Assembly: GCA_963718895.1 (NCBI GenBank) | Contig: CAVRAG010000008.1 | Location: forward strand, 1,472,001-1,536,000 | Reading direction: 5' to 3' | Length of the DNA stretch: 64,000 nt | Source: an uncultured Nitrososphaerota archaeon | GTDB lineage: Archaea > Thermoproteota > Nitrososphaeria > Nitrososphaerales > Gagatemarchaeaceae | In this document: in pieces, positions 1 through 64,000 of the stretch | How the letters are laid out: every line of letters begins with the position of its first letter | Position numbering within the stretch: position 1 is the first letter of the stretch | Translations under genes and position numbers: made by a program | Notes under the pieces: generated by a model | What the model was told of the DNA's origin: nothing | Database searches by the model: none | What the model saw: the letters and a program-made list of their open reading frames with translations, nothing else

Positions 1-174
1 CCGATACTTCCTCAGCATATCGATGAAGTCGAGCGGCTTGCCGAAGGCCTCCCCGCCCGGGCCGCGAATCCGGACCTTGTCGTGCAGGTGCTCGAGCGCC
101 GCGTCGTAGCGCTGATTGTCGAGAGCCTGGATGTATGACAGCACTACCTCTCGCGGACCGGTCCCGGTCGACAT
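1..174 (-). CDS. SnoaL/NTF2-like protein, truncated by window start
   Basis: Manual translation MSTGTGPREVVLSYIQALDNQRYDAALEHLHDKVRIRGPGGEAFG shows the NTF2-like N-terminal pattern. Confidence 0.6.
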   Translation of the reverse strand, partial: MSTGTGPREVVLSYIQALDNQRYDAALEHLHDKVRIRGPGGEAFGKPLDFIDMLRKYR

Positions 175-219
175 GTTGGTTCTACGGTCGCACAGGAGCG
201 CAAAAACATTGCGGTGAAT

Positions 220-243
220 GGTTCATTGCGCCTCCGCCTGGGC
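220..243 (+). repeat. Cassette-boundary repeat (core only)
   Basis: GGTTCATTGCGCCTCCGCCTGGG. Confidence 0.8.
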
Positions 244-253
244 GCGACGGGCA

Positions 254-976
254 TCAGACGGCCACAATCAGAGCTATCCCGAGTGCCGTCAGAAGGCCGA
301 AGACGAGCAGCGGCAGACCAAGCACGTATCCCAGCGTCCTGTTCCTGAGCAGAGAGACACCGGACAGAATGAAGGCTGGGAGATACAGTCCCATGTCCAG
401 TACGTGAATCGGGTTGACCGGCAGCCCGGCCTGAGTCACGCTTGATGGCACTGTCCCGTTGAGGAGCGCGGGTATGTCTTCGCTCAACCAGAGGAAGTAG
501 AAAGAGACGCCGAGGAGTACGAGAACCAGACCCAACGCAATCCTGGACCTGGTCCCAATCGTGGACCTCTCCCTCACCCTCTCAAAGTCGACGCGGACGA
601 CCCCGCCCAGGAAGGTGTACACGAGCAGGCCCAGCGCCGCCACGTAGAGCAAGAAGAGGTCGTTGAAGGATGAGGCGAAGGCGTAGATGACGAAAGCGTA
701 GATGAGGAAGAGCAGCACTCCAGCCCATACTTGAAAGCCTCTCACGGACCTTCTGACCGTGAGATACGCTGCAACGAGGAGGATGACGACGGCAACGACG
801 TTCGCCACGTCCTGTGCCCGGGCCTGCATCGCCCAGTTGGACGTGTCTCTGGCATAGGTGCTGGCCACGAAAATCCCCGAGGCGCTGGACACCAAGGTCA
901 GAATCGAAATCAGGACCGTGGACCACAGGTAGATCTCTGGCACGGCGAACCCATCGCTTTGAGCTTCGGCCTTCAT
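254..976 (-). CDS. Multi-pass membrane protein, unknown function
   Basis: About 7 hydrophobic segments; likely start MKAEAQ at 976 inside track ORF 254..1162. Confidence 0.7.
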   Translation of the reverse strand: MKAEAQSDGFAVPEIYLWSTVLISILTLVSSASGIFVASTYARDTSNWAMQARAQDVANVVAVVILLVAAYLTVRRSVRGFQVWAGVLLFLIYAFVIYAFASSFNDLFLLYVAALGLLVYTFLGGVVRVDFERVRERSTIGTRSRIALGLVLVLLGVSFYFLWLSEDIPALLNGTVPSSVTQAGLPVNPIHVLDMGLYLPAFILSGVSLLRNRTLGYVLGLPLLVFGLLTALGIALIVAV

Positions 977-1564
977 CTCGGTAGGCGGCCGAGAGTGGTG
1001 TGCTATAAGTCCGGACAGGGTCATTCTTCCCCTCAGAGGCACTCGGGCCAAGATCGAAGATATTCCTTGGTTGACGATGGTGTTTATGGCTAAACATCGC
1101 TGTGTAAGCTCCAACCTGAGACCGGAAAGATGTCGAACCTTCAGAATGCATGGGAATCGCAATCCGGATTACTGCGAATCACCCGGACGCGCCCTGTTGG
1201 CGCGATCTTGGTAGGATGAAACCAGGCGCCCGGTCCAGCTGGGAACCGAGGCGACCAGATAGGCGGTCGACCTGAGCGTCCGATAGAATGGTCGGCCCCC
1301 GCTCACCACAGCATAGAGAAACGCTTCCGAAATAGGGGAGTATTGAGATCGCAAGCGCCGGAGCAGCTAGGATGCTGACGCCCACGTCGCTGGTTCTGAC
1401 CGACCTGGTCGTGATACTCGTCTTGGGCTCGGTTTGCTTCATTCCGTTCACGCCCTTTGTCCGGGGGTTCGGCGGGCATAGCGTTCATTGCGCCCTGCCG
1501 GATCGAGTCTGTGCTTCACGAACGACCGTGGAGCTCATTAACCTTCGACGTCCCTAGGACAGCC

Positions 1565-2344
1565 ATGCAGCAGAAGTACACGACCGACATGTACGAAGGG
1601 ATGCTGGCGGAGACCGTGACGATTCGCGGTCATGGAGACGAGACGATCAACGCTTACTTCGCGCGCCCTCTCGGCCCCGGGCCGTTCCCCGGCGTGGTGC
1701 TGATCCACCACGCGCCAGGATGGGATGAGTTGTACAGGGAATTCACACGTAGGTTCGCCCACCGTGGGTATCTTGCAATCTCTCCGAACATCTACTTCAG
1801 GGTGGGGCACGGCTCCCCCGAAGATGTGGCCGCGATGGTCCGCTCGGCCGGAGGGCTGCCGGACGACCAGGTCGTCGGGGACGCGGTGGGCGCTGCGGCC
1901 TATCTCAGGTCCCTGCCCCAGAGCAACGGGAAGGTCGGAGGGTTCGGGACCTGCTCTGGTGGACGGCACGTGTACCTGGTTGCCTGCAGGACGAAGGCAT
2001 TTGACGCAATCGTGGACTGCTGGGGCGGCAGAGTAGTGATGACACCACAGGAACTCAATCCCAAGATGCCGGTCGCGCCGATTGTGTACACCAAGGATTT
2101 GGCCTGCCCCGTCCTCGGACTCTTCGGGAAAGACGACCAGTCACCCAGCCCTGAGCAGGTGGCGAAACAGGAGGAGGAGCTGAAGAAGTACGGGAAGTCC
2201 TATGAGTTCCACATGTACGATGGGGCGGGTCACGGCTTCTTCTACTATGACAGGGCAGCCTACAGGCAGGAGCAAGCCGTCGACGGGTGGAAGAAGGTCT
2301 TCGCGTTCTTCGAGAAGAACCTCGGGGCGGCGGGCTCGCGTTAG
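1565..2344 (+). CDS. Dienelactone hydrolase family protein
   Basis: PGVVLIH, nucleophile motif GTCSGG, GAGHGF catalytic His. Confidence 0.9.
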   Translation: MQQKYTTDMYEGMLAETVTIRGHGDETINAYFARPLGPGPFPGVVLIHHAPGWDELYREFTRRFAHRGYLAISPNIYFRVGHGSPEDVAAMVRSAGGLPDDQVVGDAVGAAAYLRSLPQSNGKVGGFGTCSGGRHVYLVACRTKAFDAIVDCWGGRVVMTPQELNPKMPVAPIVYTKDLACPVLGLFGKDDQSPSPEQVAKQEEELKKYGKSYEFHMYDGAGHGFFYYDRAAYRQEQAVDGWKKVFAFFEKNLGAAGSR

Positions 2345-2358
2345 GAGGGCGAGAGACC

Positions 2359-2649
2359 GTGTGTACAGGCAAAGTCGAGACGGCACAGGCATCGGGCAGC
2401 GGCAAGGGGACAGAGGGCTGGTTCAAGCTTGAGAAACTCAGCGTAACCTACGACTGCTCGTATCATACGTCCATGGCGCAAGCCATCAATGTTGAACTGT
2501 TCAGCGAGACTGAGGGACCCTCTGCACGGGTTGCCGTAGAGTTGGCCCCGACTTCGGCGATGGAGCTGGTCCGCGCCATCCTTGCTTCGCTTGCCAAGGC
2601 CGGTCTCGACCCCGGAGAGGTCGCCCTGGGGGCCACTGCTACCCCGTGA
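2359..2649 (+). CDS. DUF6295-like protein
   Basis: GTG start MCTGKV..GSGKG..GWF..ARVAVEL; directly downstream of the hydrolase. Confidence 0.65.
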   Translation: MCTGKVETAQASGSGKGTEGWFKLEKLSVTYDCSYHTSMAQAINVELFSETEGPSARVAVELAPTSAMELVRAILASLAKAGLDPGEVALGATATP

Positions 2650-2685
2650 GAGCGCAGCACGAGGTTCTGGGATGTGTTCTGAGCC

Positions 2686-2727
2686 GATTGCACATCCGCC
2701 GGTCCACTTCATCCACATGATTAGCTA
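2686..2727 (+). repeat. Cassette-boundary repeat (degenerate)
   Basis: GATTGCACATCCGCCGGTCCACTTCATCCACATGATTAGCTA. Confidence 0.65.
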
Positions 2728-2801
2728 ACGGAGAGCGTTCACCGACGCGGTGCGATAGGTGAATCGGCATGACCATGATTTTACGCCTGCTGCCTCCGCT
2801 G

Positions 2802-3647
2802 CTAGTCGACGTTGAAGTACCAGAATACCGCGCCGTTGTTCGATGACCCGTGGGCATTACCCCCGCGGGCGGCGTGTACCGACACGATTACCGGGACCGC
2901 CGCGGTCCAGGAGTAGCCCACGGTGCCCTGCTGACCGCTGCAGGTTATCTGCACGACCGAGGACTGGGGGTTTGGCGCCTCGAAGGCGAGTGTGAGATTG
3001 TGAGATTGGGCGTCGACGGTCGCGATCACTGTGTAGGTGTAGTTCACGGCCTGACTCCCCTTGCAGAGTCCCGTTATCGAGTACCCGATGGTCCCCTCCC
3101 CGGTCACGACGGCAGACCCTTTGCTGACGTCGGCGATGAACTTACCAGAACCTTGTATTGTGGTGGTCGATCCTGAGGAACTCGAGTTCTGGGTGTAGCC
3201 GAAAGTGACGTTGTAGACGCCGAATTGGCTCGTGCTCGACGTACTCGTGGAAGTCGGGGTGCCGGAGGATGACGACTGGGTCGAACTCGGGACTGTGAAG
3301 GTCAAGCTGGAGCTCGAGGTGCTCGTTGCCAGCGACGAAGACGACTGGGTGGCTGTCTGGGATGAAGACTGGGATGAAATCTGCGACGAGCTCTGGCCGC
3401 TCGAGGACGAACTTCCCTGGCTGCTCGTTCCGCTCCCGCCCACCGAGACGCATGGCAGAGTTGTGGTGGTGGTCGTCGAGCCCAACGGGATTGTAAGGAC
3501 GGTCGAGCATGTCGTCGTCTGGGACGAGTTCTGGGAGGCCGTCACGAAGAGGAAGTACGCTGCTGCCGCAGCTGCGATCAGGAGGATTGCGATGAGGGCA
3601 ATCGCTATTGCCGTTATCCCTCTCCTGCCCTCGACTAACAAAATCAC
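2802..3647 (-). CDS. Membrane-anchored Ser/Thr-rich surface protein with class III-like signal peptide
   Basis: GRRG-ITAIAIALIAILL N-terminus, long S/T linker, beta-rich C-terminal domain. Confidence 0.7.
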   Translation of the reverse strand: MILLVEGRRGITAIAIALIAILLIAAAAAAYFLFVTASQNSSQTTTCSTVLTIPLGSTTTTTTLPCVSVGGSGTSSQGSSSSSGQSSSQISSQSSSQTATQSSSSLATSTSSSSLTFTVPSSTQSSSSGTPTSTSTSSTSQFGVYNVTFGYTQNSSSSGSTTTIQGSGKFIADVSKGSAVVTGEGTIGYSITGLCKGSQAVNYTYTVIATVDAQSHNLTLAFEAPNPQSSVVQITCSGQQGTVGYSWTAAVPVIVSVHAARGGNAHGSSNNGAVFWYFNVD

Positions 3648-3978
3648 GTAGTCGGCATATCCAGCCCACTCCAGGGAAATAAGTCTTTGATTCCCGGCGT
3701 CGGTTTTTCAGGGGTGAACGGAACCCCAGGAGGCCTCCAGGAGGACGAGATGACTGTCTCCTTCGCCTCGATGAGCGGGTCGGCCTTCTCGAGATGGACC
3801 AGGATTCGTCTCTCATTGCCAGCCGTGCACCCTCTCGGTCCCCATGATTCGATCATGATCTCTGCTGTAGCATGTATCTCAGCCTTCTACGCGGTCCATG
3901 GTTTTGGGAGGAGTCGGCGGTGCAATCGAATCGGTCTGAACCCGGGAGGTCCAGAATCTTCAGCCGATTGTCGTCCTA

Positions 3979-4032
3979 AGATGCCGAAGAAGACAAGTGC
4001 CATGTTAGGCTTCATCGCGCCTCCGTCGGGGA
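3979..4032 (+). repeat. Cassette-boundary repeat with partial long left arm
   Basis: AGATGCCGAAGAAGACAAGTGCCATGTTAGGCTTCATCGCGCCTCCGTCGGGG. Confidence 0.8.
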
Positions 4033-4446
4033 ATGATTCGGTACGGGAATGTACACGGCTTCCCGTCCTAAGGCGTTCTTGATGGTCGAGTCTGTCGTGA
4101 TGAGGATCGGTGCGGTGGCTTCTCTCGTGGCGAGGGCGAAGCAATCTGCGAGCGAAAGTTCTCTCTTCTTGACCTTCCAAAGGGCCGCCTGTCTTGTGAT
4201 CTGCACCTCGGGCGCGACGACCTTAATCCTGGAGCTGCGAACCTGAAGATACCAGACCTCGGCCGTTTCGACCCCCTTCTTCTCGGCAGTCTTGTAGTAG
4301 AACTCGGCGAGATTCACCTCAGAGACGAAACCGCGTGCCTTTCCTGAAAGGACCCTATCAAAGTAGGGCTTCACAGATGTCGCTCCAGCATAGTAAAGGG
4401 AAAGCGCCCCCGCGTCCAGCGCGTAGCTACGCGCGCTCAGACTCAA
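4012..4446 (-). CDS. vapC: VapC PIN-domain toxin (copy 1; copy 2 at 48938)
   Basis: YALDAGAL, EVNLAEF, LSLADCFALA, ITTD; its stop TGA lies inside the repeat core. Confidence 0.88.
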   Translation of the reverse strand: MSLSARSYALDAGALSLYYAGATSVKPYFDRVLSGKARGFVSEVNLAEFYYKTAEKKGVETAEVWYLQVRSSRIKVVAPEVQITRQAALWKVKKRELSLADCFALATREATAPILITTDSTIKNALGREAVYIPVPNHSPTEAR

Positions 4447-4660
4447 CTTCCTTTCTCCGATCCCTCGATATTTCGAGCGCAACCTCCAGCATCTCGTCTC
4501 CTCCTGCCCCAAAACTCTCTTCCATCGAAAGAGAGGGCTCGAGAAGAATTCGTCCTCCTTCATCTCTGATTATCACGGCGCGGCCGATCTTGAACTTCCT
4601 TCTGAGATACGCGGGGATGACCACCTGTCCCTTGGAAGACACGGGAACGACCTTTTCCAT
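4427..4660 (-). CDS. vapB: AbrB/MazE-type antitoxin
   Basis: VSSKGQVVIP..LRRKF; overlaps the PIN gene. Confidence 0.88.
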   Translation of the reverse strand: MEKVVPVSSKGQVVIPAYLRRKFKIGRAVIIRDEGGRILLEPSLSMEESFGAGGDEMLEVALEISRDRRKEVESERA

Positions 4661-4691
4661 GAAATCCGAGAAAGTAGGGCTTGTTTAAGTG

Positions 4692-4733
4692 TTTTACTTC
4701 CGTAGAGTTTTACTTCTAGAGCGATTTTACTTC
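4692..4733. promoter_or_regulatory. Putative TA operator: three direct TTTTACTTC repeats
   Basis: TTTTACTTC at 4692, 4708 and 4725 beside TTTAAG upstream of the antitoxin; largely conserved in copy 2 at ~49618-49658. Confidence 0.55.
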
Positions 4734-4754
4734 CAGAGTCCGGTTCGAGAGGGT

Positions 4755-5273
4755 TCATTGCGCCTGATGATCAGCTAAATTCTGAACTAACTCCCTGGAG
4801 AGCAAACATGTCTGCTCGAGCGTCAAACTCGATATGCTCTTGTCCAAGTCGGGAGACCCCTTCACAGCTGTCTGAAGTTCGAATCGGTCTCCCCCTGTTA
4901 TCACGCTCCAAGAGCTTTCTGGGTTCGAAATTCGTCCATACATGTTTGCGAGGGCGATGAACCTGTTTCTCACCGCACGCGAGTAGGTTTCGTTCTCCAT
5001 CAGCGCCAGGAGTCCGATGCCTGTCTGAGTTGATTCGCAGAGATACTTGAGAGCGGCAATCACGGCAAGGGGCTTCTCTCCCCTGAGGCCGAAACGTGCC
5101 TGCGACGACAGCATCTCGATGAAACGTCTGACATTATCTTCTGCAGCAGCAGGATCCATCCTGAGATCATTCGGACCTGCGCCCTGAACCCGTATCGTCG
5201 TGTTGCATCTGGGGCAGATGAGTTGGGCAGAATAAGCTTTCATTCGCGAGCCGCAGGACGGGCAGAAGTTCAA
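4755..5273 (-). CDS. Zinc-ribbon hypothetical protein
   Basis: FCPSCG..CPRCN N-terminus; stop codon supplied by the repeat core. Confidence 0.65.
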   Translation of the reverse strand: MNFCPSCGSRMKAYSAQLICPRCNTTIRVQGAGPNDLRMDPAAAEDNVRRFIEMLSSQARFGLRGEKPLAVIAALKYLCESTQTGIGLLALMENETYSRAVRNRFIALANMYGRISNPESSWSVITGGDRFELQTAVKGSPDLDKSISSLTLEQTCLLSRELVQNLADHQAQ

Positions 5274-5443
5274 GGGCTTGAATCACTGTCTCCTGCCGTC
5301 CATAAATGATTTTTCTACATGCGCGCGAGACTCAGGGCCTCTAGCCATTTCTTGCTCTTGCACCTCCATAGAAGGTGTTGTGCCCTGCCAGGGTGTTCGT
5401 TGCGCCTCAGCCGCGACTCTTCATCAACGCGGGTTGGAGATGG

Positions 5444-5863
5444 TCAGGCTCCGAGCCACACCGTTTCGGGAAGGGCCTTGAAATGCTCGTCACCCGTGAC
5501 GACTCTCGCCTTGTTCCTCTTTGCCGATGCAAGGACGATTCCATCAAAAAGACTGGGTTTTCTCAGGCCTGAAGAGGAAGCCCTCCTGTCGAGCTTGACG
5601 GTGGCCTTGGCCGCCTCTAGGGCTAGGTCGGCATCGATGCAAACGATCTCTGAAGTCTCGAGTATTGTGGCCAGCCGCTTCCGGACGGTCGACTCGGCTG
5701 CACCTTCGCGAACATACTTCCTCGCCACCTCGGCAAGGACGGTGCCAGGCGTCAGCACATTTTCGGCATCTTCGATGACTCTCTTGGCCCTCTGCCCTGT
5801 CTCACTGCCCAGGAAGACCTCTATCCAGGCATAGGCGTCAACTACGATCTTCGTCACGATCAT
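5444..5863 (-). CDS. vapC: VapC PIN-domain toxin
   Basis: VVDAYAWIE, VLAEV, SLFDGIVLA, VTGDEHF. Confidence 0.9.
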   Translation of the reverse strand: MIVTKIVVDAYAWIEVFLGSETGQRAKRVIEDAENVLTPGTVLAEVARKYVREGAAESTVRKRLATILETSEIVCIDADLALEAAKATVKLDRRASSSGLRKPSLFDGIVLASAKRNKARVVTGDEHFKALPETVWLGA

Positions 5864-6044
5864 CCTCTGTGAAGGGAGTCACCTTTCCGCTGTCCGCGCC
5901 GAACGCCTCCTCGAGGAGCGCCTTGCGGTGCCGCACGACCAGCATTCGTATGGTCTCCTCCAGGGTTCTGGCGTGTATACCCTTCTGCAGCGCTGCCAGC
6001 TCGCGAGCTGTGTCCTTAGAGACTTTTACGGTGGTCGCATCCAT
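5838..6044 (-). CDS. vapB: VapB-type antitoxin (RHH-like)
   Basis: TTVKVSKDTAREL..TLEETIR; overlaps the toxin start. Confidence 0.8.
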   Translation of the reverse strand: MDATTVKVSKDTARELAALQKGIHARTLEETIRMLVVRHRKALLEEAFGADSGKVTPFTEDDRDEDRS

Positions 6045-6177
6045 GCTGAGTATACAGTATACTGGAATATTAAAGCATCCCTGGCTCAAGCGCGTAGGGA
6101 TTCACATAGCGTGTTCGGCGGACTTCCTGAGCAAATCCGTATTACATTTATATACATCTTGGCGTCATACAAATCCA

Positions 6178-6435
6178 ATGCCGGTGGTGACGGTTCGCGT
6201 ACCCGAGGCGCACAAGCGGAAGATGGACGAGCTAAGAGAAGTCAACTGGAGCGAGGTGATCCGGAGAGCGATAGAGGCGAAGATCGAGGAGGAAGAGACG
6301 TGGCACCGTATCGACGCCGCCAGGCTGAGGAAGGCAGGGACCTCGACCGACGAATTGAGGCGGAAGGTCGAAGGGTGGGATAGCCTCTCAGAGATAAGGA
6401 AGTGGCGCAGGTCTCATGGTGACAGTGGTAGCTGA
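6178..6435 (+). CDS. vapB: VapB antitoxin (RHH)
   Basis: MPVVTVRVPE..VNWSEVIRRAI; TTTATA upstream at ~6147. Confidence 0.85.
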   Translation: MPVVTVRVPEAHKRKMDELREVNWSEVIRRAIEAKIEEEETWHRIDAARLRKAGTSTDELRRKVEGWDSLSEIRKWRRSHGDSGS

Positions 6436-6877
6436 CGCCTCGGTCATAGTGAAGTGGTTCGTCGAAGAAGACCACTCGGAGACCTCATTGCGGATGAGAG
6501 ACGACTATGTCGCCCAGAGGACCACGATCATCGTTCCCGCCGTCGCTCAGTTCGAGGTGCTGAACGCCCTTCGCTACTCTGGAGGTTTTGGTACGGATGA
6601 CCTGCTCGAAGTGGCCCGGACGCTCGACGGCTATCAGTTCATGGAGGTCATGCTGCACGGCGACTATTCGGGGAAGGCCGTCAAGATTGCCATGGACCTG
6701 GGCATAACGGTGTACGATGCATCCTACCTTGCGCTGGGAGAGGTACGCGGAATCGATGTGTTCACCGCCGACGAGGAACTCCTCAAAAAGGCCCGGAAGA
6801 AGCTAGCTTTCGTGCGGCATGTGAAAGATTACACCTTTCCTAAAACAGACGGCGAAGAGAACAGCACATCCCCATAG
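6416..6877 (+). CDS. vapC: VapC PIN-domain toxin
   Basis: VADASVIVKWF, EVLNAL, TVYDASYLAL, TADEEL. Confidence 0.92.
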   Translation: MVTVVADASVIVKWFVEEDHSETSLRMRDDYVAQRTTIIVPAVAQFEVLNALRYSGGFGTDDLLEVARTLDGYQFMEVMLHGDYSGKAVKIAMDLGITVYDASYLALGEVRGIDVFTADEELLKKARKKLAFVRHVKDYTFPKTDGEENSTSP

Positions 6878-6901
6878 AGTCGTCAGGATGATTTAATCCC
6901 T

Positions 6902-6942
6902 GGGGTTTATTGCGCCTCCGCCGGGAATCTCATCCAGCGGTT
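6902..6942 (+). repeat. Cassette-boundary repeat
   Basis: GGGGTTTATTGCGCCTCCGCCGGGAATCTCATCCAGCGGTT. Confidence 0.8.
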
Positions 6943-7080
6943 AGTGAGAGCGATACAAGTCGGTCTGACCGTATTCAGGTTGCGAACGGCGGACTACAGG
7001 AATCTCCGGCCCGAGCGGGGAAGCTCGGGTTCAGCTCGTCGGCGCTTCAACTCGCTCACTCGCCAATTGGGCTACCAGCG

Positions 7081-7578
7081 TCATTCTTGCCGTCTTTTGC
7101 GGGCGAACGCTCGAAGCATCGGGATGTCTTCCTGGAAGGCCTTCGCCAGCGTCTCCCTCAGCTTATCCGCGACCGCCTTCGGGGCACGCACGTAGACGTC
7201 GATTCCGGTCTTGTTCCCTTTGGGGGTGTAGAGGAAGACCATCTTCAAGCCTGCATAGGCTCCCTCGAACTCCTCGCTGATGCGGGCCAAGGGAGGAATG
7301 GTCGTGATCCGTGCTTTCATCTTCATCCATCGCCCTCCCCTCACCACTTCGCAGGTCGCCTCGTCGGTTATTTCGTTCACTTCCTTCCACTTCATGTTTC
7401 GCAGACTCCCGCGGTGGGCCCGAGGGTGGAACTCGTTGTCGTTCATGATGAAATCCCAGACGACGTCGATCGGGGCATCGTATACGCTTCCTTTGTCCTC
7501 GAAGTATACGAAGTCCGCGGAGTCCCCAGCCTTTGTGGAACGGGTAGGCATGGTTGGCATCATAATCGTGTACGACAA
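7081..7578 (-). CDS. SRPBCC/START-like hypothetical protein
   Basis: YDAPIDVVWDF motif. Confidence 0.55.
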   Translation of the reverse strand: MSYTIMMPTMPTRSTKAGDSADFVYFEDKGSVYDAPIDVVWDFIMNDNEFHPRAHRGSLRNMKWKEVNEITDEATCEVVRGGRWMKMKARITTIPPLARISEEFEGAYAGLKMVFLYTPKGNKTGIDVYVRAPKAVADKLRETLAKAFQEDIPMLRAFARKRRQE

Positions 7579-7612
7579 ATAAAGGGTGTGACAGATTGGT
7601 CGGCAATCAGTT

Positions 7613-7669
7613 GCCGTGCATAGGGTTCGTTGTGTCTCCGCCGGGCCATTTCATCCACATGTTGGGCTC
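7613..7669 (+). repeat. Cassette-boundary repeat (full length)
   Basis: GCCGTGCATAGGGTTCGTTGTGTCTCCGCCGGGCCATTTCATCCACATGTTGGGCT. Confidence 0.9.
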
Positions 7670-7694
7670 AGTCAGTGGACTTGAAATGTCGTCT

Positions 7695-7958
7695 TCACGT
7701 CCGGTAGACGCGGTCATGGTGTTCATAGTCCTCGAGGACTATTGTCTTCCTCGCCTCGTCGATCGAAAAGAGTAAGACATAGCTGCCGATGTGGACCCTC
7801 CTCAGTCCAGCGAGCGGGAAGCGGAGCGGCTTGTACGCGTGTGGATCTTCGGCTATCTCCTGAACCTTCTTCGCGACCGCTTCCATCTGCCTAGAGTCTT
7901 TCTTGGTCAGCTTCCTGAACGCCTTATCGAGATGCTCCCTGATCTCGATGTCGTACAT
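7695..7958 (-). CDS. relE: RelE/ParE/StbE family toxin
   Basis: KPLRFPLAGLRRVHIGSYVLLFSID..HHDRVY. Confidence 0.88.
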   Translation of the reverse strand: MYDIEIREHLDKAFRKLTKKDSRQMEAVAKKVQEIAEDPHAYKPLRFPLAGLRRVHIGSYVLLFSIDEARKTIVLEDYEHHDRVYRT

Positions 7959-8201
7959 TCACTTCAGTCCGTATCTCTTCCGCAGGTCGGGGGCGCGTCC
8001 GAGCCTGATTATCGGCTCTTTCTGGACTTCCAGGAGCTTGCGGATGTATTCCGGTCTGAACTCGGATTCCAGGACGATCTCCCTGTACTCTTTGGCGAGC
8101 TTGTTGATGGCCTGTGACTTGTCTCTTAAGCCGTATTGGGCCTTTAGGATGTTGATGACCCTATTTGCCTCATCGTCGATGTCGACGATCGCCTTGACCA
8201 T
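7959..8201 (-). CDS. DUF2683-family antitoxin
   Basis: MVKAIVDIDDEANRVINILKAQYGLRDKSQAI; immediately upstream of relE. Confidence 0.75.
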   Translation of the reverse strand: MVKAIVDIDDEANRVINILKAQYGLRDKSQAINKLAKEYREIVLESEFRPEYIRKLLEVQKEPIIRLGRAPDLRKRYGLK

Positions 8202-8446
8202 ATTAATATGGCATTAATACGCCATTATTTAGAGCTACCGTCAGGGAGAGACGCGCCATCCACCGGTCGACCGTCATGCTAAGGTTCACTGCGCCTCCGC
8301 TGGAGGCTCCTCGATCTCTCCGGATAGAGTAAGGCAAATCGCAGAAGATTCTCGGGTTCGGAGGCCAGCCTGACAAATCTTCCTGATGTATTGCTGAAAT
8401 AATCTTAATCTCCTCCTATCAATATCGCGCTTTCATACTATGTCTC

Positions 8447-8716
8447 ATGGAATCTCGAAGCAGATTCGACGTTGTGACCGGAATCCTGCTCGCGACGAAG
8501 GATGGAGCCTCGAAGGCAAGGATAACCAGCGAGAGCTCCCTCGCGCCATCCTTGGTCGAGCAGTGCCTGTTCTTCCTGCGGCTTTCGGACCTCATCAAGA
8601 AGGAGGAGGGAAGCGAGCTGTTCAGGCCGACCGAGAAAGGCAGCAATCTGATCAGTGACTATGAGCGCATCGACCGGACGATGGAAGGACGGTTAGTCCA
8701 GCCGTTGACGAGCTGA
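8447..8716 (+). CDS. Small winged-helix transcriptional regulator
   Basis: RSRFDVVTGIL..GASKARI..FRPTEKG, typical archaeal wHTH. Confidence 0.75.
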   Translation: MESRSRFDVVTGILLATKDGASKARITSESSLAPSLVEQCLFFLRLSDLIKKEEGSELFRPTEKGSNLISDYERIDRTMEGRLVQPLTS

Positions 8717-8801
8717 GAAGAGACCGATTTCGCTGCGCAGGAGGACTCGTTGCGTCCGGCACAATCAGCCTGCAGAGTCCTTGCGCCTCCGCCCAGGTAT
8801 T

Positions 8802-9203
8802 TCATCCATATGTTGGCTGCTTGCGTCTCAGCTTGCCGACAATGATCACAGCCAGTCCGGCTATTGCTACCAAGAAACCTCCATAGAATGGAAAGTAGTA
8901 GCCAGTCAGATTGCAAACCTCCATGCATAGGGTTTGGGTCAGAACCAGGAACGATCCGAAGGATACCAACAGTCCAATCGACACCGTCGTCCATCCAGCA
9001 TCCACGAAGAGGTTGGAGCGCGCGTTTGGAGTCCTCCACCTCTGAAGAACGCCAACACAGGTAAAGAGCCCGCCTCCCAGAACTCCCAGCACCCCGAAAT
9101 TGGCCAGAGCCAGGTCTTCATTCAGCGGACTGGCGTAGTAGTACAGGACCAACGCGACCGCTCCGAGCGTGACGAGTACCAAGCCCAGCCGGGAGAAGTT
9201 CAT
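8802..9203 (-). CDS. Four-TM membrane protein
   Basis: Four hydrophobic segments; its stop TGA lies in the repeat right arm. Confidence 0.65.
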   Translation of the reverse strand: MNFSRLGLVLVTLGAVALVLYYYASPLNEDLALANFGVLGVLGGGLFTCVGVLQRWRTPNARSNLFVDAGWTTVSIGLLVSFGSFLVLTQTLCMEVCNLTGYYFPFYGGFLVAIAGLAVIIVGKLRRKQPTYG

Positions 9204-9247
9204 CGTTCCAACCTCACAGAATCGAGAATCTTCTCATCCTAAATGCG

Positions 9248-9338
9248 TTTGTCCGAATGCAAATGACCGTAGCCTCCAGCCATTGGCTTCTAACCAATGG
9301 AAGAGATGTCTTGCCATGTATAGGGTTCATTGCGCCTC
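9248..9338 (+). repeat. Cassette-boundary repeat with long left arm
   Basis: TTTGTCCGAA..AGCCTCCAGCCATT..TTGCCATGTATAGGGTTCATTGCGCCTC. Confidence 0.75.
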
Positions 9339-9364
9339 GTTGAGCACTCTTGTCATCAACTGCA

Positions 9365-9544
9365 TCATTCCTTCTTCTGCTTGCTTCCGATCTCAACCAT
9401 CTGGAACTGGCACTGGTACTTCTTTCCGTTGAGATCCAATTTTTGGGTAGCCCAGTAGCCGACTGATCCAGTGCTGAACTTCTTCTCGGGGAGACCGATG
9501 TCGGCGATCTTTTGCGATCCTTCATAGAGTTCGATGCGTGGCAT
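9365..9544 (-). CDS. Small conserved-looking hypothetical protein (59 aa)
   Basis: KKFSTGSVGYW..GKKYQCQFQMVEIGSK; fills the cassette between two repeats. Confidence 0.6.
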   Translation of the reverse strand: MPRIELYEGSQKIADIGLPEKKFSTGSVGYWATQKLDLNGKKYQCQFQMVEIGSKQKKE

Positions 9545-9760
9545 GAGCGCCAACGCACCGTCAGGCGTAGTTAAGACTGCCCTCGGGGCCAACTGCATTC
9601 CCGATGAGCTGTTATTGCGCCTCCGCCGGTCCATTTCATCCATGCGTTGGACAATTCTACACCGGCGATCGTTCTGCATACGGATGCGTCTGGCCGACTT
9701 ATGGGAATGCCGCGTTCAGAGCGAAGAGAGCGAGGAAGGGCGCGGACGTCGCCGCGCCCT

Positions 9761-11488
9761 TCAAGAGGTTCCCGCGGTCTTGCCGGCGACCCAGCCAAAG
9801 AACGTGGCGGGACCAACCGTTGCGCCGCCTCCTGGGTAGGCTGCTCCGAACGGAGAGGCCGAATCGTTCCCAGCCGCATAGAGCCCGGGGATTGGGTTGC
9901 CCAGCTTGTCGAGGACTTGGGCGCTGGAGTTGATTCTCGGACCTCCTGAGGTGCCTATTGTGCCTGGATCTATCTCCAGTCCATAATACGGTGGAGTTTG
10001 GATTGGCCCCAGGCATATGTTCTTCAGGTCGGTTCTCTTGGGATCGCCCGTAGTATTGAGGTCGAAGCTGAACACTCCGCGATTGAAGTCGGGGTCAACT
10101 CCGTTCGCCGCGTACTGGTTGAACTGCGTGACGGTTGCTTGAAGCCCACTTGGGTTGATGTTAAGAGCGGCAGCCAGGGCTTGGAGCGTGTTCGCTGAGG
10201 AAACGTAGCTTGGCTGTTTCGAACCGGGTAGGTATGTCACGAAACCGTAGTTGTTGACGCAAGTCTGATCCAAGATCGCGTAGGCAGGCATGTTCGGGTA
10301 GCCGTATGTTGCGTTGGACCATTCGTAGAAGGTCCTGTTGATTACTGGGTACGCTGACGATTCGTTCGTAAACCTCTCCCCGGCACTGTTGACGATTATC
10401 ACCCCGGGTTTTCCGCGGATGAGACCCCAGTCTGCAACGCCACCATTTGGAGTATTGTAGTGAGGGCAGCCCCATGCGTTGTTCATGTTGCGAATATCCG
10501 CTCCCGCAGCCATCGCCATTAGGATGCCGTCCCCGGTGTTCCCAAGGGCGGCGCTTGTGAAATGCACCGGTCCGCGCTGGTAGTTTGACATCATCTCAGC
10601 GTTTTGGTCGTATCCTCCCGCCGCAAGGATGACTCCCTTCTTGGCCGCGATGTTGATGGTTGACCCGCTGGAGGTGGCCTTCAAACCCAATATGCGTCCA
10701 GTCGCATCCATGTAGAGTGCCGTAGCGGGTGTTGAAGTCATGATCGTTCCGCCCTTGCTCTTCACCGCTGCGTTGAGAGTCTGAATGATCCCGGCCCCGG
10801 CGGCGCTGATCCCAGGGCCACCACCGGTTGGAGAAACCTGAAGCCCGGTTCCTTGCGCCCCGGGTACATTGTAGTAACAGACGAACGTGGTGGCCAAAAC
10901 GAACGTCATCCCGTATACCTGAATGAGGTGATCGACCCATCCAGGCGACCCCTGCAGGTAGGTTGTCAGGAGGTTCTGATCCAGCTCGCTTTCCCCGATC
11001 GCACTCAAGTATTGCTGAAGGTTCGACGACGAGATAGTTGCAGGCGAGGCCGCCACCGCCAGACTCGAGTTCGGAACCCACATCCCCCCGCCTGAGACGC
11101 CCGTCGTCCCACCTACCGCCGGTGCCTTCTCCAGCACTATGACGCTCGCTCCAGACTCCAGTGCGCCGACCGCGGCCGAGAGCCCTGCTCCGCCCGCACC
11201 CACCACGACCACGTCGGCCGTGTGATCCCAGGTCGAAGGGATGCTGAGTACGAGATTGGAGGGTATCGTCTGCGTTGCAGCCTGAGTCACGGTGCTCGTG
11301 ACAGCCGGTAGTGTGCTTGTCGAAGTCGAGACCGACGTCGTGGTTACAGTATTAGTCTTGGGGAACCCATATGCGCCAATCGCGGCCCCGGCTACAGCGC
11401 CGATGACCAACCCTCCGCCTACACCAGCTACGAACTTCCGCCTTGACATGGCATTTTTCTTGTCGTTATCAGAAGAACCTGTTGACAT
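9761..11488 (-). CDS. Tat-exported FAD-dependent oxidoreductase (fumarate reductase / 3-ketosteroid dehydrogenase flavoprotein family)
   Basis: SRRKFV Tat motif, DVVVVGAGGAGL, GGTTGVSGG, NTGDG, GERFTNE, IPGLYAAGN, YPGGGAT. Confidence 0.88.
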   Translation of the reverse strand: MSTGSSDNDKKNAMSRRKFVAGVGGGLVIGAVAGAAIGAYGFPKTNTVTTTSVSTSTSTLPAVTSTVTQAATQTIPSNLVLSIPSTWDHTADVVVVGAGGAGLSAAVGALESGASVIVLEKAPAVGGTTGVSGGGMWVPNSSLAVAASPATISSSNLQQYLSAIGESELDQNLLTTYLQGSPGWVDHLIQVYGMTFVLATTFVCYYNVPGAQGTGLQVSPTGGGPGISAAGAGIIQTLNAAVKSKGGTIMTSTPATALYMDATGRILGLKATSSGSTINIAAKKGVILAAGGYDQNAEMMSNYQRGPVHFTSAALGNTGDGILMAMAAGADIRNMNNAWGCPHYNTPNGGVADWGLIRGKPGVIIVNSAGERFTNESSAYPVINRTFYEWSNATYGYPNMPAYAILDQTCVNNYGFVTYLPGSKQPSYVSSANTLQALAAALNINPSGLQATVTQFNQYAANGVDPDFNRGVFSFDLNTTGDPKRTDLKNICLGPIQTPPYYGLEIDPGTIGTSGGPRINSSAQVLDKLGNPIPGLYAAGNDSASPFGAAYPGGGATVGPATFFGWVAGKTAGTS

Positions 11489-11721
11489 ACGATTCGATTG
11501 GTAAGGGTCAATCCAGGTATATACAGCGCCTAGACGATTCTCAGAATTGAGAAGTGTCGCAGAATGGCCGAGGAAACGACGAGGAATCCCCAGGCCCGTC
11601 GGTTTGTTCTTCACTCCACAATGACCTACGATCTTCTGAATCCCCTTTTGAATCTAGATTCGCTTGACGATTCTTCCCCAATGGGTATGGTCCGACTCTC
11701 GCGGTGGAGGCAGATCTGGGC

Positions 11722-12699
11722 TCAGAGAGGGGTGACCGTCGCGGGGGCAGGGCTCGGCCGAGCCCTGCGAGCCCTAACGAGTACCATGGCGACCGCCCCT
11801 GTGAAGGCGGCGACGCCTGCTGCGGCGACCCAGGTCACGGGTGACAGGTAGACTGGGGTCGGCTCGATGCTCAGCGAGTTCCCTGAAGCCACCGCGTAGC
11901 CGCGCGTCACGATCTCGGCGGATGGGTCTGACGTGACCTTGAGCGAGTATGTCTGCCCATCGTTGGTGTATGTCGTGGAGAGCGACGATGACCCGCTTAT
12001 CGTCTTCGAGAAGGTAGTTGTGTTCGTCAGCGAGTTGTACGACTTGGTCCAGGTCGTGAGCGGTGCGCTTAGGCTGGAGAAGTTCAGCGTCGGCATGTTC
12101 CATAGCCCATCGCCGCCGAACATACCCGTCACTGCCCCGAGTCCGTTGTCCCTGCCCACCATCGACCAGGCTATCGTCGAGCCGAGAAGGTTGATGTCGA
12201 CCGAGTGTCCCTGGAAGTCAAGATCGAGCGCGCCGTCGACGTGAAAGGCCCTCCATCCTAGGTCGGCTGTCACCGTCCCGTTGACGACCTTGAAGACGCC
12301 TTTGACCGTCGCGGTGATGTTGGTGTCTTTGTTTATGACGAGCGCAGTTGCGTTCGCCTTTGCGCTGTAGTTCGTGGAGACGGTCATGTTCTGTATGGAG
12401 ACCGACCTGCCCTCGTCGTCGTGCAGGTGGTTCACGAGATCAGAGATGCCCTGACTGCCGGCGTTGAACGTCCCGGAGGCGGTATCGGACTGCGAGAATC
12501 CCTTGAGATACTTGGAAAGAGTTGAATTAGCGGGATACGCGAGAACCACGTGAGTCGAGCTCACGCTGGTCATGGTTGCAGCCCCCGTCGAGGGGTCAAG
12601 GTCGACCTTCAGGGTCGAGGCTGCTGCCGCGGGCGCCAAAGAAAGGAGCGCGAGCGCGAGCACGCAGAGCGGTGCAGCACCTCTTGCGATCTTTTGCAT
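11722..12699 (-). CDS. Secreted surface protein with C-terminal membrane anchor
   Basis: Signal peptide ending AAAA-S, S/T/N-rich body, C-terminal TM with basic tail. Confidence 0.75.
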   Translation of the reverse strand: MQKIARGAAPLCVLALALLSLAPAAAASTLKVDLDPSTGAATMTSVSSTHVVLAYPANSTLSKYLKGFSQSDTASGTFNAGSQGISDLVNHLHDDEGRSVSIQNMTVSTNYSAKANATALVINKDTNITATVKGVFKVVNGTVTADLGWRAFHVDGALDLDFQGHSVDINLLGSTIAWSMVGRDNGLGAVTGMFGGDGLWNMPTLNFSSLSAPLTTWTKSYNSLTNTTTFSKTISGSSSLSTTYTNDGQTYSLKVTSDPSAEIVTRGYAVASGNSLSIEPTPVYLSPVTWVAAAGVAAFTGAVAMVLVRARRARPSPAPATVTPL

Positions 12700-12986
12700 G
12701 AAACAGATGAGGATTCGCTGGCACAATAAACTCACGCTTTTGAACGGACTTTCAATGTCATTTTTCCAGGTTCCAGTGGCTGGAACTGATAGTGTTTAGT
12801 CTAAACAGAACCACATCGTGAGACCAACTGCTCCACTTGCAGACCTTCAAAGGCATACCATGCGTAGGGTTCATCGCGCCTCCGCCGACCGTCGGAAGCT
12901 GGGGGACGCCCAAAGTGGGTCGCGAAGGCCCGGCGAGGGTCGGCCACGTGGAAAGCTTAACTCACATTTCCCTCATCATTCAGCAC

Positions 12987-13767
12987 ATGGAACTGCAGGG
13001 AAAGGTCGCGGTAGTGACAGGAGGATCGCGCGGTATCGGAAAAGCAATCGCCAAGACCTTCGCCCGTGAGGGAGCTCACGTGGTGGTGAACTATGTCCAG
13101 GCCTCGGCAGAGGCGAGCAGGGTCGTGGAAGAGATTAGGATGGCGGGAGGAAGTGCAATATCGGTCATGGCCGAGGTTTCGCAGAGGGTCCAAGCGCAGA
13201 AGCTTGTGGACGAGGCGGTCAAGACGTTCGGAAGGCTCGACGTCCTCGTTAACAATGCGGGAATCAGAAGCGAAGGGACGATACTCGACACGACCGAAGA
13301 GGACTGGGACAGAACGATGGATGTCAATCTCAAGGGTCCCTTCAACTGCATGCAGGCAGCAGGAAAGGTCATGGTCCAGCAGAGGTACGGCAAGATAGTG
13401 AACATTTCTTCGATATCTGGTCTCGGCGGTGCTCCGGGGGGAGAGTTGGCCTACAGCTGCTCGAAGGCGGGTCTAATCAGCATGACTCTGGTCGCTTCGC
13501 TTGATCTGGGTCAGTATGGAATCAACGTCAACTGCGTTGCACCTGGCTGGACGGTCACAGACATGGTTCTTCGGGCCGCGGGTAGCGAGAAGAGGCTGGA
13601 TGAGTTGAAGCAAATCAAGGCCCGCATGGCATCGATGGGGAGGGTCGGAGGATCCTCAGGACATAGCCAACGTAGCCCTGTTTCTGGCCTCAGACGCGTC
13701 GAGCTTCATCTCCGGACAGGTCATCGTGGCGGACGGCGGACGGAAGGACTTCATGAGTCACGCATGA
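12987..13767 (+). pseudogene. SDR family (FabG-like) oxidoreductase, frameshifted at ~13650
   Basis: TGGSRGIG, NNAG, YSCSK; the normal C-terminus [24 protein letters not shown] resumes after one extra G. Confidence 0.85.
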
Positions 13768-13822
13768 TGGCGCGCGCCTTCCATTCCAGTCTACGCTATA
13801 TCACTATCAGGGATAATTGAGA

Positions 13823-13876
13823 CATGTGTAGGTTCATTGCGCCTCCGCGGGTCCATTTCATCCACACGTTGGGCTA
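13823..13876 (+). repeat. Cassette-boundary repeat (full length)
   Basis: CATGTGTAGGTTCATTGCGCCTCCGCGGGTCCATTTCATCCACACGTTGGGCTA. Confidence 0.9.
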
Positions 13877-14032
13877 GTGCTCAAGGTTCTTCCTGAGGCT
13901 GATAACGAGTTCGAGTGCTTCGAGCTCCTCGAACAGCGTTTCTGGACTCCTAAGGGGCGCCCTCACAACTCGTCTCTTGAGTCTTCTTTCAAGGGATACG
14001 AGCAGCTTTAGGAGCTCTTCGTCTTCTTCCAA
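13874..14032 (-). CDS. Small helical protein (52 aa), below the ORF-track cutoff
   Basis: MEEDEELLKLLVSLERRLKRR..LRKNLEH; its stop TAG is the CTA at the end of the repeat. Confidence 0.45.
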   Translation of the reverse strand: MEEDEELLKLLVSLERRLKRRVVRAPLRSPETLFEELEALELVISLRKNLEH

Positions 14033-14193
14033 GTTCTATGACTGCTCCAGCCCTCTAGCGCTTTGTCTATGACTTCGTCCAGTGCTTTTGGATTAGCGAG
14101 AATGCTGTGAAGCTTCTTTCTTTCCGTTTCGCTCAGAGGCTCTTCCAGAGACAATCCGATCAACTCTTTGATGTTGCACGGGCTTATGAACAT
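14008..14193 (-). CDS. Small hypothetical protein
   Basis: LSETERKKLHSILANPKALDEVIDKALEGW; overlaps the next small ORF; start uncertain. Confidence 0.45.
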   Translation of the reverse strand: MFISPCNIKELIGLSLEEPLSETERKKLHSILANPKALDEVIDKALEGWSSHRTWKKTKSS

Positions 14194-14207
14194 AGTGGAA
14201 GTTGTTA

Positions 14208-14264
14208 GCCATGCACAGGGTTCATTGTGCCTCCGCCGGGGCATTTCATCCACTAGTTGGGCTA
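14208..14264 (+). repeat. Cassette-boundary repeat (full length)
   Basis: GCCATGCACAGGGTTCATTGTGCCTCCGCCGGGGCATTTCATCCACTAGTTGGGCTA. Confidence 0.92.
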
Positions 14265-14340
14265 TAGGTGCTAGAATGAGAGATGTGAACTCAAAGTCGA
14301 AGGCTACTAGCTAGGGGTTCCGCATTCGCGGGCCGAAAAG

Positions 14341-14853
14341 ATGAAATCTGATGCGCGTCCGGACCATCAAGACTTGGTAGACGCCACCGACCTCACGCTG
14401 ATAGCGACATTTGTGCAGACTTCCGTGATCACCTTGACACTGCTTGTCTTCATCTTCCAGTTCCGCAGCCAAGAGAAAGCGATTCGGGAATCATCATACC
14501 AAAACCTCCTCGGAAGGTACAACGAATACGTCATGTCAGGCTCGGGCACGGATGACCAACTCCTCGCGCGGCTCTTCTCGAACGAGGCCGAGAGGCCCTC
14601 CCTCGATGAGCTAGCCGTGGTTCGACGTCTCATGATAGCCTATGGGATCATCGAGGAAGCCTACGAGCTCTACGAGAAAGGGTGGATCGATGAAGAGACT
14701 TGGGAGCAGTGGGCTGCATGGCTAAGAGCCATCTCCAAGCATCCCCGGTTCCGAACTCTCCACGCCGGAGCCACCGGGATGTTCGACAAGGATTTCCAAG
14801 AGTACGTCACGCGGATAATCGAATCGAACGGCTCATCCGGGCCAAGAGAGTAG
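14341..14853 (+). CDS. Hypothetical protein with N-terminal TM helix
   Basis: Single TM followed by a helical domain with EEAYELYEKGWIDEETWEQW. Confidence 0.7.
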   Translation: MKSDARPDHQDLVDATDLTLIATFVQTSVITLTLLVFIFQFRSQEKAIRESSYQNLLGRYNEYVMSGSGTDDQLLARLFSNEAERPSLDELAVVRRLMIAYGIIEEAYELYEKGWIDEETWEQWAAWLRAISKHPRFRTLHAGATGMFDKDFQEYVTRIIESNGSSGPRE

Positions 14854-14937
14854 ACCGTTTCCCTGAGGCACGGCATGTGGATGAGGCATTAATCGCGAAT
14901 CTCCAGCATCGACTGCGGTTGTAAAGCTTGAGACGCG

Positions 14938-15285
14938 TTACGCTTGCACTAGCAGCACCTCACGAACCTCCACCGAACCGCCGTTCTCGAAGATCGGACA
15001 TGCCTTGAGCTTTGAAACGGCACTGTCGTAGTCGTCAGCTTCTATCACGATGTATCCTCCGACTAGCGAGCTACTGAACTCAACATCCGAGACCTTTTCG
15101 CCGTTTTTGCCGGAGATTATCTTGCCCTCCGGCCTAAGCCTGTTTCCAAGCCGCATGTCTTTTGAGACATCTTTGGCCCAATTGGCAAAGCGGCTTAGAT
15201 AATCATCAGTCAATTTCTCCCTTGGCAATCCACCACGGAACAGAACGACATAGGCGTTCATCTGAAACCGGTATCCAAAGCTCAT
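14938..15285 (-). CDS. YciI/DGPF family protein
   Basis: LVGGYIVIEADDYDSAV..CP..GGSVEVRE. Confidence 0.8.
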   Translation of the reverse strand: MSFGYRFQMNAYVVLFRGGLPREKLTDDYLSRFANWAKDVSKDMRLGNRLRPEGKIISGKNGEKVSDVEFSSSLVGGYIVIEADDYDSAVSKLKACPIFENGGSVEVREVLLVQA

Positions 15286-15367
15286 TCATCAACATGTTCA
15301 CCGTTAACCTAGAGCCAATGTATCCGAAAGCACCAGTCTTGACCGGGCTCTTTGCCTTCGCGGCCAG

Positions 15368-15993
15368 CTACTTGGCAATAACAGTGAGCGAGTTGGAGAC
15401 CTGAGGTCCTCCCGGAGTCGTCTGGTAGCTGAAAACCAGCGAATAGGTCCCTGGAGCCGGGAAATCGATGCTGCCCATCTCGTCGCCCGAGGGGCAGAAG
15501 ATAGCCCCGGGTGTGCAAATCTCGCTCTGCTCCAAAGGTACTATCTGCCATGGGCAGTTGCTGCCGGTGCACGACAACGTCGGGAGTGATATCACTCCGT
15601 TCCCAAAGAATGTGACCGCGACTTCGCTGTCCATGGGAACGGTCACCGAGTAGCTCTCGCCCTGAATGATCTGGAACTTACAGACCATGGGGACGGTGCT
15701 GTTGTCGATGCAGTCTATCCAAAAGCTGGGAGCCGCTGCACTCGTCGAGGTTGTCGCGATCTGCGAAGACAAAGCGCAGGCACTAGTCGAGTAGGTCGTG
15801 GAGGTCCCAGTCGAGGAGCCCCCGGGGTTCGGGGATAGCGTGGTCTGAGTTGTCTCGCCTGCTGATGTGGTAGGTAGTGGTTGCTGGGCCGACATAGAGC
15901 TGGAGAGTACGAACGCAACTGTCCCAAACAAGATTATGATGATGACTACTATGACTAGAGAGACGGTCCCAACCCCCTCCTTCGAGGAGCCAT
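15368..15993 (-). pseudogene. Membrane-anchored S/T-rich protein, frameshifted in a G run near the 5' end
   Basis: Adding one G at ~15975 gives MAPRRRGVGTVSLVIVVIIIILFGTVAFVL, in frame with ORF 15368..15931. Confidence 0.6.
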
Positions 15994-16020
15994 AGCAGTG
16001 CAGTCATGATGGCGGCTTTT

Positions 16021-16155
16021 GATTGATAGTTATGTCCGAATGATACTAAACGTAACCTCCAGCCATTGCTCTTGCTAAGATGCCGTAAAGAATGGCAGTG
16101 CCATGCATAAGGGTTCATTGCGCCTCCGCCGGGGATGATTACCCACACGTTCGGC
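16021..16155 (+). repeat. Long-form boundary element (promoter-bearing left arm, core and right arm)
   Basis: GATTGATAGTTATGTCCGAA..AACCTCCAGCCATT..AGATGCCGTAAAGAATGGCAGTGCCATGCATAAGGGTTCATTGCGCCTCCGCCGGGG..CCCACACGTTCGGC. Confidence 0.85.
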
Positions 16156-16244
16156 ACTGTGATGGTGGTCATCGGAAGTCATGGAGTGGACTACGGCGAT
16201 GCTTATAGGCAACAGGTTGTCTCAGTCCCGCCCAGAACCAGCTG

Positions 16245-17597
16245 ATGAAACTCCGAGGTCGCGCCATCGTCCTGATCGTGCTTCTCGTCTTTGTTCCCTT
16301 GACCTCGATACTGACCGCCTCGCCGGCTCATGCCGGAGGACCTTACCCCGCTGCCTGTTACACAAGCGTGCCCCCCTATGGGCACATGTGCATCGTCCTA
16401 GGCCAGCCGGACTTCACCACCGTGACCGCGGGTCAACCCTCCAGTCCCACAACGATCGGCAACCCCACAGCGGTGGCCTTTGACTCCAAGGGAGACCTCT
16501 GGGTAGTCGACAGCAGCAACAATCGGGTCCTGGAGTACGAGCCTCCCTTCACGACCGGAGAAGCAGCCAGCCTGGTGATCGGCCAGACGAGCCTCACCGG
16601 TTCGGGAGACTCCTCGCCAGCAGGGAGCCTGTTCGGCCCCACGGGCATCGCGTTCGACCCGAGCGGCAACCTCTGGGTGGTCGACACCGGTAACAACAGG
16701 GTCCTTGAGTTCAAGACCCCGTTCTCCAACGGGGAATCTGCGTCGCTGGTCATCGGGCAGCCCACCTTCGGCGGCTACATCGGCCAGACGACATCAGGGG
16801 GCCTGAATGCCCCTTCCTACGTCGCCTTTGACCCGAGCGGGAACCTCTGGGTGACCGACCAGGGCAACAACAGGGTCCTCGAGTTCGCCGCCCCGTTCTC
16901 CATCGGCGAGAAAGCATCCGTGGTGATTGGTCACGCAAACTTTACTTCGTTCGCCCCCTCATCGACTGTAACTGCGAAGAGCCTGTTTGAGCCTATCGGA
17001 ATAGCATTCGACTCGAAGGGAGACTTGTGGGTGGCCGACAGTGGGGACGACCGGGTTCTTGAATACACCGCGCCATTCTCAATTGGTGACAGTGCTGCTA
17101 TTGCGGTCATTGGCCAGTCGAGCTTGACCGGAACCTCGACCGGGCTGCATGCCTATGCCATCGCATTCGACTCCGGCGGCAACCTGTGGGTCTCGGACGG
17201 GATCAGCGGAGTCGCGGAGTACGAGGGTCCCGTGTCCACCGGCGAAGCAGGCTATCAGGCGATAGGCCCGACTGTCAATGGCACCGGTACATCGCCTGGC
17301 GACAAGCTGCGCGACCCTCAGGGGATCGCTTTCGACGCGAACGACAACCTGTGGGTCGCGGACTACGACCACGGCAGGGTCGTGGTGTATGGCAGTGCAG
17401 TCATTCGCACGACATCCAGTTCCTCTTCTTCGTCGACCACGTCGACCACGACATCAGGGGGAGGAGTTCCGGAGTTCCCCTATCAATTGGCGGCGGCGGT
17501 TGCCTTCACCGTCCTCATTGCCGCCTCCTACCTATTGGTTCGACGCCGCATGAAGCCATGGACTGATGCAAGTCAAGCGAAGCCAGCACCTAGCTAG
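16245..17597 (+). CDS. Secreted NHL-repeat beta-propeller protein with PEF-CTERM-like anchor
   Basis: Six AFDxxGNLWVxDxxNxRV repeats; C-terminal GGGVPEFP, TM and RRR. Confidence 0.88.
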   Translation: MKLRGRAIVLIVLLVFVPLTSILTASPAHAGGPYPAACYTSVPPYGHMCIVLGQPDFTTVTAGQPSSPTTIGNPTAVAFDSKGDLWVVDSSNNRVLEYEPPFTTGEAASLVIGQTSLTGSGDSSPAGSLFGPTGIAFDPSGNLWVVDTGNNRVLEFKTPFSNGESASLVIGQPTFGGYIGQTTSGGLNAPSYVAFDPSGNLWVTDQGNNRVLEFAAPFSIGEKASVVIGHANFTSFAPSSTVTAKSLFEPIGIAFDSKGDLWVADSGDDRVLEYTAPFSIGDSAAIAVIGQSSLTGTSTGLHAYAIAFDSGGNLWVSDGISGVAEYEGPVSTGEAGYQAIGPTVNGTGTSPGDKLRDPQGIAFDANDNLWVADYDHGRVVVYGSAVIRTTSSSSSSSTTSTTTSGGGVPEFPYQLAAAVAFTVLIAASYLLVRRRMKPWTDASQAKPAPS

Positions 17598-17613
17598 CTT
17601 TCTTTTGTGTTAC

Positions 17614-17669
17614 GCCGTGCATGGATTCATTGCGGTTCTGCCGGGGCATCTCACTCACACGTTGGGCTA
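17614..17669 (+). repeat. Cassette-boundary repeat (full length, divergent)
   Basis: GCCGTGCATGGATTCATTGCGGTTCTGCCGGGGCATCTCACTCACACGTTGGGCTA. Confidence 0.85.
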
Positions 17670-17689
17670 GTTCGCGTTGCCCACCGCAT

Positions 17690-18097
17690 CTACGGCCTCT
17701 CTTTCCGTAGGATGCCCTTCACGTCGAAGTCGCTGTCGTGTGAGAATATCTCCTTGATCTTGCGTTGTTGCATGACCGTGAGGGTGACCGCGTCTGTGAA
17801 GCTCAGTTGCTCATACTTTCTGTAAGTCGACAACGCCTCCCTAAAGATGACTTCATCGACATACAACACGCTCACCCGGGAAGAGGTCATGATATTCCGT
17901 ATGGCCTCCTCAATGGACCCGGCGCTTCCGCCCCTCATCTTCAGGAGGGTCAGCGTCTCATCCAGGACAAAATCCGTGGTGATGGCTGAAGGGAGCTTGC
18001 CGCTGGCCAGCGCTTCCAAGACTGCAGCCCCGTCCTTGTGAAGAGAGTCGGAAGAGTCGATGCCCGACGCCCAGATGGTCGTGTCCACGAAAATCAA
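17690..18097 (-). CDS. vapC: VapC PIN-domain toxin
   Basis: IFVDTTIW, VLDETLT, LSFTDAV, IFSHDSDF. Confidence 0.92.
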   Translation of the reverse strand: MIFVDTTIWASGIDSSDSLHKDGAAVLEALASGKLPSAITTDFVLDETLTLLKMRGGSAGSIEEAIRNIMTSSRVSVLYVDEVIFREALSTYRKYEQLSFTDAVTLTVMQQRKIKEIFSHDSDFDVKGILRKERP

Positions 18098-18348
18098 GGA
18101 TGCGCTTCCACCTCTTTGAGGTCGCGGAGCGCACTCCGCCTCTTGTCGGTTCTTATCGAACCGATGACTGCATTTAGAGAGTCTGGTCGCCCGCGAAGCT
18201 CGTTCTCGGAATCCCCATACTTCTGAATGTACAGTTTCAGCGCTTCCTCCCCCTCTGGCGTCAGTTCTATCTTCCCGCGGCGCTTGATTACTGTCTGCTT
18301 GAACTTCTTGAGCAGTTCTTCATCTACCACGAACTTGACCTGGGCCAT
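18094..18348 (-). CDS. vapB: RHH-type antitoxin
   Basis: QVKFVVDEELLKKFK; 4-nt overlap with the toxin; palindrome AGTACC-GG-GGTACT at 18358-18371. Confidence 0.75.
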   Translation of the reverse strand: MAQVKFVVDEELLKKFKQTVIKRRGKIELTPEGEEALKLYIQKYGDSENELRGRPDSLNAVIGSIRTDKRRSALRDLKEVEAHP

Positions 18349-18520
18349 CCGTTATCAAGTACCGGGGTACTCCTGTACTATAAAGCATTTGCACGGGGTT
18401 CATCGCACCTCCGCCGGGGCATTTCAAACAACTCAGTGCCGACGGAATTGGATTCGCAGATAGCTACATGAGAAGCGCTCTACGCTGGTCCTTTTTAGTG
18501 GGAGTCACGTCGGAGGGTGT

Positions 18521-18913
18521 ATGTCCGCGTACAAGTTCCCAACCGTCGATGAGATAATCGACGTCAACAGACGAGTGCTGGTAGAGATACCGGTCAAGAG
18601 GGCGGACAGGTATCAGGTCTTGTCTCGCATGAAGTTGCAGCTCATCCTTGATGATGCAAAGAAGACGAACGGGGACGTCTACAATCCCGCGACGGAGCTC
18701 CTGTTCGGAATCGTGAAAGGACATCCTTTTGCAAGTGGCGTTAGGCGGACCGCGGTGACCGTTACGTCAGCATTCTTGAAGTTGAACGGCGCTGGGACGG
18801 AGGTGCCTCACGATCCTGATGTGCTAAAGGGAATCCGTGAGGGTTTTTATAGCAAGATCGAAATCAAAGAATGGCTGAAGGGTCATGGCATCAGAAAGCT
18901 CACAGGTGATTGA
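18521..18913 (+). CDS. Fic/Doc family protein with atypical motif (copy 1)
   Basis: HPFASGVRRTA in place of HPFxDGNKRTA; PTVDEIIDVN N-terminus. Confidence 0.8.
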   Translation: MSAYKFPTVDEIIDVNRRVLVEIPVKRADRYQVLSRMKLQLILDDAKKTNGDVYNPATELLFGIVKGHPFASGVRRTAVTVTSAFLKLNGAGTEVPHDPDVLKGIREGFYSKIEIKEWLKGHGIRKLTGD

Positions 18914-18989
18914 TTCCGAGTTCCTTCGCTACTGTGAAGAGTATATAGCGAAGAACCGGGTATTCCTTCAGCGCGTCGGCAGACTCTGA
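18885..18989 (+). CDS. 34-aa putative antitoxin of the Fic/Doc protein
   Basis: MASESSQVIDSEFLRYCEEYIAKNRVFLQRVGRL overlaps the end of fic; conserved in copy 2. Confidence 0.55.
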   Translation: MASESSQVIDSEFLRYCEEYIAKNRVFLQRVGRL

Positions 18990-19174
18990 GCTCCGACGTC
19001 TCTCGTTAGCGGCTCGAGGGGAAGGATTCTTCTTGAAGTATGGGGTCCATTGCGTCTCCGCCGTGACCTGAAAGGACTCGCCGCTGATTAGATATTCATC
19101 TTTTTGCAAGCTTGCCTTCGAAGGCCCTCTTACGGTCTTGCGATATGGTTAGGGCCTCCACGGATAGGGACATA

Positions 19175-19714
19175 CTATTCCGGCGGCGCAACTTGCATCA
19201 CGGACTGGTCAAAGGTAGAAAGGAACGTCTGAAAGTCTTGAGGCCCCAGTATCACGTATGTGCCGCTCGTGAGCACCAAGACGAGGTTAGTGTCGTTCCT
19301 GCTGAGGACATCTGCTTTCACCCCGCTGGACAGTGTGAAGTATCCCGAGTGGAAAAGGCCGAGCGCAGACCCATCGGTCCTTGACGCGATGGTTATGTTC
19401 CAGCTGGACAGACTGACCACATAGGCCTTGGATATCTGGCTGGCTGAGACGTTGAGATTGAAGTACGCCGTCGAGACGAGGACAGATCCCTTGCTTACGG
19501 TTATCGAATTCTGATGAGACGGGCTTGTTAGGAAGAAGGCGCCTGCGCCGGCGATTAGCAGGACGATGCCGACCACGAGAATCTTCGTCCTTCTTTTCCT
19601 CGCTACGAGCGAAAAGATAGCGAGAACCGCCCCAACGATGATCAGTACCGCAACTACTCCCAGAACAAGGATGCCAAGGATGACCGGTGCATTGACCGGA
19701 AAGACGGTGACCAA
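19175..19714 (-). CDS. Membrane protein with bacterial PH-like domain
   Basis: Two TMs, then RTDGSALGLFHSGYFTL..YVILGPQD. Confidence 0.7.
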   Translation of the reverse strand: MVTVFPVNAPVILGILVLGVVAVLIIVGAVLAIFSLVARKRRTKILVVGIVLLIAGAGAFFLTSPSHQNSITVSKGSVLVSTAYFNLNVSASQISKAYVVSLSSWNITIASRTDGSALGLFHSGYFTLSSGVKADVLSRNDTNLVLVLTSGTYVILGPQDFQTFLSTFDQSVMQVAPPE

Positions 19715-19834
19715 GAGCGCGTCAGGGAACGGAAGATATCCCTTTTAAAAGCCATAGAAATTGCGGGTCCCCGCCGAGGCATTTCATCCAGACGTTTGGC
19801 GACTGAAATCCAGTGCTGATAATCGAGTATTCTT

Positions 19835-20305
19835 TCAGCCAGGGTTGGCGCTGGTCCTTGACCTCTTCCGAGTCTCACTCCCCTTTTTCTCGGAGATGTC
19901 GTCGATAGCTTCCACCCAATGGACTCTCTTGAACGCTTGATCGTGCGTCGCTATCCTAACAACCCCAGAAGCCTGCATCGTCGCCAAGATCACACACTCT
20001 CGGCTTCCTAGACCTACAGACGCGTGTTCTGTAATCATCCCAAATGCGGCATCAGCAATCCGGCGGTCCAGATCAAAGATTCTGAGAGTGGCGAGGGTTT
20101 GAATCCTCTCCATCAAGTCTGAGAATTCTTGTTTCGGGAGCATCCTCAGATAATGAGCCACTTCGAATAACGTGACGTAATTTGTGGCGATTCCTTCTTT
20201 AATCGCCTTCCGCATGGTCCTGAGAACACGTTCGTGTTCGGGAAGCCTCGAGTCCAACCAGTAGATCCAGTAGTTAGAGTCGACGTATATCAAACTCGGG
20301 CCCAA
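19835..20305 (-). CDS. vapC: VapC PIN-domain toxin (copy 1; copy 2 at 57185)
   Basis: IYVDSNYWI, LFEVAH, IATHDQAF. Confidence 0.9.
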   Translation of the reverse strand: MGPSLIYVDSNYWIYWLDSRLPEHERVLRTMRKAIKEGIATNYVTLFEVAHYLRMLPKQEFSDLMERIQTLATLRIFDLDRRIADAAFGMITEHASVGLGSRECVILATMQASGVVRIATHDQAFKRVHWVEAIDDISEKKGSETRKRSRTSANPG

Positions 20306-20538
20306 ATCTCCTTTAGCCGCAGCGGGTCGGTCGCCCTCGCCTTGCTCCCTCTCTTCAGGATGCCTTCGGTTTGCTTGATGAAGGCTTCGGGTTCTAGGCT
20401 GGATTTCAACATGATGATGGAACCGCCTCTATCAGCGATGCTAACCCTGACCTTGCTGCCTTCCGCCAGTCCAAGCTCTTTCCGTACCTCGTCAGGAATC
20501 ACTACACGGCCTTTTGAGTCGACGACCGTCTCCGTCAA
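20290..20538 (-). CDS. vapB: AbrB/MazE-type antitoxin
   Basis: VDSKGRVVIPDEVRKELGLAEG. Confidence 0.9.
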   Translation of the reverse strand: MTETVVDSKGRVVIPDEVRKELGLAEGSKVRVSIADRGGSIIMLKSSLEPEAFIKQTEGILKRGSKARATDPLRLKEIWARV

Positions 20539-20574
20539 CTGGTTCCCACTTTGATTCCCACTTTCGCTACTTAA

Positions 20575-20622
20575 GGGTTCGTCGCGCCCCCGCCGGGGCA
20601 GTTCATCCACACGTTGGGCTAT
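20575..20622 (+). repeat. Cassette-boundary repeat
   Basis: GGGTTCGTCGCGCCCCCGCCGGGGCAGTTCATCCACACGTTGGGCTA. Confidence 0.9.
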
Positions 20623-20653
20623 AGTAAGTCGACGCTAAGAGAGGGCTGTGAGA

Positions 20654-20881
20654 CTAGCCGAGCAGTCTTAGGAATTCGTCTCTCGTCATCCCGGATTGCT
20701 CGATGATGGAGAGCAGCGTTCCTGTTGCGACGGTCTCGTGCCGCGGGACCGTGACCTTGTGCTTCCTCTCCGGCTCGGTCATGTAGATGTGGCTGCCTTT
20801 TTGATGAATCACATAGAAGCCCTTCTTTCCGAGGGCCTTGACAATCCGCCTCCAGCCTAGGCTCGGCAGGCGCTTCGACAA
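20654..20881 (-). CDS. hicA: HicA toxin
   Basis: GFYVIHQKGSH..VTVPRH..GTLLSIIEQSG. Confidence 0.92.
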   Translation of the reverse strand: MSKRLPSLGWRRIVKALGKKGFYVIHQKGSHIYMTEPERKHKVTVPRHETVATGTLLSIIEQSGMTRDEFLRLLG

Positions 20882-20913
20882 CAGAATCCACGTTCTCTCG
20901 GTCTTGGGTTGGA

Positions 20914-21144
20914 TCAGATTGTGACCTGAAGGACCTCTTTCTTCAGATTCAAGCGAGCTTCTTCTTCAGGGAAGGCTTCCAGAAAACCCTGGATGGCCTC
21001 CCGGATGTTGTGCAGGGCTTCCTTCTTCGTATCTCCTTCGCTAATCGCGCCCGGGAGTTCGACACACCTGACTGAATAGCCATGTCCTTCCTCCTTTTGC
21101 AGGATGACCGTGAATGTGCCCTGCGGAACCTTTGCGGTCTTCAT
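20914..21144 (-). CDS. hicB: HicB antitoxin (short form)
   Basis: GYSVRCVELPGAISEGDTKKEALHNIREAI. Confidence 0.92.
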   Translation of the reverse strand: MKTAKVPQGTFTVILQKEEGHGYSVRCVELPGAISEGDTKKEALHNIREAIQGFLEAFPEEEARLNLKKEVLQVTI

Positions 21145-21201
21145 TGTAAGTATGGAACCTGACGTTCCTTATTAGCGAATCTATCCTTGATCCCGGAATG
21201 A

Positions 21202-21247
21202 GGTTCGTTGCGCCTCCGCCGGGGCATTTCATCCACATGTTGGGCTA
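21202..21247 (+). repeat. Cassette-boundary repeat
   Basis: GGTTCGTTGCGCCTCCGCCGGGGCATTTCATCCACATGTTGGGCTA. Confidence 0.92.
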
Positions 21248-21323
21248 TGGGTAAGGCGCCTGCTGAACTAGTCGCCGAGCAGCCCTGACAATCAAGAAAC
21301 CGATGAAGAAGACCGACCTCGGG

Positions 21324-21533
21324 TCAGCGCGAAACAGCTTCGGTCAGCTGCTTTAGGACGCCTTTCTTCTTCGCGGCCCAGACCTCTATCCCTATGACCT
21401 CTCCAGCATTATCCAGCTCGACCATCACGTTGTCCTCGACTTCTTTCACGCTTCCTGCTGGGCCGTCCCTGAAGTGAAAGTAGAGAATGTCGCCTTCTGC
21501 GTCGTAGTCGAGCTTCATTTCCTTTCGACCCAA
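21324..21533 (-). CDS. DUF2283 family protein (putative antitoxin)
   Basis: YDAEGDILYFHF..ELDNAGEVIGIEV. Confidence 0.85.
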   Translation of the reverse strand: MGRKEMKLDYDAEGDILYFHFRDGPAGSVKEVEDNVMVELDNAGEVIGIEVWAAKKKGVLKQLTEAVSR

Positions 21534-21793
21534 GCTCCTCTTCGAAGTTTCCTACTAATAAGGCTGCTAACGTCTGAAGCGTGATATACTGTGACGACCC
21601 AGTCGTCTGCCGCTTTCGTACTGAAGAAGACCACAAGGTATCTCTCTGCGAATCTCTTTACCGCGATGGTCGTACCAAATTCAATATCCAGGTATCGTGA
21701 TTCTGGAGATTGGATGGTGGCCGCGACCATCCTCTTGCTCACACGCCTGACCCTCATTCTAAAGGTAGCGTGTTCGGTGTACTTGATGGGCAA
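21515..21793 (-). CDS. DUF4258 family protein (putative RelE-like toxin)
   Basis: YTEHATFRMRVR..VVTVY. Confidence 0.82.
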   Translation of the reverse strand: MPIKYTEHATFRMRVRRVSKRMVAATIQSPESRYLDIEFGTTIAVKRFAERYLVVFFSTKAADDWVVTVYHASDVSSLISRKLRRGAWVERK

Positions 21794-21883
21794 GCCGAAA
21801 TGATGTATTTCTTTCGATGATAAAAGCAGCTCTGAAGGACCAGGACGTTGCCATGTATAGGGTTCATTGCGCCTCCGCTGGAC

Positions 21884-23116
21884 TCACGACCCGACTTCGA
21901 TGACCAGCCAGACGGCCTGCTCGTAGTGGAACTGGCATCCGTGAGAGGTGAGCAGGGCGGGGATGTTCTGGCCACCCGGGAACTCCGTGATACTGCATGG
22001 CTGAGATACCACTATGGAGAGGCCGTACCCGATGTAGTAGCCGAAGTGAGTGAAGTTGGGGTTGGTAAGGACGGACCAGTGGCCGGGAGCCGACTCTTGC
22101 AGGGTGCTCGCGTATTCGAACGGTAGTTGGGTGCCGGGCCACAGTGTCGTCTCGCCGATTTGGAGCGACGAACCCGGGAACGACCTGGCGAAGTCCTGTT
22201 GGAAGCCGTAGTTAGAGACGTTGTAGTTCGCGACCTGAGTGTTGAACCTAGTTTGGGCGAAGGCGTCCAGCGTCTGGTCCTCCACGAGCTTCGGTCCCGT
22301 CCTGTTCGCGTTGACCTCTTGGATGAAGGCGTTTACCCAGTCGGAAGTGAGTCCGCTGGCCGGCCATAGGCCCTGGAAGGATTGCTGGTAGATTATTGGG
22401 TCGGTGTAGATGTCGCCGTCGTAAGAGGTGGTGACCTCTACCCTGTACGAGAGCGATTGACCTGCGGTCAGAGAGTCGTTGTCATTGAAGGCTTCGTTCC
22501 AGACGCTGCAGCTCGAGCCAGGGGCAAGCGTCATCGCGCACCTACCCCCGGTCATGTAGTCGTCCCACACGATTCCTCCCTGGGTCCGGTTGTTGTAATC
22601 TCCCGGGTAGTCGAAGGACGCTAACACGGGAGCGAGCGTCCGCGTCCCTGTGTTCTTTATCGTCGCGGAGAAGTTCACCAATCCCAACGCGTCTCGCGCG
22701 ACAGAGACGTTCTGGATGGCCACTTCGCCCCGTGGGTTCAGGTCAAAAGCCGGGAAGGGGAAGTACTCTGCGCCGGTTATCTTCGCGTCTGTTGTGTAGA
22801 AGATTGCGGAGTTGTTACCCTCGACGATTCTGTAAGACCCGTTGAATGGCTGTATTCCAATCCCGAAGAGCGCGTAGGAGACTGAGGCGCGCCCGGTGAC
22901 GTTAGTTGCTGGGTAGTGATGCGTCAGGTAGCACACCGGTACTCCTCCAACCGTCTGGCCGGTGCATACTGGAGGCCCCTCGTACACGAACGGTATCTGG
23001 AGCGAGAGGTTGTATGGTACGATTGGGAACGCGAAGAGTAAGACCACTGCTATTGCTGCCGAGATTGCAAGAACCCCAGAGGTCCTTCGACGAAACTTCA
23101 TCTCGATGTTGGCCAT
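21884..23116 (-). CDS. Membrane-anchored protein with C-terminal CAP/SCP-like domain
   Basis: N-terminal TM; EVNANR..LDAFAQTR..PGHWSVLTNPNFTHFG. Confidence 0.7.
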   Translation of the reverse strand: MANIEMKFRRRTSGVLAISAAIAVVLLFAFPIVPYNLSLQIPFVYEGPPVCTGQTVGGVPVCYLTHHYPATNVTGRASVSYALFGIGIQPFNGSYRIVEGNNSAIFYTTDAKITGAEYFPFPAFDLNPRGEVAIQNVSVARDALGLVNFSATIKNTGTRTLAPVLASFDYPGDYNNRTQGGIVWDDYMTGGRCAMTLAPGSSCSVWNEAFNDNDSLTAGQSLSYRVEVTTSYDGDIYTDPIIYQQSFQGLWPASGLTSDWVNAFIQEVNANRTGPKLVEDQTLDAFAQTRFNTQVANYNVSNYGFQQDFARSFPGSSLQIGETTLWPGTQLPFEYASTLQESAPGHWSVLTNPNFTHFGYYIGYGLSIVVSQPCSITEFPGGQNIPALLTSHGCQFHYEQAVWLVIEVGS

Positions 23117-23209
23117 CTATGGTGTGTCGACAGACCTTGGGGGATCTGCCGGAGTCATATCTCGCGCCGAGCTCAGGCATTATTTACGAGTTTACTTGCT
23201 TCAGTTCCA

Positions 23210-23310
23210 GAGCCTCTAGGACCTGTCTGATTTGAGATGCCGTAGAGAAAGGCAGTGCCATGTATAGGGTTCGTTGCGCCTCCGCCGGGGTACTTTCATT
23301 CGCACGATAG
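23210..23310 (+). repeat. Long-form boundary element
   Basis: GAGCCTCTAGG..GAGATGCCGTAGAGAAAGGCAGTGCCATGTATAGGGTTCGTTGCGCCTCCGCCGGGG. Confidence 0.85.
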
Positions 23311-23314
23311 GATT

Positions 23315-23704
23315 CTAGCTAACTACTACTACCTTAAGGCCAACTTTCCTTGCTACTCTAGCCTGCTTCTCATCGCAGGTCACCAACTCCTCCTTGGAAT
23401 GGATTGCAGCGGCGATGAAGAGGGCATCGTATACCGTAATCTGATGGTCGACCGAAATCTGAAATGAATCCCCAATCAAAGCCTCTTGGGTGACAAGCCT
23501 GACCATGGAAGCCACTTTTGATATCATCTGCTTCGCATCTTCGGCAGCGACATCCCCAGCGAGGGTCTTGGTTCTCAGCGCGTTGGCGACCTCCTTCAGG
23601 GCGAGGGGAACCGTAACAGGCCTGGTCAGATGTCTCTCCGCTTCCCTCCAGCCTTCTTCTCTCGAGAGGTACTTGACGAAGACTGACGAATCAATCATGG
23701 GCAT
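23315..23704 (-). CDS. vapC: VapC PIN-domain toxin
   Basis: IDSSVFVKY, EVANAL, TVYDALFIA, VTCDEKQ. Confidence 0.92.
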   Translation of the reverse strand: MPMIDSSVFVKYLSREEGWREAERHLTRPVTVPLALKEVANALRTKTLAGDVAAEDAKQMISKVASMVRLVTQEALIGDSFQISVDHQITVYDALFIAAAIHSKEELVTCDEKQARVARKVGLKVVVVS

Positions 23705-23921
23705 CCCTGTCTCGTCTGATCAGCTTCGCCGATGACCCCTTGGCGGACGGCCTGACGCCCTTGTGGACTAGTTCGCGGAGCTCCGCGAGCGTGGACGCGG
23801 TCCGAGTCTCCCATGCCAGTTCTTCGAGGTATTCTCTGGTCTTGCCAGCGACGTCTATGCCTGCCTTCTCGAGGGTATCCTTCACCTCTTTTCGCACCCT
23901 GACGCTCACGACCTCGCTCAT
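23691..23921 (-). CDS. vapB: VapB antitoxin (RHH)
   Basis: MSEVVSVRVRKEVK..IRRDRD; TTGTAAAC direct repeats upstream. Confidence 0.85.
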   Translation of the reverse strand: MSEVVSVRVRKEVKDTLEKAGIDVAGKTREYLEELAWETRTASTLAELRELVHKGVRPSAKGSSAKLIRRDRDAHD

Positions 23922-24023
23922 GTTGTAAACTTGATTGTAAACAACCATATAAACACCACTGTCTCTTGGAGGGCAAGGGTTCATTGTATCTCCGCCGGGG
24001 CATTTCACCAAAATGACTTCGGA

Positions 24024-25085
24024 TCATAGATAGTCTCGGTCACCAAGAGACTGGTACGTCTTGGTCTGTGCCATCCGCGGACGCAAGTCGTCTTCGTAAG
24101 GGAACACGACGTACCGCGCGCCCCATCGAATGGTTCGGAAGCCAGCACTCTTGAGGGCTGCAATAGAATTCCCAGTTGTTGAGGCTGAAATGGTCAGATA
24201 GGCTGCGCCTTCTTTGCGTGACCTCTCGATGGCCCAGTCTACGAGCGCTTCGTAGGTCTTCTGCTCGTCGTCTCTGGCGAGGAGCTCGTAAATCCTAGTG
24301 AACTTCGAACCTCTCTTCGTTGCCTCTCCCGTTACGATATAGCCGCAGGTCCGATCCTCCTTCATCAGGCTCATCGCCTGATAATCCCCCCAGCGTGCAT
24401 CGTAGCGCCACTTCAGGTATTTAGCTGTCCGCTCCAGGCCGACATCGAACCCGTCTCGGATGGAAGTCCAGATTGAACCGGCGTCTTCGGCGAATCCTCT
24501 CACGAGCTCAGGACGACTGGACGACCGTTCGTTGGAATGCCGCCGAAGGTTCGCTCCTGAGAGGGCGAGCTCGGTCCTTCGCAGGGTCCTTTGAACCAGA
24601 TTGCTCTGCCGAGATTTCAGGTATGATTCCCGGTCCAACACGAGGTGCATCTCCCCAGCCTCGCCCAGGTCGCGAGCACCCTGCCTGATTGTGAGTGGGT
24701 AGGAGAGGCGGTTGGGAAAGCCGAATGTCAGGCTTATTCCGTTCCTCTTTGCGTCCCGGAGCGAGGAACCCAAGAGTTGGGTGGCGATTCCCTGCTTCCT
24801 GAACCGTGGGTCAGTGGCCAAGTTAAGGCCCTGTGAAGCTACGACCGTCCTCCCGAAGCAGTGCATCGAATACCGAATCCTGCCGTAGTATCCCACTAGG
24901 CCTCCATCACTCCATTCTGCCACCCAAATGTCGCCCTCGGTGCCATGGAATCCGAGGGGCCCGTTCTTGTGCATCCAGGTCCATCTTCCTCTTCCCCCAT
25001 AGCCCGGGAAAGTTTTCGTGAGAAGCGCCACGATCTTCGTGTCATCCTCAGGCTCGTACCTCCTCAGCTTGAAGGATGGTGCCAC
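24024..25085 (-). CDS. GNAT family N-acetyltransferase (tandem domain)
   Basis: ATDPRFRKQGIA motif A, FGFPN, RTAKYLKWRY. Confidence 0.85.
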   Translation of the reverse strand: MAPSFKLRRYEPEDDTKIVALLTKTFPGYGGRGRWTWMHKNGPLGFHGTEGDIWVAEWSDGGLVGYYGRIRYSMHCFGRTVVASQGLNLATDPRFRKQGIATQLLGSSLRDAKRNGISLTFGFPNRLSYPLTIRQGARDLGEAGEMHLVLDRESYLKSRQSNLVQRTLRRTELALSGANLRRHSNERSSSRPELVRGFAEDAGSIWTSIRDGFDVGLERTAKYLKWRYDARWGDYQAMSLMKEDRTCGYIVTGEATKRGSKFTRIYELLARDDEQKTYEALVDWAIERSRKEGAAYLTISASTTGNSIAALKSAGFRTIRWGARYVVFPYEDDLRPRMAQTKTYQSLGDRDYL

Positions 25086-25201
25086 GGCTTCTCAATGAAC
25101 GTCCCCTCCATATTAGGAGTGAATCAACCGACTTGTCTCCGTTCCCGTCAGTCCTGCAGGGTTCATTGCGCCTCCGCCGGGGATGTCAAGTCCTGATCAG
25201 G

Positions 25202-25589
25202 TCATTTAATCATGATTGCTTCGTCCAGACCACGGAAGTGCTCGTCTCCGGTTATGACCTTCATCCCTCTAACTCTAGCCGTTGCCAGGACTACGGAGTC
25301 CACCAATCCCCAACCCCTTACCCGCGACCTTCGTTCAGCGCTGATCTTTCCGGCTATCTCCGCCGTCTCCTCGTCGAGCGGCGCGAGAGCAGAGGTCGCC
25401 TTCAGAAACTTGAGCCTTTCCCTGAAGTCAAGATTCTCTCTGGTGTACTTGTCGGTGAACTCGGCTATGACGATGGTGGGAGTGAAGGCTTCGCCGCTTT
25501 CGATGTAGGTCTTCGCATTCTCTCCCGCTGGGCTTCCGGCGAAGTATTCAATCCAAGAGAATGTATCCAGTATGTAGATAGCCGGTCAC
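25202..25589 (-). pseudogene. vapC: VapC PIN-domain toxin, frameshifted just after the GTG start; absent from the ORF track
   Basis: Manual translation YILDTFSWIEYFAGS..VIAEF..WGLVDSVVLA..ITGDEHF; one extra G separates it from the start overlapping the antitoxin stop. Confidence 0.8.
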
Positions 25590-25786
25590 CTCTGGAATTC
25601 CTCATGCTCATGCTTTGAAAGATGGAGCGGTTTGGACCTGTCGACGCCGAACATGCTCTTGGGTAAGCGCTCTGCCTTCTCTATGAGAGCGTTAATCGTC
25701 TGGTCGAGGCTTTGCGTCCCCTCTTCTTTCATGATCCTCCTCAATCTATCGCGTGTTGACTCCTTGACCGCTATGGTCGTGGTCAT
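25586..25786 (-). CDS. vapB: VapB-type antitoxin
   Basis: MTTTIAVKESTRDRL..SLDQTINALI..SMFG. Confidence 0.8.
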   Translation of the reverse strand: MTTTIAVKESTRDRLRRIMKEEGTQSLDQTINALIEKAERLPKSMFGVDRSKPLHLSKHEHEEFQR

Positions 25787-25832
25787 ATAGATATGCAATA
25801 TAGACTATAATATATATGCACCACGCTTTCTC

Positions 25833-25888
25833 GCCATGTGTAGGGTTCATTGCGCCTCCGCCGGGGCATTTCATCTGCGCGTTCGGCT
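25833..25888 (+). repeat. Cassette-boundary repeat (full length)
   Basis: GCCATGTGTAGGGTTCATTGCGCCTCCGCCGGGGCATTTCATCTGCGCGTTCGGCT. Confidence 0.92.
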
Positions 25889-25937
25889 CAGGCGCTGGTG
25901 AGGGAATCCGGCCCACAATTCGGCCATCATTCGCCGC

Positions 25938-26354
25938 TTACTCTTTGTCGAGCAGTTCCTTCCATCCGATGACATCATGCCCAGTGATTGAGCCCGCGAG
26001 CTTTCTATCCTCAGTGGCGAGTGGAAGGTCTAGAGACTCTGCGGCAACGACATAGCAGGCATCGTAGTACGCAATCCCCTTCTTCACGGCCAAGTCCATT
26101 GCTTTGTCATGGTCCAGATCCTCTCCTCGTACTATGGAGGTCCGAGATAGGAGTGCGACGAGAGCATTGTGAGTCGCGTGCGCGTCCTTCTCAGTGATCA
26201 GCTTCAGGAGTCGGGTCTGCTTCCAGATCCCGTTTCCTGCCTCATAGGTCGCCAGGTCCAGCGTCGTAAGGTCTGTGGCCAGGTCTGCCAGCTTTGTAGC
26301 ATTGGCGTGTTTCACGAGGAGAAGAAGCGCGCTTGCGTCCACAAGAGCCTTCAT
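25938..26354 (-). CDS. vapC: VapC PIN-domain toxin
   Basis: LVDASAL, YEAGNGIW, YYDACYV, ATEDRKL. Confidence 0.9.
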   Translation of the reverse strand: MKALVDASALLLLVKHANATKLADLATDLTTLDLATYEAGNGIWKQTRLLKLITEKDAHATHNALVALLSRTSIVRGEDLDHDKAMDLAVKKGIAYYDACYVVAAESLDLPLATEDRKLAGSITGHDVIGWKELLDKE

Positions 26355-26575
26355 CGGTCTTCCCTTGTTTCCCTGACTGCCTTGATGATTTCATTGTCGG
26401 ACACTTTTGATAGAGCCTTCTTCGCCCGTCCCAATGCTGAAATCAGTTCTCTCCTTTCTCTCTTCTGTACTTCGTCCCTGAGCGCCGACCGGACTAGCTC
26501 GCTGATGTTCACGTTGTAGGCCTTGGCCTTCTTCTTGAGCTCTTCATCGACCCTCACAACCACAGTTCCTGTCAT
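26351..26575 (-). CDS. vapB: VapB/CcdA-like antitoxin
   Basis: VVVRVDEELKKKAKAYNVNISELVRSAL. Confidence 0.88.
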   Translation of the reverse strand: MTGTVVVRVDEELKKKAKAYNVNISELVRSALRDEVQKRERRELISALGRAKKALSKVSDNEIIKAVRETREDR

Positions 26576-26821
26576 ACAGATTATGTATATACGTCCTTGT
26601 ATTTAACCATGCTACCGTCAACCGAGGTTCATCGCGCATCCTCATGTTAGAAACACATGCATGATGACAGTTGAAGGAGAATGATACAATCATGGTCGCG
26701 GGTGAACGCGTTCTTTCGATGTAGCCATCTTTCCGAGGTCTGGACATCTCCTGGGTGATAGTCCGACAACCAATTGCCACTATTGTTTACAAAGGAATGA
26801 GGCAGACCGGCTTGGCGGCGT

Positions 26822-27679
26822 GTGATCATGACCCTGGCAAAAGTCAAAGCGGTTTCCGACCTGGTCAAGATCGAGCTTCCTGCCGCGGCGGGGATTTGCG
26901 TCGTAGCAGGTGAGGTGATGGCCCTGGGTCGCCTTCCCTCGGCCACCACCGTCATCCTGGGCTTTCTGCTTGGCTTCTTCGTCTCTGCTGCGGCCATGAT
27001 CTCGAACGACTATTTCGACCGCGAAGTGGACCGGGTCAACCATCCCGAGAGGCCGTTGCCCTCGGGTCGCATCACGACCGGCGAGCTGCTGATCATCGAG
27101 GCCTGTTTCTCTCTGGCGGGTCTTGCAATCGCGGCCTTCCTGGGCGTGGTTGTTTTGGTCGGAGCCTCAGCTCTCTGGATCATCGGATTCCTGTACAACT
27201 GGAGATACAAAGAGTCCGGCCTAGTCGGGAACATGATGGTCAGTGCTTCTGTAGCTTCCACCTTCGTGGTCGGTGGCATAGCCTCGGCCGGGCCCGTAAA
27301 CGGCCTCGTGTGGACGTTCGGCACTCTGGCATTCATGTTCGATCTTGCAGAGGAGATAGCAGGGGGCGCAATGGATGTTGTCGGCGACGCGAAACGAAAC
27401 GTGAGGTCCCTGGGGAGGGTGCTCGGAAAGATCTGCGCGCTTCGGGTCTCTGTGATCCTTTACACTCTCGTGATAGTAGGGACCTTCGTCCCGGTCGTGA
27501 GGGGATGGTTGGGGGCCCCTTATCTCGCGATCGCAGCGGTCACCGACCTCCTGTTGATCTACTTCTCGGCCCGGCTCTACAGAAGCAGGACTCCCGAGGA
27601 GGGAAGACGTGAGATTCGCCACTTGTACCTGACGGCTGCAGGACTTGTAGCCGCCTTCTTACTCGGTAGCGCCTTCTAG
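26822..27679 (+). CDS. UbiA family prenyltransferase (DGGGP-synthase-like)
   Basis: NDYFDREVDRVNHPERPLPSG; second motif EEIAGGAMDVVGD; multiple TMs. Confidence 0.85.
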   Translation: MIMTLAKVKAVSDLVKIELPAAAGICVVAGEVMALGRLPSATTVILGFLLGFFVSAAAMISNDYFDREVDRVNHPERPLPSGRITTGELLIIEACFSLAGLAIAAFLGVVVLVGASALWIIGFLYNWRYKESGLVGNMMVSASVASTFVVGGIASAGPVNGLVWTFGTLAFMFDLAEEIAGGAMDVVGDAKRNVRSLGRVLGKICALRVSVILYTLVIVGTFVPVVRGWLGAPYLAIAAVTDLLLIYFSARLYRSRTPEEGRREIRHLYLTAAGLVAAFLLGSAF

Positions 27680-27761
27680 GCCGGACGAAGATGCTGGAGC
27701 CATGCTAGGGTTCATTGCACCTCTGCCCGAATCACTGAGAAGGAGGTAGCCGAAGTCACGT

Positions 27762-29045
27762 TCATGCCAGTGGCATGTTAGGCGACCGGGACGAAGATGT
27801 GTGACGCCGGACCAGAAGATAGGATGCCGCCAAGAGAACGGTGAAGAAGGCGGCCACCAGGAACTGGTAGGGGAACACCGGCACTCCCCCTCCCCCGCCT
27901 GTCGAGCTTGTTGCGGAGGTCTGTGCCGTCGTAGAACTCGAGCCCGTGATGCTGTTGGCCGTGGAGGGAGAAGACGAAACGACCGTGGTGGTCGACGTGG
28001 AGCTCAGTGTGGTGGATGTGGTCGAGCTACCCGAGGTCGTTGACGACAGGGCGGCGTCGGGTACCACGGAGATGGTGGAACCGCCACTGTCGGCCACGAA
28101 CACCTCGCCCTTTCCCGAGTCGTAGGCTACGTCGTAGGGTGAGGTCCCTACCGTGACGTTCGCGACGATCTTGTCACTGCTGTCGGACACCGCTGAAATC
28201 GTGTTTGACATGTAGTTCCCTGCGACTACATCGCCCTTGGCAGAGTCGTAGACTACTTCTCCGACGCTGCCTCCTGCAGGTAAGATCACGGTCGCGACGA
28301 CCGCGTTGCTTGCGTCGGATATCACCGAGAACCCGTCGCCAAAATTGTCCGCGAACACTTCATCCTTTGCGGGGTCGTAGACCAGGCCCGTGGGGGAACC
28401 ATAGAGGACCACGTTGGCGACAACTTTGTTCGTGGAGTCGGAGACCACGGAGACATTGTCAGCTCCGTTATCCGCAACGAACACCTCGCCCTTGGCGGAA
28501 TCATAAGCCAGGCCCTCGGGGGAGCTTCCGGAGGGAAGGGTTACAGTCGCGACGACCGTGTTTGTGCCGTCGGAGATGACGGAGAGGGTGTCATCGAGAC
28601 CATTCGCCACGAACACTTCGCCCTTTGCAGAGTCATATGCCAAGCCGTCGGGAGTACCTCCAACATTCACGTTCGCCACGACCTTGTTCGTGGAGTCTGA
28701 TATCACGGAAACGGCGGCGTTGCCGCTGTCGGCGACGAAGATCTCGCCCTTTCCTGAGTCGTAGACGGCGCCCAGGGGAGAGCTTCCAGCGGGTAGGCTG
28801 AAGTTCGCGACGACGATGTCGGTGGTGTCGGATATCACAGAGCCCCTTGGGCCCAGATCCGCAACGAATATCTCGCCCTTGCCTGAGTCGTAGGCCAAGC
28901 TCTGGGGGGTACCCGTTACGGTTATGGTCGTCACAGCGGCCCCGGCCCTGGCGAAAGGAACGGCGACGGCCGAACCTAGGACCAAGAGGACCAGGAGAAT
29001 CATAGCAGACGTCATGCGGATGAACCCGTGACGCGAAGCCGACAC
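27762..29045 (-). CDS. Secreted YVTN/YncE-type beta-propeller protein with PEF-CTERM-like anchor
   Basis: Seven AYDSxKGExFVA..VSVISD..VVA repeats; GGGGVPVFP, TM and RRH; start approximate. Confidence 0.88.
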   Translation of the reverse strand: MSASRHGFIRMTSAMILLVLLVLGSAVAVPFARAGAAVTTITVTGTPQSLAYDSGKGEIFVADLGPRGSVISDTTDIVVANFSLPAGSSPLGAVYDSGKGEIFVADSGNAAVSVISDSTNKVVANVNVGGTPDGLAYDSAKGEVFVANGLDDTLSVISDGTNTVVATVTLPSGSSPEGLAYDSAKGEVFVADNGADNVSVVSDSTNKVVANVVLYGSPTGLVYDPAKDEVFADNFGDGFSVISDASNAVVATVILPAGGSVGEVVYDSAKGDVVAGNYMSNTISAVSDSSDKIVANVTVGTSPYDVAYDSGKGEVFVADSGGSTISVVPDAALSSTTSGSSTTSTTLSSTSTTTVVSSSPSTANSITGSSSTTAQTSATSSTGGGGGVPVFPYQFLVAAFFTVLLAASYLLVRRHTSSSRSPNMPLA

Positions 29046-29124
29046 GCTCTCGACTACGTTGCCGGTAGGCGCTCGATTTAAGACTTCGGAACTGCAATTC
29101 CAGAAGAATAATCCTCTTCGCGCA

Positions 29125-29170
29125 TGGGTTCGTTGCGCTTCCGACGGTCCTTTCATCCACATGTTGGCTA
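29125..29170 (+). repeat. Cassette-boundary repeat
   Basis: GGGTTCGTTGCGCTTCCGACGGTCCTTTCATCCACATGTTGGCTA. Confidence 0.85.
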
Positions 29171-29173
29171 CGG

Positions 29174-29617
29174 CTACGGCTTCAATTTGTCAAGGTCCAC
29201 CGCAGGAAGCCCTAACCGACGATATGCGCCCTCGCTGGAAAGCAAGGTGATCCCAAGCCTCTTGGAGGCCGCCGCGTGCAGCGAGTCGAAGAAGGTCAGG
29301 CCTGGTTCGTCCTGACGCAGCCTCTCTGCCACTATCACGTCGCCGATGTCCACGGGTAACGCGTCGTCGATGCCATATTCTGCCAGGAGTGCGGCCATCA
29401 ACGTGAACGTCTCTTCGATATCCTTGCTCTGCACGCCCCTGGAATACAGCACGGTCCTCACCTCGAGCACGGCCGAGGAGAGAGGGGTTATCCTCAGTCT
29501 TCCGTCCCTGTGCATCTCGAGCGCGGTGATGACACTGGAGTGCCTCGCGTCCGACTTTCTCAGCCCGAAGAGAAAATCAGACTCTACGATCACTTGCTGT
29601 CGGGATTCAGAAGCCAT
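29174..29617 (-). CDS. vapC: VapC PIN-domain toxin
   Basis: IVESDFLF, AVLEV, LTFFDSLHAA. Confidence 0.82.
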   Translation of the reverse strand: MASESRQQVIVESDFLFGLRKSDARHSSVITALEMHRDGRLRITPLSSAVLEVRTVLYSRGVQSKDIEETFTLMAALLAEYGIDDALPVDIGDVIVAERLRQDEPGLTFFDSLHAAASKRLGITLLSSEGAYRRLGLPAVDLDKLKP

Positions 29618-29835
29618 TCTTCAGCCCTTCTTCGCGTGCTCCTGTCGAACGGAAAGTCACCCATGGTTCTGTCCAGCCTCTCAGCGGGGTCTGCGGGAAC
29701 CGGCTTCATCAGGATGTCTTTGCCATACGGAACTAGATAGAACTTTTGGCCCGTGACCACCTTGAAGGCAGCCCTCACTCCTTTGGGGATTGTGATCCTG
29801 TATCGCTCATCCACCTCTGCCAGCTCTATACCCAT
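29590..29835 (-). CDS. vapB: AbrB/MazE-type antitoxin
   Basis: VDERYRITIPKGVR. Confidence 0.85.
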   Translation of the reverse strand: MGIELAEVDERYRITIPKGVRAAFKVVTGQKFYLVPYGKDILMKPVPADPAERLDRTMGDFPFDRSTRRRAEEWLLNPDSK

Positions 29836-29990
29836 GATTTGGGATTATGACCCGTATATTTAATTATTTGCCCGTAAATGGTTCATTGCGTCTCCGCCTG
29901 GGAGAGTATCATCCACACGCTGGCCATGGTCTTTGGCTTACTGGCGTCACGGAAAGAAGTTCGCCGCGGTCACGGCAAGCCCGCCAGGTC

Positions 29991-30146
29991 TTAGCCCTGG
30001 TGCCTTGGCCGCCCCACAATCCGCGACCGCTGATTTTGGACGACGCCGGTACCGTTGCACTTTGGGCAAGGCGCGCTCTGGCCTGTGCTTACTTTGATTG
30101 TGCCAGTTCCTTTACAGTTCGGACAGGGTCCCGTTCTTACTGACAT
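29991..30146 (-). CDS. 51-aa zinc-finger microprotein (two CxxCxGxG motifs)
   Basis: MSVRTGPCPNCKGTGTIKVSTGQSAPCPKCNGTGVVQ; only credible gene in its cassette. Confidence 0.65.
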   Translation of the reverse strand: MSVRTGPCPNCKGTGTIKVSTGQSAPCPKCNGTGVVQNQRSRIVGRPRHQG

Positions 30147-30290
30147 CGCGCGTTTGTGGCGTTCGGTCTCTTCTTACGTGTTCTGCCGTCGGCACCCGGC
30201 GAGTTGACAGGGAGGCTGCTAGCGACAGTCGAGTTACCAAAACCGATTATTGACTCGGTGGAGTTTACATTCCATTGAAGGAACTTGGGT

Positions 30291-30346
30291 CATGCATGTG
30301 GGTTCTTTGCGCCTGCGCCGGGGCATTTCATCCATGTGTTGGGGTA
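30291..30346 (+). repeat. Cassette-boundary repeat
   Basis: GGGTTCTTTGCGCCTGCGCCGGGGCATTTCATCCATGTGTTGGGGTA. Confidence 0.85.
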
Positions 30347-30614
30347 AGTTAGACCCGGGACTACCAAGCCACCCTCTTCTTCTGATATTGCGAGAATACC
30401 CTATCCCCGAATAGCTATCTCGAGGTAGGCTGTTCCGGTTTGCAGCCACGGAAGATTTTTGATGCCTGAACCATTTGTGCCGGCAACTCATAGGTTCGCT
30501 TTCAATCTGTTCATCACGCGGCTTGCGATTATCAATCAAGGTGCCCATTTGTAATTGTTCTTCCGATGCGTGGGGTTCATTGTCACATTCCGGGAAAAGA
30601 ATCTAGGTGCGAGT

Positions 30615-31863
30615 TCACTGGCTGGCCGGTACGAGCTCGTAGACTCCCACCGTCGGTGTTATGTTCTTCAGCTTGCGAGTCCCGAGATAACGCATCGAGG
30701 ACTTCAGCTTGTTCGATATCTGCTCGTAGACTTGCTTCGAGACGCAGACACCACCAGGTCTCGCGTATGCCTGCAATCTCGAAGCGATGTTGACGGCGTC
30801 ACCGAAGATGTCTCCGTCCTTGTGAATCACATCGCCAACGTGAACCCCTATCCTGAGACTGTTGCCTCTTCTGATGCGCTGCATCCGGCTCTGGACTGCG
30901 ATGGCACACTCCGCGGCTGCGAGCACGCTCCCGAACTCGACCATGAATCCGTCGCCTGTCCCCTTAATCACGCTCCCTTCGTATCTGGGGATGATGGACA
31001 GGATGGCTCCCTCCTGTGTGTCAAGCAGTTTCATCGCTTCCCGCTCGTCCTTCCTCATCAACCCGCTGTAGCCGACCATGTCAGTCACCATCACGGCCGC
31101 CAGATGTCTCGTTCCTTGTGACCCTCTCCGCGCGCCTACCACCACCTCCCCCCGCGGCCGGAGGCTGAGCGTCCTCCACCCCGAATCGACCGGTCCTCCA
31201 TGGAACGCCCTCGCCCGGACATTGTGTTCCAGTCTGCCTGCCTTCTCCTTGGTCACCATGTCGAAGATGCCGTCGTACAGAGCCTCATTCTTCCTGTAGA
31301 ACGCTTCCGAGGCAACGCCCTTCACGAAACCATTGATGGTAATCAGCTCGCGCGCCCTCGCCCATGGTATGAAGATAGTCCGCCAGCCGTTGAACATCGT
31401 CTCCTCGTCGTTGAATTGGAGGAGAAGCGAGGTGTTGTCGTCTATGTGGAGCCACCGCATGTCCCGCTCTTCGAAACCTTCGGAGATTTGCTTCTTGATC
31501 ACTTTCCCCCACTCTCTCAGGTCGGGAGCTTTCATGGCAAGGAAGCCGACCTTCCCGGCTGGCGCCTTCATCGATCTCTTCGGTCGTTGGGGTATAACTG
31601 TCTATGAGCCTGAGCATGCCCCTCTTCGTCTCTTTATCGACGGAAACCCCCAATTCTTCGAGGGCCTCCTTGACATCGACTATGTTCCGGTGGAAGGAGT
31701 GGTACTCGGTCTTCAGACCACGCTGCACGGCACGAGCGGCAACGGTTACCGAAGCCTCATACCAAGGGGAGTCTGGCTCGAACTCTACCAGATAGTTCCC
31801 TCCCACGCGTAGTCCGTCCGGCACCATGGCCTCAAAGAACGGGACCACGACCCTGACGGGCAT
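30615..31863 (-). pseudogene. Degenerate RecA/KaiC-like domain fused to class III adenylate/guanylate cyclase, frameshifted at ~31580
   Basis: ORF 31285..31863 (PDGLRVGGNYLVEF, LRLIDSY) joins ORF 30615..31571 (TDMVGYS, KGTGDG, RIGVHVGDV, FGDAVNIASRL). Confidence 0.8.
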
Positions 31864-32081
31864 TACTTGGAATTCACCGACTGGAACTATAAGCGTTTAC
31901 CCCTTTGTCTGGACGGCTCTTGCTTCGCATATATGAAAACTGGGGGCTTGTGATTCAGAAGGGACCCTGAGCCATGCTAGGGTTCATTGCGCCTCCGCCG
32001 GGAATGGAAATTCTATGTCGGGCCTTTGGGTGCCCTTATTAGTATGTGAATCCACATATCACAAATAGGAAAGAATCGACC

Positions 32082-32324
32082 TTGGCGAACGTCACCCTGT
32101 CTGTACCGGAAGAGCTCCGAAGGATAATGAAGAATCACCCCGAGATAAAGTGGAGTGAGGTAGCGAGGCAGGCGATGTGGGCGTACGCGAAGAAGCTTGA
32201 AATCTTGGACGAAGCCACCAAGAACAGCAGGCTGACCGAAGACGATGTCCTCGAACTAGACAAAGTGATCAAGGCGAGCCTCTCCGCGAAATACGCCAAG
32301 AAAGCGGAAAGAAGCAGAGCTTGA
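32082..32324 (+). CDS. vapB: VapB antitoxin (RHH)
   Basis: [22 protein letters not shown]; palindrome TATGTG-AATC-CACATA at 32043-32058. Confidence 0.85.
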
Positions 32325-32731
32325 AGTTCGTCCTCGACACGAACGTGATCCTGAAGGCGCTGATCAAGAACTCGTCAGTTCGGGCAATCATCGTCGGGTC
32401 CAAACACGAGTTCTCTATTCCCCGGGAAGCGATCGAGGAGATTCGAAGGCATGCGCCTCTCGTGAAGGAGAAATCCGGTCTCTCCGAGATGGAAATCAAC
32501 TCTGTTCTTGACACGCTGCTCACGAGCGTTCAGTTGATCCAAACAGAGGAAGACGCAGCCGAGAGGAAAGAGGCAGAAGACATCATGTTATCCATCGACA
32601 AAGATGACGCGCCGTTCCTTGCGGCGGCCATGGGCATCGTTTGTGATGGGATCTGGAGCGATGATAAGCACCTGAAGCGGCAGACAAGAGTAAGGGTCTG
32701 GACGACCAAAGAGATTCTGGCGCTGAACTGA
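32321..32731 (+). CDS. vapC: PIN-domain toxin
   Basis: [25 protein letters not shown]. Confidence 0.9.
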
Positions 32732-32812
32732 CTGGTAGTGATTGGCCCGGTCCGTGGATTCATCGCGCCTCCGCCGGGAATGTATCATCTAGTGGGAGCT
32801 CGACAGCGTGGG

Positions 32813-33385
32813 TCATGAAGGGCGCTGAAGGCGGAGCCCGACGACGCCCGACTTGAACACTCTTGCTTTGATCAGCTTCAGCTCCCTTGGACTTCTCAAC
32901 CCCCCGAGCAGGGTCTTTCCCCTGCCAAGGATGAACGGATGAAGGTAGACGTGATAGTCGTCAATCAGGTCGAGCTTTGTGAACGTCTGCGCAATCCCAG
33001 GACCGCCCACGATTGCCATGTTCTTACCAGGTTCTGATTTCATCCGGGAGATCTCTCGTGGTATGCTCCCCGTCACCAGAGAAGTGTTCTTCCAGTCGAC
33101 GGCTTTCAGGGTCTTGGAGAAAACGATCTTCCTAACTCGATCGGTGAACCTCGAGAAGTCTTTCTCGAACTGCGAGCTGGACGGGCTGGTAGCCAGCGGG
33201 GGCCATACCCTCTTCCACAGCTGGTAGTTCACCCGCCCGAATAGGAAGGTGTCGACCATCCTCAGCTGCTCCCACATATCTTCGTGGAGTTCCGATGCCG
33301 CTGTTTCATCTCCGACATACGGAATCCACCCCTCCGCGGCAACGCCATCGAGGCCCATCCCCATCAGAAGGATTACCTTTCTCAT
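32813..33385 (-). CDS. Dihydrofolate reductase / RibD C-terminal family protein
   Basis: LDG, LFGRVNY, KIVFSKTL, GG, LIDDY..PFILGRG. Confidence 0.88.
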   Translation of the reverse strand: MRKVILLMGMGLDGVAAEGWIPYVGDETAASELHEDMWEQLRMVDTFLFGRVNYQLWKRVWPPLATSPSSSQFEKDFSRFTDRVRKIVFSKTLKAVDWKNTSLVTGSIPREISRMKSEPGKNMAIVGGPGIAQTFTKLDLIDDYHVYLHPFILGRGKTLLGGLRSPRELKLIKARVFKSGVVGLRLQRPS

Positions 33386-33473
33386 GGAAATTCACCCTCC
33401 CCATTCCAGCATATAATCGGTCCGCGTCTTGAGAATCTTCCTTCGAGACATTCGGAATCGACCGGATTCTATA

Positions 33474-33531
33474 GCCATCCTAGGGTCCATTGCGCCTCCG
33501 CCGGGGCATTTCATCCACATCTTGGGGGCTA
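33474..33531 (+). repeat. Cassette-boundary repeat (full length)
   Basis: GCCATCCTAGGGTCCATTGCGCCTCCGCCGGGGCATTTCATCCACATCTTGGGGGCTA. Confidence 0.9.
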
Positions 33532-33593
33532 TGGTTGGATGCATAGCGCCGCAGTAAACTTTATGTATTATTATTCGTAATATCAAAGCAGTC

Positions 33594-33821
33594 ATGAGTG
33601 GTAAACAAGTTACGGTTTCAGCCAAGATTCCGAAGAAGCTGAAGGACGAGTTGGAAAGAAAGGGTGTAAGGATGTCAGAGGCCATCAGGAACGGCTTGGA
33701 GAGGGAGCTCAAGGATGCTAAACTTAGAGAGCTGCAGTCGACGCTGAAGGAGATAGATTTTTCCAAGGTCAGTGACGAGCAGATAGTGCGCGACATAAGA
33801 GAGACAAGAGAAGAGCGGTGA
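33594..33821 (+). CDS. vapB: VapB antitoxin (RHH)
   Basis: VTVSAKIPKKLK..SEAIRNGL..IRETRE. Confidence 0.88.
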   Translation: MSGKQVTVSAKIPKKLKDELERKGVRMSEAIRNGLERELKDAKLRELQSTLKEIDFSKVSDEQIVRDIRETREER

Positions 33822-33830
33822 CGGACCGAG

Positions 33831-34211
33831 TTGATCCTAGACGCAAGTTCGCTCTACATCATACTCAAACGAGGGAACCTGAAGGCGCTTGAGAACTCTG
33901 TCACCCTCGACCTGGCTTTCTATGAGGTCGGCAACGCGATGCTGAAGGAATTGAAGAGAAAGCTGATCACGCAACAATCCTTCGCGAAGGCGCTCAGCGC
34001 TCTGGTCTCGATGAATGAGATAATCACCGTCAGGAAATTTGGGGAGTTGGATGCACGTCGTGTTGCCGAGGTATCAAAGTCAACCGGCCTGACGTTCTAC
34101 GATGCTTCCTACCTGACCCTCGCTCTAATGCTCAATGAAACACTTGCAACTCACGACAAAGAGTTAGCCGATGAGTCGCGTAAGATTGGAATCAGGGTCG
34201 CTCCGGAGTAG
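33831..34211 (+). CDS. vapC: VapC PIN-domain toxin
   Basis: LDASSL, YEVGNA, TFYDASY, ATHDKEL. Confidence 0.9.
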   Translation: MILDASSLYIILKRGNLKALENSVTLDLAFYEVGNAMLKELKRKLITQQSFAKALSALVSMNEIITVRKFGELDARRVAEVSKSTGLTFYDASYLTLALMLNETLATHDKELADESRKIGIRVAPE

Positions 34212-34234
34212 CGCTCAACGAAATCGAGCTGTGT

Positions 34235-34282
34235 GGGGTTCATCGCGCCTCCGCCGGGGCATCTCATCCACACGTTGGGCTA
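34235..34282 (+). repeat. Cassette-boundary repeat
   Basis: GGGGTTCATCGCGCCTCCGCCGGGGCATCTCATCCACACGTTGGGCTA. Confidence 0.92.
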
Positions 34283-34344
34283 TGGGCGACGCGCGCGAAC
34301 GAATCAGGCCAGCCAGATGTTCGAGTTCTTCCCTTCATGCCTGC

Positions 34345-34704
34345 TTAGGTCGCTTCAATCCGGATTTCTCTTTCCGTGACGACAATCAGCGCGTTGGGGT
34401 GCTTGGTGATGTCAGCGCGAGCAAGGAGACGTTCGATGCACTCCTGGACTCTAGTGGGCGTCGGAGGATGCGACCTAATGATGATGACCCCGAACGTCGT
34501 CTTGAGTTGGTGGTGCAGACGAATGAAGTCTTGGTCCAACGAGATAACCATCCTGCCTTCGCGGTGAGCGTATCGCGCGATTGCGACGTCAGTCGCGCCA
34601 GGGTGGAGCGCTTCGATCGTTCCTTTGGTGTCGTGACCCTGCCGCTTCAGCCAACTCCTGACGCTCGAGGGAACGTTCTCGTCTGTAAGGAATCGTAGAG
34701 TCAC
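34345..34704 (-). CDS. DUF5615 PIN-like toxin (copy 1)
   Basis: RFLTDENV..GHD..ATD..ISLDQDF. Confidence 0.85.
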   Translation of the reverse strand: MTLRFLTDENVPSSVRSWLKRQGHDTKGTIEALHPGATDVAIARYAHREGRMVISLDQDFIRLHHQLKTTFGVIIIRSHPPTPTRVQECIERLLARADITKHPNALIVVTEREIRIEAT

Positions 34705-34949
34705 TGTGCCTCAAGTTCTATGACTTCTTCGTCACGCAGCCTCTTTGAGGCGTATTCGAGAGCGGCCCGAATGTCCTCGACCGTTAGGTCTGGGTACTCC
34801 TTCAGTATCCCCTCCTCGGTGATTCCTGAAGCCAGGAGTTCCACTATCAAGTAAACTGCTATTCTAGTCCCCTTGATTACGGGCTTTCCACCCAACACCC
34901 CCCTGTTCGTGCTGATTCTGCCAAGCCTGCTTCTCAATCTGGATTGCAA
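34701..34949 (-). CDS. DUF433 antitoxin (copy 1)
   Basis: GGKPVIKGTRI..EYPDLTVEDIRAALEYA. Confidence 0.92.
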   Translation of the reverse strand: MQSRLRSRLGRISTNRGVLGGKPVIKGTRIAVYLIVELLASGITEEGILKEYPDLTVEDIRAALEYASKRLRDEEVIELEAQ

Positions 34950-35202
34950 GAAGGCTCGCTTCTATAAAAAGTAGGCCGACGACCGATTCAAGGATGAGCC
35001 ATGGTTAGGGTTCATTGCGCCTCCGCCGGGGCATTTCATCCATTTGGTGGATGTGGTATGGGAACTGGTTGACACTACCTGCGATCATTCTTCCAGTACC
35101 GTTTCGTTTGGCAGGAATGAATGACTTAGCCACTCCGTAGGTACCGTTGAGAATCGGTACTCTCTCATATTCGTGAGTCAGCCGTCAGGACCGCGGAGCC
35201 AA

Positions 35203-36762
35203 CTAGCCATTTTCTCCGTTGGAGCTTTCCGGTGTATGCCTTAGCCGTAACACGAGAACGGCTGCAATGGCAAGCAGGATTAGCGCAGGCACCCCAAAGG
35301 GAAACTCTGGGACTGAGGACGCCGGCATTACGTAGTATGTGTAGGTCAGGATCGTCGACGACACGATAGTCACTGTGGTGACCGTCCCGCTTATCGTCGT
35401 CGTTGTGGTGGTGGTTACCCTGCTTGTGACAGTAGAGGTGTGGCTGGACGAAACTGGCATCGAGCTCAGAGTGGAAAAGGAATAGAGCGCGCTCCCCTGA
35501 ACCCAGTCGTACAACTCGGTCGAACCGGTGTCTGGAAGAGCGTTGGAATCCAGGCACGTCACGTCCCCGCCGTTGGCGTCCGTGTAGTTCCATTGATGGG
35601 TCGCTGTCCATTTTTCTGTTACCAGCGCCCACCTCGTCTGGGTCGCGTTCCCGAGGATTTTTCCTATCTGCCACCAGAACATGGGTTGCTCACCCTCCGT
35701 CCATCCGGGATAGTCTCGCGGGTCACTGGTGCTGGCGCAGGAACTCCGCAGCGTGTCGTTCCTGAGCGCATCGTTGTGATATCCGCCCAGAGTGGGGTCC
35801 CAGAGAGTCCTGTTTATCCAGGTCAGGTCCTGATTGACCCAGCTCCTTACGGTCGCGTTGTCTGTTAGCTGGGAAAAGTACGCCAGTCCGACCGCTCCCC
35901 AGATGTCTTCGTTCGCGCCCTTCCTGCAGTCCTCCAGGCCAGAGAGATTGGCATAAGCGGACCGCATGAAACCCTGAAAGCCGTTGGCGGTACAGTCTAC
36001 CGAGCCGGCTCCACCAGAGAGGGTGTTGCTTGAGCTGTCCCAGAGATAGTCGCGGGCGAAGGAGACGGCCGCGCTCATCCTGCCTATGTATGAGGTGTTC
36101 CCCGTCACTGCGGACCATTGCGCTGTCGCCCACACGTACGAACCGATGCTCTGCTCGATGTTGACGTCTCCTGAAGGTTGGCCATCGCACACGTTGTAGG
36201 ACACCTCGGCGATATTGTCGGAGGTGCTCCAGAAGCGACCGTTCAGCAGCGTCTCGACTTCGTTGGCCCTGTGCAGCCAAATCGCGGAGCCGTTAGTGCC
36301 ATAGAGGTTGAGAAACACGACCAGAAACATCGCGCTGTCCTGCAGGTACTGCTGGCAGTCTACATTCCTCCAGTTCGTGTCATACACGTCATAGAAGCCC
36401 CCGTTTGTCGGGTCCCATGCATTTTCCCAGAATCGCTCGGAGGAGCGGGATGCCCACGAGAGATAAGTCTGGTTTCCGGTCGCTTTGTAAAGCTGGACCA
36501 GACCTTCGTCGATGAATGCGTTACCCAGGGTTGTGAACTGATCTGCTTGGACTGTCGCCCAGTTGCTCGAGAGAGCAGAGTAATATGCTCCCGCTGTGGT
36601 GTCGAGCATGTAGCTGTGAAGCCTGTTCGCTAGCTGGACTGCCAGGGTTAGATATGGTACGGAGATGAAGCCGGTCACGGAGGTTGCTTGCACGCTCACG
36701 ACGGCGGAGGCGACGAACAGGACAGCGATGAACAGCGAGAGCGACTTCGCCGAGCGCGACAC
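35203..36762 (-). CDS. Secreted (alpha/alpha)6 glycosidase-like protein (GH76/AGE-like) with PEF-CTERM-like anchor
   Basis: Repeated WD..GG(F/Y) helix-barrel motifs, LYKATGNQTYL; VPEFP, TM and basic tail. Confidence 0.7.
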   Translation of the reverse strand: MSRSAKSLSLFIAVLFVASAVVSVQATSVTGFISVPYLTLAVQLANRLHSYMLDTTAGAYYSALSSNWATVQADQFTTLGNAFIDEGLVQLYKATGNQTYLSWASRSSERFWENAWDPTNGGFYDVYDTNWRNVDCQQYLQDSAMFLVVFLNLYGTNGSAIWLHRANEVETLLNGRFWSTSDNIAEVSYNVCDGQPSGDVNIEQSIGSYVWATAQWSAVTGNTSYIGRMSAAVSFARDYLWDSSSNTLSGGAGSVDCTANGFQGFMRSAYANLSGLEDCRKGANEDIWGAVGLAYFSQLTDNATVRSWVNQDLTWINRTLWDPTLGGYHNDALRNDTLRSSCASTSDPRDYPGWTEGEQPMFWWQIGKILGNATQTRWALVTEKWTATHQWNYTDANGGDVTCLDSNALPDTGSTELYDWVQGSALYSFSTLSSMPVSSSHTSTVTSRVTTTTTTTISGTVTTVTIVSSTILTYTYYVMPASSVPEFPFGVPALILLAIAAVLVLRLRHTPESSNGENG

Positions 36763-37012
36763 GAAGATCGTTTGGTGTCGTCCGAATTAAAAGCGCGTCG
36801 CTGCTGAGATTTCTCCATGGTTTCGAGCAGAGAGGACAATTTGTTTGTCGTGACCATGGATCAACTGAACATGTAGATCGCTGTCTGCGACCGGTCAGGG
36901 TTTGGTATCTCTAACGAGACTCGTTGGTTCATTGCGTCTCCGCCGGGGCATTTCAGCGTCAGTTTTCGGACGTTGCAAGCTGCGCTTTGTCCCGGATTGG
37001 TCGGCCGTTCAA

Positions 37013-38011
37013 TCAGGGAACGCCGCACGAGCTTAAGCATCCCGCAACCACCGTCCTAGAGACCCGGGTCCCGTAGAAGCCATTCGTGGTGGCCATGAAC
37101 GTTACCGTATACCGGTTTCCAGGGACTATCGAGATGTGCCCTGGCGCGTTTGCTTTCATCCCGATTGCGTACGATACGCTGTACTGGGAGGGCGAAGCGC
37201 CAGAATGACCAACCCCGACGGAGCCGATATAGGTTCCGTTGATGAGGACATCCACCTCGGAGATCTGGCTGGTCGTGTTGAAGACGAGGACCGCGGACAG
37301 GACCGGATTGACCGAAGAGAGCACGACACTCCTTATCGATATGAGGTCGGTCGGAGAGATGCCTGTGCTGAGCTGGCCCGAGTAAATCGACTCCTTCAGG
37401 CTTGAGCCATCACTGGCTATGACCGTGATTCCTACGCCGCCTTGTGGAATGAAGTAGACGCCCGAACCGCCTGTGAACGTGACAGAGACATTCGCCGCCT
37501 TGCCCGGCTGAAGCATGGCGCTCGGAGTAACTGTGAATCCCACCGTCGTTGCAGTTGGGCCGGTCATGGTGTCGTTCGACGGTACCCAGCCCATGGCGTT
37601 GATGCAGGTTGCGACGATGGAGACGGGTGAACTCCCTGTGTTCTTGATTCCCGTTAGTACGCCCGAGTAGCTGAGGCTGTTCTCGCCGCCGCCGAAGGCC
37701 AGACCAGCCGCCTCGTTGCTGCCGCCACCTGTCGCGATGTTTGATATGTTACTGCAGAACCTCGAGACGAATGTTCCACTCACCGCGTAGGTCGCAAGTT
37801 GCGGGGACTTTGAAGGGTTTGTCGCGGTCGTAGCGACGGTGGTGGTCGTTGTTGTAATCGTAGACGTCTCAGTCGTCGTCTTGAACGCTGTCGATGTCAC
37901 GGTCTTCGACGCTTGCCCAGTGGCTACGAACAGGCTCGCGGAGATTAGCACGCCGGCTATGACGATTGCTGCAGCAATGACGAGATAGCTCCGAGCCGGC
38001 GGAGAACTCAA
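37013..38011 (-). CDS. Membrane-anchored Thr-rich surface protein
   Basis: N-terminal AIVIAGVLISASLF anchor shared with 39620..40273. Confidence 0.75.
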   Translation of the reverse strand: MSSPPARSYLVIAAAIVIAGVLISASLFVATGQASKTVTSTAFKTTTETSTITTTTTTVATTATNPSKSPQLATYAVSGTFVSRFCSNISNIATGGGSNEAAGLAFGGGENSLSYSGVLTGIKNTGSSPVSIVATCINAMGWVPSNDTMTGPTATTVGFTVTPSAMLQPGKAANVSVTFTGGSGVYFIPQGGVGITVIASDGSSLKESIYSGQLSTGISPTDLISIRSVVLSSVNPVLSAVLVFNTTSQISEVDVLINGTYIGSVGVGHSGASPSQYSVSYAIGMKANAPGHISIVPGNRYTVTFMATTNGFYGTRVSRTVVAGCLSSCGVP

Positions 38012-38044
38012 ACCGAAGCACCTTGCGATTCTGAGCCGGATTTC

Positions 38045-38138
38045 TGATTAATAGTTTTGTCCGAATGGCAGAGCCTCTAGGCTTGTTTGATTGAGGATGC
38101 CGTAAAAAGGCATGCCATGTATAGGGTTCATTGCGCCT
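38045..38138 (+). repeat. Long-form boundary element
   Basis: TGATTAATAGTTTTGTCCGAA..GAGCCTCTAGG..GATGCCGTAAAAAGGCATGCCATGTATAGGGTTCATTGCGCC. Confidence 0.88.
38046..38064 (-). promoter_or_regulatory. Putative BRE/TATA promoter in the shared cassette leader
   Basis: Minus strand TTCGGACAAAACTATTAATC ~36 nt upstream of the start; recurs at ~16021, 40308, 56192, 59960 and 63553. Confidence 0.6.
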
Positions 38139-38141
38139 TCT

Positions 38142-38633
38142 TCAAAGTTCTGTGGGGAGGCCCTTGTTCTTCGCGATTGAGAGCTTTCTGGTGTCCCATG
38201 AGAAGCTCGAGTTGGGTCTGACCACTATGGTAATGTCGTCTCTCGAGAAGTACGACCTCACCTTCGGATCACTCAGGGTCTCCTTCCCGAGATACTTCTC
38301 GTGGATGCGATGATTGAACTCCAAAGACTTGCGCGGCGAGAGGAAAGAGGCCTCTCCCCTCAACTGGACGCCCCAGACATGGAGACTCTGAACTGCGCTG
38401 TCGAGCAGGACCGCAACCCGTGGGTCGGCCCTTATGTTCTTCACCTTGACTGTGTCCTTGTTCGTGCAGATGTACATCCTGCCCTTCTCCCAGATGAACC
38501 AGACAGGCGTTACCTGTGGGAATCCGTCCCTTCCTTTGGTGGCGAGTCTTGCGATGAGCCGCTTGCCGAGATACGCTTCAATCCACTTCTTGGTCTTCGT
38601 CACTTCAGCCGAAGCAGATTTTCCCGTCGACAT
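38142..38633 (-). CDS. Pyridoxamine 5'-phosphate oxidase family (PPOX, possibly F420-binding)
   Basis: RLAT..DGFPQVTPVWF..KVKNIRADPRV. Confidence 0.85.
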   Translation of the reverse strand: MSTGKSASAEVTKTKKWIEAYLGKRLIARLATKGRDGFPQVTPVWFIWEKGRMYICTNKDTVKVKNIRADPRVAVLLDSAVQSLHVWGVQLRGEASFLSPRKSLEFNHRIHEKYLGKETLSDPKVRSYFSRDDITIVVRPNSSFSWDTRKLSIAKNKGLPTEL

Positions 38634-38782
38634 GGTGTATGCAAGACGCTCGGCGACAGGAGTTAATTTACTCTCTGTGAACAACTGGAGGGAGCCGGAA
38701 CCACGCGCGAATCATGTGCCAAGATGGAAAACCGCTGGCGTGTATAGGGTTCATTGCGCCTCCGCCAGGGCTGCCGTGACCT

Positions 38783-39592
38783 CTACGGATTCAGACCTCT
38801 GACAGCCCATGCTCTCGCAGCCAGTTGAATCTCTCCCTTCGGGCCGGTTGGCAGTTCTGCAATCAGCTTCGCCCGCAACCTTTCCCTGTTCGCCTCGTTG
38901 AGCGACGTTATGTATTCGCCTGCAGGACCCTGGCCCCCGAGGAAGGGATTCCAGTAGTCAGCGAAATCTTGAAAGCGCATCTCTATCCCGATGGGACCGA
39001 CCTCTACGTCGGAGAGTCCGGCATCCTCGAACAATCTCCTCAGCCGATCTGGACGACAGAGAGGAAAGCGCTCGCCTTGGTCCAGATGCCGGGCGGCCGG
39101 GTCAAGAGCCGAGGCCGAGTCCCAGAACGAACGCAGCATCTTCATCCCGTCCGAGTAGTCCCATACGCAAACAGAGACGACTCCGCCTCGCCTGGCCACG
39201 CGGCGCATCTCCTGCAGCGCTCTCGCCGGGTCGGGGATGAAATTCAGGACGAATTCAGAGAGCACCCCGTCGAAGCTTTCGTCGGGGAAGGGCAGAGCCA
39301 TCGCATCGCCGACGCGGAACTCCGCCATGTGGCCGTAATTAGCGAGTCTTGAATGGGAGTACTCGATGAAGGCGGGGGAGGGGTCAACGGCCGTCACCCG
39401 TCCGGCTCCTGACGCCAGGACCGCCTCGGTCAGCGCTCCCGTGCCGCAACCGACATCGAGGACCCGGGCATCCGTCGGAACCCGCGCCCAGTCGAGGAAC
39501 TTGGGAGCGAGCAGCTGGGACCACCTGCCCATGAACGCCTGATAGGCTTCGCCGTCTTCCCAAGCAGTCAGGCCACTCTCACGAGTGGACAT
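38783..39592 (-). CDS. Class I SAM-dependent methyltransferase
   Basis: VLDVGCGTG, GDAMALPFPDESFD. Confidence 0.92.
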   Translation of the reverse strand: MSTRESGLTAWEDGEAYQAFMGRWSQLLAPKFLDWARVPTDARVLDVGCGTGALTEAVLASGAGRVTAVDPSPAFIEYSHSRLANYGHMAEFRVGDAMALPFPDESFDGVLSEFVLNFIPDPARALQEMRRVARRGGVVSVCVWDYSDGMKMLRSFWDSASALDPAARHLDQGERFPLCRPDRLRRLFEDAGLSDVEVGPIGIEMRFQDFADYWNPFLGGQGPAGEYITSLNEANRERLRAKLIAELPTGPKGEIQLAARAWAVRGLNP

Positions 39593-39619
39593 TTGCCGCG
39601 GTCTCCTATTTAATGAAGG

Positions 39620-40273
39620 TCATACTGGTTCGGGCCAAAGGAGCTCGTTTCCTCGGGAGGGGTTCGTCGCGCCTCCGCCAGGGAAGATCGACCCGTGCGC
39701 CAGACAGTTCTCGTTGTAGTAGCATACATAGGTGGTGACGTGCCCTGATGAGATGTCAAAGGTCACGTAGATGCTGGCAATGGGCGACGTCGAGACCGAC
39801 AGGCTGTAGTTGAAACCCGCATGGCTGACGACCAAATCGTAGTATCCGAAATCGCCGTCGAGCATGCTCGCCCATCCGCTCGAGTTAGTTGTGACAGGCG
39901 GCAGATTTGAGACCTGCAGGTAGTCGTTACAGTATCCTTGCGCCTGGCCGCTCACCCTAGCGCCCGGGACAGGAGTCGTCCCGTTCACCACGTGAATTAC
40001 CGCTCCGATGGTTGGGCCGGAGACGGTACACTGGACGTTCGTGTACACGGTATTCGTGAACGTCTGCGTTGCCACTGTTTTGATGGAGGTTACAGTCGTC
40101 GTTGTGGTCACAGTCTCCGCGGACACTGTGTTGGTGGTTCCCTGTCCCGAAGTCAGTGTCACGGTCTTGGTCTCTTGCCCAATGGCGAAGAACAGGCTCG
40201 CGGATATTAGCACCCCGGCTATGACGATTGCTGAAGCAATCGCAAAGTAGCTCCGGTTAGCCTGGCCGCTCAA
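39620..40273 (-). CDS. Membrane-anchored Thr-rich surface protein
   Basis: Same anchor as 37013..38011; the ORF reads through the repeat at 39660-39683. Confidence 0.7.
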   Translation of the reverse strand: MSGQANRSYFAIASAIVIAGVLISASLFFAIGQETKTVTLTSGQGTTNTVSAETVTTTTTVTSIKTVATQTFTNTVYTNVQCTVSGPTIGAVIHVVNGTTPVPGARVSGQAQGYCNDYLQVSNLPPVTTNSSGWASMLDGDFGYYDLVVSHAGFNYSLSVSTSPIASIYVTFDISSGHVTTYVCYYNENCLAHGSIFPGGGATNPSRGNELLWPEPV

Positions 40274-40304
40274 GAGGTTGAACCTCTGCCGAAGTCGGGC
40301 GTTA

Positions 40305-40414
40305 TCTGATTAATAGTTTTGTCCGAACGGAACCTCTAGCCGTTTGCCTAATTCAAGATGCCGTAAAGAAAGGCAGTGCCATGTATAGGGTTCATTGCGC
40401 CTCCGCTGGGGCAT
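40305..40414 (+). repeat. Long-form boundary element
   Basis: TGATTAATAGTTTTGTCCGAACGGAACCTCTAGCC..AGATGCCGTAAAGAAAGGCAGTGCCATGTATAGGGTTCATTGCGCCTCCGCTGGGGCAT. Confidence 0.9.
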
Positions 40415-40521
40415 ATTCGGTCGACGAATGATTCGAATTGCACTTCAAGGTGCTTCTGAGCGCTGGCACGTCTGTTCAAATCCGCAAGTGGATAAATATC
40501 TTCGAACCTTGATTAGGGCCC

Positions 40522-41031
40522 GTGTATGAAACAGAGCAAGAGCTGGGCGAATTGCAGCTCCTCCTCGACAGAAGTATGAACAGGGCAGGCGCCCAGGTGC
40601 GCTCCATCTTCGCGGACGAGAATCGACTCTCTGCTCGACAGATTTGTACGTATATGCAGGGGGTCAAGCAGGTAGCCGCCGCGACGGTAAGCTCAAGGGG
40701 AGAACCCAGAGTAGCACCAATAGATTCTGTGCTGTTCCATGGGAAGTTCTACATCTCCACAGACCTGCTTTCTTTTCGTGCCAAGGATCTTCGCAAGAGA
40801 CCGGCCATAAGTCTGACCTATTTCGAAAGTGCCGACCCAGTGATTATAGTTCATGGTGCGGCAGCTTTCATCGAGAAGGACCATCAAAGTTTCGCCAGCC
40901 TAGATTCGGAATGGGTCAAGGCTTACGGCAAGAGCATTCTGCAGCTTTCTGAGACTGTTACATTCATACAGGTCGAATCCAGAACGATGCTAGCATATGC
41001 TTTCCATCCGGAGAGGTTTCAAGACACATAG
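40522..41031 (+). CDS. Pyridoxamine 5'-phosphate oxidase family protein
   Basis: ATVSSRGEPRVAPID..LRKRPAIS..VHG. Confidence 0.8.
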   Translation: MYETEQELGELQLLLDRSMNRAGAQVRSIFADENRLSARQICTYMQGVKQVAAATVSSRGEPRVAPIDSVLFHGKFYISTDLLSFRAKDLRKRPAISLTYFESADPVIIVHGAAAFIEKDHQSFASLDSEWVKAYGKSILQLSETVTFIQVESRTMLAYAFHPERFQDT

Positions 41032-41180
41032 ACAATTGAATTCCTCGGCAATGGTCATTGAGAACGAATACGATGTGTAGGGTTCATTGCGCCTGGAGTT
41101 GACAGTCCCAGTTGGAATCAAGCTTGGATGAGATGGTAAGTATCCGACGCCCGCACACTAGGTCGAAGACACAATCTCTG

Positions 41181-41663
41181 TTAGACATTACCTTCAATTG
41201 AAGGGATGATTGAAAATGTCACGACATAGACGGGGTCGCCAAGATTGTCATACCGACTCTCGATTCTCCAGACATGATTGGCTACCAGCTTGATTCGTAT
41301 TCGGACATTCGAACCAACAAGATGATACTGATTCCAGGGCTCGCTAGAGGCTGTAATTCCTGCCTCCACTCCTCCGTGGCCCTTCGGGTCGTTGAGTTCT
41401 TCAGGGGTTGCTGGGCTCCCTTTCGGTCCCCTTCGATTGGGAGGCGAATCTACCTTTACAGTTACGTTTGTCTCAGGCGCGATTACATCTCCCTTCTTTG
41501 GATTGACGCTCGACCCACGAACGCTCAGCAGGACTGCTCTGGCTCGAATCTTGTTACCATCTTCAAGATTGTATGTAGACCACCCTTCGATGGTCTCAAT
41601 TTCGAAATCTAGTATGCGAAGTTGGCTTGGATCACTGATGGGTTCGGCACTAGGTGCTGACAC
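41181..41663 (-). CDS. Hypothetical protein with internal duplication
   Basis: EGWSTYNLEDGNKIR and EPWNQYHLVGSNVRIR. Confidence 0.7.
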   Translation of the reverse strand: MSAPSAEPISDPSQLRILDFEIETIEGWSTYNLEDGNKIRARAVLLSVRGSSVNPKKGDVIAPETNVTVKVDSPPNRRGPKGSPATPEELNDPKGHGGVEAGITASSEPWNQYHLVGSNVRIRIKLVANHVWRIESRYDNLGDPVYVVTFSIIPSIEGNV

Positions 41664-42006
41664 GCTGTGTTGTCCCCATAGGTGGCACTTGTGAGGATTG
41701 GGAGACGGGGAAGTTCATCGAAGGAATGGTTTCGAGAATAAATCCTGAGACAGTGCCTACGGTTGCTCGGAACTCTTTTCTCGGGTCCAATATGAACTTG
41801 CCAGATTCCCAAGGTCGACTCTGATCTCGTCTGTCGTTCTCTGCTAAGGCTTGAAGTACTCGAATGTTGTCGTCCATAGCTTGCGAAGACAGTCTCTCTA
41901 TTTCCTCAAGCGGAATGTTGTCTTCAGTCAAGGCAGAACACTCGTCTGTGGTTCTGGACGGGAACTTAAGCATTATGCATGATTCATCGACCCATATGCA
42001 GTTCAA
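41650..42006 (-). CDS. Hypothetical protein, possible Doc antitoxin
   Basis: Overlaps both neighbours; QAMDDNIRVLQALAE resembles Doc-partner helices; start uncertain. Confidence 0.5.
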   Translation of the reverse strand: MNCIWVDESCIMLKFPSRTTDECSALTEDNIPLEEIERLSSQAMDDNIRVLQALAENDRRDQSRPWESGKFILDPRKEFRATVGTVSGFILETIPSMNFPVSQSSQVPPMGTTQRVST

Positions 42007-42385
42007 ACCAAGAAGAGAGCTCTACAAGTGATAGTCGACCCGTTGCTACGCCGCTTAGAATCGATACGGCCTCATCCGGGTCTACAAGTACCAATTTGCA
42101 CCCGTTTGCCCTCAGAAACACATCTGCGGTCTGATAGGCGGTGCGTTTGTTACCATCAACGAATGGGTGATTGGTCACCAAGCACCACAACAAGTATGCG
42201 GCAATTCTCGCTATTTGCTGTCTTTCAGAATACTCAGAATACTCGGCTTCTTGATCTCGAGCGGTTTCGATGCAGTAGTCAAGACCGCCCACATAATTGA
42301 AGCCTGGGGATTTCTCGCCCATCCGGCTCATTAACTCCCGGTGTATAGCCACGACTCCCTCCATTGTAGGGTATCGCAGAGTCAA
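41984..42385 (-). CDS. doc: Death-on-curing (Fic/Doc) toxin
   Basis: Canonical HPFVDGNKRTA..FLRANG. Confidence 0.9.
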   Translation of the reverse strand: MTLRYPTMEGVVAIHRELMSRMGEKSPGFNYVGGLDYCIETARDQEAEYSEYSERQQIARIAAYLLWCLVTNHPFVDGNKRTAYQTADVFLRANGCKLVLVDPDEAVSILSGVATGRLSLVELSSWFELHMGR

Positions 42386-42474
42386 TCAAGTGTCACAGAA
42401 TGGAAATCCCATAATAAACATGCGTTGCGCCGCATGACCGAGACAAAGAGAGGCTTCTAGTCGTTGATCTGTTG

Positions 42475-42550
42475 GATGCCGTAAAAAGGCAAGTGCCATG
42501 TATAGGGTTCATTGCGCTTCTGCCGGAGCATTTCAGCCACACGTTGGGCT
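42475..42550 (+). repeat. Long-form boundary element
   Basis: GATGCCGTAAAAAGGCAAGTGCCATGTATAGGGTTCATTGCGCTTCTGCCGGAGCATTTCAGCCACACGTTGGGCT. Confidence 0.9.
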
Positions 42551-42564
42551 GCAGTAAGCCGACC

Positions 42565-43521
42565 TCACGCGGGCAGCGGCTCGCCAACGCGCCCCAGCAC
42601 GCGCAGCGCTCTCAGCGTTATCATCTTGCTCGGCTCGCCCACGGCCTCCAATGAGAAGGGTCTGAATCTGTCTTTGTGCTTCGGCCACCAGCCCGGCATC
42701 TTGCCCGCATTCAGGCAGTCCGGGTGCACGGCGTCCATCAGCCACCGGCCGTCCCTTCGCCGCTTCTCCTTCAGCAGGGCCAAGGCGGAGGCGGCCCGCG
42801 AATCGTCTCCCCTCCCGAGCCCGGTGATGAACTCCAGCCCGACGAGGAGGTCGTAATAGTAGTGATAGGGGAAGTGGAGCCTGTACCACGGGTCGTACCG
42901 CGCCCCCTGGTGGAGGAGGCCGCGCTCGAGGTAGAACTCGCAGCCCCTTTCGACCGCCGCCTTCATGCTTCGCGTCCACTTCTGGCGCGGATAGGCGGCG
43001 AAGGCGCTCATCCCCTCCCATCCGTCTATGACGCCGTTCTTCCCCCAGCAGTGCCAGCCGCCGTTGGGCTTCTGGTTCCGCACCAACCACTCGAAGGCGC
43101 GCCTCACTTTCGAGTCGTCGGCGTATCCGAACTTGATCAGCGCTCTCGCCGTATTCCCCACAAGGCAGAGCTCGCTCTTGTTTCCCCCCATGTTGAAGCC
43201 GCCGTCAGGCCTAGCGAACATGTCCCTCCACATCTCCGCCGACTCCGCGAGCCAGGGGAGCTCTCTCGTCACCCCGAGGTCAGAGAGGGTGAGGAGCATC
43301 CAGTTGGTCGAGATGTACTTCGGCCTGTAGAGGTCCTCGCCGTCGACCCAGTAGCCGCCCAGGAGGCGGGTCTTGAGAATGTCCCTGACCCAGCCCCGAG
43401 ACGGTATCGCCCGCCGGGCCTCGCGAAGGTCACGTTCGCTCGACCCGAGGAGGTCCCGCATGACCAGATAGCGGACCGCGGGCTGGTTTTCCTCGGTCAG
43501 CCATTCCATCACGCCCTTCAT
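42565..43521 (-). CDS. Prenyltransferase/squalene-cyclase-repeat (alpha/alpha barrel) protein
   Basis: WLVRNQKPNGGWHC, FPYHYYYDLL, DGRW, GEPSKMITLRAL. Confidence 0.75.
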   Translation of the reverse strand: MKGVMEWLTEENQPAVRYLVMRDLLGSSERDLREARRAIPSRGWVRDILKTRLLGGYWVDGEDLYRPKYISTNWMLLTLSDLGVTRELPWLAESAEMWRDMFARPDGGFNMGGNKSELCLVGNTARALIKFGYADDSKVRRAFEWLVRNQKPNGGWHCWGKNGVIDGWEGMSAFAAYPRQKWTRSMKAAVERGCEFYLERGLLHQGARYDPWYRLHFPYHYYYDLLVGLEFITGLGRGDDSRAASALALLKEKRRRDGRWLMDAVHPDCLNAGKMPGWWPKHKDRFRPFSLEAVGEPSKMITLRALRVLGRVGEPLPA

Positions 43522-43649
43522 TGCGGATGATGAGGGGTTCTATTCATATTAAGCCCTTCTTGAGATGGCCAAGAGAATCTGGGGGTCAATTGTGCCTCCG
43601 CCGGGGCAATTTCACGCACATTTTGGGCGGTAAGAGATTGTATGCCCCT

Positions 43650-44249
43650 CTAGCGACGCAAGGAGGTAGCATCCTTCTTCTTCTGGACTATGAAGCCGAC
43701 CGAATGGGCGCTCGTCTCTATTTTGGAGGCGTAGCCCATCTGCTCGAGCAGCGCCCCGACGAACTTCGCCAGGAAGAGGGACCCCTTCGTCCCGAACCTG
43801 TGGAAGAGCGTGATGACCTTCCCCTCAGGGGACTCGGTGATCGAGCACTCGAAGAGGTTCGCGAACTGCGCCAGCATCTGGATGTACTCGACGGTCGTCT
43901 CGAAGGAGACCTGCCCGTACTTCGAGAGGATGATCGACCTGGGCGTGTCGAGAGCAGCGAGCACCGCAGCCTCGGCGATCTTGTCGTCGGGCGCTGACTC
44001 CAGCAGCTTCTCCAGCGCGGCCCCGGTGAGCTTGACGAGGTCCAGCCTCGCGTGGAACCGGTCGAAGTTGGCGAAGGGGAGCAGCTGCTGGTTGACGAGC
44101 GTGTTGACGCTGATGGACCTCTTCGCTGACTCCTCTTCCAGCGCAGCCATGACCGCCTCATCAATCCTGAAGGAGCGGGTCACCGTCTTCCCACGCGCAC
44201 CAAAGACGATCGGCGAGTGGCACTCGGGGCATATCACAGTGCTGGGCAT
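43650..44249 (-). CDS. RHH-containing putative regulator with N-terminal CxxC
   Basis: TRSFRIDE..ISVNTLVNQQL. Confidence 0.65.
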   Translation of the reverse strand: MPSTVICPECHSPIVFGARGKTVTRSFRIDEAVMAALEEESAKRSISVNTLVNQQLLPFANFDRFHARLDLVKLTGAALEKLLESAPDDKIAEAAVLAALDTPRSIILSKYGQVSFETTVEYIQMLAQFANLFECSITESPEGKVITLFHRFGTKGSLFLAKFVGALLEQMGYASKIETSAHSVGFIVQKKKDATSLRR

Positions 44250-44351
44250 GGTCGTCTCCTCTCCCTCCGCGGTTCATATAGGTTACAGGTGGTTATCTTC
44301 GGCACAAAAAATACGTCTTCCGCAAATATCCCCTCACCTTCCGACGCGTCC

Positions 44352-44993
44352 ATGAGTAACGCAACAACGGAGACGGGTCGGAAGAACTGGCTTCCACGTG
44401 AGCCGAGGATGGTCGCTGACATGGAGGCAGTCGAGCAGGCACTCCCCTTCGAGGAGTACGCCAAGGACACGGAGAGGCTGAGCGAGCTGGTCGGACGGCT
44501 CGAGCACCTCTACGACAAGCGGGAGAAAATAATCGATCACATCATCGAGTACGGGACCGGCATCGAGACAGAGAAGGCGCTCAGGATGTACTCGATCCCT
44601 GTCCTGGAGCAGTGGGAGGCCGCGCTGGAGAGCTTCAGGGCGCAGCAGGACCAACACGGCGACACGAGCCTCAGGGCGGACATAGCGATGCTCAGGACGG
44701 AGATCGCCCGATTGAAGGCGGCGCAGACCAAGGCGAACGCCGAAGAGAAGGTCAAACTGCAGGCCAGAATCGACGAGCTCCACGGGAAGCTCCACTCCAA
44801 GCTGGCGGCGACTGGACAGAGGTTGAAAGAACGGGAAGCTACCGCTGCGGCGAAGGCCCGGGGCCTGGAGTCGAAGGCTGCGGAGAAGCGGAGCGAGGCC
44901 AGCGAGGCGGTGAAGGCCCGAATCGCCAGTGTCAAGTCGAGGCGGCAGAAGGAGGATGAGGCGGGTGTGGCCCTTGAAGGTGTGGTAGCATGA
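44352..44993 (+). CDS. Coiled-coil hypothetical protein
   Basis: A/E/K/R-rich heptads; ATGA overlap with the next gene. Confidence 0.65.
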   Translation: MSNATTETGRKNWLPREPRMVADMEAVEQALPFEEYAKDTERLSELVGRLEHLYDKREKIIDHIIEYGTGIETEKALRMYSIPVLEQWEAALESFRAQQDQHGDTSLRADIAMLRTEIARLKAAQTKANAEEKVKLQARIDELHGKLHSKLAATGQRLKEREATAAAKARGLESKAAEKRSEASEAVKARIASVKSRRQKEDEAGVALEGVVA

Positions 44994-45592
44994 GCCTGCT
45001 CAAGCAACCTGGGTGGCTCCGGGGCCTCGAGGTCGGCGCGGGCCTCCTGTCCCTGACGCTCGCGATATCGGTCTTCGTCTTCCCGGCGCTCGGGGTCGCG
45101 ACTCTCGTCTTCCTGCTCGCCGTCGGTCTCATCCTCGTCGGAGCTAGGTCTGTCTCCGTCGCAGGGTACGGCCGCCTCTCCAAGAGCATACGGGCGCTGG
45201 GCGCGATAACCGGGGTCCTCTCCATCGTCCTGGCGGTCTCCGTCATGACATTCCCCGGCCTGGCCCTCTTCAGTCTCATCACGCTGCTGAGCTTGGGCCT
45301 GATCTTCTACGGAATCGGCAGGGTGTCTCTGGCCTACTCGCTGAAGGCGACGTCGACCTGGCTGAGAGTTGCGATAGCGGCGGTCGGAATCCTGGACGTC
45401 ATACTCTCGGTGGCGGTCGTCCTGCTGCCGGGTGTGGCGCTCCTGTCGCTGGCGGTCATCCTCGGCCTGGCGCTGTTCATGACGGGAGTAGAGATGTGCG
45501 TCTCCGGCGCGGTGGGGCGCACCTGGCTGGGTGACGTCGCCAAGGCGGCTCAGGACCTGCAGGCCGCCTCACCCCTCATAGGTTCAGCGTGA
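44990..45592 (+). CDS. HdeD/DUF308 family membrane protein
   Basis: Six TMs with the repeated GxLSxxL..FP pattern. Confidence 0.75.
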   Translation: MSLLKQPGWLRGLEVGAGLLSLTLAISVFVFPALGVATLVFLLAVGLILVGARSVSVAGYGRLSKSIRALGAITGVLSIVLAVSVMTFPGLALFSLITLLSLGLIFYGIGRVSLAYSLKATSTWLRVAIAAVGILDVILSVAVVLLPGVALLSLAVILGLALFMTGVEMCVSGAVGRTWLGDVAKAAQDLQAASPLIGSA

Positions 45593-45614
45593 GAGATCCG
45601 TGAGCTGACCGCGA

Positions 45615-46286
45615 TTGAATGACTTGGACTACGGGCGACGGACGTCGACGTTCGCGCCCGGCGAGGTCGGCCAGATTCTGGTAGCCTGGATAGTCCTGTC
45701 ACTGGCCATCTCCGTGAGCTACCTCGGGGGACTCTTCGAAGGGGCGGGTGACGCCGCCGGAATCGCGGCCGCCTTCATCGGGACGGCGACCGCCTTCATC
45801 CTTCACGAGATGGGCCACAAGTTCGTCGCCATGCGGTTCGGCTACGTCGCGCACTTTCAGGTCTGGGCCTGGGGGCTGGCCCTGACGCTCATCACGGCCG
45901 TCGTCTCACAGGGCGCGTTCATGTTCGGTGCCCCGGGGGCGGTCTACATCGCGCCCGCTGTTGCTGGAGGATACTACGCATACGGCCGCCGCTCTGACGT
46001 CCTGAGGAGCCAGGACCGTGAGAACATGCTGATCTCTGCCGCCGGACCCGGCACGAACCTCGCCTTCGCTATCTTGTTTCTGGCCCTCCTCATCTTCGGT
46101 CCCGCGACCGGCTTCGTGCAGACGGTTGCCTCCTATGGGTTCTCCCTGAACGTAGGTCTGGGCGCCTTCAACATGCTGCCGATCCCGCCAATGGACGGCT
46201 ACAAGATATTCAGGGGCAGCATCCCTAGGGCTCTTTTGATAGCACTGCCCCTGTGGGGGATGTTCTTGCTGCTCCTTCTCCCCTGA
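45615..46286 (+). CDS. Site-2 protease (M50) family metalloprotease
   Basis: HEMGH, AGPGTN, FNMLPIPPMDG. Confidence 0.92.
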   Translation: MNDLDYGRRTSTFAPGEVGQILVAWIVLSLAISVSYLGGLFEGAGDAAGIAAAFIGTATAFILHEMGHKFVAMRFGYVAHFQVWAWGLALTLITAVVSQGAFMFGAPGAVYIAPAVAGGYYAYGRRSDVLRSQDRENMLISAAGPGTNLAFAILFLALLIFGPATGFVQTVASYGFSLNVGLGAFNMLPIPPMDGYKIFRGSIPRALLIALPLWGMFLLLLLP

Positions 46287-46666
46287 AGTTCCTGAGACAT
46301 GGCGAAGTGGGGCGTCCCGCCCTGCTGGGTTCATTGCGCCTCTCCGAGCGATTAAACCTTACCCGGAGATTTCGTTGTAGCATAAGGAAAGGCGCGGAAG
46401 ACCATTCCTAGCTGGAAATCAAGAATAATTCTTGTCATCCCCATGCAACCCTGATATATCGCGGATGGACACGAAAAGGGAACTGGATTGATGTCTAGGT
46501 GCTGAAGAAAAAGTTCTGCCAGGGGCACTCTGACTACTACAAAGAGACCGGATGGCTCTTCGAGGGGGACGACGTGGAGATTGTATCGGTGGAGGAGTGT
46601 CAAGCGAAGATTCATCCCGCACCTCCGGCGACGAAGAAGCAGCGAGACGGGGCGACCAATTAGATC

Positions 46667-46852
46667 GTGTCTCAGCAACAAAGACCTTGCGAGTATCACA
46701 AAAAGGTGCCGTGTGGCAATAGCGGCGAGGCTGTAGACTTTCCGGATGGAGTCCACTATGTCTGCGATCAGGGCATAAAGGAGTGGAACGAGACTCACGT
46801 CAACAAGATCTTTCGCAAGGGATTCTTGTCAAACGCTAGCAGCGAGAAGTAG
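46667..46852 (+). CDS. Small Cys/His-containing hypothetical protein
   Basis: CEYH..CG..HYVC pattern; weak support. Confidence 0.35.
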   Translation: MSQQQRPCEYHKKVPCGNSGEAVDFPDGVHYVCDQGIKEWNETHVNKIFRKGFLSNASSEK

Positions 46853-47011
46853 GTGCACGGGAATCTCCAGCTATTTCTTTCTCTTAGCATGCAGGACGAG
46901 TGTAAGCGTCGGTTCCGTTGGTCGTGATTGGAAGAACGTGGCGGTCGCCATAGGCGGCCATTCCACAAGGCTAAAACGTGCCTTGCGCAATCCCCGAAGG
47001 AGGATTACAAC

Positions 47012-47353
47012 ATAGCGGTCGACATCCAGAAGCTGTTCAACGAGGATCTCCCCGCCCAGTTCGCTAAGAACCCTGATCAAGTCAAGGCCATCGGCGGCAA
47101 GTTCCAGCTCAACATCACGGGCGACGGCGGCGAGTGGTTCATCGACGCCTCGGATACCGGCCCCTCCGTCATGCCGGGCCAGGGCCCAGCCGCCGACATC
47201 ACCATGACCATCGCCGCCGAGGACTTTGAGAAGCTCCAGGAGGACCCCCAGACCAACGGCATGGCGCTCTTCAACGAGGGCAAGATGATAATCCAGGGCA
47301 ACGCGATGCTGGGGATGAAGTTAGGCAAACTCTTCACCCTCGGGCCGTCCTAG
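47012..47353 (+). CDS. SCP2 sterol/lipid-binding domain protein (ATA at the expected start)
   Basis: FQLNITGDGGEW..ADITMTI..MALFNEGKMIIQGN; GAAGGAGGA about 8 nt upstream of ATA. Confidence 0.8.
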   Translation: MAVDIQKLFNEDLPAQFAKNPDQVKAIGGKFQLNITGDGGEWFIDASDTGPSVMPGQGPAADITMTIAAEDFEKLQEDPQTNGMALFNEGKMIIQGNAMLGMKLGKLFTLGPS

Positions 47354-47374
47354 CCCGCTCGAGCCAGGCGAGGA

Positions 47375-47417
47375 GGTTCATTGCGCCTCCGCCGGGGCAT
47401 TTCATCCGCCTGCTGGA
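47375..47417 (+). repeat. Cassette-boundary repeat
   Basis: GGTTCATTGCGCCTCCGCCGGGGCATTTCATCCGCCTGCTGG. Confidence 0.88.
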
Positions 47418-47505
47418 GTATTGAACCTGAATCTGGAGCCCAAAGTATGACATTTGGGTCTACATTAAGGTAGACTTATATTCGGGTCCCGTGTTCACTT
47501 GATTC

Positions 47506-47736
47506 ATGTCGGTTGTGAGCGTGAAGGTGCCTCCCAGAGTGAAAGAAGACATGCAGAAGGTGAAGGACAGCGTACAGTGGTCCGAGGAGATAAGGAACTT
47601 CATCATCGACAAACTCGAAGAAGAGAAGAGGAAAGAAGGAATCAGGAAGGCCGAGGAGGTTCTGGGAAAGGTGCGCAGACTTCCCAAAGGCAGCACCGTG
47701 GGACTCGTAAGGGAAGACCGTGACAGTCATCATTGA
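47506..47736 (+). CDS. vapB: VapB antitoxin (RHH)
   Basis: MSVVSVKVP..VQWSEEIRNFI..VREDRD. Confidence 0.88.
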   Translation: MSVVSVKVPPRVKEDMQKVKDSVQWSEEIRNFIIDKLEEEKRKEGIRKAEEVLGKVRRLPKGSTVGLVREDRDSHH

Positions 47737-48124
47737 CGCCTCAGCTCTGGTAGCGTACCTGCTCGAGGAGAGCGGGTTCGAGAAAACCCGGGACCTGCTC
47801 GCTGGGGGCGTCGATGGTCCCGCCCTGCTCCCGGTGGAATCGACAAACGCGATACTCGAGGCCAGCAAGAGCGAGCGGATCAACCGTGCAAGCGCCCGTG
47901 AGGCGGTCGAGGCCATGTTGGGCCTCCTCGAATCCAACATCGAGATTCACGATGAAGGCGACGTTCTTGAGAGCGCGTTCGACATTGCTGCCGACCATGG
48001 CCTGACAATCTACGACTCCGTCTACCTTGCGTTAGCCCAGAAGCTACAAGGATCTATGGCTTCAAGGGATAGAAGGCAGATCGAGGCCGCGAAGAAGCTT
48101 GGAATAGAGACTGTGCAAACCTAG
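47720..48124 (+). CDS. vapC: VapC PIN-domain toxin
   Basis: IIDASAL, ESTNA, TIYDSVYLAL, SRDRRQ. Confidence 0.92.
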   Translation: MTVIIDASALVAYLLEESGFEKTRDLLAGGVDGPALLPVESTNAILEASKSERINRASAREAVEAMLGLLESNIEIHDEGDVLESAFDIAADHGLTIYDSVYLALAQKLQGSMASRDRRQIEAAKKLGIETVQT

Positions 48125-48134
48125 GTCGGACTTC

Positions 48135-48192
48135 GCCACGTATAGGGTTCATCGCGCCTCCGCCGGGACATTCCATCCACACGTTGGGCTAT
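48135..48192 (+). repeat. Cassette-boundary repeat (full length)
   Basis: GCCACGTATAGGGTTCATCGCGCCTCCGCCGGGACATTCCATCCACACGTTGGGCTA. Confidence 0.92.
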
Positions 48193-48215
48193 GGTAAGTC
48201 GGCCAACCGGAATCG

Positions 48216-48563
48216 TCAATCTTCCTTAATCATCGCTTGTAGCTCCGAAAGAACGAGCTCCATTGTCATCTCACCTGACACCTCCACTCGTCTGCCAAGA
48301 TGTTTGTGATGGGGGAACGAGTCGAGTTCTGGATGATGCGGCGCGTTGTCCCACCGGACCATCATCTTTCTTTGATGAAAGACGTGGAATGAATATCTTC
48401 GCGTCTTACCACCTCCGTGCTCCCAAAAGTCCAGGAGCCAACCGTTAACGAGTTCGGCTCTCACCTTCAACACATAGGCTTCGCCAGCGCTGTCAACCTT
48501 TGAACGAAGGATTCTCTTTGTGATCTTGGAGTCTTGTAGTGTGACGATGTCGCCGACCGGCAC
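48216..48563 (-). CDS. DUF6516-like putative toxin
   Basis: YSFH..RWDNAPHHPELDSFPHHKH. Confidence 0.8.
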   Translation of the reverse strand: MPVGDIVTLQDSKITKRILRSKVDSAGEAYVLKVRAELVNGWLLDFWEHGGGKTRRYSFHVFHQRKMMVRWDNAPHHPELDSFPHHKHLGRRVEVSGEMTMELVLSELQAMIKED

Positions 48564-48864
48564 TCACACCGAGCTCTTGGCGACCTTCTTCCACGCCTTC
48601 AGCATGTCTTCCGCTGCCTCCCATTCCATCCACGCATCTTCCTGGGTCGGTGAAGCCTTTCCTTTGATTTTGGTCCCGAGGTCCTCTAAGACTTCCATAC
48701 TTGGATCTGAACCTGTTTACCGTCCTTTCGTAGACTCTTACCTTCTGGAGGGCCATATTCTTGAGTATGTCCCGAACGAAGGCTTCCTCTGATGCATAGA
48801 TCCCAGCTTCCACCAGCGGCCTCGCTATGTGTTCCAACTCTTTGCTGAATTGCTGGGATGTCAT
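48564..48864 (-). pseudogene. Putative antitoxin partner of the DUF6516-like gene, frameshifted at ~48688
   Basis: LVEAGIYASEE..FRSKYGSL, then in the shifted frame EDAWMEWEAA..W. Confidence 0.65.
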
Positions 48865-48937
48865 TGCTTCGCGTTAACATTCGGCCGAGATATATCGCTT
48901 TCCAGCTTCAGAAGAGAGCTTTCGCCATGCATAGGGT

Positions 48938-49372
48938 TCATTGCGCCTCCGCCGGGGAATGCTTCGGTATGGGTATGTACACGGCTTCCCGTCCTAGGGC
49001 GTCCTTGATGGTCGAGCCGGTCGTGATGAGTATCGGTGCGGTGGCTTCTCTCGTGGCGAGGGCAAAGCAATCTGCGAGCGAAAGTTCTCTCTTCCTGACC
49101 TTCCAAACGGCCGCCTGTCTTGTGATCTGCTCGTCGGGCGCGACGACCTTAATCCTGGAGCTGCGAACCTGAAGATACCAGACCTCGGCCGTTTCGACCC
49201 CCTTCTTCTCGGCGGTCTTGCAGTAGAACTCGGCGAGGTTCACCTCGGAGACGAAGCCACGTGCCTTTCCTGAAAGGACCCTGTCAAAGTAGGGCTTCAC
49301 AGACGCCGCCCCGGCATAGTAAAGGGAAAGCACCCCCGCGTCCAGCGCGTAGCTACGCGCGCTCAGACTCAA
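48938..49372 (-). CDS. vapC: VapC PIN-domain toxin (copy 2 of 4012)
   Basis: Near-identical to 4012..4446; ITTG replaces ITTD. Confidence 0.88.
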   Translation of the reverse strand: MSLSARSYALDAGVLSLYYAGAASVKPYFDRVLSGKARGFVSEVNLAEFYCKTAEKKGVETAEVWYLQVRSSRIKVVAPDEQITRQAAVWKVRKRELSLADCFALATREATAPILITTGSTIKDALGREAVYIPIPKHSPAEAQ

Positions 49373-49586
49373 CTTCCTTTCTCCGGTCTCTCGATATCCC
49401 GAGGGCGACCTCCAGCATCTCGTCTCCTCCTGCCCCAAAGCTATCTTCCATCGAGCGGGAGGGCTCGAGAAGAATTCGTCCTCCCTCATCTCTGATTATC
49501 ACGGAGCGGCCGATCTTGAACTTCTTTCTGAGAGGCGCTGGGATGACTACCTGTCCCTTGGAAGACACGGGAACGACCTTTTCCAT
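49353..49586 (-). CDS. vapB: AbrB/MazE-type antitoxin (copy 2)
   Basis: Near-identical to 4427..4660. Confidence 0.88.
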   Translation of the reverse strand: MEKVVPVSSKGQVVIPAPLRKKFKIGRSVIIRDEGGRILLEPSRSMEDSFGAGGDEMLEVALGISRDRRKEVESERA

Positions 49587-49897
49587 GAAATCCGAGAAAG
49601 TAGCACTTGTTTAAGTGTCTTACTTCCGTAGAGTTTTACTTCTAGAGCGATTTACTTCCTGGGTTCGGTTCGAGAGGGTTCATCGTGCCTCCGCCGATTG
49701 CATCCACACATTGGGCTATAGTGAGTCGACCGGGACAGGGAGCGTTCACTAGCGAGTCGACCCTCCACGGTCCGCGATTCCGCGACTATAGCAGATTCAA
49801 GATAACAGCGAGAGGCGAGCCGAAGTTCGCATCTTTCTTCTTGAACCTGCGCGGCGAACAGATCGACGCGAGGACATGAAACCCTTAAGATAGAATC

Positions 49898-51014
49898 ATG
49901 ACAAGAAAGCCTGTGAAAGCGGCTGTTCTGAACAGGCCTGGAGCGCCGATGGTCATCGAGGAGCTGGCAAGTCCGGTGCCGAGAAGAGGTGAGGTCCTCG
50001 TGAAGGTCAAAGCCTGTGGGGTGTGTCACACCGACCTGCACGTGATGAAGGGCGAGGTGAAGTTTCCATGCCCCGCGGTTCTGGGCCATGAAATCTCCGG
50101 TGTCGTTGAGTCAGTCGGCGAGGGGGTCTACGGTCTGGCCTCTGGCGACAGGGTCCTATGTCCGTTCATAATGCCGTGCGGGGATTGCTTCTTCTGCAAT
50201 CGGGGTGACGATAATCTCTGCGAGCGGTTCTTCTCTCTCAACAGGCTGCAGGGCAGACTCTTTGACGGCGAGACGCGCCTGCACAGGCCGAACGGAGATC
50301 CCGTCTGGATGTACAGCATGGCTGGGTTGGCGGAGTACTCTGTGGTGCCCAGGACGGCCGTCTTCAAGCTTCCCGACGGCCTCCCCAGTGATGAATCCTG
50401 CATTCTGGGTTGCGCGGCGTTCACCTCCTACGGGGCGGTGAAGAACCAGGCCGGCGTCCAGCCCGGGGAGTCCGTGGCGGTCGTCGCCGTGGGCGGGGTG
50501 GGCATGAACGTCGTCCAGCTCTGCAGGTCTCTGGGGGCGAGGCAGATCGATCGCGGTTGACGTGAGAGAGGACAAGCTGGAGATGGCGATGAAGCTGGGA
50601 GCCACCGACGCGATCAATTCGTCGAAGAGCGACCCCGTAGTCGAAGCCAGACGCATCACAGGCGGTCGCGGGGTCGACGCAGTCTTCGAGGCCTTGGGAA
50701 GGCCCGAGACCATCCTTCAGGCAGTCGGCCTCGTCAGGGACGGGGGGAAGGTTGTCCTGATAGGCATCGCGCCGGCCGGTCAGACCGTGGCGCTTGAGAT
50801 AACCCCCCTTGTCCGACGGGGCATACGGATATTTGGATCGTACGGAGCGAAGACCCGGACGGACGTACCCATCCTTCTTGACCTGGCGAAGAACGGTGCA
50901 ATAGACGTGGGGCGGGTCGTCACGAAGAGGTACAGGTTGGAGGAGGTGAACAGCGCCTATCAAGCCCTCGGAAGAGGGGAGATAGTCGGAAGGGCGATCG
51001 TCGTGATGGACTGA
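49898..51014 (+). pseudogene. Zn-dependent alcohol dehydrogenase (MDR), frameshifted at ~50549
   Basis: CHTD, GHE, CGDCFFC..C, GGVG; the C-terminal half continues in ORF 50562..51014. Confidence 0.88.
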
Positions 51015-51196
51015 GACGGTGACGGCCGCCTGGGCTTCGCTGATAGTGTGCTTATGGAAGTGTAACATGCGCATGGTTCATCGTGCCTCCGCCGGGGCAT
51101 TTCAAACGGCTGAGCGCCGACGGAATTGGATTCCCAGATAGGTACGTTAGAACATCTCTGCGCTGGTCCTTTTTAGCGTGAATCACGTCGAAGGGT

Positions 51197-51589
51197 ATGT
51201 CCGGGTACAAGTTCCCAACCGTGGATGAGATGATCGAGGTCAACAGACGAGTGCTGGCAGAGATACCGGTCAAGAGGGCGGACAGGCATCAGGTCTTGTC
51301 TCGCATGAAGTTGCAGCTTATCCTTGATGATGCAAAGAAGACGAACGGGGACGTCTACAATCCCGCGACGGAGCTCCTGTTCGGAATCGTGAAAGGACAT
51401 CCTTTTGCAAGCGGCGTCAGGCGGACCGCGGTGACCGTCACCTCAGCGTTCCTGGAGTTGAACGGCGCCGGGACAGAGGTGCCACACGATCCTGATGTGC
51501 TAAAAGGGATCCGTGAGGGTTTTTATAGCAAGAGCGAGATCAAAGAATGGCTGAAGGGTCATGGCATCAGAAAGCTCCCAGGTGATTGA
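51197..51589 (+). CDS. Fic/Doc family protein with atypical motif (copy 2)
   Basis: Near-identical to 18521..18913. Confidence 0.8.
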   Translation: MSGYKFPTVDEMIEVNRRVLAEIPVKRADRHQVLSRMKLQLILDDAKKTNGDVYNPATELLFGIVKGHPFASGVRRTAVTVTSAFLELNGAGTEVPHDPDVLKGIREGFYSKSEIKEWLKGHGIRKLPGD

Positions 51590-51665
51590 TTCCGAGTTCC
51601 TTCGCTACTGTGAAGAGTATATAGCGAAGAACCGCGAGTTCCTTCAGCGCGTCGGCAGACTCTGA
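51561..51665 (+). CDS. 34-aa putative antitoxin (copy 2)
   Basis: MASESSQVIDSEFLRYCEEYIAKNREFLQRVGRL. Confidence 0.55.
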   Translation: MASESSQVIDSEFLRYCEEYIAKNREFLQRVGRL

Positions 51666-51748
51666 GCCCCGGTGTCTCGTTAGCGACGCGAGGGGAGGGA
51701 CTCTTCCTGAAGTATGGGGTTCATTGTGCCTCCGCTGGAGCATCAGAG

Positions 51749-52264
51749 TCAGGGGCTCAGTGTGAGAGATTCTCTGTTGTTGAACCACTGCATTGTAGGA
51801 GGCTCTATGTCATCCTGCCAGAGAAGCGCTATCATCTCCCCAAGGTGATAGAGCTGCTCGGTGAAGCTCTGGAAGAGGCACTCCTCGACCGTCATGTCGA
51901 AGACCACTCCCGATGAGAGCGTGAACTTGACCACGCGTGAAAGCTCGTTCGAGTCCAAACCACCAAGATAGGACCTGGTCTTGTCTTCGACGCCTGCCAA
52001 GAAGGATTCGACCGAGTCGAACCCTGCGAAATCGCTGAGAGGATGCTTCGTCCTTTCCATCGCCGGTCGGCCCGGGATGACGATGTTGACTATCCAGTAC
52101 TCGTTATCGATCATGTGGAGCAGGATGCCCATGAGGCTGTGGTAGCTCGCTTCCCTGTTTTTTGTAGCCTCATCCCAACCCAGCGAGGTTACCTTTGCGA
52201 GGAACTTCCTCCTCACGCGTGATGAGTATGCGTTGAGCGCTCGGATATCGATCAAGACAGCCAT
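51749..52264 (-). CDS. DinB family protein
   Basis: SLMGILLHMIDNEYW..YHLGEM..LLWQ. Confidence 0.75.
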   Translation of the reverse strand: MAVLIDIRALNAYSSRVRRKFLAKVTSLGWDEATKNREASYHSLMGILLHMIDNEYWIVNIVIPGRPAMERTKHPLSDFAGFDSVESFLAGVEDKTRSYLGGLDSNELSRVVKFTLSSGVVFDMTVEECLFQSFTEQLYHLGEMIALLWQDDIEPPTMQWFNNRESLTLSP

Positions 52265-52411
52265 GCGTGGCGGGAGGAAGAATAAAGCCTCGCGTGGGCG
52301 AGAGATTCTTGAGTGCGCTCTGTGCCTGCATGTGACGCGCCGTGCCAGGGTTCATTGCGCCTCCGCCGCGAACCCCATTCCAATGGTTTCCTGTCCGAAC
52401 GAGGTTTGAGT

Positions 52412-53577
52412 TCAGGTCTTCCCGAACCTCCTGAAGAGGAGAACGCCAATCGACAGGATTGCTAGGCTGGTTGCGGATACCATTGCGAGGTCTGTCATAA
52501 CGGCCTGGCTGGTCGCCGTCGCCCCTCTGGTGAAGAGAGACGTGAGTGCGTCGGTCACGTAGTAGGCGGGAACGAACCGGCCCGCAGCCTGCACGCCTGT
52601 CGAGAGGGCCGCGCCTACGAACGTGCCCAAGAAGAGCTGCGGCATCAGGAAGAGGAACGATATCCCTGTGGCCGCGCCTGCCGTCTTTGATATGGCGGCG
52701 GTAATCAGCCCGAAGCCGATGTTGCACATGGCGAAGATCGTCACGATGAGGAACCCCACGACCAAGCCGGAGAGGTCCGCCACGGGATGGTAGCCAAGCG
52801 CATAGACGCAGAGGAAGACGAGCAACGCCTGCACGAGGCCGATGACGAGGTACGAGAGCACCGATCCTGTAATCAAATCTGCGCCCGTGGCTGGAGTCAC
52901 GGCGATTCTGCTCAGGAGGCCGTTCTCCCTCTCCCCGGTGTACGACTGGGCGACCATCATTATCATGTAAATCGAGGCGAAGGCGAAGAGTCCCGGTGCG
53001 AATGTATCGAATATCGACGATCCCTGGACCTTGACCATTGATGGGCTCGCCACGTCGACGGGGACCGCGGGAGCGGCGGACATTGCGCCGAGGACGGCGC
53101 CGTTGAGGGTCTGATCGACAATGGAGGGGATTACCTCGGCCGAGAGTAGGGAACCCCTGTCGAGGTAGAGTGGGACGGTGCAGTTGACCCACCGGATTGG
53201 CGAGTCTGGATAGGCCCTGAACGAGCTCACGCTCGGGTCAAACTGCGGAGGAAGCAGAAGAACCCCCTGGACCTTACCCTGGCTCAGGGCCGACTGGGCG
53301 GTCTGGTTGTCCTGGTAGTAGTGGATCCTCGATCGCCCCCGTCGCGTCGAGGGCCTGGGCGAACTGATGTGAGGGGGTCGAGTTGCCACCGGTCCCGAGG
53401 TCGACGACTGCGAGGTTGTACGTCGACGACTGCGAGCCGCCGACGGCCCCGAATGAGGTCCCGAACGCTATGGTGAGTATCACCGGGAAGAGGATTATCA
53501 TGAAGAGGAACGCGGGTTCCCTGAACATCCTCCTCCATTCCTTCTTGGAGAGCGCCAAGGGCGCGACCCAGCTTCAT
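52412..53577 (-). pseudogene. ABC-2 type transporter permease, multiple frameshifts
   Basis: KEWRRMFREP..ILFPVIL in 53274..53558; GERENGLLSRI..PQLFLG in 52412..53389. Confidence 0.8.
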
Positions 53578-54342
53578 CTATGACCCCTCCCTGATTCTTC
53601 GTCCCGTGAGCTGGATGAAGACGTCCTCGAGGTCCCTTGCCCCTTTGCCCGACCTGAGCCCCGCCGGGGACCCGAGGGCGATGAGCTTCCCGTGGTCGAT
53701 GATCCCGACCCTGTCGCAAAGCTCCTCTGCCTCCTCCATGTAGTGCGTCGTGAGCAGAATTGTTCTTCCCTGGTCTCTCAGCTCGACAACGAAGTCCCAT
53801 ATCGCCCGGCGAGACTGCGGGTCCATCCCGATGGTGGGCTCGTCCAGCAAGACGATTCTGGGGTCATGGACGAGCGCCATGGCGATGCTCACTTTGCGCT
53901 TCATACCGCCGCTGTACTTGCTCACCCTCCTGTCGCCCTCGTCGAGTAGGCCGACCTTCTCCAGCATGCTGTCGACCCGGGTGTCCAACGTCTTCTTCGG
54001 GACAGAGCAGAGCTCGCCGAAGAGCTTCACGTTCTCCCTCCCGGTCAGGTACTGATAGACCGCGGTCTCCTGTGGGGAGACTCCGATTATGCTCCTTGCT
54101 TTGGCGCCGTCGGTCACGGCATCGAACCCGCCCACCCTGATCGACCCCGCGGTCGGCTTCATGAGGCCCGTGAGACAGTTGATGGTGGTCGTCTTTCCGG
54201 AGCCGTTGGGCCCCAGCAGCCCGAAGATTTCCGCTTCGTGGACCGAAATCGAAAGGTCATCGACGGCCGTGACTTCCCCAAACTCCTTCGTTAGGTTCTC
54301 GATTACCACCGCATTGGTCCCCTTTGTGGTTTCCCTCTGCAT
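53578..54342 (-). CDS. ABC transporter ATP-binding protein (DrrA-like)
   Basis: GPNGSGKT, YSGGMK, LLDEP, TTHYMEEA. Confidence 0.95.
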   Translation of the reverse strand: MQRETTKGTNAVVIENLTKEFGEVTAVDDLSISVHEAEIFGLLGPNGSGKTTTINCLTGLMKPTAGSIRVGGFDAVTDGAKARSIIGVSPQETAVYQYLTGRENVKLFGELCSVPKKTLDTRVDSMLEKVGLLDEGDRRVSKYSGGMKRKVSIAMALVHDPRIVLLDEPTIGMDPQSRRAIWDFVVELRDQGRTILLTTHYMEEAEELCDRVGIIDHGKLIALGSPAGLRSGKGARDLEDVFIQLTGRRIREGS

Positions 54343-54475
54343 GCCTTGGCCGCCGACCGCTCGGTTGTTATTTTGGCGTCAATGAGACGGGAGAAGAATC
54401 GGACAATGTGACTCGTATCGAAGGGCTGTTCTTCACCCTGACCGTTGACACTTTGGAACGCGCTGGATGATACGG

Positions 54476-55393
54476 TCAGCCGCTGGATACGGCCGCTCTT
54501 TCGACCCCGTCGAGACCAAGCCTGTCCACCGACGTGTCGAACATGTAGCCGATTTGAAGCACGTTGACCGTGGCAGACCCCACTCCCTTCGCCCTGACGA
54601 TTCCTTCCCTCAAGTCGTCCATCTGCCTCATCGAGTTCGTCCAGAGGAAGAGTATCAGCTCGTTGGGGAGGTTGCTGAACATCATTTCAACCAAGATGTT
54701 CTGCGAGAAGGTCTGTCTGAGTGTTGAAAGAACGTCCGACCTGCCGGCGCCACAGGCGACCTTGATGTGGCCGATGGAGATGATGTCGTTTGAGGCGTCT
54801 GGGTACCATTCCAAAGGGAACTCGAGGAGGCGATTCTCGATCATCCTCTCCAAGCGCCTGTGAACGGTCTTTGCAGAGGCTCTGACCTCAGCGGCCACGT
54901 CGCTGAGTGGCTTTCGCTGGATCCTCGTGGCGAAATGCAAGAATCTGGTAGTCCAGTGGATATAGTTGTGCGCTGGGAAGGGTACTGGTCGATTGAGATA
55001 GGATTCCCACAGTGGGTTCGCCTATCTCGCCTTCCTTCCTCACGAAGGAGACGTACGAGTCCAACTCAGAGAGGTCCCTGAGGTACCCTCCCACGTACAC
55101 GTAGCCCCCTCCCGAATTGGCGACCTAGTAGGTAGAGTCGTTGTTCTTGAGGCGCAGGTGAGCATCGCTCGGATGGTCTGCGTTAGACCTCCCGAACAAG
55201 AAAAACATCGTGACATTGAGGGAGCTCAAGCTCACTCGCGTAGAGAAGGTATGTATGACGCCCATGTGGACCAGTGCCTGACTCTCTTGTGAACCGCGTT
55301 TATGGACAGCGCAAGCCTGCTGGCCAGCTCATGGTACGGAGTACTCGAGTTTGACAACAAGAACAGGCAAAGCTTGATGTCGGTGCTGTCCAT
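54476..55393 (-). pseudogene. Tandem Lrp/AsnC-type HTH regulator, multiple frameshifts
   Basis: MDSTDIKLC..TPYHELASRL at 55393; second HTH RKPLSDVAAEVRASAKTVHRRLERM. Confidence 0.7.
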
Positions 55394-55652
55394 CTCGCCT
55401 CGGATGGCGGTGCGAATGCGCCTTGAGTAAAGGCTTTACGAGCGCCGTCAGGAGACGCCTGCCGACTCGTACCGTCGGACGGAATCCAGGGGTTCTTCGG
55501 GTGGGTTCATTGCGTCTCTCTTTCTTGCGAAGCTACCTACTGAGAAGGTCTGAGAAATAGACGCACTCTCGAAGTGTTCGGAGAGCACGCCCGAAGTGTT
55601 CGTGGACAACGTCATGGTCAACACCGCATAGATCATACCTGCGGAAGTTATC

Positions 55653-56156
55653 TCATAGCTCGCCGCGTTCTCGCAATCGGTCGTTAGGGCGATATCCCGT
55701 CCCGCCCGGAGCAAGAGAGGTGAAGGAGATGGTGCGGAAACATCCGTACGAATCGGTCACCGTGGTAGCTGGCGAGATCGGCGAGGGTGAGCACGGGGAG
55801 ACGGACGCATAGACCGGAGTCGTGCGCCCATCATAGACGGCGTAGTAGGCGGTCGAGTTGCCGATGTTCTTGAAGATCACATCGAACACGAGGTGGGAGC
55901 CGACCGTAGTGTTCACCAGCTTCGCCGAGACTATCTGCACTTGTCCGTCGGTCGAACTGGAAGCTCCGGAGGACGTGTTGTAGGAAGGACAATCACAGGC
56001 TGACGAACTGGAACGACCCGGGTTCGGGATCAGCGTGGATGTACGGCCTGAACTCGCCTGGATTGTGATAATCAAAGCCACGACAGAAGTGACAATGATT
56101 GCCGCCATCACACCTGCGACAGAAGCTCTCCCGATTGCTCGCCTCCTGGGGTTCAT
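55653..56156 (-). CDS. Membrane-anchored protein with class III-like signal peptide; 3' end probably frameshifted
   Basis: RRRA-IG followed by a hydrophobic stretch; S-rich linker; FKNIGNST. Confidence 0.6.
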   Translation of the reverse strand: MNPRRRAIGRASVAGVMAAIIVTSVVALIITIQASSGRTSTLIPNPGRSSSSACDCPSYNTSSGASSSTDGQVQIVSAKLVNTTVGSHLVFDVIFKNIGNSTAYYAVYDGRTTPVYASVSPCSPSPISPATTVTDSYGCFRTISFTSLAPGGTGYRPNDRLRERGEL

Positions 56157-56294
56157 TACAGCACTTCGATGATAGAAAAGGCGGGTTTTGTGATTAATAG
56201 TTATGTCCGATAGAGTTGGGATTCAGAATATTGTTCCTGCAGAGTTTGGTCGCCCTTGGAAGTTTTTCCATAAGGTCCAGGCTTTTCCTAATCT

Positions 56295-56373
56295 GAGATG
56301 CCGTAAGAAGGCAAGTGCCATGCACAGGGTTCATTGCGCCTCCGCCGGTCCATTTCATCCACACGATGGGCTA
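56295..56373 (+). repeat. Long-form boundary element
   Basis: GAGATGCCGTAAGAAGGCAAGTGCCATGCACAGGGTTCATTGCGCCTCCGCCGGTCCATTTCATCCACACGATGGGCTA. Confidence 0.92.
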
Positions 56374-56444
56374 CGGGCGACACGGGCGACGCACGCGAAC
56401 GAATCAGGCCAGCCAGACGTTCGAGTTCTTCCCTTCATGCCTGC

Positions 56445-56804
56445 TTAGGTCGCTTCAATTCGGATTTCTCTTTCCGTGACGACAATCAGCGCGTTGGGGT
56501 GCTTGGTGATGTCAACGCGAGCAAGGAGACGTTCGATGCACTCCTGGACTCAGTGGGCGTCGGAGGATGCGACCTAATGATGATGACCCCGAACGTCGTC
56601 TTGAGTTGGTGGTGCAGACGAATGAAGATCTTGGTCCAACGAGATAACCATCCTGCCTTCGCGGTGAGCGTATCTCGCGATTGCGACGTCGGTCGCGCCA
56701 GGGTGGAGCGCTTCGATCGTTCCTTTGGTGTCGTGACCCTGCCGCTTCAGCCAACTCCTGACGCTCGAGGGAACGTTCTCGTCTGTAAGGAATCGTAGAG
56801 TCAC
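56445..56804 (-). pseudogene. DUF5615 PIN-like toxin (copy 2) with +1/-1 indels
   Basis: Near-identical to 34345..34704 except for indels at ~56628 and ~56551. Confidence 0.8.
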
Positions 56805-57049
56805 TGTGCCTCAAGTTCTATGACTTCTTCGTCACGCAGCCTCTTTGAGGCGTATTCGAGAGCGGCCCGAATGTCCTCGACCGTTAGGTATGGGTACTCC
56901 TTCAGTATCCCCTCCTCGGTGATTCCTGAAGCCAGGAGTTCCACTATCAAGTAAACTGCTATTCTAGTCCCCTTGATTACGGGCTTTCCACCCAACACCC
57001 CCCTGTTCGTGCTGATTCTGCCAAGCCTGCTTCTCAATCTGGATTGCAA
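56801..57049 (-). CDS. DUF433 antitoxin (copy 2)
   Basis: One amino-acid difference from 34701..34949. Confidence 0.92.
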   Translation of the reverse strand: MQSRLRSRLGRISTNRGVLGGKPVIKGTRIAVYLIVELLASGITEEGILKEYPYLTVEDIRAALEYASKRLRDEEVIELEAQ

Positions 57050-57184
57050 GAAGGCTCGCTTCTATAAAAAGTAGGCCGACGACCTATTCAAGGATGAGCC
57101 ATGGTTAGGGTTCATCGTGCCTCGCCGGGGCATTTCATCCACGTCGGGCGATTGAGATACAAATGCTGATGAACAGTGCTCTTT

Positions 57185-57655
57185 TCAGCCGGGGTTGGCG
57201 CTGGCCCTTGACATCTTCCGGGTCTCACTCCCTTTGCCCGCGGAGATGTCGTCGATTGCTTCCACCCAAGGGACCCTCCTGAACGCTTGATCGTGCGTCG
57301 CTATCCTGACAACCCCAGAAGCCTGCATCGTCGCCAATATCACGCAGTCTCGACTTCCCAGCCCCGTGGACGCGTGCTCCAAGATCATCCCAAGTGCGGC
57401 ATCCGCAATCCGGTGGTCCAGATCAAAGATTCTGAGCGTTGCGAGGCTTTGAATCCTCTCCATCAGGTCTGAGAATTCTTGTTTCGGGAGCATCCTCAGA
57501 TAATGAGCCACCTCGAATAACGTGATGTAGTTTGTGATAATTCCCTCTTTGATCGCCTTCCGCATGGTCCTGAGAACGCGCTCGTGTTCCGGAAGCCTCG
57601 AGTCCAACCAGTAGATCCAGTAGTTCGAATCGACGTAGATCAAACTCGGGCCCAA
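57185..57655 (-). CDS. vapC: VapC PIN-domain toxin (copy 2 of 19835)
   Basis: Close paralog of 19835..20305. Confidence 0.9.
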   Translation of the reverse strand: MGPSLIYVDSNYWIYWLDSRLPEHERVLRTMRKAIKEGIITNYITLFEVAHYLRMLPKQEFSDLMERIQSLATLRIFDLDHRIADAALGMILEHASTGLGSRDCVILATMQASGVVRIATHDQAFRRVPWVEAIDDISAGKGSETRKMSRASANPG

Positions 57656-57888
57656 ATCTCCTTCAGCCGCAGCGGGTCGGTCGCCCTTGCCTTGCTCCCT
57701 CTCTTCAGGGTGCCTTCGGTTTGCTTGATGAAGGCTTCGGCGTCTAGGGTGGATTTCAACACGATGATGGAACCGCCTCTATCAGCGATGCTGACCCTGA
57801 CCTTGCTGCCTTCCGCCAGCCCGAGCTCTTTCCGTACCTCGTCAGGAATCACTACAGGGCCTTTTGAGTCAACGACGGTCTCCGTCAA
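57640..57888 (-). CDS. vapB: AbrB/MazE-type antitoxin (copy 2)
   Basis: Close paralog of 20290..20538. Confidence 0.88.
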   Translation of the reverse strand: MTETVVDSKGPVVIPDEVRKELGLAEGSKVRVSIADRGGSIIVLKSTLDAEAFIKQTEGTLKRGSKARATDPLRLKEIWARV

Positions 57889-57925
57889 CTGGTTCCCACT
57901 TTGATTCCCACTTTCACTACTTAAA

Positions 57926-57972
57926 GGTTCGTTGCGCCTCCGCCGGGGCATTTAATCCACACGTTGGGCTAT
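57926..57972 (+). repeat. Cassette-boundary repeat
   Basis: GGTTCGTTGCGCCTCCGCCGGGGCATTTAATCCACACGTTGGGCTA. Confidence 0.92.
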
Positions 57973-58102
57973 AGCAAAGTCGACCGGCTGAACACGTCGC
58001 CCGAAATGCTTCCCAGTGTGCACATCACCCTCTCCTTCCGGGAGGGTAGGTGTAGTCCGAAAGGGTTAAAACGGTCTGGGCACCCAAAACAGGTGAACCT
58101 AA

Positions 58103-58372
58103 ATGGGTGCCCAAGTCAAGGTCCTCCAGAAAGGAAAGGTTACGATTCCATCAGAGATGAGGGAAGCGCTCGGGGTGGATGAAGGGGATTACGTGACAAT
58201 GGAAATGGTAGATAGTCATCTTGTAATCTCTTCCCCTAGGACAATACCGAATCCCACGGAAGCAATAAGCAGGCTGGTATCAGATGTCGCAGTGAAGGAG
58301 CCCCTGGACAGTGAAGCAGCGAAGGCCGGGGCGGTCAGGATGAAGAGGAAGCTCCAGAGGGGCTCGAAGTGA
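58103..58372 (+). CDS. vapB: AbrB/MazE-type antitoxin
   Basis: KGKVTIPSEMREALGVDEGD. Confidence 0.88.
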   Translation: MGAQVKVLQKGKVTIPSEMREALGVDEGDYVTMEMVDSHLVISSPRTIPNPTEAISRLVSDVAVKEPLDSEAAKAGAVRMKRKLQRGSK

Positions 58373-58767
58373 AGTTCGTCGATTCTAACGTCTTCCTGTA
58401 CACCCTGATCGGGAGTCCAAAAGCCGACTACGAGACCTCGAGAAGCATACTCAAGAGGATTGAAAAAGGCGAGGAGGCCACGACTAGTTTGGCGGTCCTG
58501 CAAGAAGTGGTAGATTGGCTCGAGTACAACGGTAGAAAGAGGGAGGTCGAAGTCTTCCTTACGGCGGTCAACTCATACACAAGGATGCGAAAGGTGAGCA
58601 ACAGGTGGAGGGACTATCCGAGAGCCTCGGCCGAGGCCGGAAAAGCGGCCATTGACTTCGTGGACGCGTTGTCTCTTGCCGTAATGAGAAGAGAGGAGAT
58701 GAACGAGATCTACTCCAACGACAAGGACTTCGACAGGGTTGTGGGCATAAAGAGAGTGTTCGAATAG
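58369..58767 (+). CDS. vapC: VapC PIN-domain toxin
   Basis: FVDSNVFL, VLQEV, FVDAL, IYSNDKDFD. Confidence 0.92.
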   Translation: MKFVDSNVFLYTLIGSPKADYETSRSILKRIEKGEEATTSLAVLQEVVDWLEYNGRKREVEVFLTAVNSYTRMRKVSNRWRDYPRASAEAGKAAIDFVDALSLAVMRREEMNEIYSNDKDFDRVVGIKRVFE

Positions 58768-58772
58768 AGTTC

Positions 58773-58829
58773 GCCAGCTATAGGGTTCATTGCGCCTCCG
58801 CCGGGGCATTTCATCCACACGTTGGACTA
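58773..58829 (+). repeat. Cassette-boundary repeat (full length)
   Basis: GCCAGCTATAGGGTTCATTGCGCCTCCGCCGGGGCATTTCATCCACACGTTGGACTA. Confidence 0.93.
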
Positions 58830-58867
58830 CAGTAGCAGAGACTTATCTACGTGAGCCGTGCCCGCGA

Positions 58868-59308
58868 CTAGTCGTCCTTGGTCTGACGCTTAGGTGCTCC
58901 TGCCTCCGGCTGCTTTTCGAACAGGGCAACTCCGTACCTGACAGCCTTCTTTCTCAAGTCCTCGTCATAGGAGAAGAGGGGCAGCTTCGTCCGCTCGGCG
59001 ACTGACAGGATTACGAGGTCGTTGTAGTCATGGTAGGTCTTCATGCGCCCGACCGCAAACTCGATGTCGTCGGGAGTGCAGGGCGCGAAGACGGACTTTT
59101 CGTTCGTCAGGTACTCCTCGACCTTCGCCTTGGCATCGGTGAGCTTCAGATCCCTGCCTTTGAAGAACCAAAGGAACTCATGGAATGCCATTCCGGGAAT
59201 GCACCATTTCTCAGCTGAATCGAGGCCGCGGGTAGCCGCTTCATGAAGCTCGCTGTCCTCGAAGGTATCGAAGATGAGTACGTTAGTGTCTATGACGATT
59301 GTCGTCAC
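58868..59308 (-). CDS. vapC: VapC PIN-domain toxin
   Basis: VIDTNVLI, HEF, NDLVIL, FSYDEDL. Confidence 0.9.
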   Translation of the reverse strand: MTTIVIDTNVLIFDTFEDSELHEAATRGLDSAEKWCIPGMAFHEFLWFFKGRDLKLTDAKAKVEEYLTNEKSVFAPCTPDDIEFAVGRMKTYHDYNDLVILSVAERTKLPLFSYDEDLRKKAVRYGVALFEKQPEAGAPKRQTKDD

Positions 59309-59532
59309 TCGGTCCGACCCCTCTCTATCGCCTCTTCGATCTCCCTCACCGACAGAGTTTCTCCAAGTCTGAGCGTCTTTCTCTTTCCACGCACCGGCGG
59401 CTTGACCCTCACCACCGCCTCTTCTTCGTCATATTCCACCATAACAGAGTCGCCCTTCAAGATCTTCGCCCTTTCCCTAACGTCCTTAGGGATCGTCACC
59501 TGGTAATTGCTGTTGACCTTGCTGACTGGCAT
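59305..59532 (-). CDS. vapB: AbrB/MazE-type antitoxin
   Basis: KVNSNYQVTIPKDVR; palindrome GGTCTA-T-TAGACC at 59537-59549. Confidence 0.9.
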   Translation of the reverse strand: MPVSKVNSNYQVTIPKDVRERAKILKGDSVMVEYDEEEAVVRVKPPVRGKRKTLRLGETLSVREIEEAIERGRTE

Positions 59533-59612
59533 AATAGGTCTATTAGACCAATCTATCTACTTAAGCATTGCCATGCTTAGGGTTCGTCGCGCCTCCGCCA
59601 GAGCATTTCACC

Positions 59613-59929
59613 TCAGGCTCTCTCCGCAGGACAAAGCGCGCCGACAAGGAGGAGCGTCGGATGCGCGATGAGGTAGTATCCTCCGTCGATGAACAAGACC
59701 CTTTGGCCGAAGAAGCAGAAGGTTATCGACCCCAGCCCGTCGCCCGGTATGGGATCGGCAACCACCGTTATGGTGGACGTGGCACCTTCGCTGCTCACGG
59801 CCGTCGTGAACACGCCTCCGCTACCCGGTACGTCAGCCCGCACCGGCACGACAGCGCGAAGACCACGAAGAGCGAGAGAGCCACCAGACCCAAGACCGCA
59901 TAGGTCAGGACTGTCTTGAGCTTCCTCAC
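59613..59929 (-). pseudogene. Small membrane-anchored protein, frameshifted
   Basis: GTG start MRKLKTVLTYAVLGLVALSLFVVF shifts frame into VVPVRADV..GSITFCFFG; preceded by the shared promoter at 59960-59980. Confidence 0.45.
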
Positions 59930-60031
59930 GCCGCATCAGCCCCATCGGAATCGATTCTCGATTAATAGTTATGTCCGAACGTATCCGTTTCTGCGGCTCA
60001 CCGGGTCGGGAAGGGAATCGTCTCTTGTTGC

Positions 60032-60295
60032 TCATTCCTTCAAGAGTTGATTCAATTCAAGAATCTCGACTGCGACTAGCTGATTGCCGTGATCTCCGTA
60101 GAAGAAGACTGCCAATCCATCCTTTGATGGTTCCCCGATAGGCTTCTCTACATGTCTGAATCTGACGTACAGGTCGCCATGTTCGCCGTAATCCACCGCC
60201 AGAACGCTCCTGGGAAGCTTCATCTCGTACCTCTGCTCCACCTTCGACAGTATCTTCCTCAGGTCCAAGTCCAAAATCGTCGTTCTGCTCGTCAT
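60032..60295 (-). CDS. DUF2283-like putative antitoxin
   Basis: DYGEHGDLYVRF..LVAVEILE. Confidence 0.6.
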   Translation of the reverse strand: MTSRTTILDLDLRKILSKVEQRYEMKLPRSVLAVDYGEHGDLYVRFRHVEKPIGEPSKDGLAVFFYGDHGNQLVAVEILELNQLLKE

Positions 60296-60590
60296 GACAC
60301 GTTGTACCTCTTGTTCTTCCTCTTCTGGTTGATTATGAATGCCGTCTTAATTAACCCTCTATCTGCTTCCGCAACCTTGTAAATCACCACGAGAAAATGG
60401 CTTGGGTCAATACGCTTCAGCGCGTGAAACCCGCCGCGCTCGTCTGTGTGTAATTCATCAGGGTTGGATACCGCTTGCATCAATATGCCTGGGTCCCTGC
60501 CCACCTCCGGGTGCCTGAATTGCACGTGGAGCCGTCGTCTCTCGAGGTCCGCCGCGAGGAAGGCCTGGTGCTCGTCGAGAAGATTGTCCA
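60292..60590 (-). CDS. RelE/BECR-fold putative toxin; start uncertain
   Basis: HVQFRHPE..VSNPD..FLVVIY..GLIKTAF. Confidence 0.6.
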
Positions 60591-60624
60591 CCGAAGCGGA
60601 GTCTACGGCTCCTGAGTCGGAAGC

Positions 60625-60682
60625 GCCAGCTATAGGGTTCATTGCGCCTCCGCCGGGGCATTTCATCCACACGCTGGGCTAT
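60625..60682 (+). repeat. Cassette-boundary repeat (full length)
   Basis: GCCAGCTATAGGGTTCATTGCGCCTCCGCCGGGGCATTTCATCCACACGCTGGGCTA. Confidence 0.93.
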
Positions 60683-60715
60683 GGTAAGTCGAGGGAAGGA
60701 CCGGGTCGTCCTCGC

Positions 60716-61141
60716 TCACAGCCGTGAATCGCCCTGCTGCCCTTTCAGAGCTTCAAGTGCCTCCGCCACCGATTCGACCCTGATCCCCCTGAATTCCCTG
60801 AGATTCAAGAGGTGTGCGTCGCCCGACACGATCACGTCTGCCCTTCCGTCTCTGGCGGTCCTCAGCACCTCATCATCGGGGTTCTCGAAGACCCTGAATC
60901 TCGACCTTATGCGGACGCGGTGCGCCTGATGAAGCAGGACCTTGAGGAACCGGGCGACGTCGTCGTCATGGACGTACCTCCTGAGTCTCTCCTCCCCAGT
61001 CACCCTGAGAAACTCGTCGAGGATGGGTTCGGAGATCAGCAGCGTGTCGCCGGAGCTGAAAAGACGCTCCAGGAGCTGTCGCGACGTTCCCTCAGTTATC
61101 AGGGCTGAGACTAGGACGTTTGTGTCCAGGACGATTCTCAA
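60716..61141 (-). CDS. vapC: PIN-family toxin
   Basis: RIVLDTNVLVSA, PDDEVL, IVSGDAHLL. Confidence 0.92.
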   Translation of the reverse strand: MRIVLDTNVLVSALITEGTSRQLLERLFSSGDTLLISEPILDEFLRVTGEERLRRYVHDDDVARFLKVLLHQAHRVRIRSRFRVFENPDDEVLRTARDGRADVIVSGDAHLLNLREFRGIRVESVAEALEALKGQQGDSRL

Positions 61142-61424
61142 TCGCGCGACGCCTCGTCTCTTTTCCGTGCCTGTGCCTTTGGACCAGTTCGTTGACCTCC
61201 TCCTCTGTTACCACTTCCTCCCCTCTCCTGGAGTCTATCGCCTTGAAGACGGACTTGAGCTCGTTCACGACGTCTCCGATCTCGAGTCTCTTCATTATCA
61301 GCGAGTCTGAGTAGGGATAGACCAGCAGCTTGGTCTTCGGCCCTATCCCGAGCTTCCTCCTGAGGCTCTGGGGTATCACCACCTGACCTTTGCTGCTGAC
61401 CACCACGATGTCGGCGGTCTCCAT
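61092..61424 (-). CDS. vapB: AbrB/MazE-type antitoxin
   Basis: VSSKGQVVIPQSLRRKLGI. Confidence 0.88.
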   Translation of the reverse strand: METADIVVVSSKGQVVIPQSLRRKLGIGPKTKLLVYPYSDSLIMKRLEIGDVVNELKSVFKAIDSRRGEEVVTEEEVNELVQRHRHGKETRRRAIENRPGHKRPSLSPDN

Positions 61425-61498
61425 GCCATCCCGTTCTTACTTTCTTACCTAAATAGCTGTCGTATGGATATTGCGCCTCCGCCGGGGAACGTCAGAAG

Positions 61499-62319
61499 TC
61501 AGGCTGGCTTCGCTACTGCTAGAACTCTGAACGTCGAGAATGAAGCTGACTTCGGATCACCTCTCGACCCGAGGTCTATTTCATAGAACGCGAGCGGTTG
61601 GAACCCGCAGCCTTCCAGAAGTTCACGTACGTGCGAGATCGTGTAGATCCTTATTGTGTGAGCCTCCGAGAAGGAATCGACGCCTTCTTCGTATCGTGGT
61701 CGACGACCATCAGGTCCCACCCAAAGCTGAGCTTGTTGGTCTGCGGGTCATACTTGCTCAGGTGCAACCGGATTATCGACTTGGACCCGTCCTCCACCTT
61801 GTCCCAGCTTGTGTTTCCCGACCGGCTCTCGTCAGCAGGGTACACCGCTGAATCTTGTCCGAACTCGAACACCAGCAAACCGTCAGGTCTCAGAACCTTC
61901 CGGGCGCCAGCGAGGAATCTCCCGACGTCATCTCTCGTGAGCAGACAGCCGAACCCACCGAAGAGGACCGCGACGATGTCGTACTTGTCTTTGAGCTGAA
62001 TCTTTCGCATGTCCATCTTAAGAAACACAGGGTTCGTCTTTGAGGCGGTCTTGCTTCTCGCCACCCGTAGCATGTCTCCGGAGACGTCTATGCCGGTCAC
62101 CTTGCATCCGTCATTTGCCAGCATGAAGGTGTAGTTGCCCGTGCCGCAAGCGACGTCAAGGATTGAGCCCGACTTGCCCAGCTTCTTGTGCTTAGCAAAG
62201 ACTCTCTCCAGGTAGTCGGTCAGAGCTCTGTAGTCGACATTCTTCGAGGAGAGGAGGTCATAGTAGCGAGCCATCCTTGAGTACGCGGCGGTCGACTTCT
62301 CAGACTCAGCCTTTGGCAA
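61499..62319 (-). pseudogene. Class I SAM-dependent methyltransferase, frameshifted at ~61690
   Basis: ILDVACGTG; the C-terminus FSEAHTIRIY..LLEGCGF lies in ORF 61499..61720. Confidence 0.82.
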
Positions 62320-62390
62320 AGCTCTACCCAGTCAGCATAGAATGCTAGATGATGAAAAGCCGTGGGGGTCCTAGCACTCTCAAAGTTTGA

Positions 62391-62942
62391 TCAGCTGCTG
62401 CCAAACATTTGCTTCTTGTGGACTTTCCATTCCAGGAAACCCTTCTCTCGAGAGACTTCCATAACTATGGTAATGTTGTCAAACCAGCAGTCGAAATGCT
62501 TCTCTTTGCTATTCGTGAATTTCACGATTGCGTCATACTTCTCGTCGCATCCTTCCGCCAATGTCGAGTGAAAGTGAAGGTTCTCGCCGTCGTGCTGATC
62601 CCATGTGAGCGATTCCACATTCCTCAACTCCAATACCAACCCGAGAAACGTCTGCCTCGCTTCGCCCGAAAGCTGAACGTTCAGAAAAACGACTTTGGGG
62701 CGGAATCCTCCAAAGCCTCCAACTGTCACCGGAGTTCTCTTGTGGGTCTTGCAGAATTTCTCAAGGGCCTGGTCTATGGCCTCGACCTTGTCCGTCTCGA
62801 ACCAATACTTCAATGTGAAGTGGGCCGGGACTCCCTCGGTCTTTGTTTTTGCGAGCCCAAAATCGGTCGCGATGTCATCGACAAGCGATTTGTGATACTG
62901 CTCGACCGGCCCACTTAGGAAACAGGCAAGAGCGTATCTCAA
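62391..62942 (-). CDS. 2H phosphoesterase (2'-5' RNA ligase-like) protein
   Basis: Two HxT motifs, PAHFTLK and FHSTLA; start approximate. Confidence 0.82.
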   Translation of the reverse strand: MRYALACFLSGPVEQYHKSLVDDIATDFGLAKTKTEGVPAHFTLKYWFETDKVEAIDQALEKFCKTHKRTPVTVGGFGGFRPKVVFLNVQLSGEARQTFLGLVLELRNVESLTWDQHDGENLHFHSTLAEGCDEKYDAIVKFTNSKEKHFDCWFDNITIVMEVSREKGFLEWKVHKKQMFGSS

Positions 62943-63027
62943 GAATCTGTTTGAGGTGTCTCCAGGCAATAAATCTGTTTGGAGCACCGAAGGTATGCGG
63001 ACCATGGAGAAGCGGTAATCCATACGA

Positions 63028-63078
63028 GGGTTCATCGCGCCTCCGCCAGGGCGGATGACAAGCCCAACGTGTGGATAG
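63028..63078 (+). repeat. Boundary repeat with inverted right arm
   Basis: GGGTTCATCGCGCCTCCGCCAGGGC followed by AGCCCAACGTGTGGAT, the reverse complement of ATCCACACGTTGGGCT. Confidence 0.8.
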
Positions 63079-63095
63079 AACATCTCTAATGTCGA

Positions 63096-63509
63096 TTAGG
63101 GGGCGCCCATCATGCATGGCCCCATCGCGTGTGATGGGTCGCAGGTCACCTCGTACCCGCTCGGGTAGGTGATGATTACCGTGCCGTTAACATACCAATC
63201 TGCTATGGAACCCTCCGGTGCACCCCTGTCGCACAACACGCCACCTGAGCCGTTCTGATAGCATCCTGTTGCATCGAGGACTCCCTGAGAGGAAATGCCC
63301 TTGATTGAAAGAGAGTAGCGCATCGATCCAGTAATCACAGCCCCTGCTCCGACAGTCCAATAGGCTACCGATCCGTACCGCAGGAAGTTGCAGCCGTTTC
63401 CAGGGCAATGGTATGTTCCGGACGGAATTCCGTAGCTGACTACCGGGACGAAGAAGATGAAGGCGATGACGAGTATCGCAACCACTGAGACAGTTGTCTT
63501 ATGCTTCAC
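63096..63509 (-). CDS. Membrane-anchored Cys-rich small protein
   Basis: N-terminal TM ending FFVPVV, YGSVAYWTVGAG, three Cys pairs. Confidence 0.65.
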   Translation of the reverse strand: MKHKTTVSVVAILVIAFIFFVPVVSYGIPSGTYHCPGNGCNFLRYGSVAYWTVGAGAVITGSMRYSLSIKGISSQGVLDATGCYQNGSGGVLCDRGAPEGSIADWYVNGTVIITYPSGYEVTCDPSHAMGPCMMGAP

Positions 63510-63549
63510 TTTCCAGCGACCCCAAAGTCAGATGTATGTTAGGTCGATT

Positions 63550-63649
63550 CTGAGATATAGTTTTGTCCGAACAGCAGAACCTCTAGCCCATTCTTGATTT
63601 GAGATGCCGTAAAATGGGCAAGTGCCATGTATAGGGTTCATTGCGCCTC
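63550..63649 (+). repeat. Long-form boundary element
   Basis: ATAGTTTTGTCCGAACAGCAGAACCTCTAGCCC..GAGATGCCGTAAAATGGGCAAGTGCCATGTATAGGGTTCATTGCGCCTC. Confidence 0.9.
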
Positions 63650-64000
63650 TAGCCTGACGTTGTCGTCATTGTGCAGGATACGAGCGGCCCCTCAACCAGC
63701 ACCATCAGGTCGGCTCCATCGACATTCACGACACCCGTAGGGTTACCGATCTTCCATCCTCCCATGTCTACGCTGTAGGAATACTGGCCGTTCGGCACGG
63801 AGAATATGATCGTCGACTCGCTGACAAGGTTGGGGTCGTAGGCGCCGCCGCTGGTGCTGATCGGCAGCGTGGCGTTGGAAGGTTCGGCCACCGTCCAAGG
63901 CCCGAGCGTGACAGACCACGGTTCGGCGTATATCGTCGGAGTGCAATCCCCGCTCTGCTTGAAGATGACCTCGTAGAGCCTGCCGCCGGCCGGAGCCGTT
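63649..64000 (-). CDS. C-terminus of a surface protein (thermopsin-C-like beta repeat), truncated by window end
   Basis: YEVIFKQSG..WSVTL..IIFSVPNGQYSYSV. Confidence 0.6.
   Translation of the reverse strand, partial: TAPAGGRLYEVIFKQSGDCTPTIYAEPWSVTLGPWTVAEPSNATLPISTSGGAYDPNLVSESTIIFSVPNGQYSYSVDMGGWKIGNPTGVVNVDGADLMVLVEGPLVSCTMTTTSG

Follow-up and report, generated by a model that had tools for sequence, protein, structure and literature searches.

The hypervariable cassette array described here, in the genome of a Gagatemarchaeaceae-like soil thaumarchaeon (G000), is anchored at the single 23S rRNA gene of its host, and the repeat that separates its cassettes is a copy of the final ~40 nt of this gene together with the 3′ trailer (i.e., the 3′ strand of the pre-23S processing stem). 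With 71–77 copies of the repeat and ~77 small gene cassettes over 126 kb (G000:C8:1441759-1567974), the array continues past both ends of the window, i.e., the whole stretch of 64,000 nucleotides that was analysed. It looks like an undescribed, integron-like route of gene collection and shuffling, and no published description of such a 23S-end cassette array was found in the literature. The archaeal nature of the organism, as proposed in a preliminary description of this DNA, was borne out.

About 65 copies of the repeat had been announced for the window; the repeat itself is real, but the number falls to ~56 plus a few partial copies (e.g., 19771-19803 and 2687-2734), since a 19-nt core (with at most 4 mismatches) and an nhmmer profile (based on 67 copies from the array, E ≤ 0.01) each gave 56, the profile also matching 90 copies genome-wide, 71 of them in the array. 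The 57-mer originally given matched the window twice at ≤3 mismatches (58773-58829 and 60625-60681) compared to 0 matches in 100 shuffles, and its central 23-mer matched 22 times, all on the + strand, with 0 expected. The other claims on the repeat agree with our counts: all copies lie in one orientation (56/56 in the window, 71/71 of the array profile matches), they follow one another at roughly one per kb (55 intervals of 302–3972 nt, with 788 nt as the median and 1153 nt as the mean), and the centre is the best conserved portion (72–99% at positions −2 to +19), the universal part being the 23-bp core only, CCCGGCGGAGGCGCAATGAACCC on the gene strand. Beyond the main array, the repeat forms a small cluster at C8:1.19-1.22 Mb and a mixed-orientation cluster on contig C4.

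Indeed, the origin of the repeat is found at the rRNA operon. A native query of 121 nt (23S end and trailer) matched the internal copies with E-values from 1e-13 to 1e-26, and the 5′ flank of the 23S gene is predicted to pair with the 3′ end and trailer (cofold energies of −105 and −77 kcal/mol), the 23-bp core being located in the trailer segment that forms the 3′ strand of the processing stem. The 5′ half of this stem occurs once in the genome. The first core lies 5–8 nt past the end of the Rfam LSU model in G000, G009 and G021, and in the sister species G007 the core at 1591813 abuts the true 23S 3′ end; all 4 of the related genomes under study have their array beginning within 5–8 nt of this 3′ end and running in the direction of the rRNA operon. 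The GTTGGGC end, previously read as half of an attC site, is present in the sequence but belongs to the mature 23S rRNA, an origin that had been missed. Some copies extend beyond the core, on one side into mature 23S sequence (up to ~60 nt) and, in some, on the other side into the trailer (up to ~65 nt); both arms are present at 8 of the 76 internal junctions, the left arm alone at 20, the right arm alone at 10 and no arm at 38. In 71 junction pairs with only the upstream cassette in common, non-consensus letters are shared up to position −4 (18–30 of 46–61 per position) and drop to 6/80 from −3 to +19. Of the 22 genomes of the genus, 19 carry the core, compared to 0 of 16 other families of the order, and other genera of the same family also carry multiple 23S-end copies.

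Cassettes are separate units, as had been anticipated: duplicates run core to core, and the sister species has mostly different cassettes in another order. Four intragenomic duplicates are bounded by cores (Table 1). As an example, all ends of both copies of the Fic/Doc-like cassette fall within cores, and the second copy of the PIN + AbrB-like cassette directly follows the second copy of the 34236..35042 cassette, whereas the first copies of the two lie 14 kb apart. At the same locus, G000 and G007 have 8 cassettes in common (4 of them core to core), with syntenic distal flank genes. The order of these common cassettes is scrambled. One common cassette (57926..58806) carries ~60 nt of 23S-like sequence at its 3′ end in both species. 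As previously described, genes are more common on the minus strand (63 of the 92 window ORFs called with an in-house codon-usage scorer, with 29 on the plus strand) and intervals hold one or few of them (one ORF in 27 intervals, two in 17); 11 intervals have genes on the opposite strand only. Among the best 25 Pfam families of these 92 ORFs, PIN (14) and MazE/AbrB (6) come first, followed by accessory enzymes and transporters, and the cargo comprises PIN, ParE and HicAB toxin-antitoxin pairs together with accessory enzymes.

Table 1. Junction sites (copies of the repeat, with nhmmer scores in bits) and selected cassettes, in window positions
Feature	Position	Strand	Score or remark
Window share of array	214..63649	-	56 junction sites, 55 cassettes
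Junction site	214..248	-	25.8 bits
Duplicated cassette	3999..4765	-	second copy 48924-49690, 93% identity
Junction site	4000..4036	-	23.4 bits
Junction site	5384..5436	-	23.2 bits
PIN-domain toxin, small upstream partner ORF	5444..6044	-	PF01850 at 3.4e-18
Junction site	6895..6947	-	28.8 bits
Junction site, 23S-like arm (left, 26 nt)	7612..7669	-	38.6 bits
ParE-family toxin, DUF2683 partner	7695..8201	-	
Junction site	8278..8307	-	19.9 bits
Junction site	8778..8819	-	21.6 bits
Junction site	9312..9338	-	22.6 bits
Junction site	9614..9654	-	25.4 bits
Junction site	12856..12887	-	26.5 bits
Junction site, 23S-like arm	13828..13877	-	36.1 bits
Junction site, 23S-like arm	14207..14265	-	47.2 bits
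Junction site	16102..16156	-	39.1 bits
Junction site	17617..17669	-	23.0 bits
Junction site	18390..18438	-	32.3 bits
Fic/Doc-like gene (+ strand) cassette	18397..19061	.	duplicate 51075-51735, 91% identity
Junction site	19036..19074	-	22.9 bits
PIN + AbrB-like cassette	19769..20633	-	duplicate 57120-57984, 90% identity
Junction site, 40-nt 23S-like arm	20565..20622	-	36.8 bits
HicA / HicB pair	20654..21144	-	
Junction site, 23S-like arm	21192..21248	-	42.8 bits
Junction site	21848..21892	-	32.7 bits
Junction site, trailer-like arm	23256..23297	-	36.1 bits
Junction site	23970..24019	-	32.7 bits
Junction site	25156..25196	-	33.0 bits
Cassette common to G007	25158..25863	.	94% identity, core to core, other array position
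Junction site	25833..25888	-	43.4 bits
Junction site	27701..27734	-	21.9 bits
Junction site (weak)	29123..29168	-	17.2 bits
Junction site	29871..29917	-	25.1 bits
Junction site	30296..30347	-	29.2 bits
Cassette common to G007	31968..32778	.	90% identity; native site likeness is the 23-bp core only
Junction site	31972..32017	-	32.9 bits
Junction site	32751..32791	-	24.2 bits
Junction site	33475..33529	-	41.6 bits
Junction site	34230..34283	-	41.0 bits
Duplicated cassette, core to core	34236..35042	.	second copy 56327-57141, 97% identity
Junction site	34998..35051	-	46.4 bits
Junction site	36925..36965	-	30.7 bits
Junction site, long trailer-like arm	38113..38138	-	21.9 bits
Junction site	38738..38772	-	32.2 bits
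Junction site	39650..39692	-	22.9 bits
Junction site, trailer-like arm	40377..40423	-	37.6 bits
Junction site (weak)	41069..41094	-	17.3 bits
Junction site, both arms	42494..42550	-	43.8 bits
Junction site	43579..43624	-	22.9 bits
Junction site	47368..47421	-	38.9 bits
Junction site, both arms	48135..48192	-	46.1 bits
Junction site	48923..48962	-	37.9 bits
Junction site	49670..49714	-	24.6 bits
Junction site	51065..51113	-	31.4 bits
Junction site	51709..51757	-	29.0 bits
Junction site	52344..52388	-	27.5 bits
Junction site, both arms	56316..56373	-	45.8 bits
Junction site	57098..57148	-	28.8 bits
Junction site, 23S-like arm ~60 nt	57917..57972	-	44.3 bits
Cassette common to G007	57926..58806	.	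95% identity
Junction site	58773..58829	-	50.5 bits
Junction site	59568..59614	-	34.7 bits
Junction site, 38-nt 23S-like arm	60625..60682	-	50.1 bits
Junction site	61470..61506	-	19.3 bits
Junction site	63024..63054	-	26.1 bits
Junction site, trailer-like arm	63623..63649	-	23.3 bits

Despite the single-orientation sites and the many toxin-antitoxin cassettes, which resemble an integron, it is almost certain that this is not an ordinary one, in which IntI recombines attC sites. In agreement with the preliminary description, the site is not of attC type: single-stranded DNA folds of the 56 junctions on both strands had mean z values of +0.1 and +0.24 (i.e., no hairpin), R″..R′ box pairs occurred in only 2 of 112 strand-windows (56 junctions, 2 strands), and IntI is absent, each of the four tested recombinases scoring 20–33 bits with TIGR02249, whose cut-off is 265.

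A driving recombinase had been placed outside the window, and none is indeed encoded inside, the driving role of any recombinase being still inferred. The main array of G000 has no integrase in or beside it (the nearest PF00589 match is ~100 kb off), and the searches turned up neither circular cassettes nor empty sites or excision joints. The G007 genome has 41 cores and one PF00589 match, which has no core beside it and is separated from the rRNA operon by ~30 kb, and no match to the P0001 family at E ≤ 1e-10. Among public core-bearing loci, 1 of 113 has an integrase. P0001 itself is an intact 430-aa Xer-like tyrosine recombinase located 1.4 kb upstream of a co-oriented core, within a ~27-kb core-flanked element (C8:1189537-1216206). 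In addition, divergent Xer-like integrases, likewise candidate enzymes, head co-oriented core runs at G021:C3 (two divergent arrays), G020:C32, G011:C218 and G009:C3:121 kb. These core-adjacent integrases belong to at least two divergent families (27–30% identity inside one), both patchy (17–18 of 31–46 genomes), and there is therefore no single cognate enzyme.

As a somewhat probable explanation, we favour a site-specific accretion, in which integrase-less cassettes were recombined one after another into an attachment site that overlaps with the 3′ end of 23S. Small circular cassettes would each bring one copy of the site, mimicking the chromosomal attachment site, and a tyrosine recombinase supplied in trans would join them into the 23S-proximal site or any existing junction, and could also excise them. 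Repeated rounds would lead to head-to-tail cassettes in a single orientation with an intact 23S gene, and would let cassettes move within and between genomes. Note that the site-specificity of the exchange, the acting enzyme and the circular intermediates are what we infer here. Minor core variants are co-inherited with neither neighbouring cassette, a pattern that concerted evolution explains as well as recombinase-site selection does.

With homology arms of up to ~160 nt, ordinary homologous recombination would also be permitted, and an unlikely alternative keeps the same architecture and origin while cassettes move by general recombination between 23–160-nt copies (through deletion, circle formation, re-insertion and exchange after DNA uptake), with no dedicated recombinase. 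The lack of a resident integrase in the main arrays, the ~60-nt and ~65-nt arms around some cores and the inheritance of core variants, as predicted if gene conversion homogenises the copies, all agree with it, and some archaea recombine with very short homology. However, 38 of the 76 junctions have only the ~23-bp core in common, at least one cassette has moved between species with the core alone in common, the universal block has a sharp edge (−4/−3), and several secondary arrays are headed by integrases; the first acquisition of a site by each new cassette would also be left unexplained. It is more doubtful that many larger plasmids or viruses, each encoding an integrase, were inserted serially at the 23S 3′ end as integrative elements and cut down to 1–3 genes, so that cassettes would be remnants and not mobility units. 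Tyrosine-recombinase-integrated elements form arrays by site re-use, as stated in the consulted part of Krupovic et al. 2019 (PMC6563490), and the ~27-kb integrase element, an 18-kb block without cores inside the array and the sparser, weaker sites of its distal portion would suit such a history. In contrast, the median unit is short with genes or toxin-antitoxin pairs usually intact, a given single cassette can be found again, core to core, in other places and genomes, and integrase remnants were found in 0 of 56 window intervals.

Two further explanations concern transcripts. A role at the RNA level appears improbable, in which transcription from the rRNA promoter would continue through the array, and each junction, as a 3′ half of the processing stem, would cut or mark cassette transcripts by pairing with the single 5′ half or by recognition by processing enzymes. 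Indeed, the core coincides exactly with the portion of the 23S processing stem that is bulged, variation in the core is greatest at positions 11 and 13, both within the predicted 3′-strand bulge region (positions 11–12, AA, unpaired; position 13, U, in a G-U wobble) while helix positions are 89–99% conserved, and the 63 minus-strand ORFs run the same way as the rRNA operon. Nevertheless, the genome has just one 5′ half, the intervals with opposite-strand genes only do not fit, and such a role would by itself neither create copies nor shuffle cassettes. Those intervals also argue against the very improbable reading of the repeat as a shared promoter and ribosome-binding leader of the minus-strand genes (GGAGG, six nucleotides, ATG), which the gene-strand core, GGAGGCGCAATG, would recall: the frame opened at the core closes within 90 codons in 69 of 77 array copies, many copies have ACG, ATA or another triplet instead of the ATG, and the sequence is that of the 23S trailer.

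Compared to known systems, accretion at the 23S end has several relatives. Xer-dependent elements, such as IMEX at dif and the pdif modules of Acinetobacter plasmids, use 28-bp palindrome-like sites, whose orientation alternates in pdif modules. They are like the array in having modules without their own integrase, short conserved sites and, as proposed here, a recombinase encoded elsewhere, but our site is asymmetric and always in the same orientation, and no protein reached the XerA cut-off. Integrase-less ‘cis-mobilizable’ elements pile up in tandem beside integrative elements that target tRNA or tmRNA genes. Elements integrated at the 3′ end of such genes (see also Islander, PMC4383910) have several features in common with the array: their attachment site overlaps with the 3′ end of a stable-RNA gene, which stays intact, displaced end copies in direct orientation lie at each junction, and tandem pile-up proceeds via site re-use; here, in contrast, the 23S rRNA end with its processing-stem trailer serves as the target, and the units are ~0.8-kb integrase-less cassettes in dozens instead of a few islands. 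As far as the consulted text of a thaumarchaeal survey goes, 68/68 mapped targets were tRNA genes, intergenic regions and protein-gene ends, with ‘rRNA’ appearing 0 times (Krupovic 2019, PMC6563490). The HVR2 of SAR11, which adjoins the 16S-23S rRNA genes (‘Pelagibacter, resolved’, bioRxiv 10.64898/2026.04.03.716430), is likewise a positionally conserved hypervariable gene pool with variable content between genomes; unlike the array, it has tRNA genes at its borders and includes the 5S gene (320 kb away from the array here), and the sections consulted report no repeated attachment sites between its genes.

Finally, sedentary chromosomal integrons (Vibrio superintegron type) and archaeal integrons, as described in the part of Ghaly et al. 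2022 (PMC9668308) consulted, have in common with the array long rows of short, mostly one- or two-gene cassettes with one site between each, sites alike within a genome, abundant toxin-antitoxin genes and contents that differ between relatives. They differ in their folded attC sites, replaced here by a 23-bp core that is asymmetric, unstructured and derived from the 23S rRNA trailer, and in their IntI and attI, which the rRNA-anchored array does not have. According to the same part of that paper, the longest archaeal attC array on one contig has 12 sites, far below the 71–77 sites counted here. Altogether, the array appears to resemble the islands found at tRNA genes, but at the scale of integrons.

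The repeat corresponds to the end of the 23S rRNA gene and to the sequence that follows it. In the source genome (G000), the Rfam 23S model stops at the right end of the array, at the rRNA operon, and the first core (the universal 23-bp part of the repeat) begins 8 nt beyond, the same gap being 5–6 nt in the related genomes G009 and G021. In the sister species (G007), the Rfam alignment stops early at an insertion of ~1.1 kb, and the true 23S 3′ end abuts a core. The LSU model was matched over 1–2987 in all four genomes, and the array was co-oriented with the 16S-23S operon in 4/4. The last ~40 nt of mature 23S rRNA make up the left arm of the repeat, whereas the core and the right arm are 3′ trailer, and the GTTGGGC motif that the preliminary description had taken for an attC-like box belongs to this mature rRNA end. 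Pairing between the 5′ flank of this gene and its 3′ end and trailer gives a long predicted processing stem (−105 and −77 kcal/mol), in which the core spans the bulged part (helix CCCCGGCGG(A), G, GCGC, bulge AA, helix UGAACCCUA). A bulge-helix-bulge (BHB) processing motif is expected at such a stem position; the modelled region appears BHB-like only, as its minimum-energy fold is without the textbook 3-4-3 geometry. Note that the 23S genes of the genus (3.9–5.1 kb at four rRNA loci) are longer than the 2987-nt model and therefore carry insertions, and that Rfam group I introns were found in the 23S copies of G007 and G009.

A repeat profile built from 67 array copies matched 56 times in the window, 71 times in the array and 90 times in the whole G000 assembly (3.13 Mb, 11 contigs, 80.5% complete), and the 19-nt core at ≤4 mismatches likewise gave 56 copies in the window, fewer than the ~65 announced in the preliminary description. 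The 57-mer typed there behaves as a consensus, since it was found with ≤3 mismatches at only 2 places (versus 0 in 100 shuffles); its centre is highly repeated, and the central 23-mer gave 22 matches, on the plus strand only. The single orientation was confirmed by the profile, with all 71 array copies on the same strand. Contig C8 holds 85 core matches, of which 77 form one 126-kb array in one orientation, and a smaller core cluster lies elsewhere on this contig. The second cluster, on contig C4, is of mixed orientation (10 forward and 8 reverse cores), with a divergent 23S-end-like arm on three copies, the donor of which was not found among 60 other genomes of the family. Apart from this C4 cluster, the genome-wide scatter in both orientations that dispersed repeats (MITE or REP type) would display was not observed.

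The median length of the 55 window intervals is 788 nt; they contain one ORF in 27 cases and two in 17, according to gene calls made with our own codon-usage scorer, and the genes lie mostly on the minus strand (63 of the 92 window ORFs), as first reported. Pfam assigned PIN domains to 14 of these ORFs and MazE/AbrB to 6, in addition to DUF433, Fic/Doc, methyltransferases, dehydrogenases and an ABC transporter; the toxin-antitoxin cassettes include PIN, ParE+DUF2683 and HicA/HicB pairs. No tRNA gene was found in the window. One NHL-repeat protein gene (Pfam NHL) displays internal tandem repeats of about 126–130 nt. Inside the array and outside the window, an 18-kb core-free block with large ORFs (1587, 775, 744 and 582 aa) may be a larger inserted element.

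Coordinates of the features discussed (G000, source genome; G007, sister species; G021, related genome; C, contig; L, rRNA locus)
Feature	Location	Second location
Window	G000:C8:1472001-1536000	
Main array	G000:C8:1441759-1567974	
End of Rfam 23S model match	G000:C8:1568000	
True 23S 3′ end abutting core	G007:1591813	
Genes with orthologues beside G007 array	G000:1431969-1435184	
Core-to-core duplicate	window 18397-19061	window 51075-51735
Core-to-core duplicate	window 34236-35042	window 56327-57141
Core-to-core duplicate	window 19769-20633	window 57120-57984
Core-to-core duplicate	window 3999-4765	window 48924-49690
ABC-transporter/regulator block	G000:C8:1445364-1448396	window 52412-55446
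NHL-repeat protein gene	window 27765-29003	
Core-free block	G000:C8:1541305-1559046	
Smaller core cluster	G000:C8:1.19-1.22 Mb	
Element with intact recombinase P0001	G000:C8:1189537-1216206	
Core beside two-gene cassette	G000:C8:1216206	
Group II introns	G000:C8:1203643-1205397	G000:C8:1207319-1209073
Small antisense ORFs (also G021, G020, G011 loci)	G000:C8:1189615-1189800, 1219412-1219600, 1223514-1223729	G000:C5:7963-8124
IS110-type match	G000:C7:726-950	
Second core cluster	G000:C4:263569-302704	
Two diverging core arrays	G021:C3:292071-339463	
23S genes longer than model	L123:8001-12002, L120:3000-6885	L121:3479-7443, L122:2988-8131

Archaeal Rfam models gave the best scores for the G000 rRNA genes, and public contigs in which the exact 20-mer core occurs bear the labels of Nitrososphaerales or Thaumarchaeota MAGs, several of them ‘Candidatus Gagatemarchaeum stordalenia’. 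Two short contigs with the exact 20-mer (L031 and L072), labelled as bacterial MAGs (Acidimicrobiales, Acidobacteria), are probably mis-binned archaeal contigs. The 22-mer core (≤2 mismatches) occurred in 19 of 22 genomes of the genus, in 1 of 2 from other genera of the family and in 0 of 16 from other families of the order. In addition, a 121-nt query made of the 23S end and trailer showed that this sequence is multicopy in several other genera of the family too (at least 19 in genome G060, 14 in each of G043 and G056, 11–13 in G041 and G055). The exact 20-mer core had 0 matches in a viral contig collection; 16-mer matches at 63 viral loci all scored ≤18 bits with the profile, and five that were inspected are look-alikes made of an RBS plus start codon in unrelated sequence; we regard the 63 loci as chance matches.

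Four duplicates within the array are of high identity and bounded by cores, and two duplicated cassettes are neighbours in one place and 14 kb apart in the other. A 3-kb ABC-transporter/regulator block also occurs twice (82% identity), one end lying 45 nt from a core. The G007 array (41 cores over 65 kb) has the same landmarks as that of G000, namely the 23S gene on one side and, on the other, orthologues of G000 genes (70–83% amino-acid identity). Only 8 cassette-sized matches were found between the two arrays, in scrambled order; four of them extend exactly from core to core in both genomes, and one of these four has nothing beyond the 23-bp core in common with the site. A two-gene cassette beside the core that ends the ~27-kb element of contig C8 also adjoins cores on C4 and in G007. 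Over its distal 32 kb, the G000 array loses site quality (Spearman −0.22, p = 0.065), and this weakly fits an increase in cassette age with distance from the 23S gene. In four public DNA runs, made up of short assembled contigs, repeat copies were the site of every one of the 5 joints and of most loose ends, and real rearrangements are not separable there from other junctions of this or related genomes.

In agreement with the preliminary description, no recombinase is encoded within the window; none lies beside the main array either, and none of the four PF00589 matches of G000 (80.5% complete) lies within 100 kb of the array. Serine recombinases gave 0 matches in this assembly, and the IS110 type gave one, at a contig end. 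G000 does encode Xer-like tyrosine recombinases of ~430 aa, a family marked by a C-terminal extension (9 matches, several broken). The intact copy, P0001, seems by our reading of its sequence to carry the expected Arg, His-x-x-Arg, His and Tyr motifs, and lies 1.4 kb upstream of a core and co-oriented with it, within a ~27-kb stretch between two direct-orientation cores. When both flanks of this element were searched in the genus (23 genomes including G000), none of the matches listed placed them on one contig within a few kb, as an empty site would. The element also contains two group II introns, each combining a 584-aa RT-maturase-HNH protein with a downstream Rfam Intron_gpII domain V/VI match. 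Both reverse transcriptase matches of G000 are these intron proteins, and a retro-copy origin, without other support, was discarded.

Integrases head co-oriented core runs in related genomes (G021:C3, with two arrays, G020:C32, G011:C218 and G009:C3 at 121 kb), usually with a small antisense ORF. These small ORFs (~60–70 aa, without Pfam match), found antisense beside integrases and near cores, form a family and may be directionality or regulatory factors. In G021, the two arrays diverge from a stretch of about 15 kb of ordinary-looking genes, an integrase gene standing at the head of each, and their cassette products mostly combine an N-terminal membrane anchor with Thr-rich regions. Some array-heading integrases fall into a second family, with a zinc ribbon, and the others have only 27–30% identity to P0001; both families are patchy. 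G007, with its 41 cores, has a single tyrosine recombinase, which adjoins no core. This ~440-aa zinc-ribbon protein, the only PF00589 match in G007, was considered as a housekeeping Xer or universal array enzyme; both ideas were rejected, because its occurrence is patchy (E ≤ 1e-20 in 17 of 46 genomes) and includes pseudogene copies. Among 113 public loci with cores, a single one contained an integrase.

The universal block of the junctions (one site copy between cassettes) covers positions −3 to +19 only. Among 76 internal junctions, 8 have both native-like arms, 20 only the 23S-like arm, 10 only the trailer-like arm and 38 neither; the 23S-like arm of the left-arm-only junctions measures 11–40 nt, and about 60 nt in one. 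Duplicates and cross-species cassettes indicate that, at a junction, the upstream cassette contributes the 23S-like piece, as part of its 3′ end, and the downstream cassette the trailer-like piece, as part of its 5′ end. Since the arms move with the cassettes, a circularised cassette would carry a single site mimicking the native 23S-end/trailer region. In 71 junction pairs with only the upstream cassette in common, non-consensus letters were common up to position −4 (18–30 of 46–61 per position) and almost never from −3 to +19 (6/80), and core variants are therefore not carried along by cassettes. Two explanations fit this: selection for an intact core in moving cassettes, or homogenisation of the copies. 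Crossover mapping from core variants has few informative positions, with only 11 pairs having just the right flank in common.

Altogether, we lean, with modest confidence, towards cassette accretion driven by a recombinase, the enzyme being supplied in trans by mobile elements. Homologous recombination could move cassettes within the same structure, and homogenised cores are one of the two outcomes that fit the junction pairs; we regard it as rather unlikely. That the array is a graveyard of decayed larger elements seems very unlikely. The remaining readings are the least probable of all. For RNA processing, the copies do derive from a processing stem, the 5′ half of which occurs once in the genome. 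As a leader, the gene-strand core, which reads GGAGGCGCAATGAACC, does offer an ATG, but this reading was dropped because the frame from it ends within 90 codons in 69 of 77 copies; the triplet itself is frequently ACG or ATA.

The reading as a true integron can draw on the single-orientation array of short cassettes, the content of which varies among relatives. An attC site is an imperfect inverted repeat (R″-L″...L′-R′) that folds as a single-stranded hairpin, and IntI is a tyrosine recombinase with an IntI-specific insertion, encoded beside attI at the array head. However, the 56 junctions, folded single-stranded on 2 strands, did not exceed shuffles in stability (mean z +0.10 and +0.24, 4/112 below −2; +0.47 to +1.56 in six single folds), R″..R′ box pairs occurred in 2/112 strand-windows, and four tyrosine recombinases that were tested scored 20–33 bits with the integron-integrase model TIGR02249 (cut-off 265); the non-attC nature of the repeat was thus upheld. 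Rfam at gathering thresholds gave no match in the window. Xer/dif modules (IMEX, pdif), with a ~28-bp site of two inverted arms, were also rejected, as the profile was one-stranded at 71/71 array copies and the 23-bp core shows no dyad by eye, and so was CRISPR-like or casposon-like insertion, with 0 matches to Cas1 (PF01867) in G000 (80.5% complete). A more far-reaching reading, which we consider decidedly unlikely, is a self-contained archaeal gene-capture platform, in which the pre-23S processing stem would be taken over for DNA and RNA roles and recombination would be the work of an enzyme, from the host or from a mobile element, whose type has so far had no link to cassette capture. The 23-bp trailer core would then be the attachment site for cassette stacking, cassettes would be transcribed by read-through from the strongest promoter of the cell, and the stem-strand copies at junctions would let the rRNA-processing machinery release or mark their transcripts.

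If the favoured accretion by a recombinase holds, a large exchangeable gene pool would exist throughout a family of archaea abundant in acid soil and peat, invisible to integron finders because its sites are not attC. As far as the literature was searched, this would be the first cassette array anchored at an rRNA gene, and the first attachment site that is a strand of a pre-rRNA processing stem. The analysis also provides a concrete and testable 23-bp site with a short list of candidate recombinases, and a marker for gene flow between lineages, since a stretch of 23S-like sequence moves with the cassettes; it also prompts one to ask whether cassette expression exploits the position behind the rRNA promoter. 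No description of an rRNA-anchored cassette array was found in the literature covered. In the available parts of these papers, Ghaly et al. 2022 (PMC9668308) describe archaeal integrons with canonical attC sites, 12 at most on one contig; Krupovic et al. 2019 (PMC6563490) place thaumarchaeal integrated elements at tRNA genes, intergenic regions and protein-gene ends, rRNA being unmentioned; and Sheridan et al. 2023, on Gagatemarchaeaceae, do not use the words integron, cassette, repeat, toxin, mobile or island. The nearest positional analogue found is SAR11 HVR2, located beside rRNA genes according to the part of the preprint available (bioRxiv 10.64898/2026.04.03.716430). As for elements targeting stable-RNA genes, the junctions are direct repeats of the target 3′ end, with the first copy within an intact 23S gene; an integrase encoded beside the att site is present for the 27-kb element and several secondary array heads, and absent for the window cassettes. 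The structure (direct repeats of the gene's end, intact gene and tandem accretion) corresponds to the product of serial site-specific integration at a stable-RNA gene's 3′ end, and its scale and gene content are those of a chromosomal integron.

Follow-up and report, generated by a model that had tools for sequence, protein, structure and literature searches.

Archaeal integrons have been reported by Ghaly et al. (2022). In the parts of that report drawn on here (PMC9668308), sedentary chromosomal integrons and clusters of attC sites lacking an integrase (CALINs) are long arrays of co-oriented sites about 1 kb apart, with small cassettes that hold many toxin-antitoxin pairs and accessory enzymes. 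Most of each site lies at the cassette 3' end, exchange takes place near one site edge, and cassettes turn over fast between close relatives while the anchor stays fixed. The array described below, from an uncultured soil archaeon of the Nitrososphaerota, resembles them in all these respects. Unlike them, it is anchored on an rRNA operon and is devoid of IntI, the attC hairpin and R''/R' symmetry. Its site is the 3' end of the host 23S rRNA plus one strand of the pre-rRNA processing stem, and it co-evolves with the rRNA flank. The end of the rRNA operon stands in for attI, which in integrons lies beside the integrase gene. Many of the cassettes also appear to carry their own promoters, and some are inverted.

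Tyrosine-integrase elements that target the 3' ends of tRNA and tmRNA genes and stack in tandem, including integrated elements of Thaumarchaeota, offer a second comparison (sections of PMC6563490). As in those elements, direct repeats copying the 3' part of an RNA gene flank every insert, tandem inserts would result from repeated single-site insertion, and large inserts of 19-27 kb in the genomes G000 and G218 have a tyrosine integrase gene at one end. The target differs, being the trailer of the 23S rRNA gene, and the roughly 84 inserts are mostly 0.4-2 kb long and lack an integrase. Since the crossover lies outside the mature RNA, the insert's copy of the RNA gene is not needed to rebuild the gene, unlike in the tRNA and tmRNA cases. 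Full-text literature searches found no published report of the 23S rRNA trailer as an integration target.

The pdif modules of Acinetobacter plasmids are moved by XerC/XerD between 28-bp imperfect palindromes in alternating orientation. They, too, are small, often toxin-antitoxin modules that are bounded by a short host recombination site, change contexts and depend on a recombinase encoded elsewhere. In contrast to pdif sites, the array sites are asymmetric, co-oriented and derived from rRNA. Archaeal pre-rRNA processing stems have bulge-helix-bulge motifs (PMC7038931, PMC7714728), and the native leader and trailer of this 23S gene likewise form a long stem, in which a 4-bp helix sits between two 3-nt bulges. 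The trailer strand of such stems is not known to recur, as it does here about 100 times, at the borders of gene cassettes.

An array behind the 23S rRNA gene

The window, i.e., the whole stretch of 64,000 nt that was analysed, is the middle portion of a single row of cassettes that covers about 130 kb and has about 84 junctions (C8:1437144-1567973). The array starts 27 nt past the 3' terminus of the only 23S rRNA gene in the genome and follows the rRNA sense: the last core lies at C8:1567973 and the Rfam LSU model ends at C8:1568000. Rfam matches place the LSU rRNA at L127:16000-18000 and L128:1-2001 and the SSU rRNA at L128:2203-3702, all on the minus strand. The terminal residues of the 23S alignment (ending in GUCGACUACCUAUAGCCCAACGUGUGGAUGAA) are the right-hand module of the repeat. 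On the plus strand the core reads GGGTTCATTGCGCCTCCGCC, which is GGCGGAGGCGCAATGAACCC in the rRNA sense (minus strand); with up to five mismatches, this 20-mer occurs 60 times between 219 and 63653, always on the plus strand and at a mean spacing of about 1.07 kb. The 14-mer of the original prediction has 67 matches in the window at up to three mismatches, 63 of them on the plus strand (100 shuffles: mean 6.2, maximum 16). The predicted repeat is real and non-random; its origin in the 23S 3' end and the processing-stem strand, and its anchoring on the rRNA operon, had been overlooked.

Each junction is a partial copy of the operon 3' end, with 0-88 nt of the 23S terminus, a 24-nt core and 0-75 nt of the native downstream flank. 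A 240-nt native query gave 71 matches, 70 of which include the core; the remaining one is a 17-nt match at chance level. The 23S-derived arm is longest at 57925-58032 (plus strand), where 88 nt matching the 23S 3' end accompany the core. Between 56 and 75 nt of the native downstream flank are kept at nine junctions, and at 40331-40411 (plus strand) 57 nt of it (GATGCCGTAAAGAAAGGCAGTGCCATGTATA and beyond) lie left of the core. The homology to the native site has a sharp left edge, at -2 to +1 in 41 of the 70 copies and at -1 to +1 in 184 of 390 pooled copies, and a gradual right edge. At 9608-9627 (plus strand) it begins only at core position 6 (ATTGCGCC), as it does at 2681, at 61464 and, outside the window, at w89161.

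The same layout was found at base level in three relatives with assembled 23S genes, G156 (core 203872, 23S from 203899), in G168 (core 182928, 23S from 182958) and in G218 (23S end 36130, first core 36138, about 55 cores beyond). In two further relatives, G144 and G036, a site with a long 23S-like arm occupies the equivalent position, 1.2-1.7 kb past the reported end of the Rfam match. The core is present in 31 of 40 genomes of one Nitrososphaerales family (f1), as against 2 of 160 from the other families of the order, each with a single match. In nine genomes from nine other families, no repeat of the genome's own 23S trailer was detected downstream (20 kb in eight cases, 4.2 kb in one); the positive control gave four matches.

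The cassettes carry toxin-antitoxin pairs and assorted accessory enzymes, with genes in either orientation (of 29 Pfam-supported open reading frames, 6 are on the plus strand). They recur in new contexts, both within the genome and across species, and homology always ends at the core. Between G000 (84 junctions) and its congener G144 (42), just seven cassettes are common, in partly scrambled order.

Duplicated cassettes and the point of exchange

The four cassette duplications that had been predicted in the window all proved genuine, with 90-97% identity that ends at the repeat on both sides and with unrelated neighbours. When 200-nt flanks were included, alignment fell to noise beyond the repeats in all four pairs. 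The short cassette-specific strings quoted in the prediction are present in the sequence, and its gene names agree with Pfam: PIN with a MazE/AbrB-type antitoxin, DUF433 with DUF5615, and, below the cut-off, Fic/DOC.

The first cassette is of the VapBC type. Copy A (4008-4765, minus strand) contains a PIN gene at 4012-4563 and an antitoxin gene at 4427-4660, the latter preceded by three GAAGTAAAA direct repeats; just 15 nt of core are left at its right-hand site (4751-4765). Copy B (48934-49695, minus strand) has other neighbours on both sides, and the two are 92.6% identical over 768 nt (3999-4765 and 48924-49690). The second cassette (18396-19062 and 51074-51736, both plus strand) has a Fic/DOC-like open reading frame at 18521-18913 of copy A, on the plus strand and hence against the array sense, whose Pfam match scores 22 bits at a cut-off of 24. 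Its copies share 91.4% identity over 665 nt (18397-19061 and 51075-51735).

As for the third cassette, also VapBC by Pfam, copy A (19756-20594, minus strand) encodes a PIN protein at 19835-20305 and an antitoxin at 20290-20610, and at its left site (about 19756-19790) the core has decayed and carries a deletion. Copy B (57108-57944, minus strand) is 89.9% identical over 868 nt (19769-20633 and 57120-57984). The fourth cassette combines DUF433 (34701-34949) and DUF5615/PIN-like (34345-34704) genes in copy A (34236-35031, minus strand). Copy B (56327-57131, minus strand) matches it at 96.6% over 817 nt (34236-35042 and 56327-57141), the bodies being about 99% identical. Copy B of the fourth cassette (56327-57108) directly abuts copy B of the third (57108-57925), whereas 14 kb separate the two copies A; the neighbours thus differ.

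The junctions are hybrids, as the original prediction held. Across the genome and its relatives, the left flank alone is common to 52 pairs of sites and the right flank alone to 87, so the exchange must sit within the shared core. Where short, low-depth metagenome contigs depart from the window sequence, they do so precisely at a core's left edge, with loose ends at 48924, 58782 and 60634. Cassette-specific sequence extends to about -1 on the left; on the right it can set in from position 15, for instance GGGTTCATTGCGCCT followed by GATGA at 4751. In the proposed linkage analysis, minor alleles at core positions 7-19 went with the right-hand cassette, with concordance in 10 of 98 informative cells of right-shared pairs and in none of 107 of left-shared pairs (Fisher p=0.0005, the cells not being independent). 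The sharp left edge and these right-linked alleles together put the exchange zone at about -1 to +7. Exchange inside the predicted 14-mer is hence upheld for its left half, the GGGTTCA end of the core, a narrower zone than was claimed. A G^TT cut between positions 2 and 3 falls inside this zone and is compatible with the data, which do not favour it over the rest of the zone.

The processing stem and a site-specific reading

The bulge-helix-bulge stem at which the pre-23S rRNA is processed has core positions 0-23 as its trailer strand. The stem consists of a 10-bp helix, a 4-bp GCGC helix between 3-nt bulges (the bulge-helix-bulge) and a distal helix; the hand-drawn 3-4-3 structure has -52.7 kcal/mol, against a minimum free energy of -52.8 kcal/mol. 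Compensatory changes were found in G036 (leader GUGUUC, trailer GAACAC) and G168 (GCCGUG and CGCGGC). The leader strand occurs once in the genome. Variation within the core is greatest at positions 6 and 8, the outer bulge nucleotides. A second conservation shoulder at -10/-11 marks the end of the distal helix, and many cassettes begin with the 10 nt that complete this helix.

The best reading of the locus, for which the chances seem about even, is an integron-like, site-specific cassette platform with an rRNA-trailer att site. Cassettes would move as units by conservative recombination between cores, with exchange at about -1 to +7. The role of the integron attI would fall to the native site that follows the 23S gene, and that of attC to the core plus 23S-like arm at the cassette 3' end. 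Exchange at the outer edge of the stem would spare the 23S gene and its cleavage motif, which would account both for the tolerance of the site and for the many cassettes that begin with the 10 nt completing the distal helix. Cassettes would thus be exchanged much as in a bacterial integron, yet without any known integron part.

Searches for IntI, an attC hairpin and a serine recombinase found none. The likeliest enzyme is a tyrosine recombinase that would act in trans, as suggested by a family of tyrosine integrases of about 460 aa. Its genes lie 0.25-4.5 kb upstream of a core, in fixed orientation, at 5 of the 15 loci examined, two of these five being arrays away from the rRNA locus; the crude probability of at least five such loci arising by chance is 0.007. 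The other ten loci have no core nearby, four of them having less than 2.5 kb of downstream flank. Against a site-specific system, no recombinase was found within or adjoining the main array, and the candidate integrase is absent at E<=1e-10 from G144, a one-contig chromosome with 42 junctions. The dyad symmetry usual for core sites of tyrosine recombinases is absent from the core, judged by eye.

Homologous recombination, RNA function and other alternatives

Ordinary homologous recombination and gene conversion between copies of 25-150 nt of the rRNA-operon end, with no dedicated enzyme, would be the main alternative, possible but on balance doubtful. Circles would leave between two repeats and re-enter elsewhere, or incoming DNA would enter by two crossovers. 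As the sole segment common to all copies, the core would be homogenised and only look conserved. Indeed, arms, core variants and the 10-nt flank match each genome's own rRNA flank, the pattern expected from gene conversion, and in 24 junctions ascertained by their 23S-like arm, conservation of the core does not exceed that of the arm (0.151 and 0.143 differences per site). Arm lengths vary continuously, and the variable-length copies of both native arms on cassettes are left unexplained by a core-confined crossover. Even the linked core positions are concordant in just those 10 of 98 cells. In the fourth cassette pair, of about 16 differences 8 fall in the first 70 nt after the core (the 23S-like module), a 9-nt indel among them, and this arm is far more diverged than the 99% identical body; a recurrent GGTCC variant points the same way, as do the lack of a recombinase at the main array and that of the candidate integrase in G144. 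This mechanism predicts breakpoints along the whole repeat, whereas the left edge is sharp, the core is present in 70 of 70 real copies with no arm-only copy, and positions 7-19 segregate with a single side. Moreover, the sequence common to a junction and its partners is in many cases just 15-24 nt, a short stretch for homologous exchange, and the integrase family lies near cores more often than the crude chance estimate allows. One junction (16111-16157, plus strand) has a 23S-like arm, GGGGATGATTACCCACACGTTCGGC, that is another lineage's 23S-end variant (GGGGATAATCACCC type), unlike that of its own genome. Cores decay only weakly as the 23S gene becomes more distant (rho 0.23, p=0.03, n=83), a trend that is absent in G144 and G156.

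A function in RNA seems unlikely. Each copy would be half of a bulge-helix-bulge site that pairs with the one 23S leader, or with some hypothetical guide, and splicing endonuclease and ligase would cut and join cassette transcripts or read-through pre-rRNA; the borders, and even mobility, would follow. The conserved block is the very part of the trailer that pairs with the leader (10-bp helix, 4-bp helix, bulge and distal helix), the shoulder and the two variable positions fit this structure, and pairing with the leader is far stronger for junction copies than for random 70-mers (mean -52 against -37 kcal/mol). Such a function is hard to reconcile with one leader strand for about 100 trailer copies and with cassette genes on both strands. 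The commonest border is the end of a 6-bp helix, 6-8 nt from the bulge where cleavage is expected, and frequent variants at positions 10, 16 and 18 would, from the sequence read by eye, break pairs. In at least one cassette, the repeats upstream of the antitoxin gene resemble its own operator.

That the locus is an ordinary integron or a CALIN, as published for archaeal genomes (in the parts of PMC9668308 cited above), is highly improbable. The spacing and co-orientation of the sites, the small, toxin-antitoxin-rich cassettes and their high turnover between relatives would all be accommodated, but the genome's best score for the integron integrase model TIGR02249 is 33.8 bits at a cut-off of 265, and the site copies the host rRNA flank. 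Single-stranded folding was no better than in shuffles at 10 of 10 junctions (z +0.06 to +1.14). By eye, inverse-core/core inverted repeats are missing: RYYYAAC is present in the form GCCCAAC, but a matching GTTRRRY is absent from the same strand.

An assembly artefact, in which strain variants collapsed or chimerically joined at the repeat would produce the duplicates and the mosaic order, can hardly be the explanation, even for a metagenome bin that is 80.5% complete with 5.4% contamination and whose array on contig C4 may come from a second strain, since the same architecture is found in the independent assemblies G156, G168 and G218 (base level) and G144 and G036 (equivalent position), the duplicates differ by 3-10% with their own flanks, and the array sits on a 1.6-Mb contig that has the rRNA operon in position.

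A repeat array anchored at the 23S rRNA gene

The repeat bordering the cassettes is clearly non-random. The 14-mer singled out by the original prediction occurs 67 times in the window with up to three mismatches, 63 of these on the + strand, whereas 100 shuffled versions averaged 6.2 and never exceeded 16. A 20-nt core, GGGTTCATTGCGCCTCCGCC, is found 60 times with up to five mismatches, about once per 1.07 kb. Integrons and CALINs are recognised by two or more sites in the same orientation, spaced by less than 4 kb and with short ORFs between them, and the window holds 60 sites in 64 kb arranged in this way. In the genome bin (3.13 Mb in 11 contigs, 80.5% complete, 5.4% contamination), contig C8, on which the window occupies 1472001-1536000, carries 78 cores with up to four mismatches on the + strand between 1.19 and 1.57 Mb, densely from 1.44 Mb. 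Contig C4 has 18 cores in both orientations at the same threshold, and the rest of the genome almost none. About 4% of the genome is taken up by the array, along which core decay gives a weak age gradient. Known RNA families and tRNAs were not found within the window.

The repeat is largely confined to relatives of the host. An exact 19-mer scan with one genome per species returned at least 110 matching stretches. Among the 80 listed matches, 73 were metagenome bins of archaea, under the labels Nitrososphaerales, Nitrososphaerota, Thaumarchaeota or plain "archaeon" and including Candidatus Gagatemarchaeum; the other seven came from bacteria, with two matches in one record and one in each of the remaining six. 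Of 201 genomes sampled across the order, 31 of the 40 in the window's family carried the core (two mismatches allowed); among 160 genomes from 19 other families, two had it, with one copy each. Copy numbers within the window's genus were 64, 43, 34, 21, 2 and 0.

The origin of the repeat became apparent at the end of the array. Homology to many relatives begins exactly at the last core (C8:1567973) and runs for 6 kb without long ORFs. According to Rfam, this stretch is the 16S-23S operon on the minus strand, with 27 nt between the 3' end of the 23S model (C8:1568000) and the beginning of the last core. The final aligned 23S residues, ..GUCGACUACCUAUAGCCCAACGUGUGGAUGAA, are the common right-hand module of the repeat (CATTTCATCCACACGTTGGGCTATAGTAAGTCGAC on the + strand), and the core follows directly after the 23S end, as its 3' trailer. 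In this the repeats resemble those of integrative elements that target RNA gene ends, where flanking direct repeats copy the 3' part of the target: the right arm aligns to the last 0–88 nt of the 23S gene (length from a separate extension method).

The same anchoring is seen in relatives. The last core lies at 203872 and the 23S gene starts at 203899 in G156; the corresponding positions are 182928 and 182958 in G168. In G218, the 23S gene ends at 36130 and the first core follows at 36138, with about 55 cores over 100 kb. G144, which is congeneric, and G036 have a site with a long 23S-like arm in the equivalent position, 1.2–1.7 kb past the end of the reported Rfam match, which suggests further inserts near the 23S 3' end in both. 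Of nine genomes from nine other families, none repeated its own 23S end or trailer downstream (20 kb of downstream DNA in eight, 4.2 kb in one); the genome under study, as a control, gave four matches. As for the 23S gene itself, it contains an insert of about 1 kb in this host (L127:16000-18000, equal to C8:1568000-1570000 and outside the window) that partly matches the group I intron family RF00028 at 26 bits, below the gathering score. In G168, the 23S match stretches over 6.7 kb.

The complementary strand of the core sits in the spacer upstream of the 23S 5' end, i.e., in the leader. Leader and trailer can pair in an inner helix of 10 bp (UCCGCCGGGG/CCCCGGCGGA, with one extra 1-nt bulge), followed by a leader bulge AAG, a 4-bp helix GCGC/GCGC and a trailer bulge AAU; beyond these, a distal helix GGGUUC/GAACCC extends over a further 12 positions as far as GCCAUG. 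A bulge-helix-bulge is characterised by a pair of 3-nt bulges, one on either strand, with 4 bp between them. Drawn by hand pairing, the leader-trailer structure has practically the same energy as the minimum free energy fold (-52.7 vs -52.8 kcal/mol). In a comparison with three other genomes, compensatory changes were found in G036 (leader GUGUUC with trailer GAACAC) and G168 (GCCGUG/CGCGGC vs GCCAUG/CAUGGC in the window's genome), and these support the predicted bulge-helix-bulge stem. Core positions 0–23 are the trailer strand of this predicted pre-23S processing stem, since the leader carries the complement, the pairing folds, and relatives show compensatory changes.

In the rRNA sense, the core also reads GGAGG, five nucleotides, ATG, and at 58783-58802 (minus strand), for instance, it forms a perfect ribosome-binding site with a start codon; ATGA within the core can act as a stop/start overlap. 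A role as translation start was rejected because the ATG rarely opens a cassette's real ORF, and the start-like motif looks like a by-product of the stem sequence.

Cassette boundaries and the exchange zone

Four cassette duplications had been read from the sequence, and all are real, with 92.6%, 91.4%, 89.9% and 96.6% identity over 665–868 nt. When the pairs were aligned with 200-nt flanks, homology stopped at the repeats in all four. Soil-metagenome contigs on the window, from four runs, were only 150–450 nt long at a depth of 2–4. Their joints link core to core with 23–32-nt sides, and they part from the window exactly at the left core edges 48924, 58782 and 60634. Cassettes of this genome also recur in other species at 68–95% identity among unrelated neighbours, with homology stopping at the cores; they move as units with breakpoints at the sites, as the cassettes of integrons and CALINs do. 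Only seven cassettes are common to this genome (84 junctions) and the congeneric G144 (42), in partly scrambled order, while the rRNA operon beside the array is collinear between the two.

The anatomy of the junctions was derived from a 240-nt query centred on the native site, the core directly behind the single 23S gene. Across contigs C8, C4 and C7 (2.87 of 3.13 Mb), it gave 71 matches elsewhere, of which 70 contain the core and the remaining one is a chance-level match of 17 nt. On the right side, into the 23S gene, native homology fades gradually and ends between +14 and +78. On the left side, it stops abruptly, and 41 of the 70 copies start at -2 to +1. A second left shoulder at -10/-11 corresponds to the end of the distal helix, and nine junctions retain 56–75 nt of native downstream flank with a T-rich stretch. 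Given the sharp left edge and the gradual right edge of native homology, a cassette in the rRNA sense consists of a short or absent native-like start, a body, a 23S-like arm of variable length, and the core.

When 390 junctions from all genomes of the analysis were pooled and anchored on core positions 7–19, the same pattern emerged. The left edge falls at -1 to +1 in 184 junctions, at -3 to +1 in 235, and at -10 or beyond in 78. A further 45 have it at +2 to +7, some of these being chance anchors. In nine of the 390, homology begins precisely at +6, three of them in the genome under study (w9608, w61464 and w89161, in window coordinates that may run past the window's end), and w2681, found only through its 23S-like arm, has the same edge. 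It may be conjectured that the +6 class marks the second edge of a 6–7-bp overlap.

The proposal that junctions are hybrids of two cassettes is supported. Among 464 distinct sites, leaving out pairs of two native sites, 52 pairs share the left flank only and 87 the right flank only. Right-hand cassette-specific sequence may begin at position 15 or 16 (w4751; C8+1535633/L032; L032/L064, L marking extracted DNA pieces), which, together with the left edge, places a common exchange point within about -1 to +15. The linkage check suggested at the outset narrows this interval. At positions 7–19, non-consensus bases were shared in 10 of 98 informative cells of right-shared pairs vs none of 107 of left-shared pairs (Fisher p=0.0005, the cells not being independent events); at positions 0–6, the counts were two of 26 and two of 56 (p=0.59). 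Because positions 7–19 segregate with the right side and the left edge is sharp, the exchange zone would lie at about -1 to +7. The original prediction of an exchange inside the core is retained in a narrower form. The G^TT cut considered compatible with it falls inside the zone, and nothing singles it out.

Candidate enzyme and competing readings

No recombinase was found inside the main arrays, nor among 20 ORFs scanned near the 23S-proximal end and in an 18.7-kb array gap, which gave a TIG-domain giant protein, a double-GTPase, a HerA-like ATPase, an esterase and a zf-AN1 protein. The genome encodes four tyrosine recombinases (Pfam), and the 80.5% complete assembly contains no serine recombinase (PF00239). 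Two of the four, adjacent and divergently oriented, are found 1.4–3 kb away from a stray core (C8:1189536), in the terminal part of a 26.7-kb segment (C8:1189536-1216205) flanked by two co-oriented cores. The first, a protein of 461 aa encoded at C8:1190965-1192347, is an integrase according to PHROGs and distantly XerA/XerC-like in PDB. Homologues occur in 40 of 61 family genomes (E<=1e-10). Among the best 15 homologue loci (E<=1e-79), five have a core 0.25–4.5 kb downstream of the integrase gene in the same relative orientation (crude binomial estimate p=0.007), and four of the ten core-negative loci have less than 2.5 kb of downstream flank. All five core-adjoining loci belong to the window's genus: the one described here, G224:C25, G218:C3, G215:C98 (core with four mismatches) and G224:C7. 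In G218:C3, the integrase is located between a + array and a - array, off the rRNA locus. The 461-aa tyrosine integrase is thus a candidate enzyme for cassette exchange, judged by its position and homology. Against it stand the array-bearing G144, which has no matching protein (E<=1e-10), and the main arrays without a recombinase; its gene is neither in the approximately 80 small cassettes nor in the main array.

Secondary arrays off the rRNA operon are present at C8:1189536-1222526 and C4:263568-302703. The C4 array has cores in both orientations and cassettes in common with the C8 arrays at 85–90% identity; C4 might represent a second strain in the bin. In L163 (G224:C25) and L167 (G215:C98), the integrase-adjoining cores at 2473 and 8159 are followed by GATTTAACATCCC, which looks like the reverse complement of the 23S leader and not like the 3' end of the 23S gene, as would result from recombination of leader with trailer. 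Furthermore, L164 and L177 (G218:C3:292070-340133) contain a + array, an integrase-bearing 19-kb segment and a - array. Next to the core nearest the integrase lies a sequence that is found again in the opposite array as ggat[t/c]agtaccaaagggccggagaa, and this points to an inversion between cores.

Integrons, the textbook example of gene capture, are defined by IntI together with folded attC sites. The locus resembles them in its dozens of small cassettes, in the exchange at sites, and in the near-complete turnover between congeneric species. It differs in that the attachment site is the trailer of the host's 23S rRNA and the anchor is the single rRNA operon. An ordinary integron was rejected for lack of IntI, attC hairpin and R''/R' symmetry. 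The best score for IntI (TIGR02249) in the 3.13-Mb genome (80.5% complete) was 33.8 bits against a cut-off of 265, and the two integrases beside the stray core scored about 21 bits or less. Ten of ten junctions (110 nt) folded no better than 200 shuffles each (z +0.06 to +1.14), and reading the consensus revealed neither R''/R' symmetry nor an inverted pair of cores.

The findings fit an integron-like cassette platform. The native site behind the 23S gene would serve as entry point, and each cassette would carry, at its 3' end, a core together with a decaying 23S-end copy. By taking place at the stem's outer edge, exchange would spare the 23S gene and the predicted cleavage motif, making the core a safe, invariant target comparable to the tRNA gene ends used by other archaeal elements. 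It would also favour cassettes starting with the 10 nt that complete the distal helix.

In the main rival reading, gene conversion or homologous recombination between the repeats plays a large part. This reading draws on the two native-like arms, whose origin the platform reading leaves unexplained, on the host-specific arm sequence, and on the low concordance even at those core positions that are linked to the right flank. Moreover, the idea that the core is better conserved than the arms was dropped, as it is no better conserved than the arm when junctions are found by the arm. Much less probable, indeed hardly to be expected, is a mechanistic coupling of cassette capture to rRNA maturation, in which recognition of the core would involve RNA, either as the recognised form or as an intermediary, and the core would be more than a safe target in DNA. 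The pre-23S leader, or an RNA resembling it, could guide a recombinase or transposase; in another version, a splicing endonuclease and a ligase could act on read-through transcripts that are then copied back into DNA. If so, an rRNA processing stem would double as attachment site, and archaeal gene capture of this kind would be unrelated to integrons. An RNA-level role for the roughly 100 half-sites has little support; the native leader is the only leader-type strand in the genome that could give a cassette its own bulge-helix-bulge.

Should a dedicated recombinase be confirmed for the integron-like platform, it would be a second, independently evolved cassette platform and the first tied to an rRNA gene, in a group of abundant, uncultured soil archaea. 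Surveys based on attC and IntI would miss such arrays. Integrons have been reported in 75 archaeal genomes (PMC9668308). Apart from the genome lists of that paper, full-text searches gave no report of arrays of this kind or of an rRNA-trailer att site, and the text consulted from the Gagatemarchaeaceae genome paper (PMC10640624) has no mention of integron, cassette, toxin, repeat or mobile. The locus raises the questions of how the cell copes with about 100 decoys of an rRNA processing signal and whether selection for intact rRNA maturation shapes which cassettes sit first.

Cassette cargo

Pfam matches were obtained for 29 of the 40 ORFs scanned in the window, 23 on the minus strand (the rRNA sense) and six on the plus strand. 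Toxin-antitoxin types account for 15 of the 29: eight PIN or PIN-like, four MazE/AbrB, one DUF433 and two Fic/DOC. The gene names assigned in the original prediction agree with Pfam; the weak point is the Fic match at 18521-18913, whose 22 bits fall below the cut-off of 24. In at least one cassette, the antitoxin gene is preceded by three direct repeats that resemble an operator of the cassette's own. Other cargo includes an FAD oxidoreductase, a short-chain dehydrogenase, NHL-repeat proteins, a GNAT protein, a nucleotide cyclase, a methyltransferase, a PNPOx-like protein, an M50 peptidase, an ABC-2 permease and a LigT-like protein. The latter, a 2'-5' RNA ligase (LigT)-superfamily protein of the RNA-end-healing type, is encoded by the cassette at 62391-63083 (minus), and the occurrence of such an enzyme within an array bounded by RNA-processing signals may be a coincidence. 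The NHL-repeat beta-propeller proteins at 16245-17597 (+) and 27762-29162 (-) also lie in cassettes and have internal tandem DNA repeats with periods of about 126–258 nt. Two paralogous proteins with a pilin-like hydrophobic N-terminus and no Pfam match are encoded at 39620-40273 and 37013-38011, both on the minus strand. Their upstream regions share a long native-like flank, and one of the two reads through a core (..FPGGGATNP..) before its stop.
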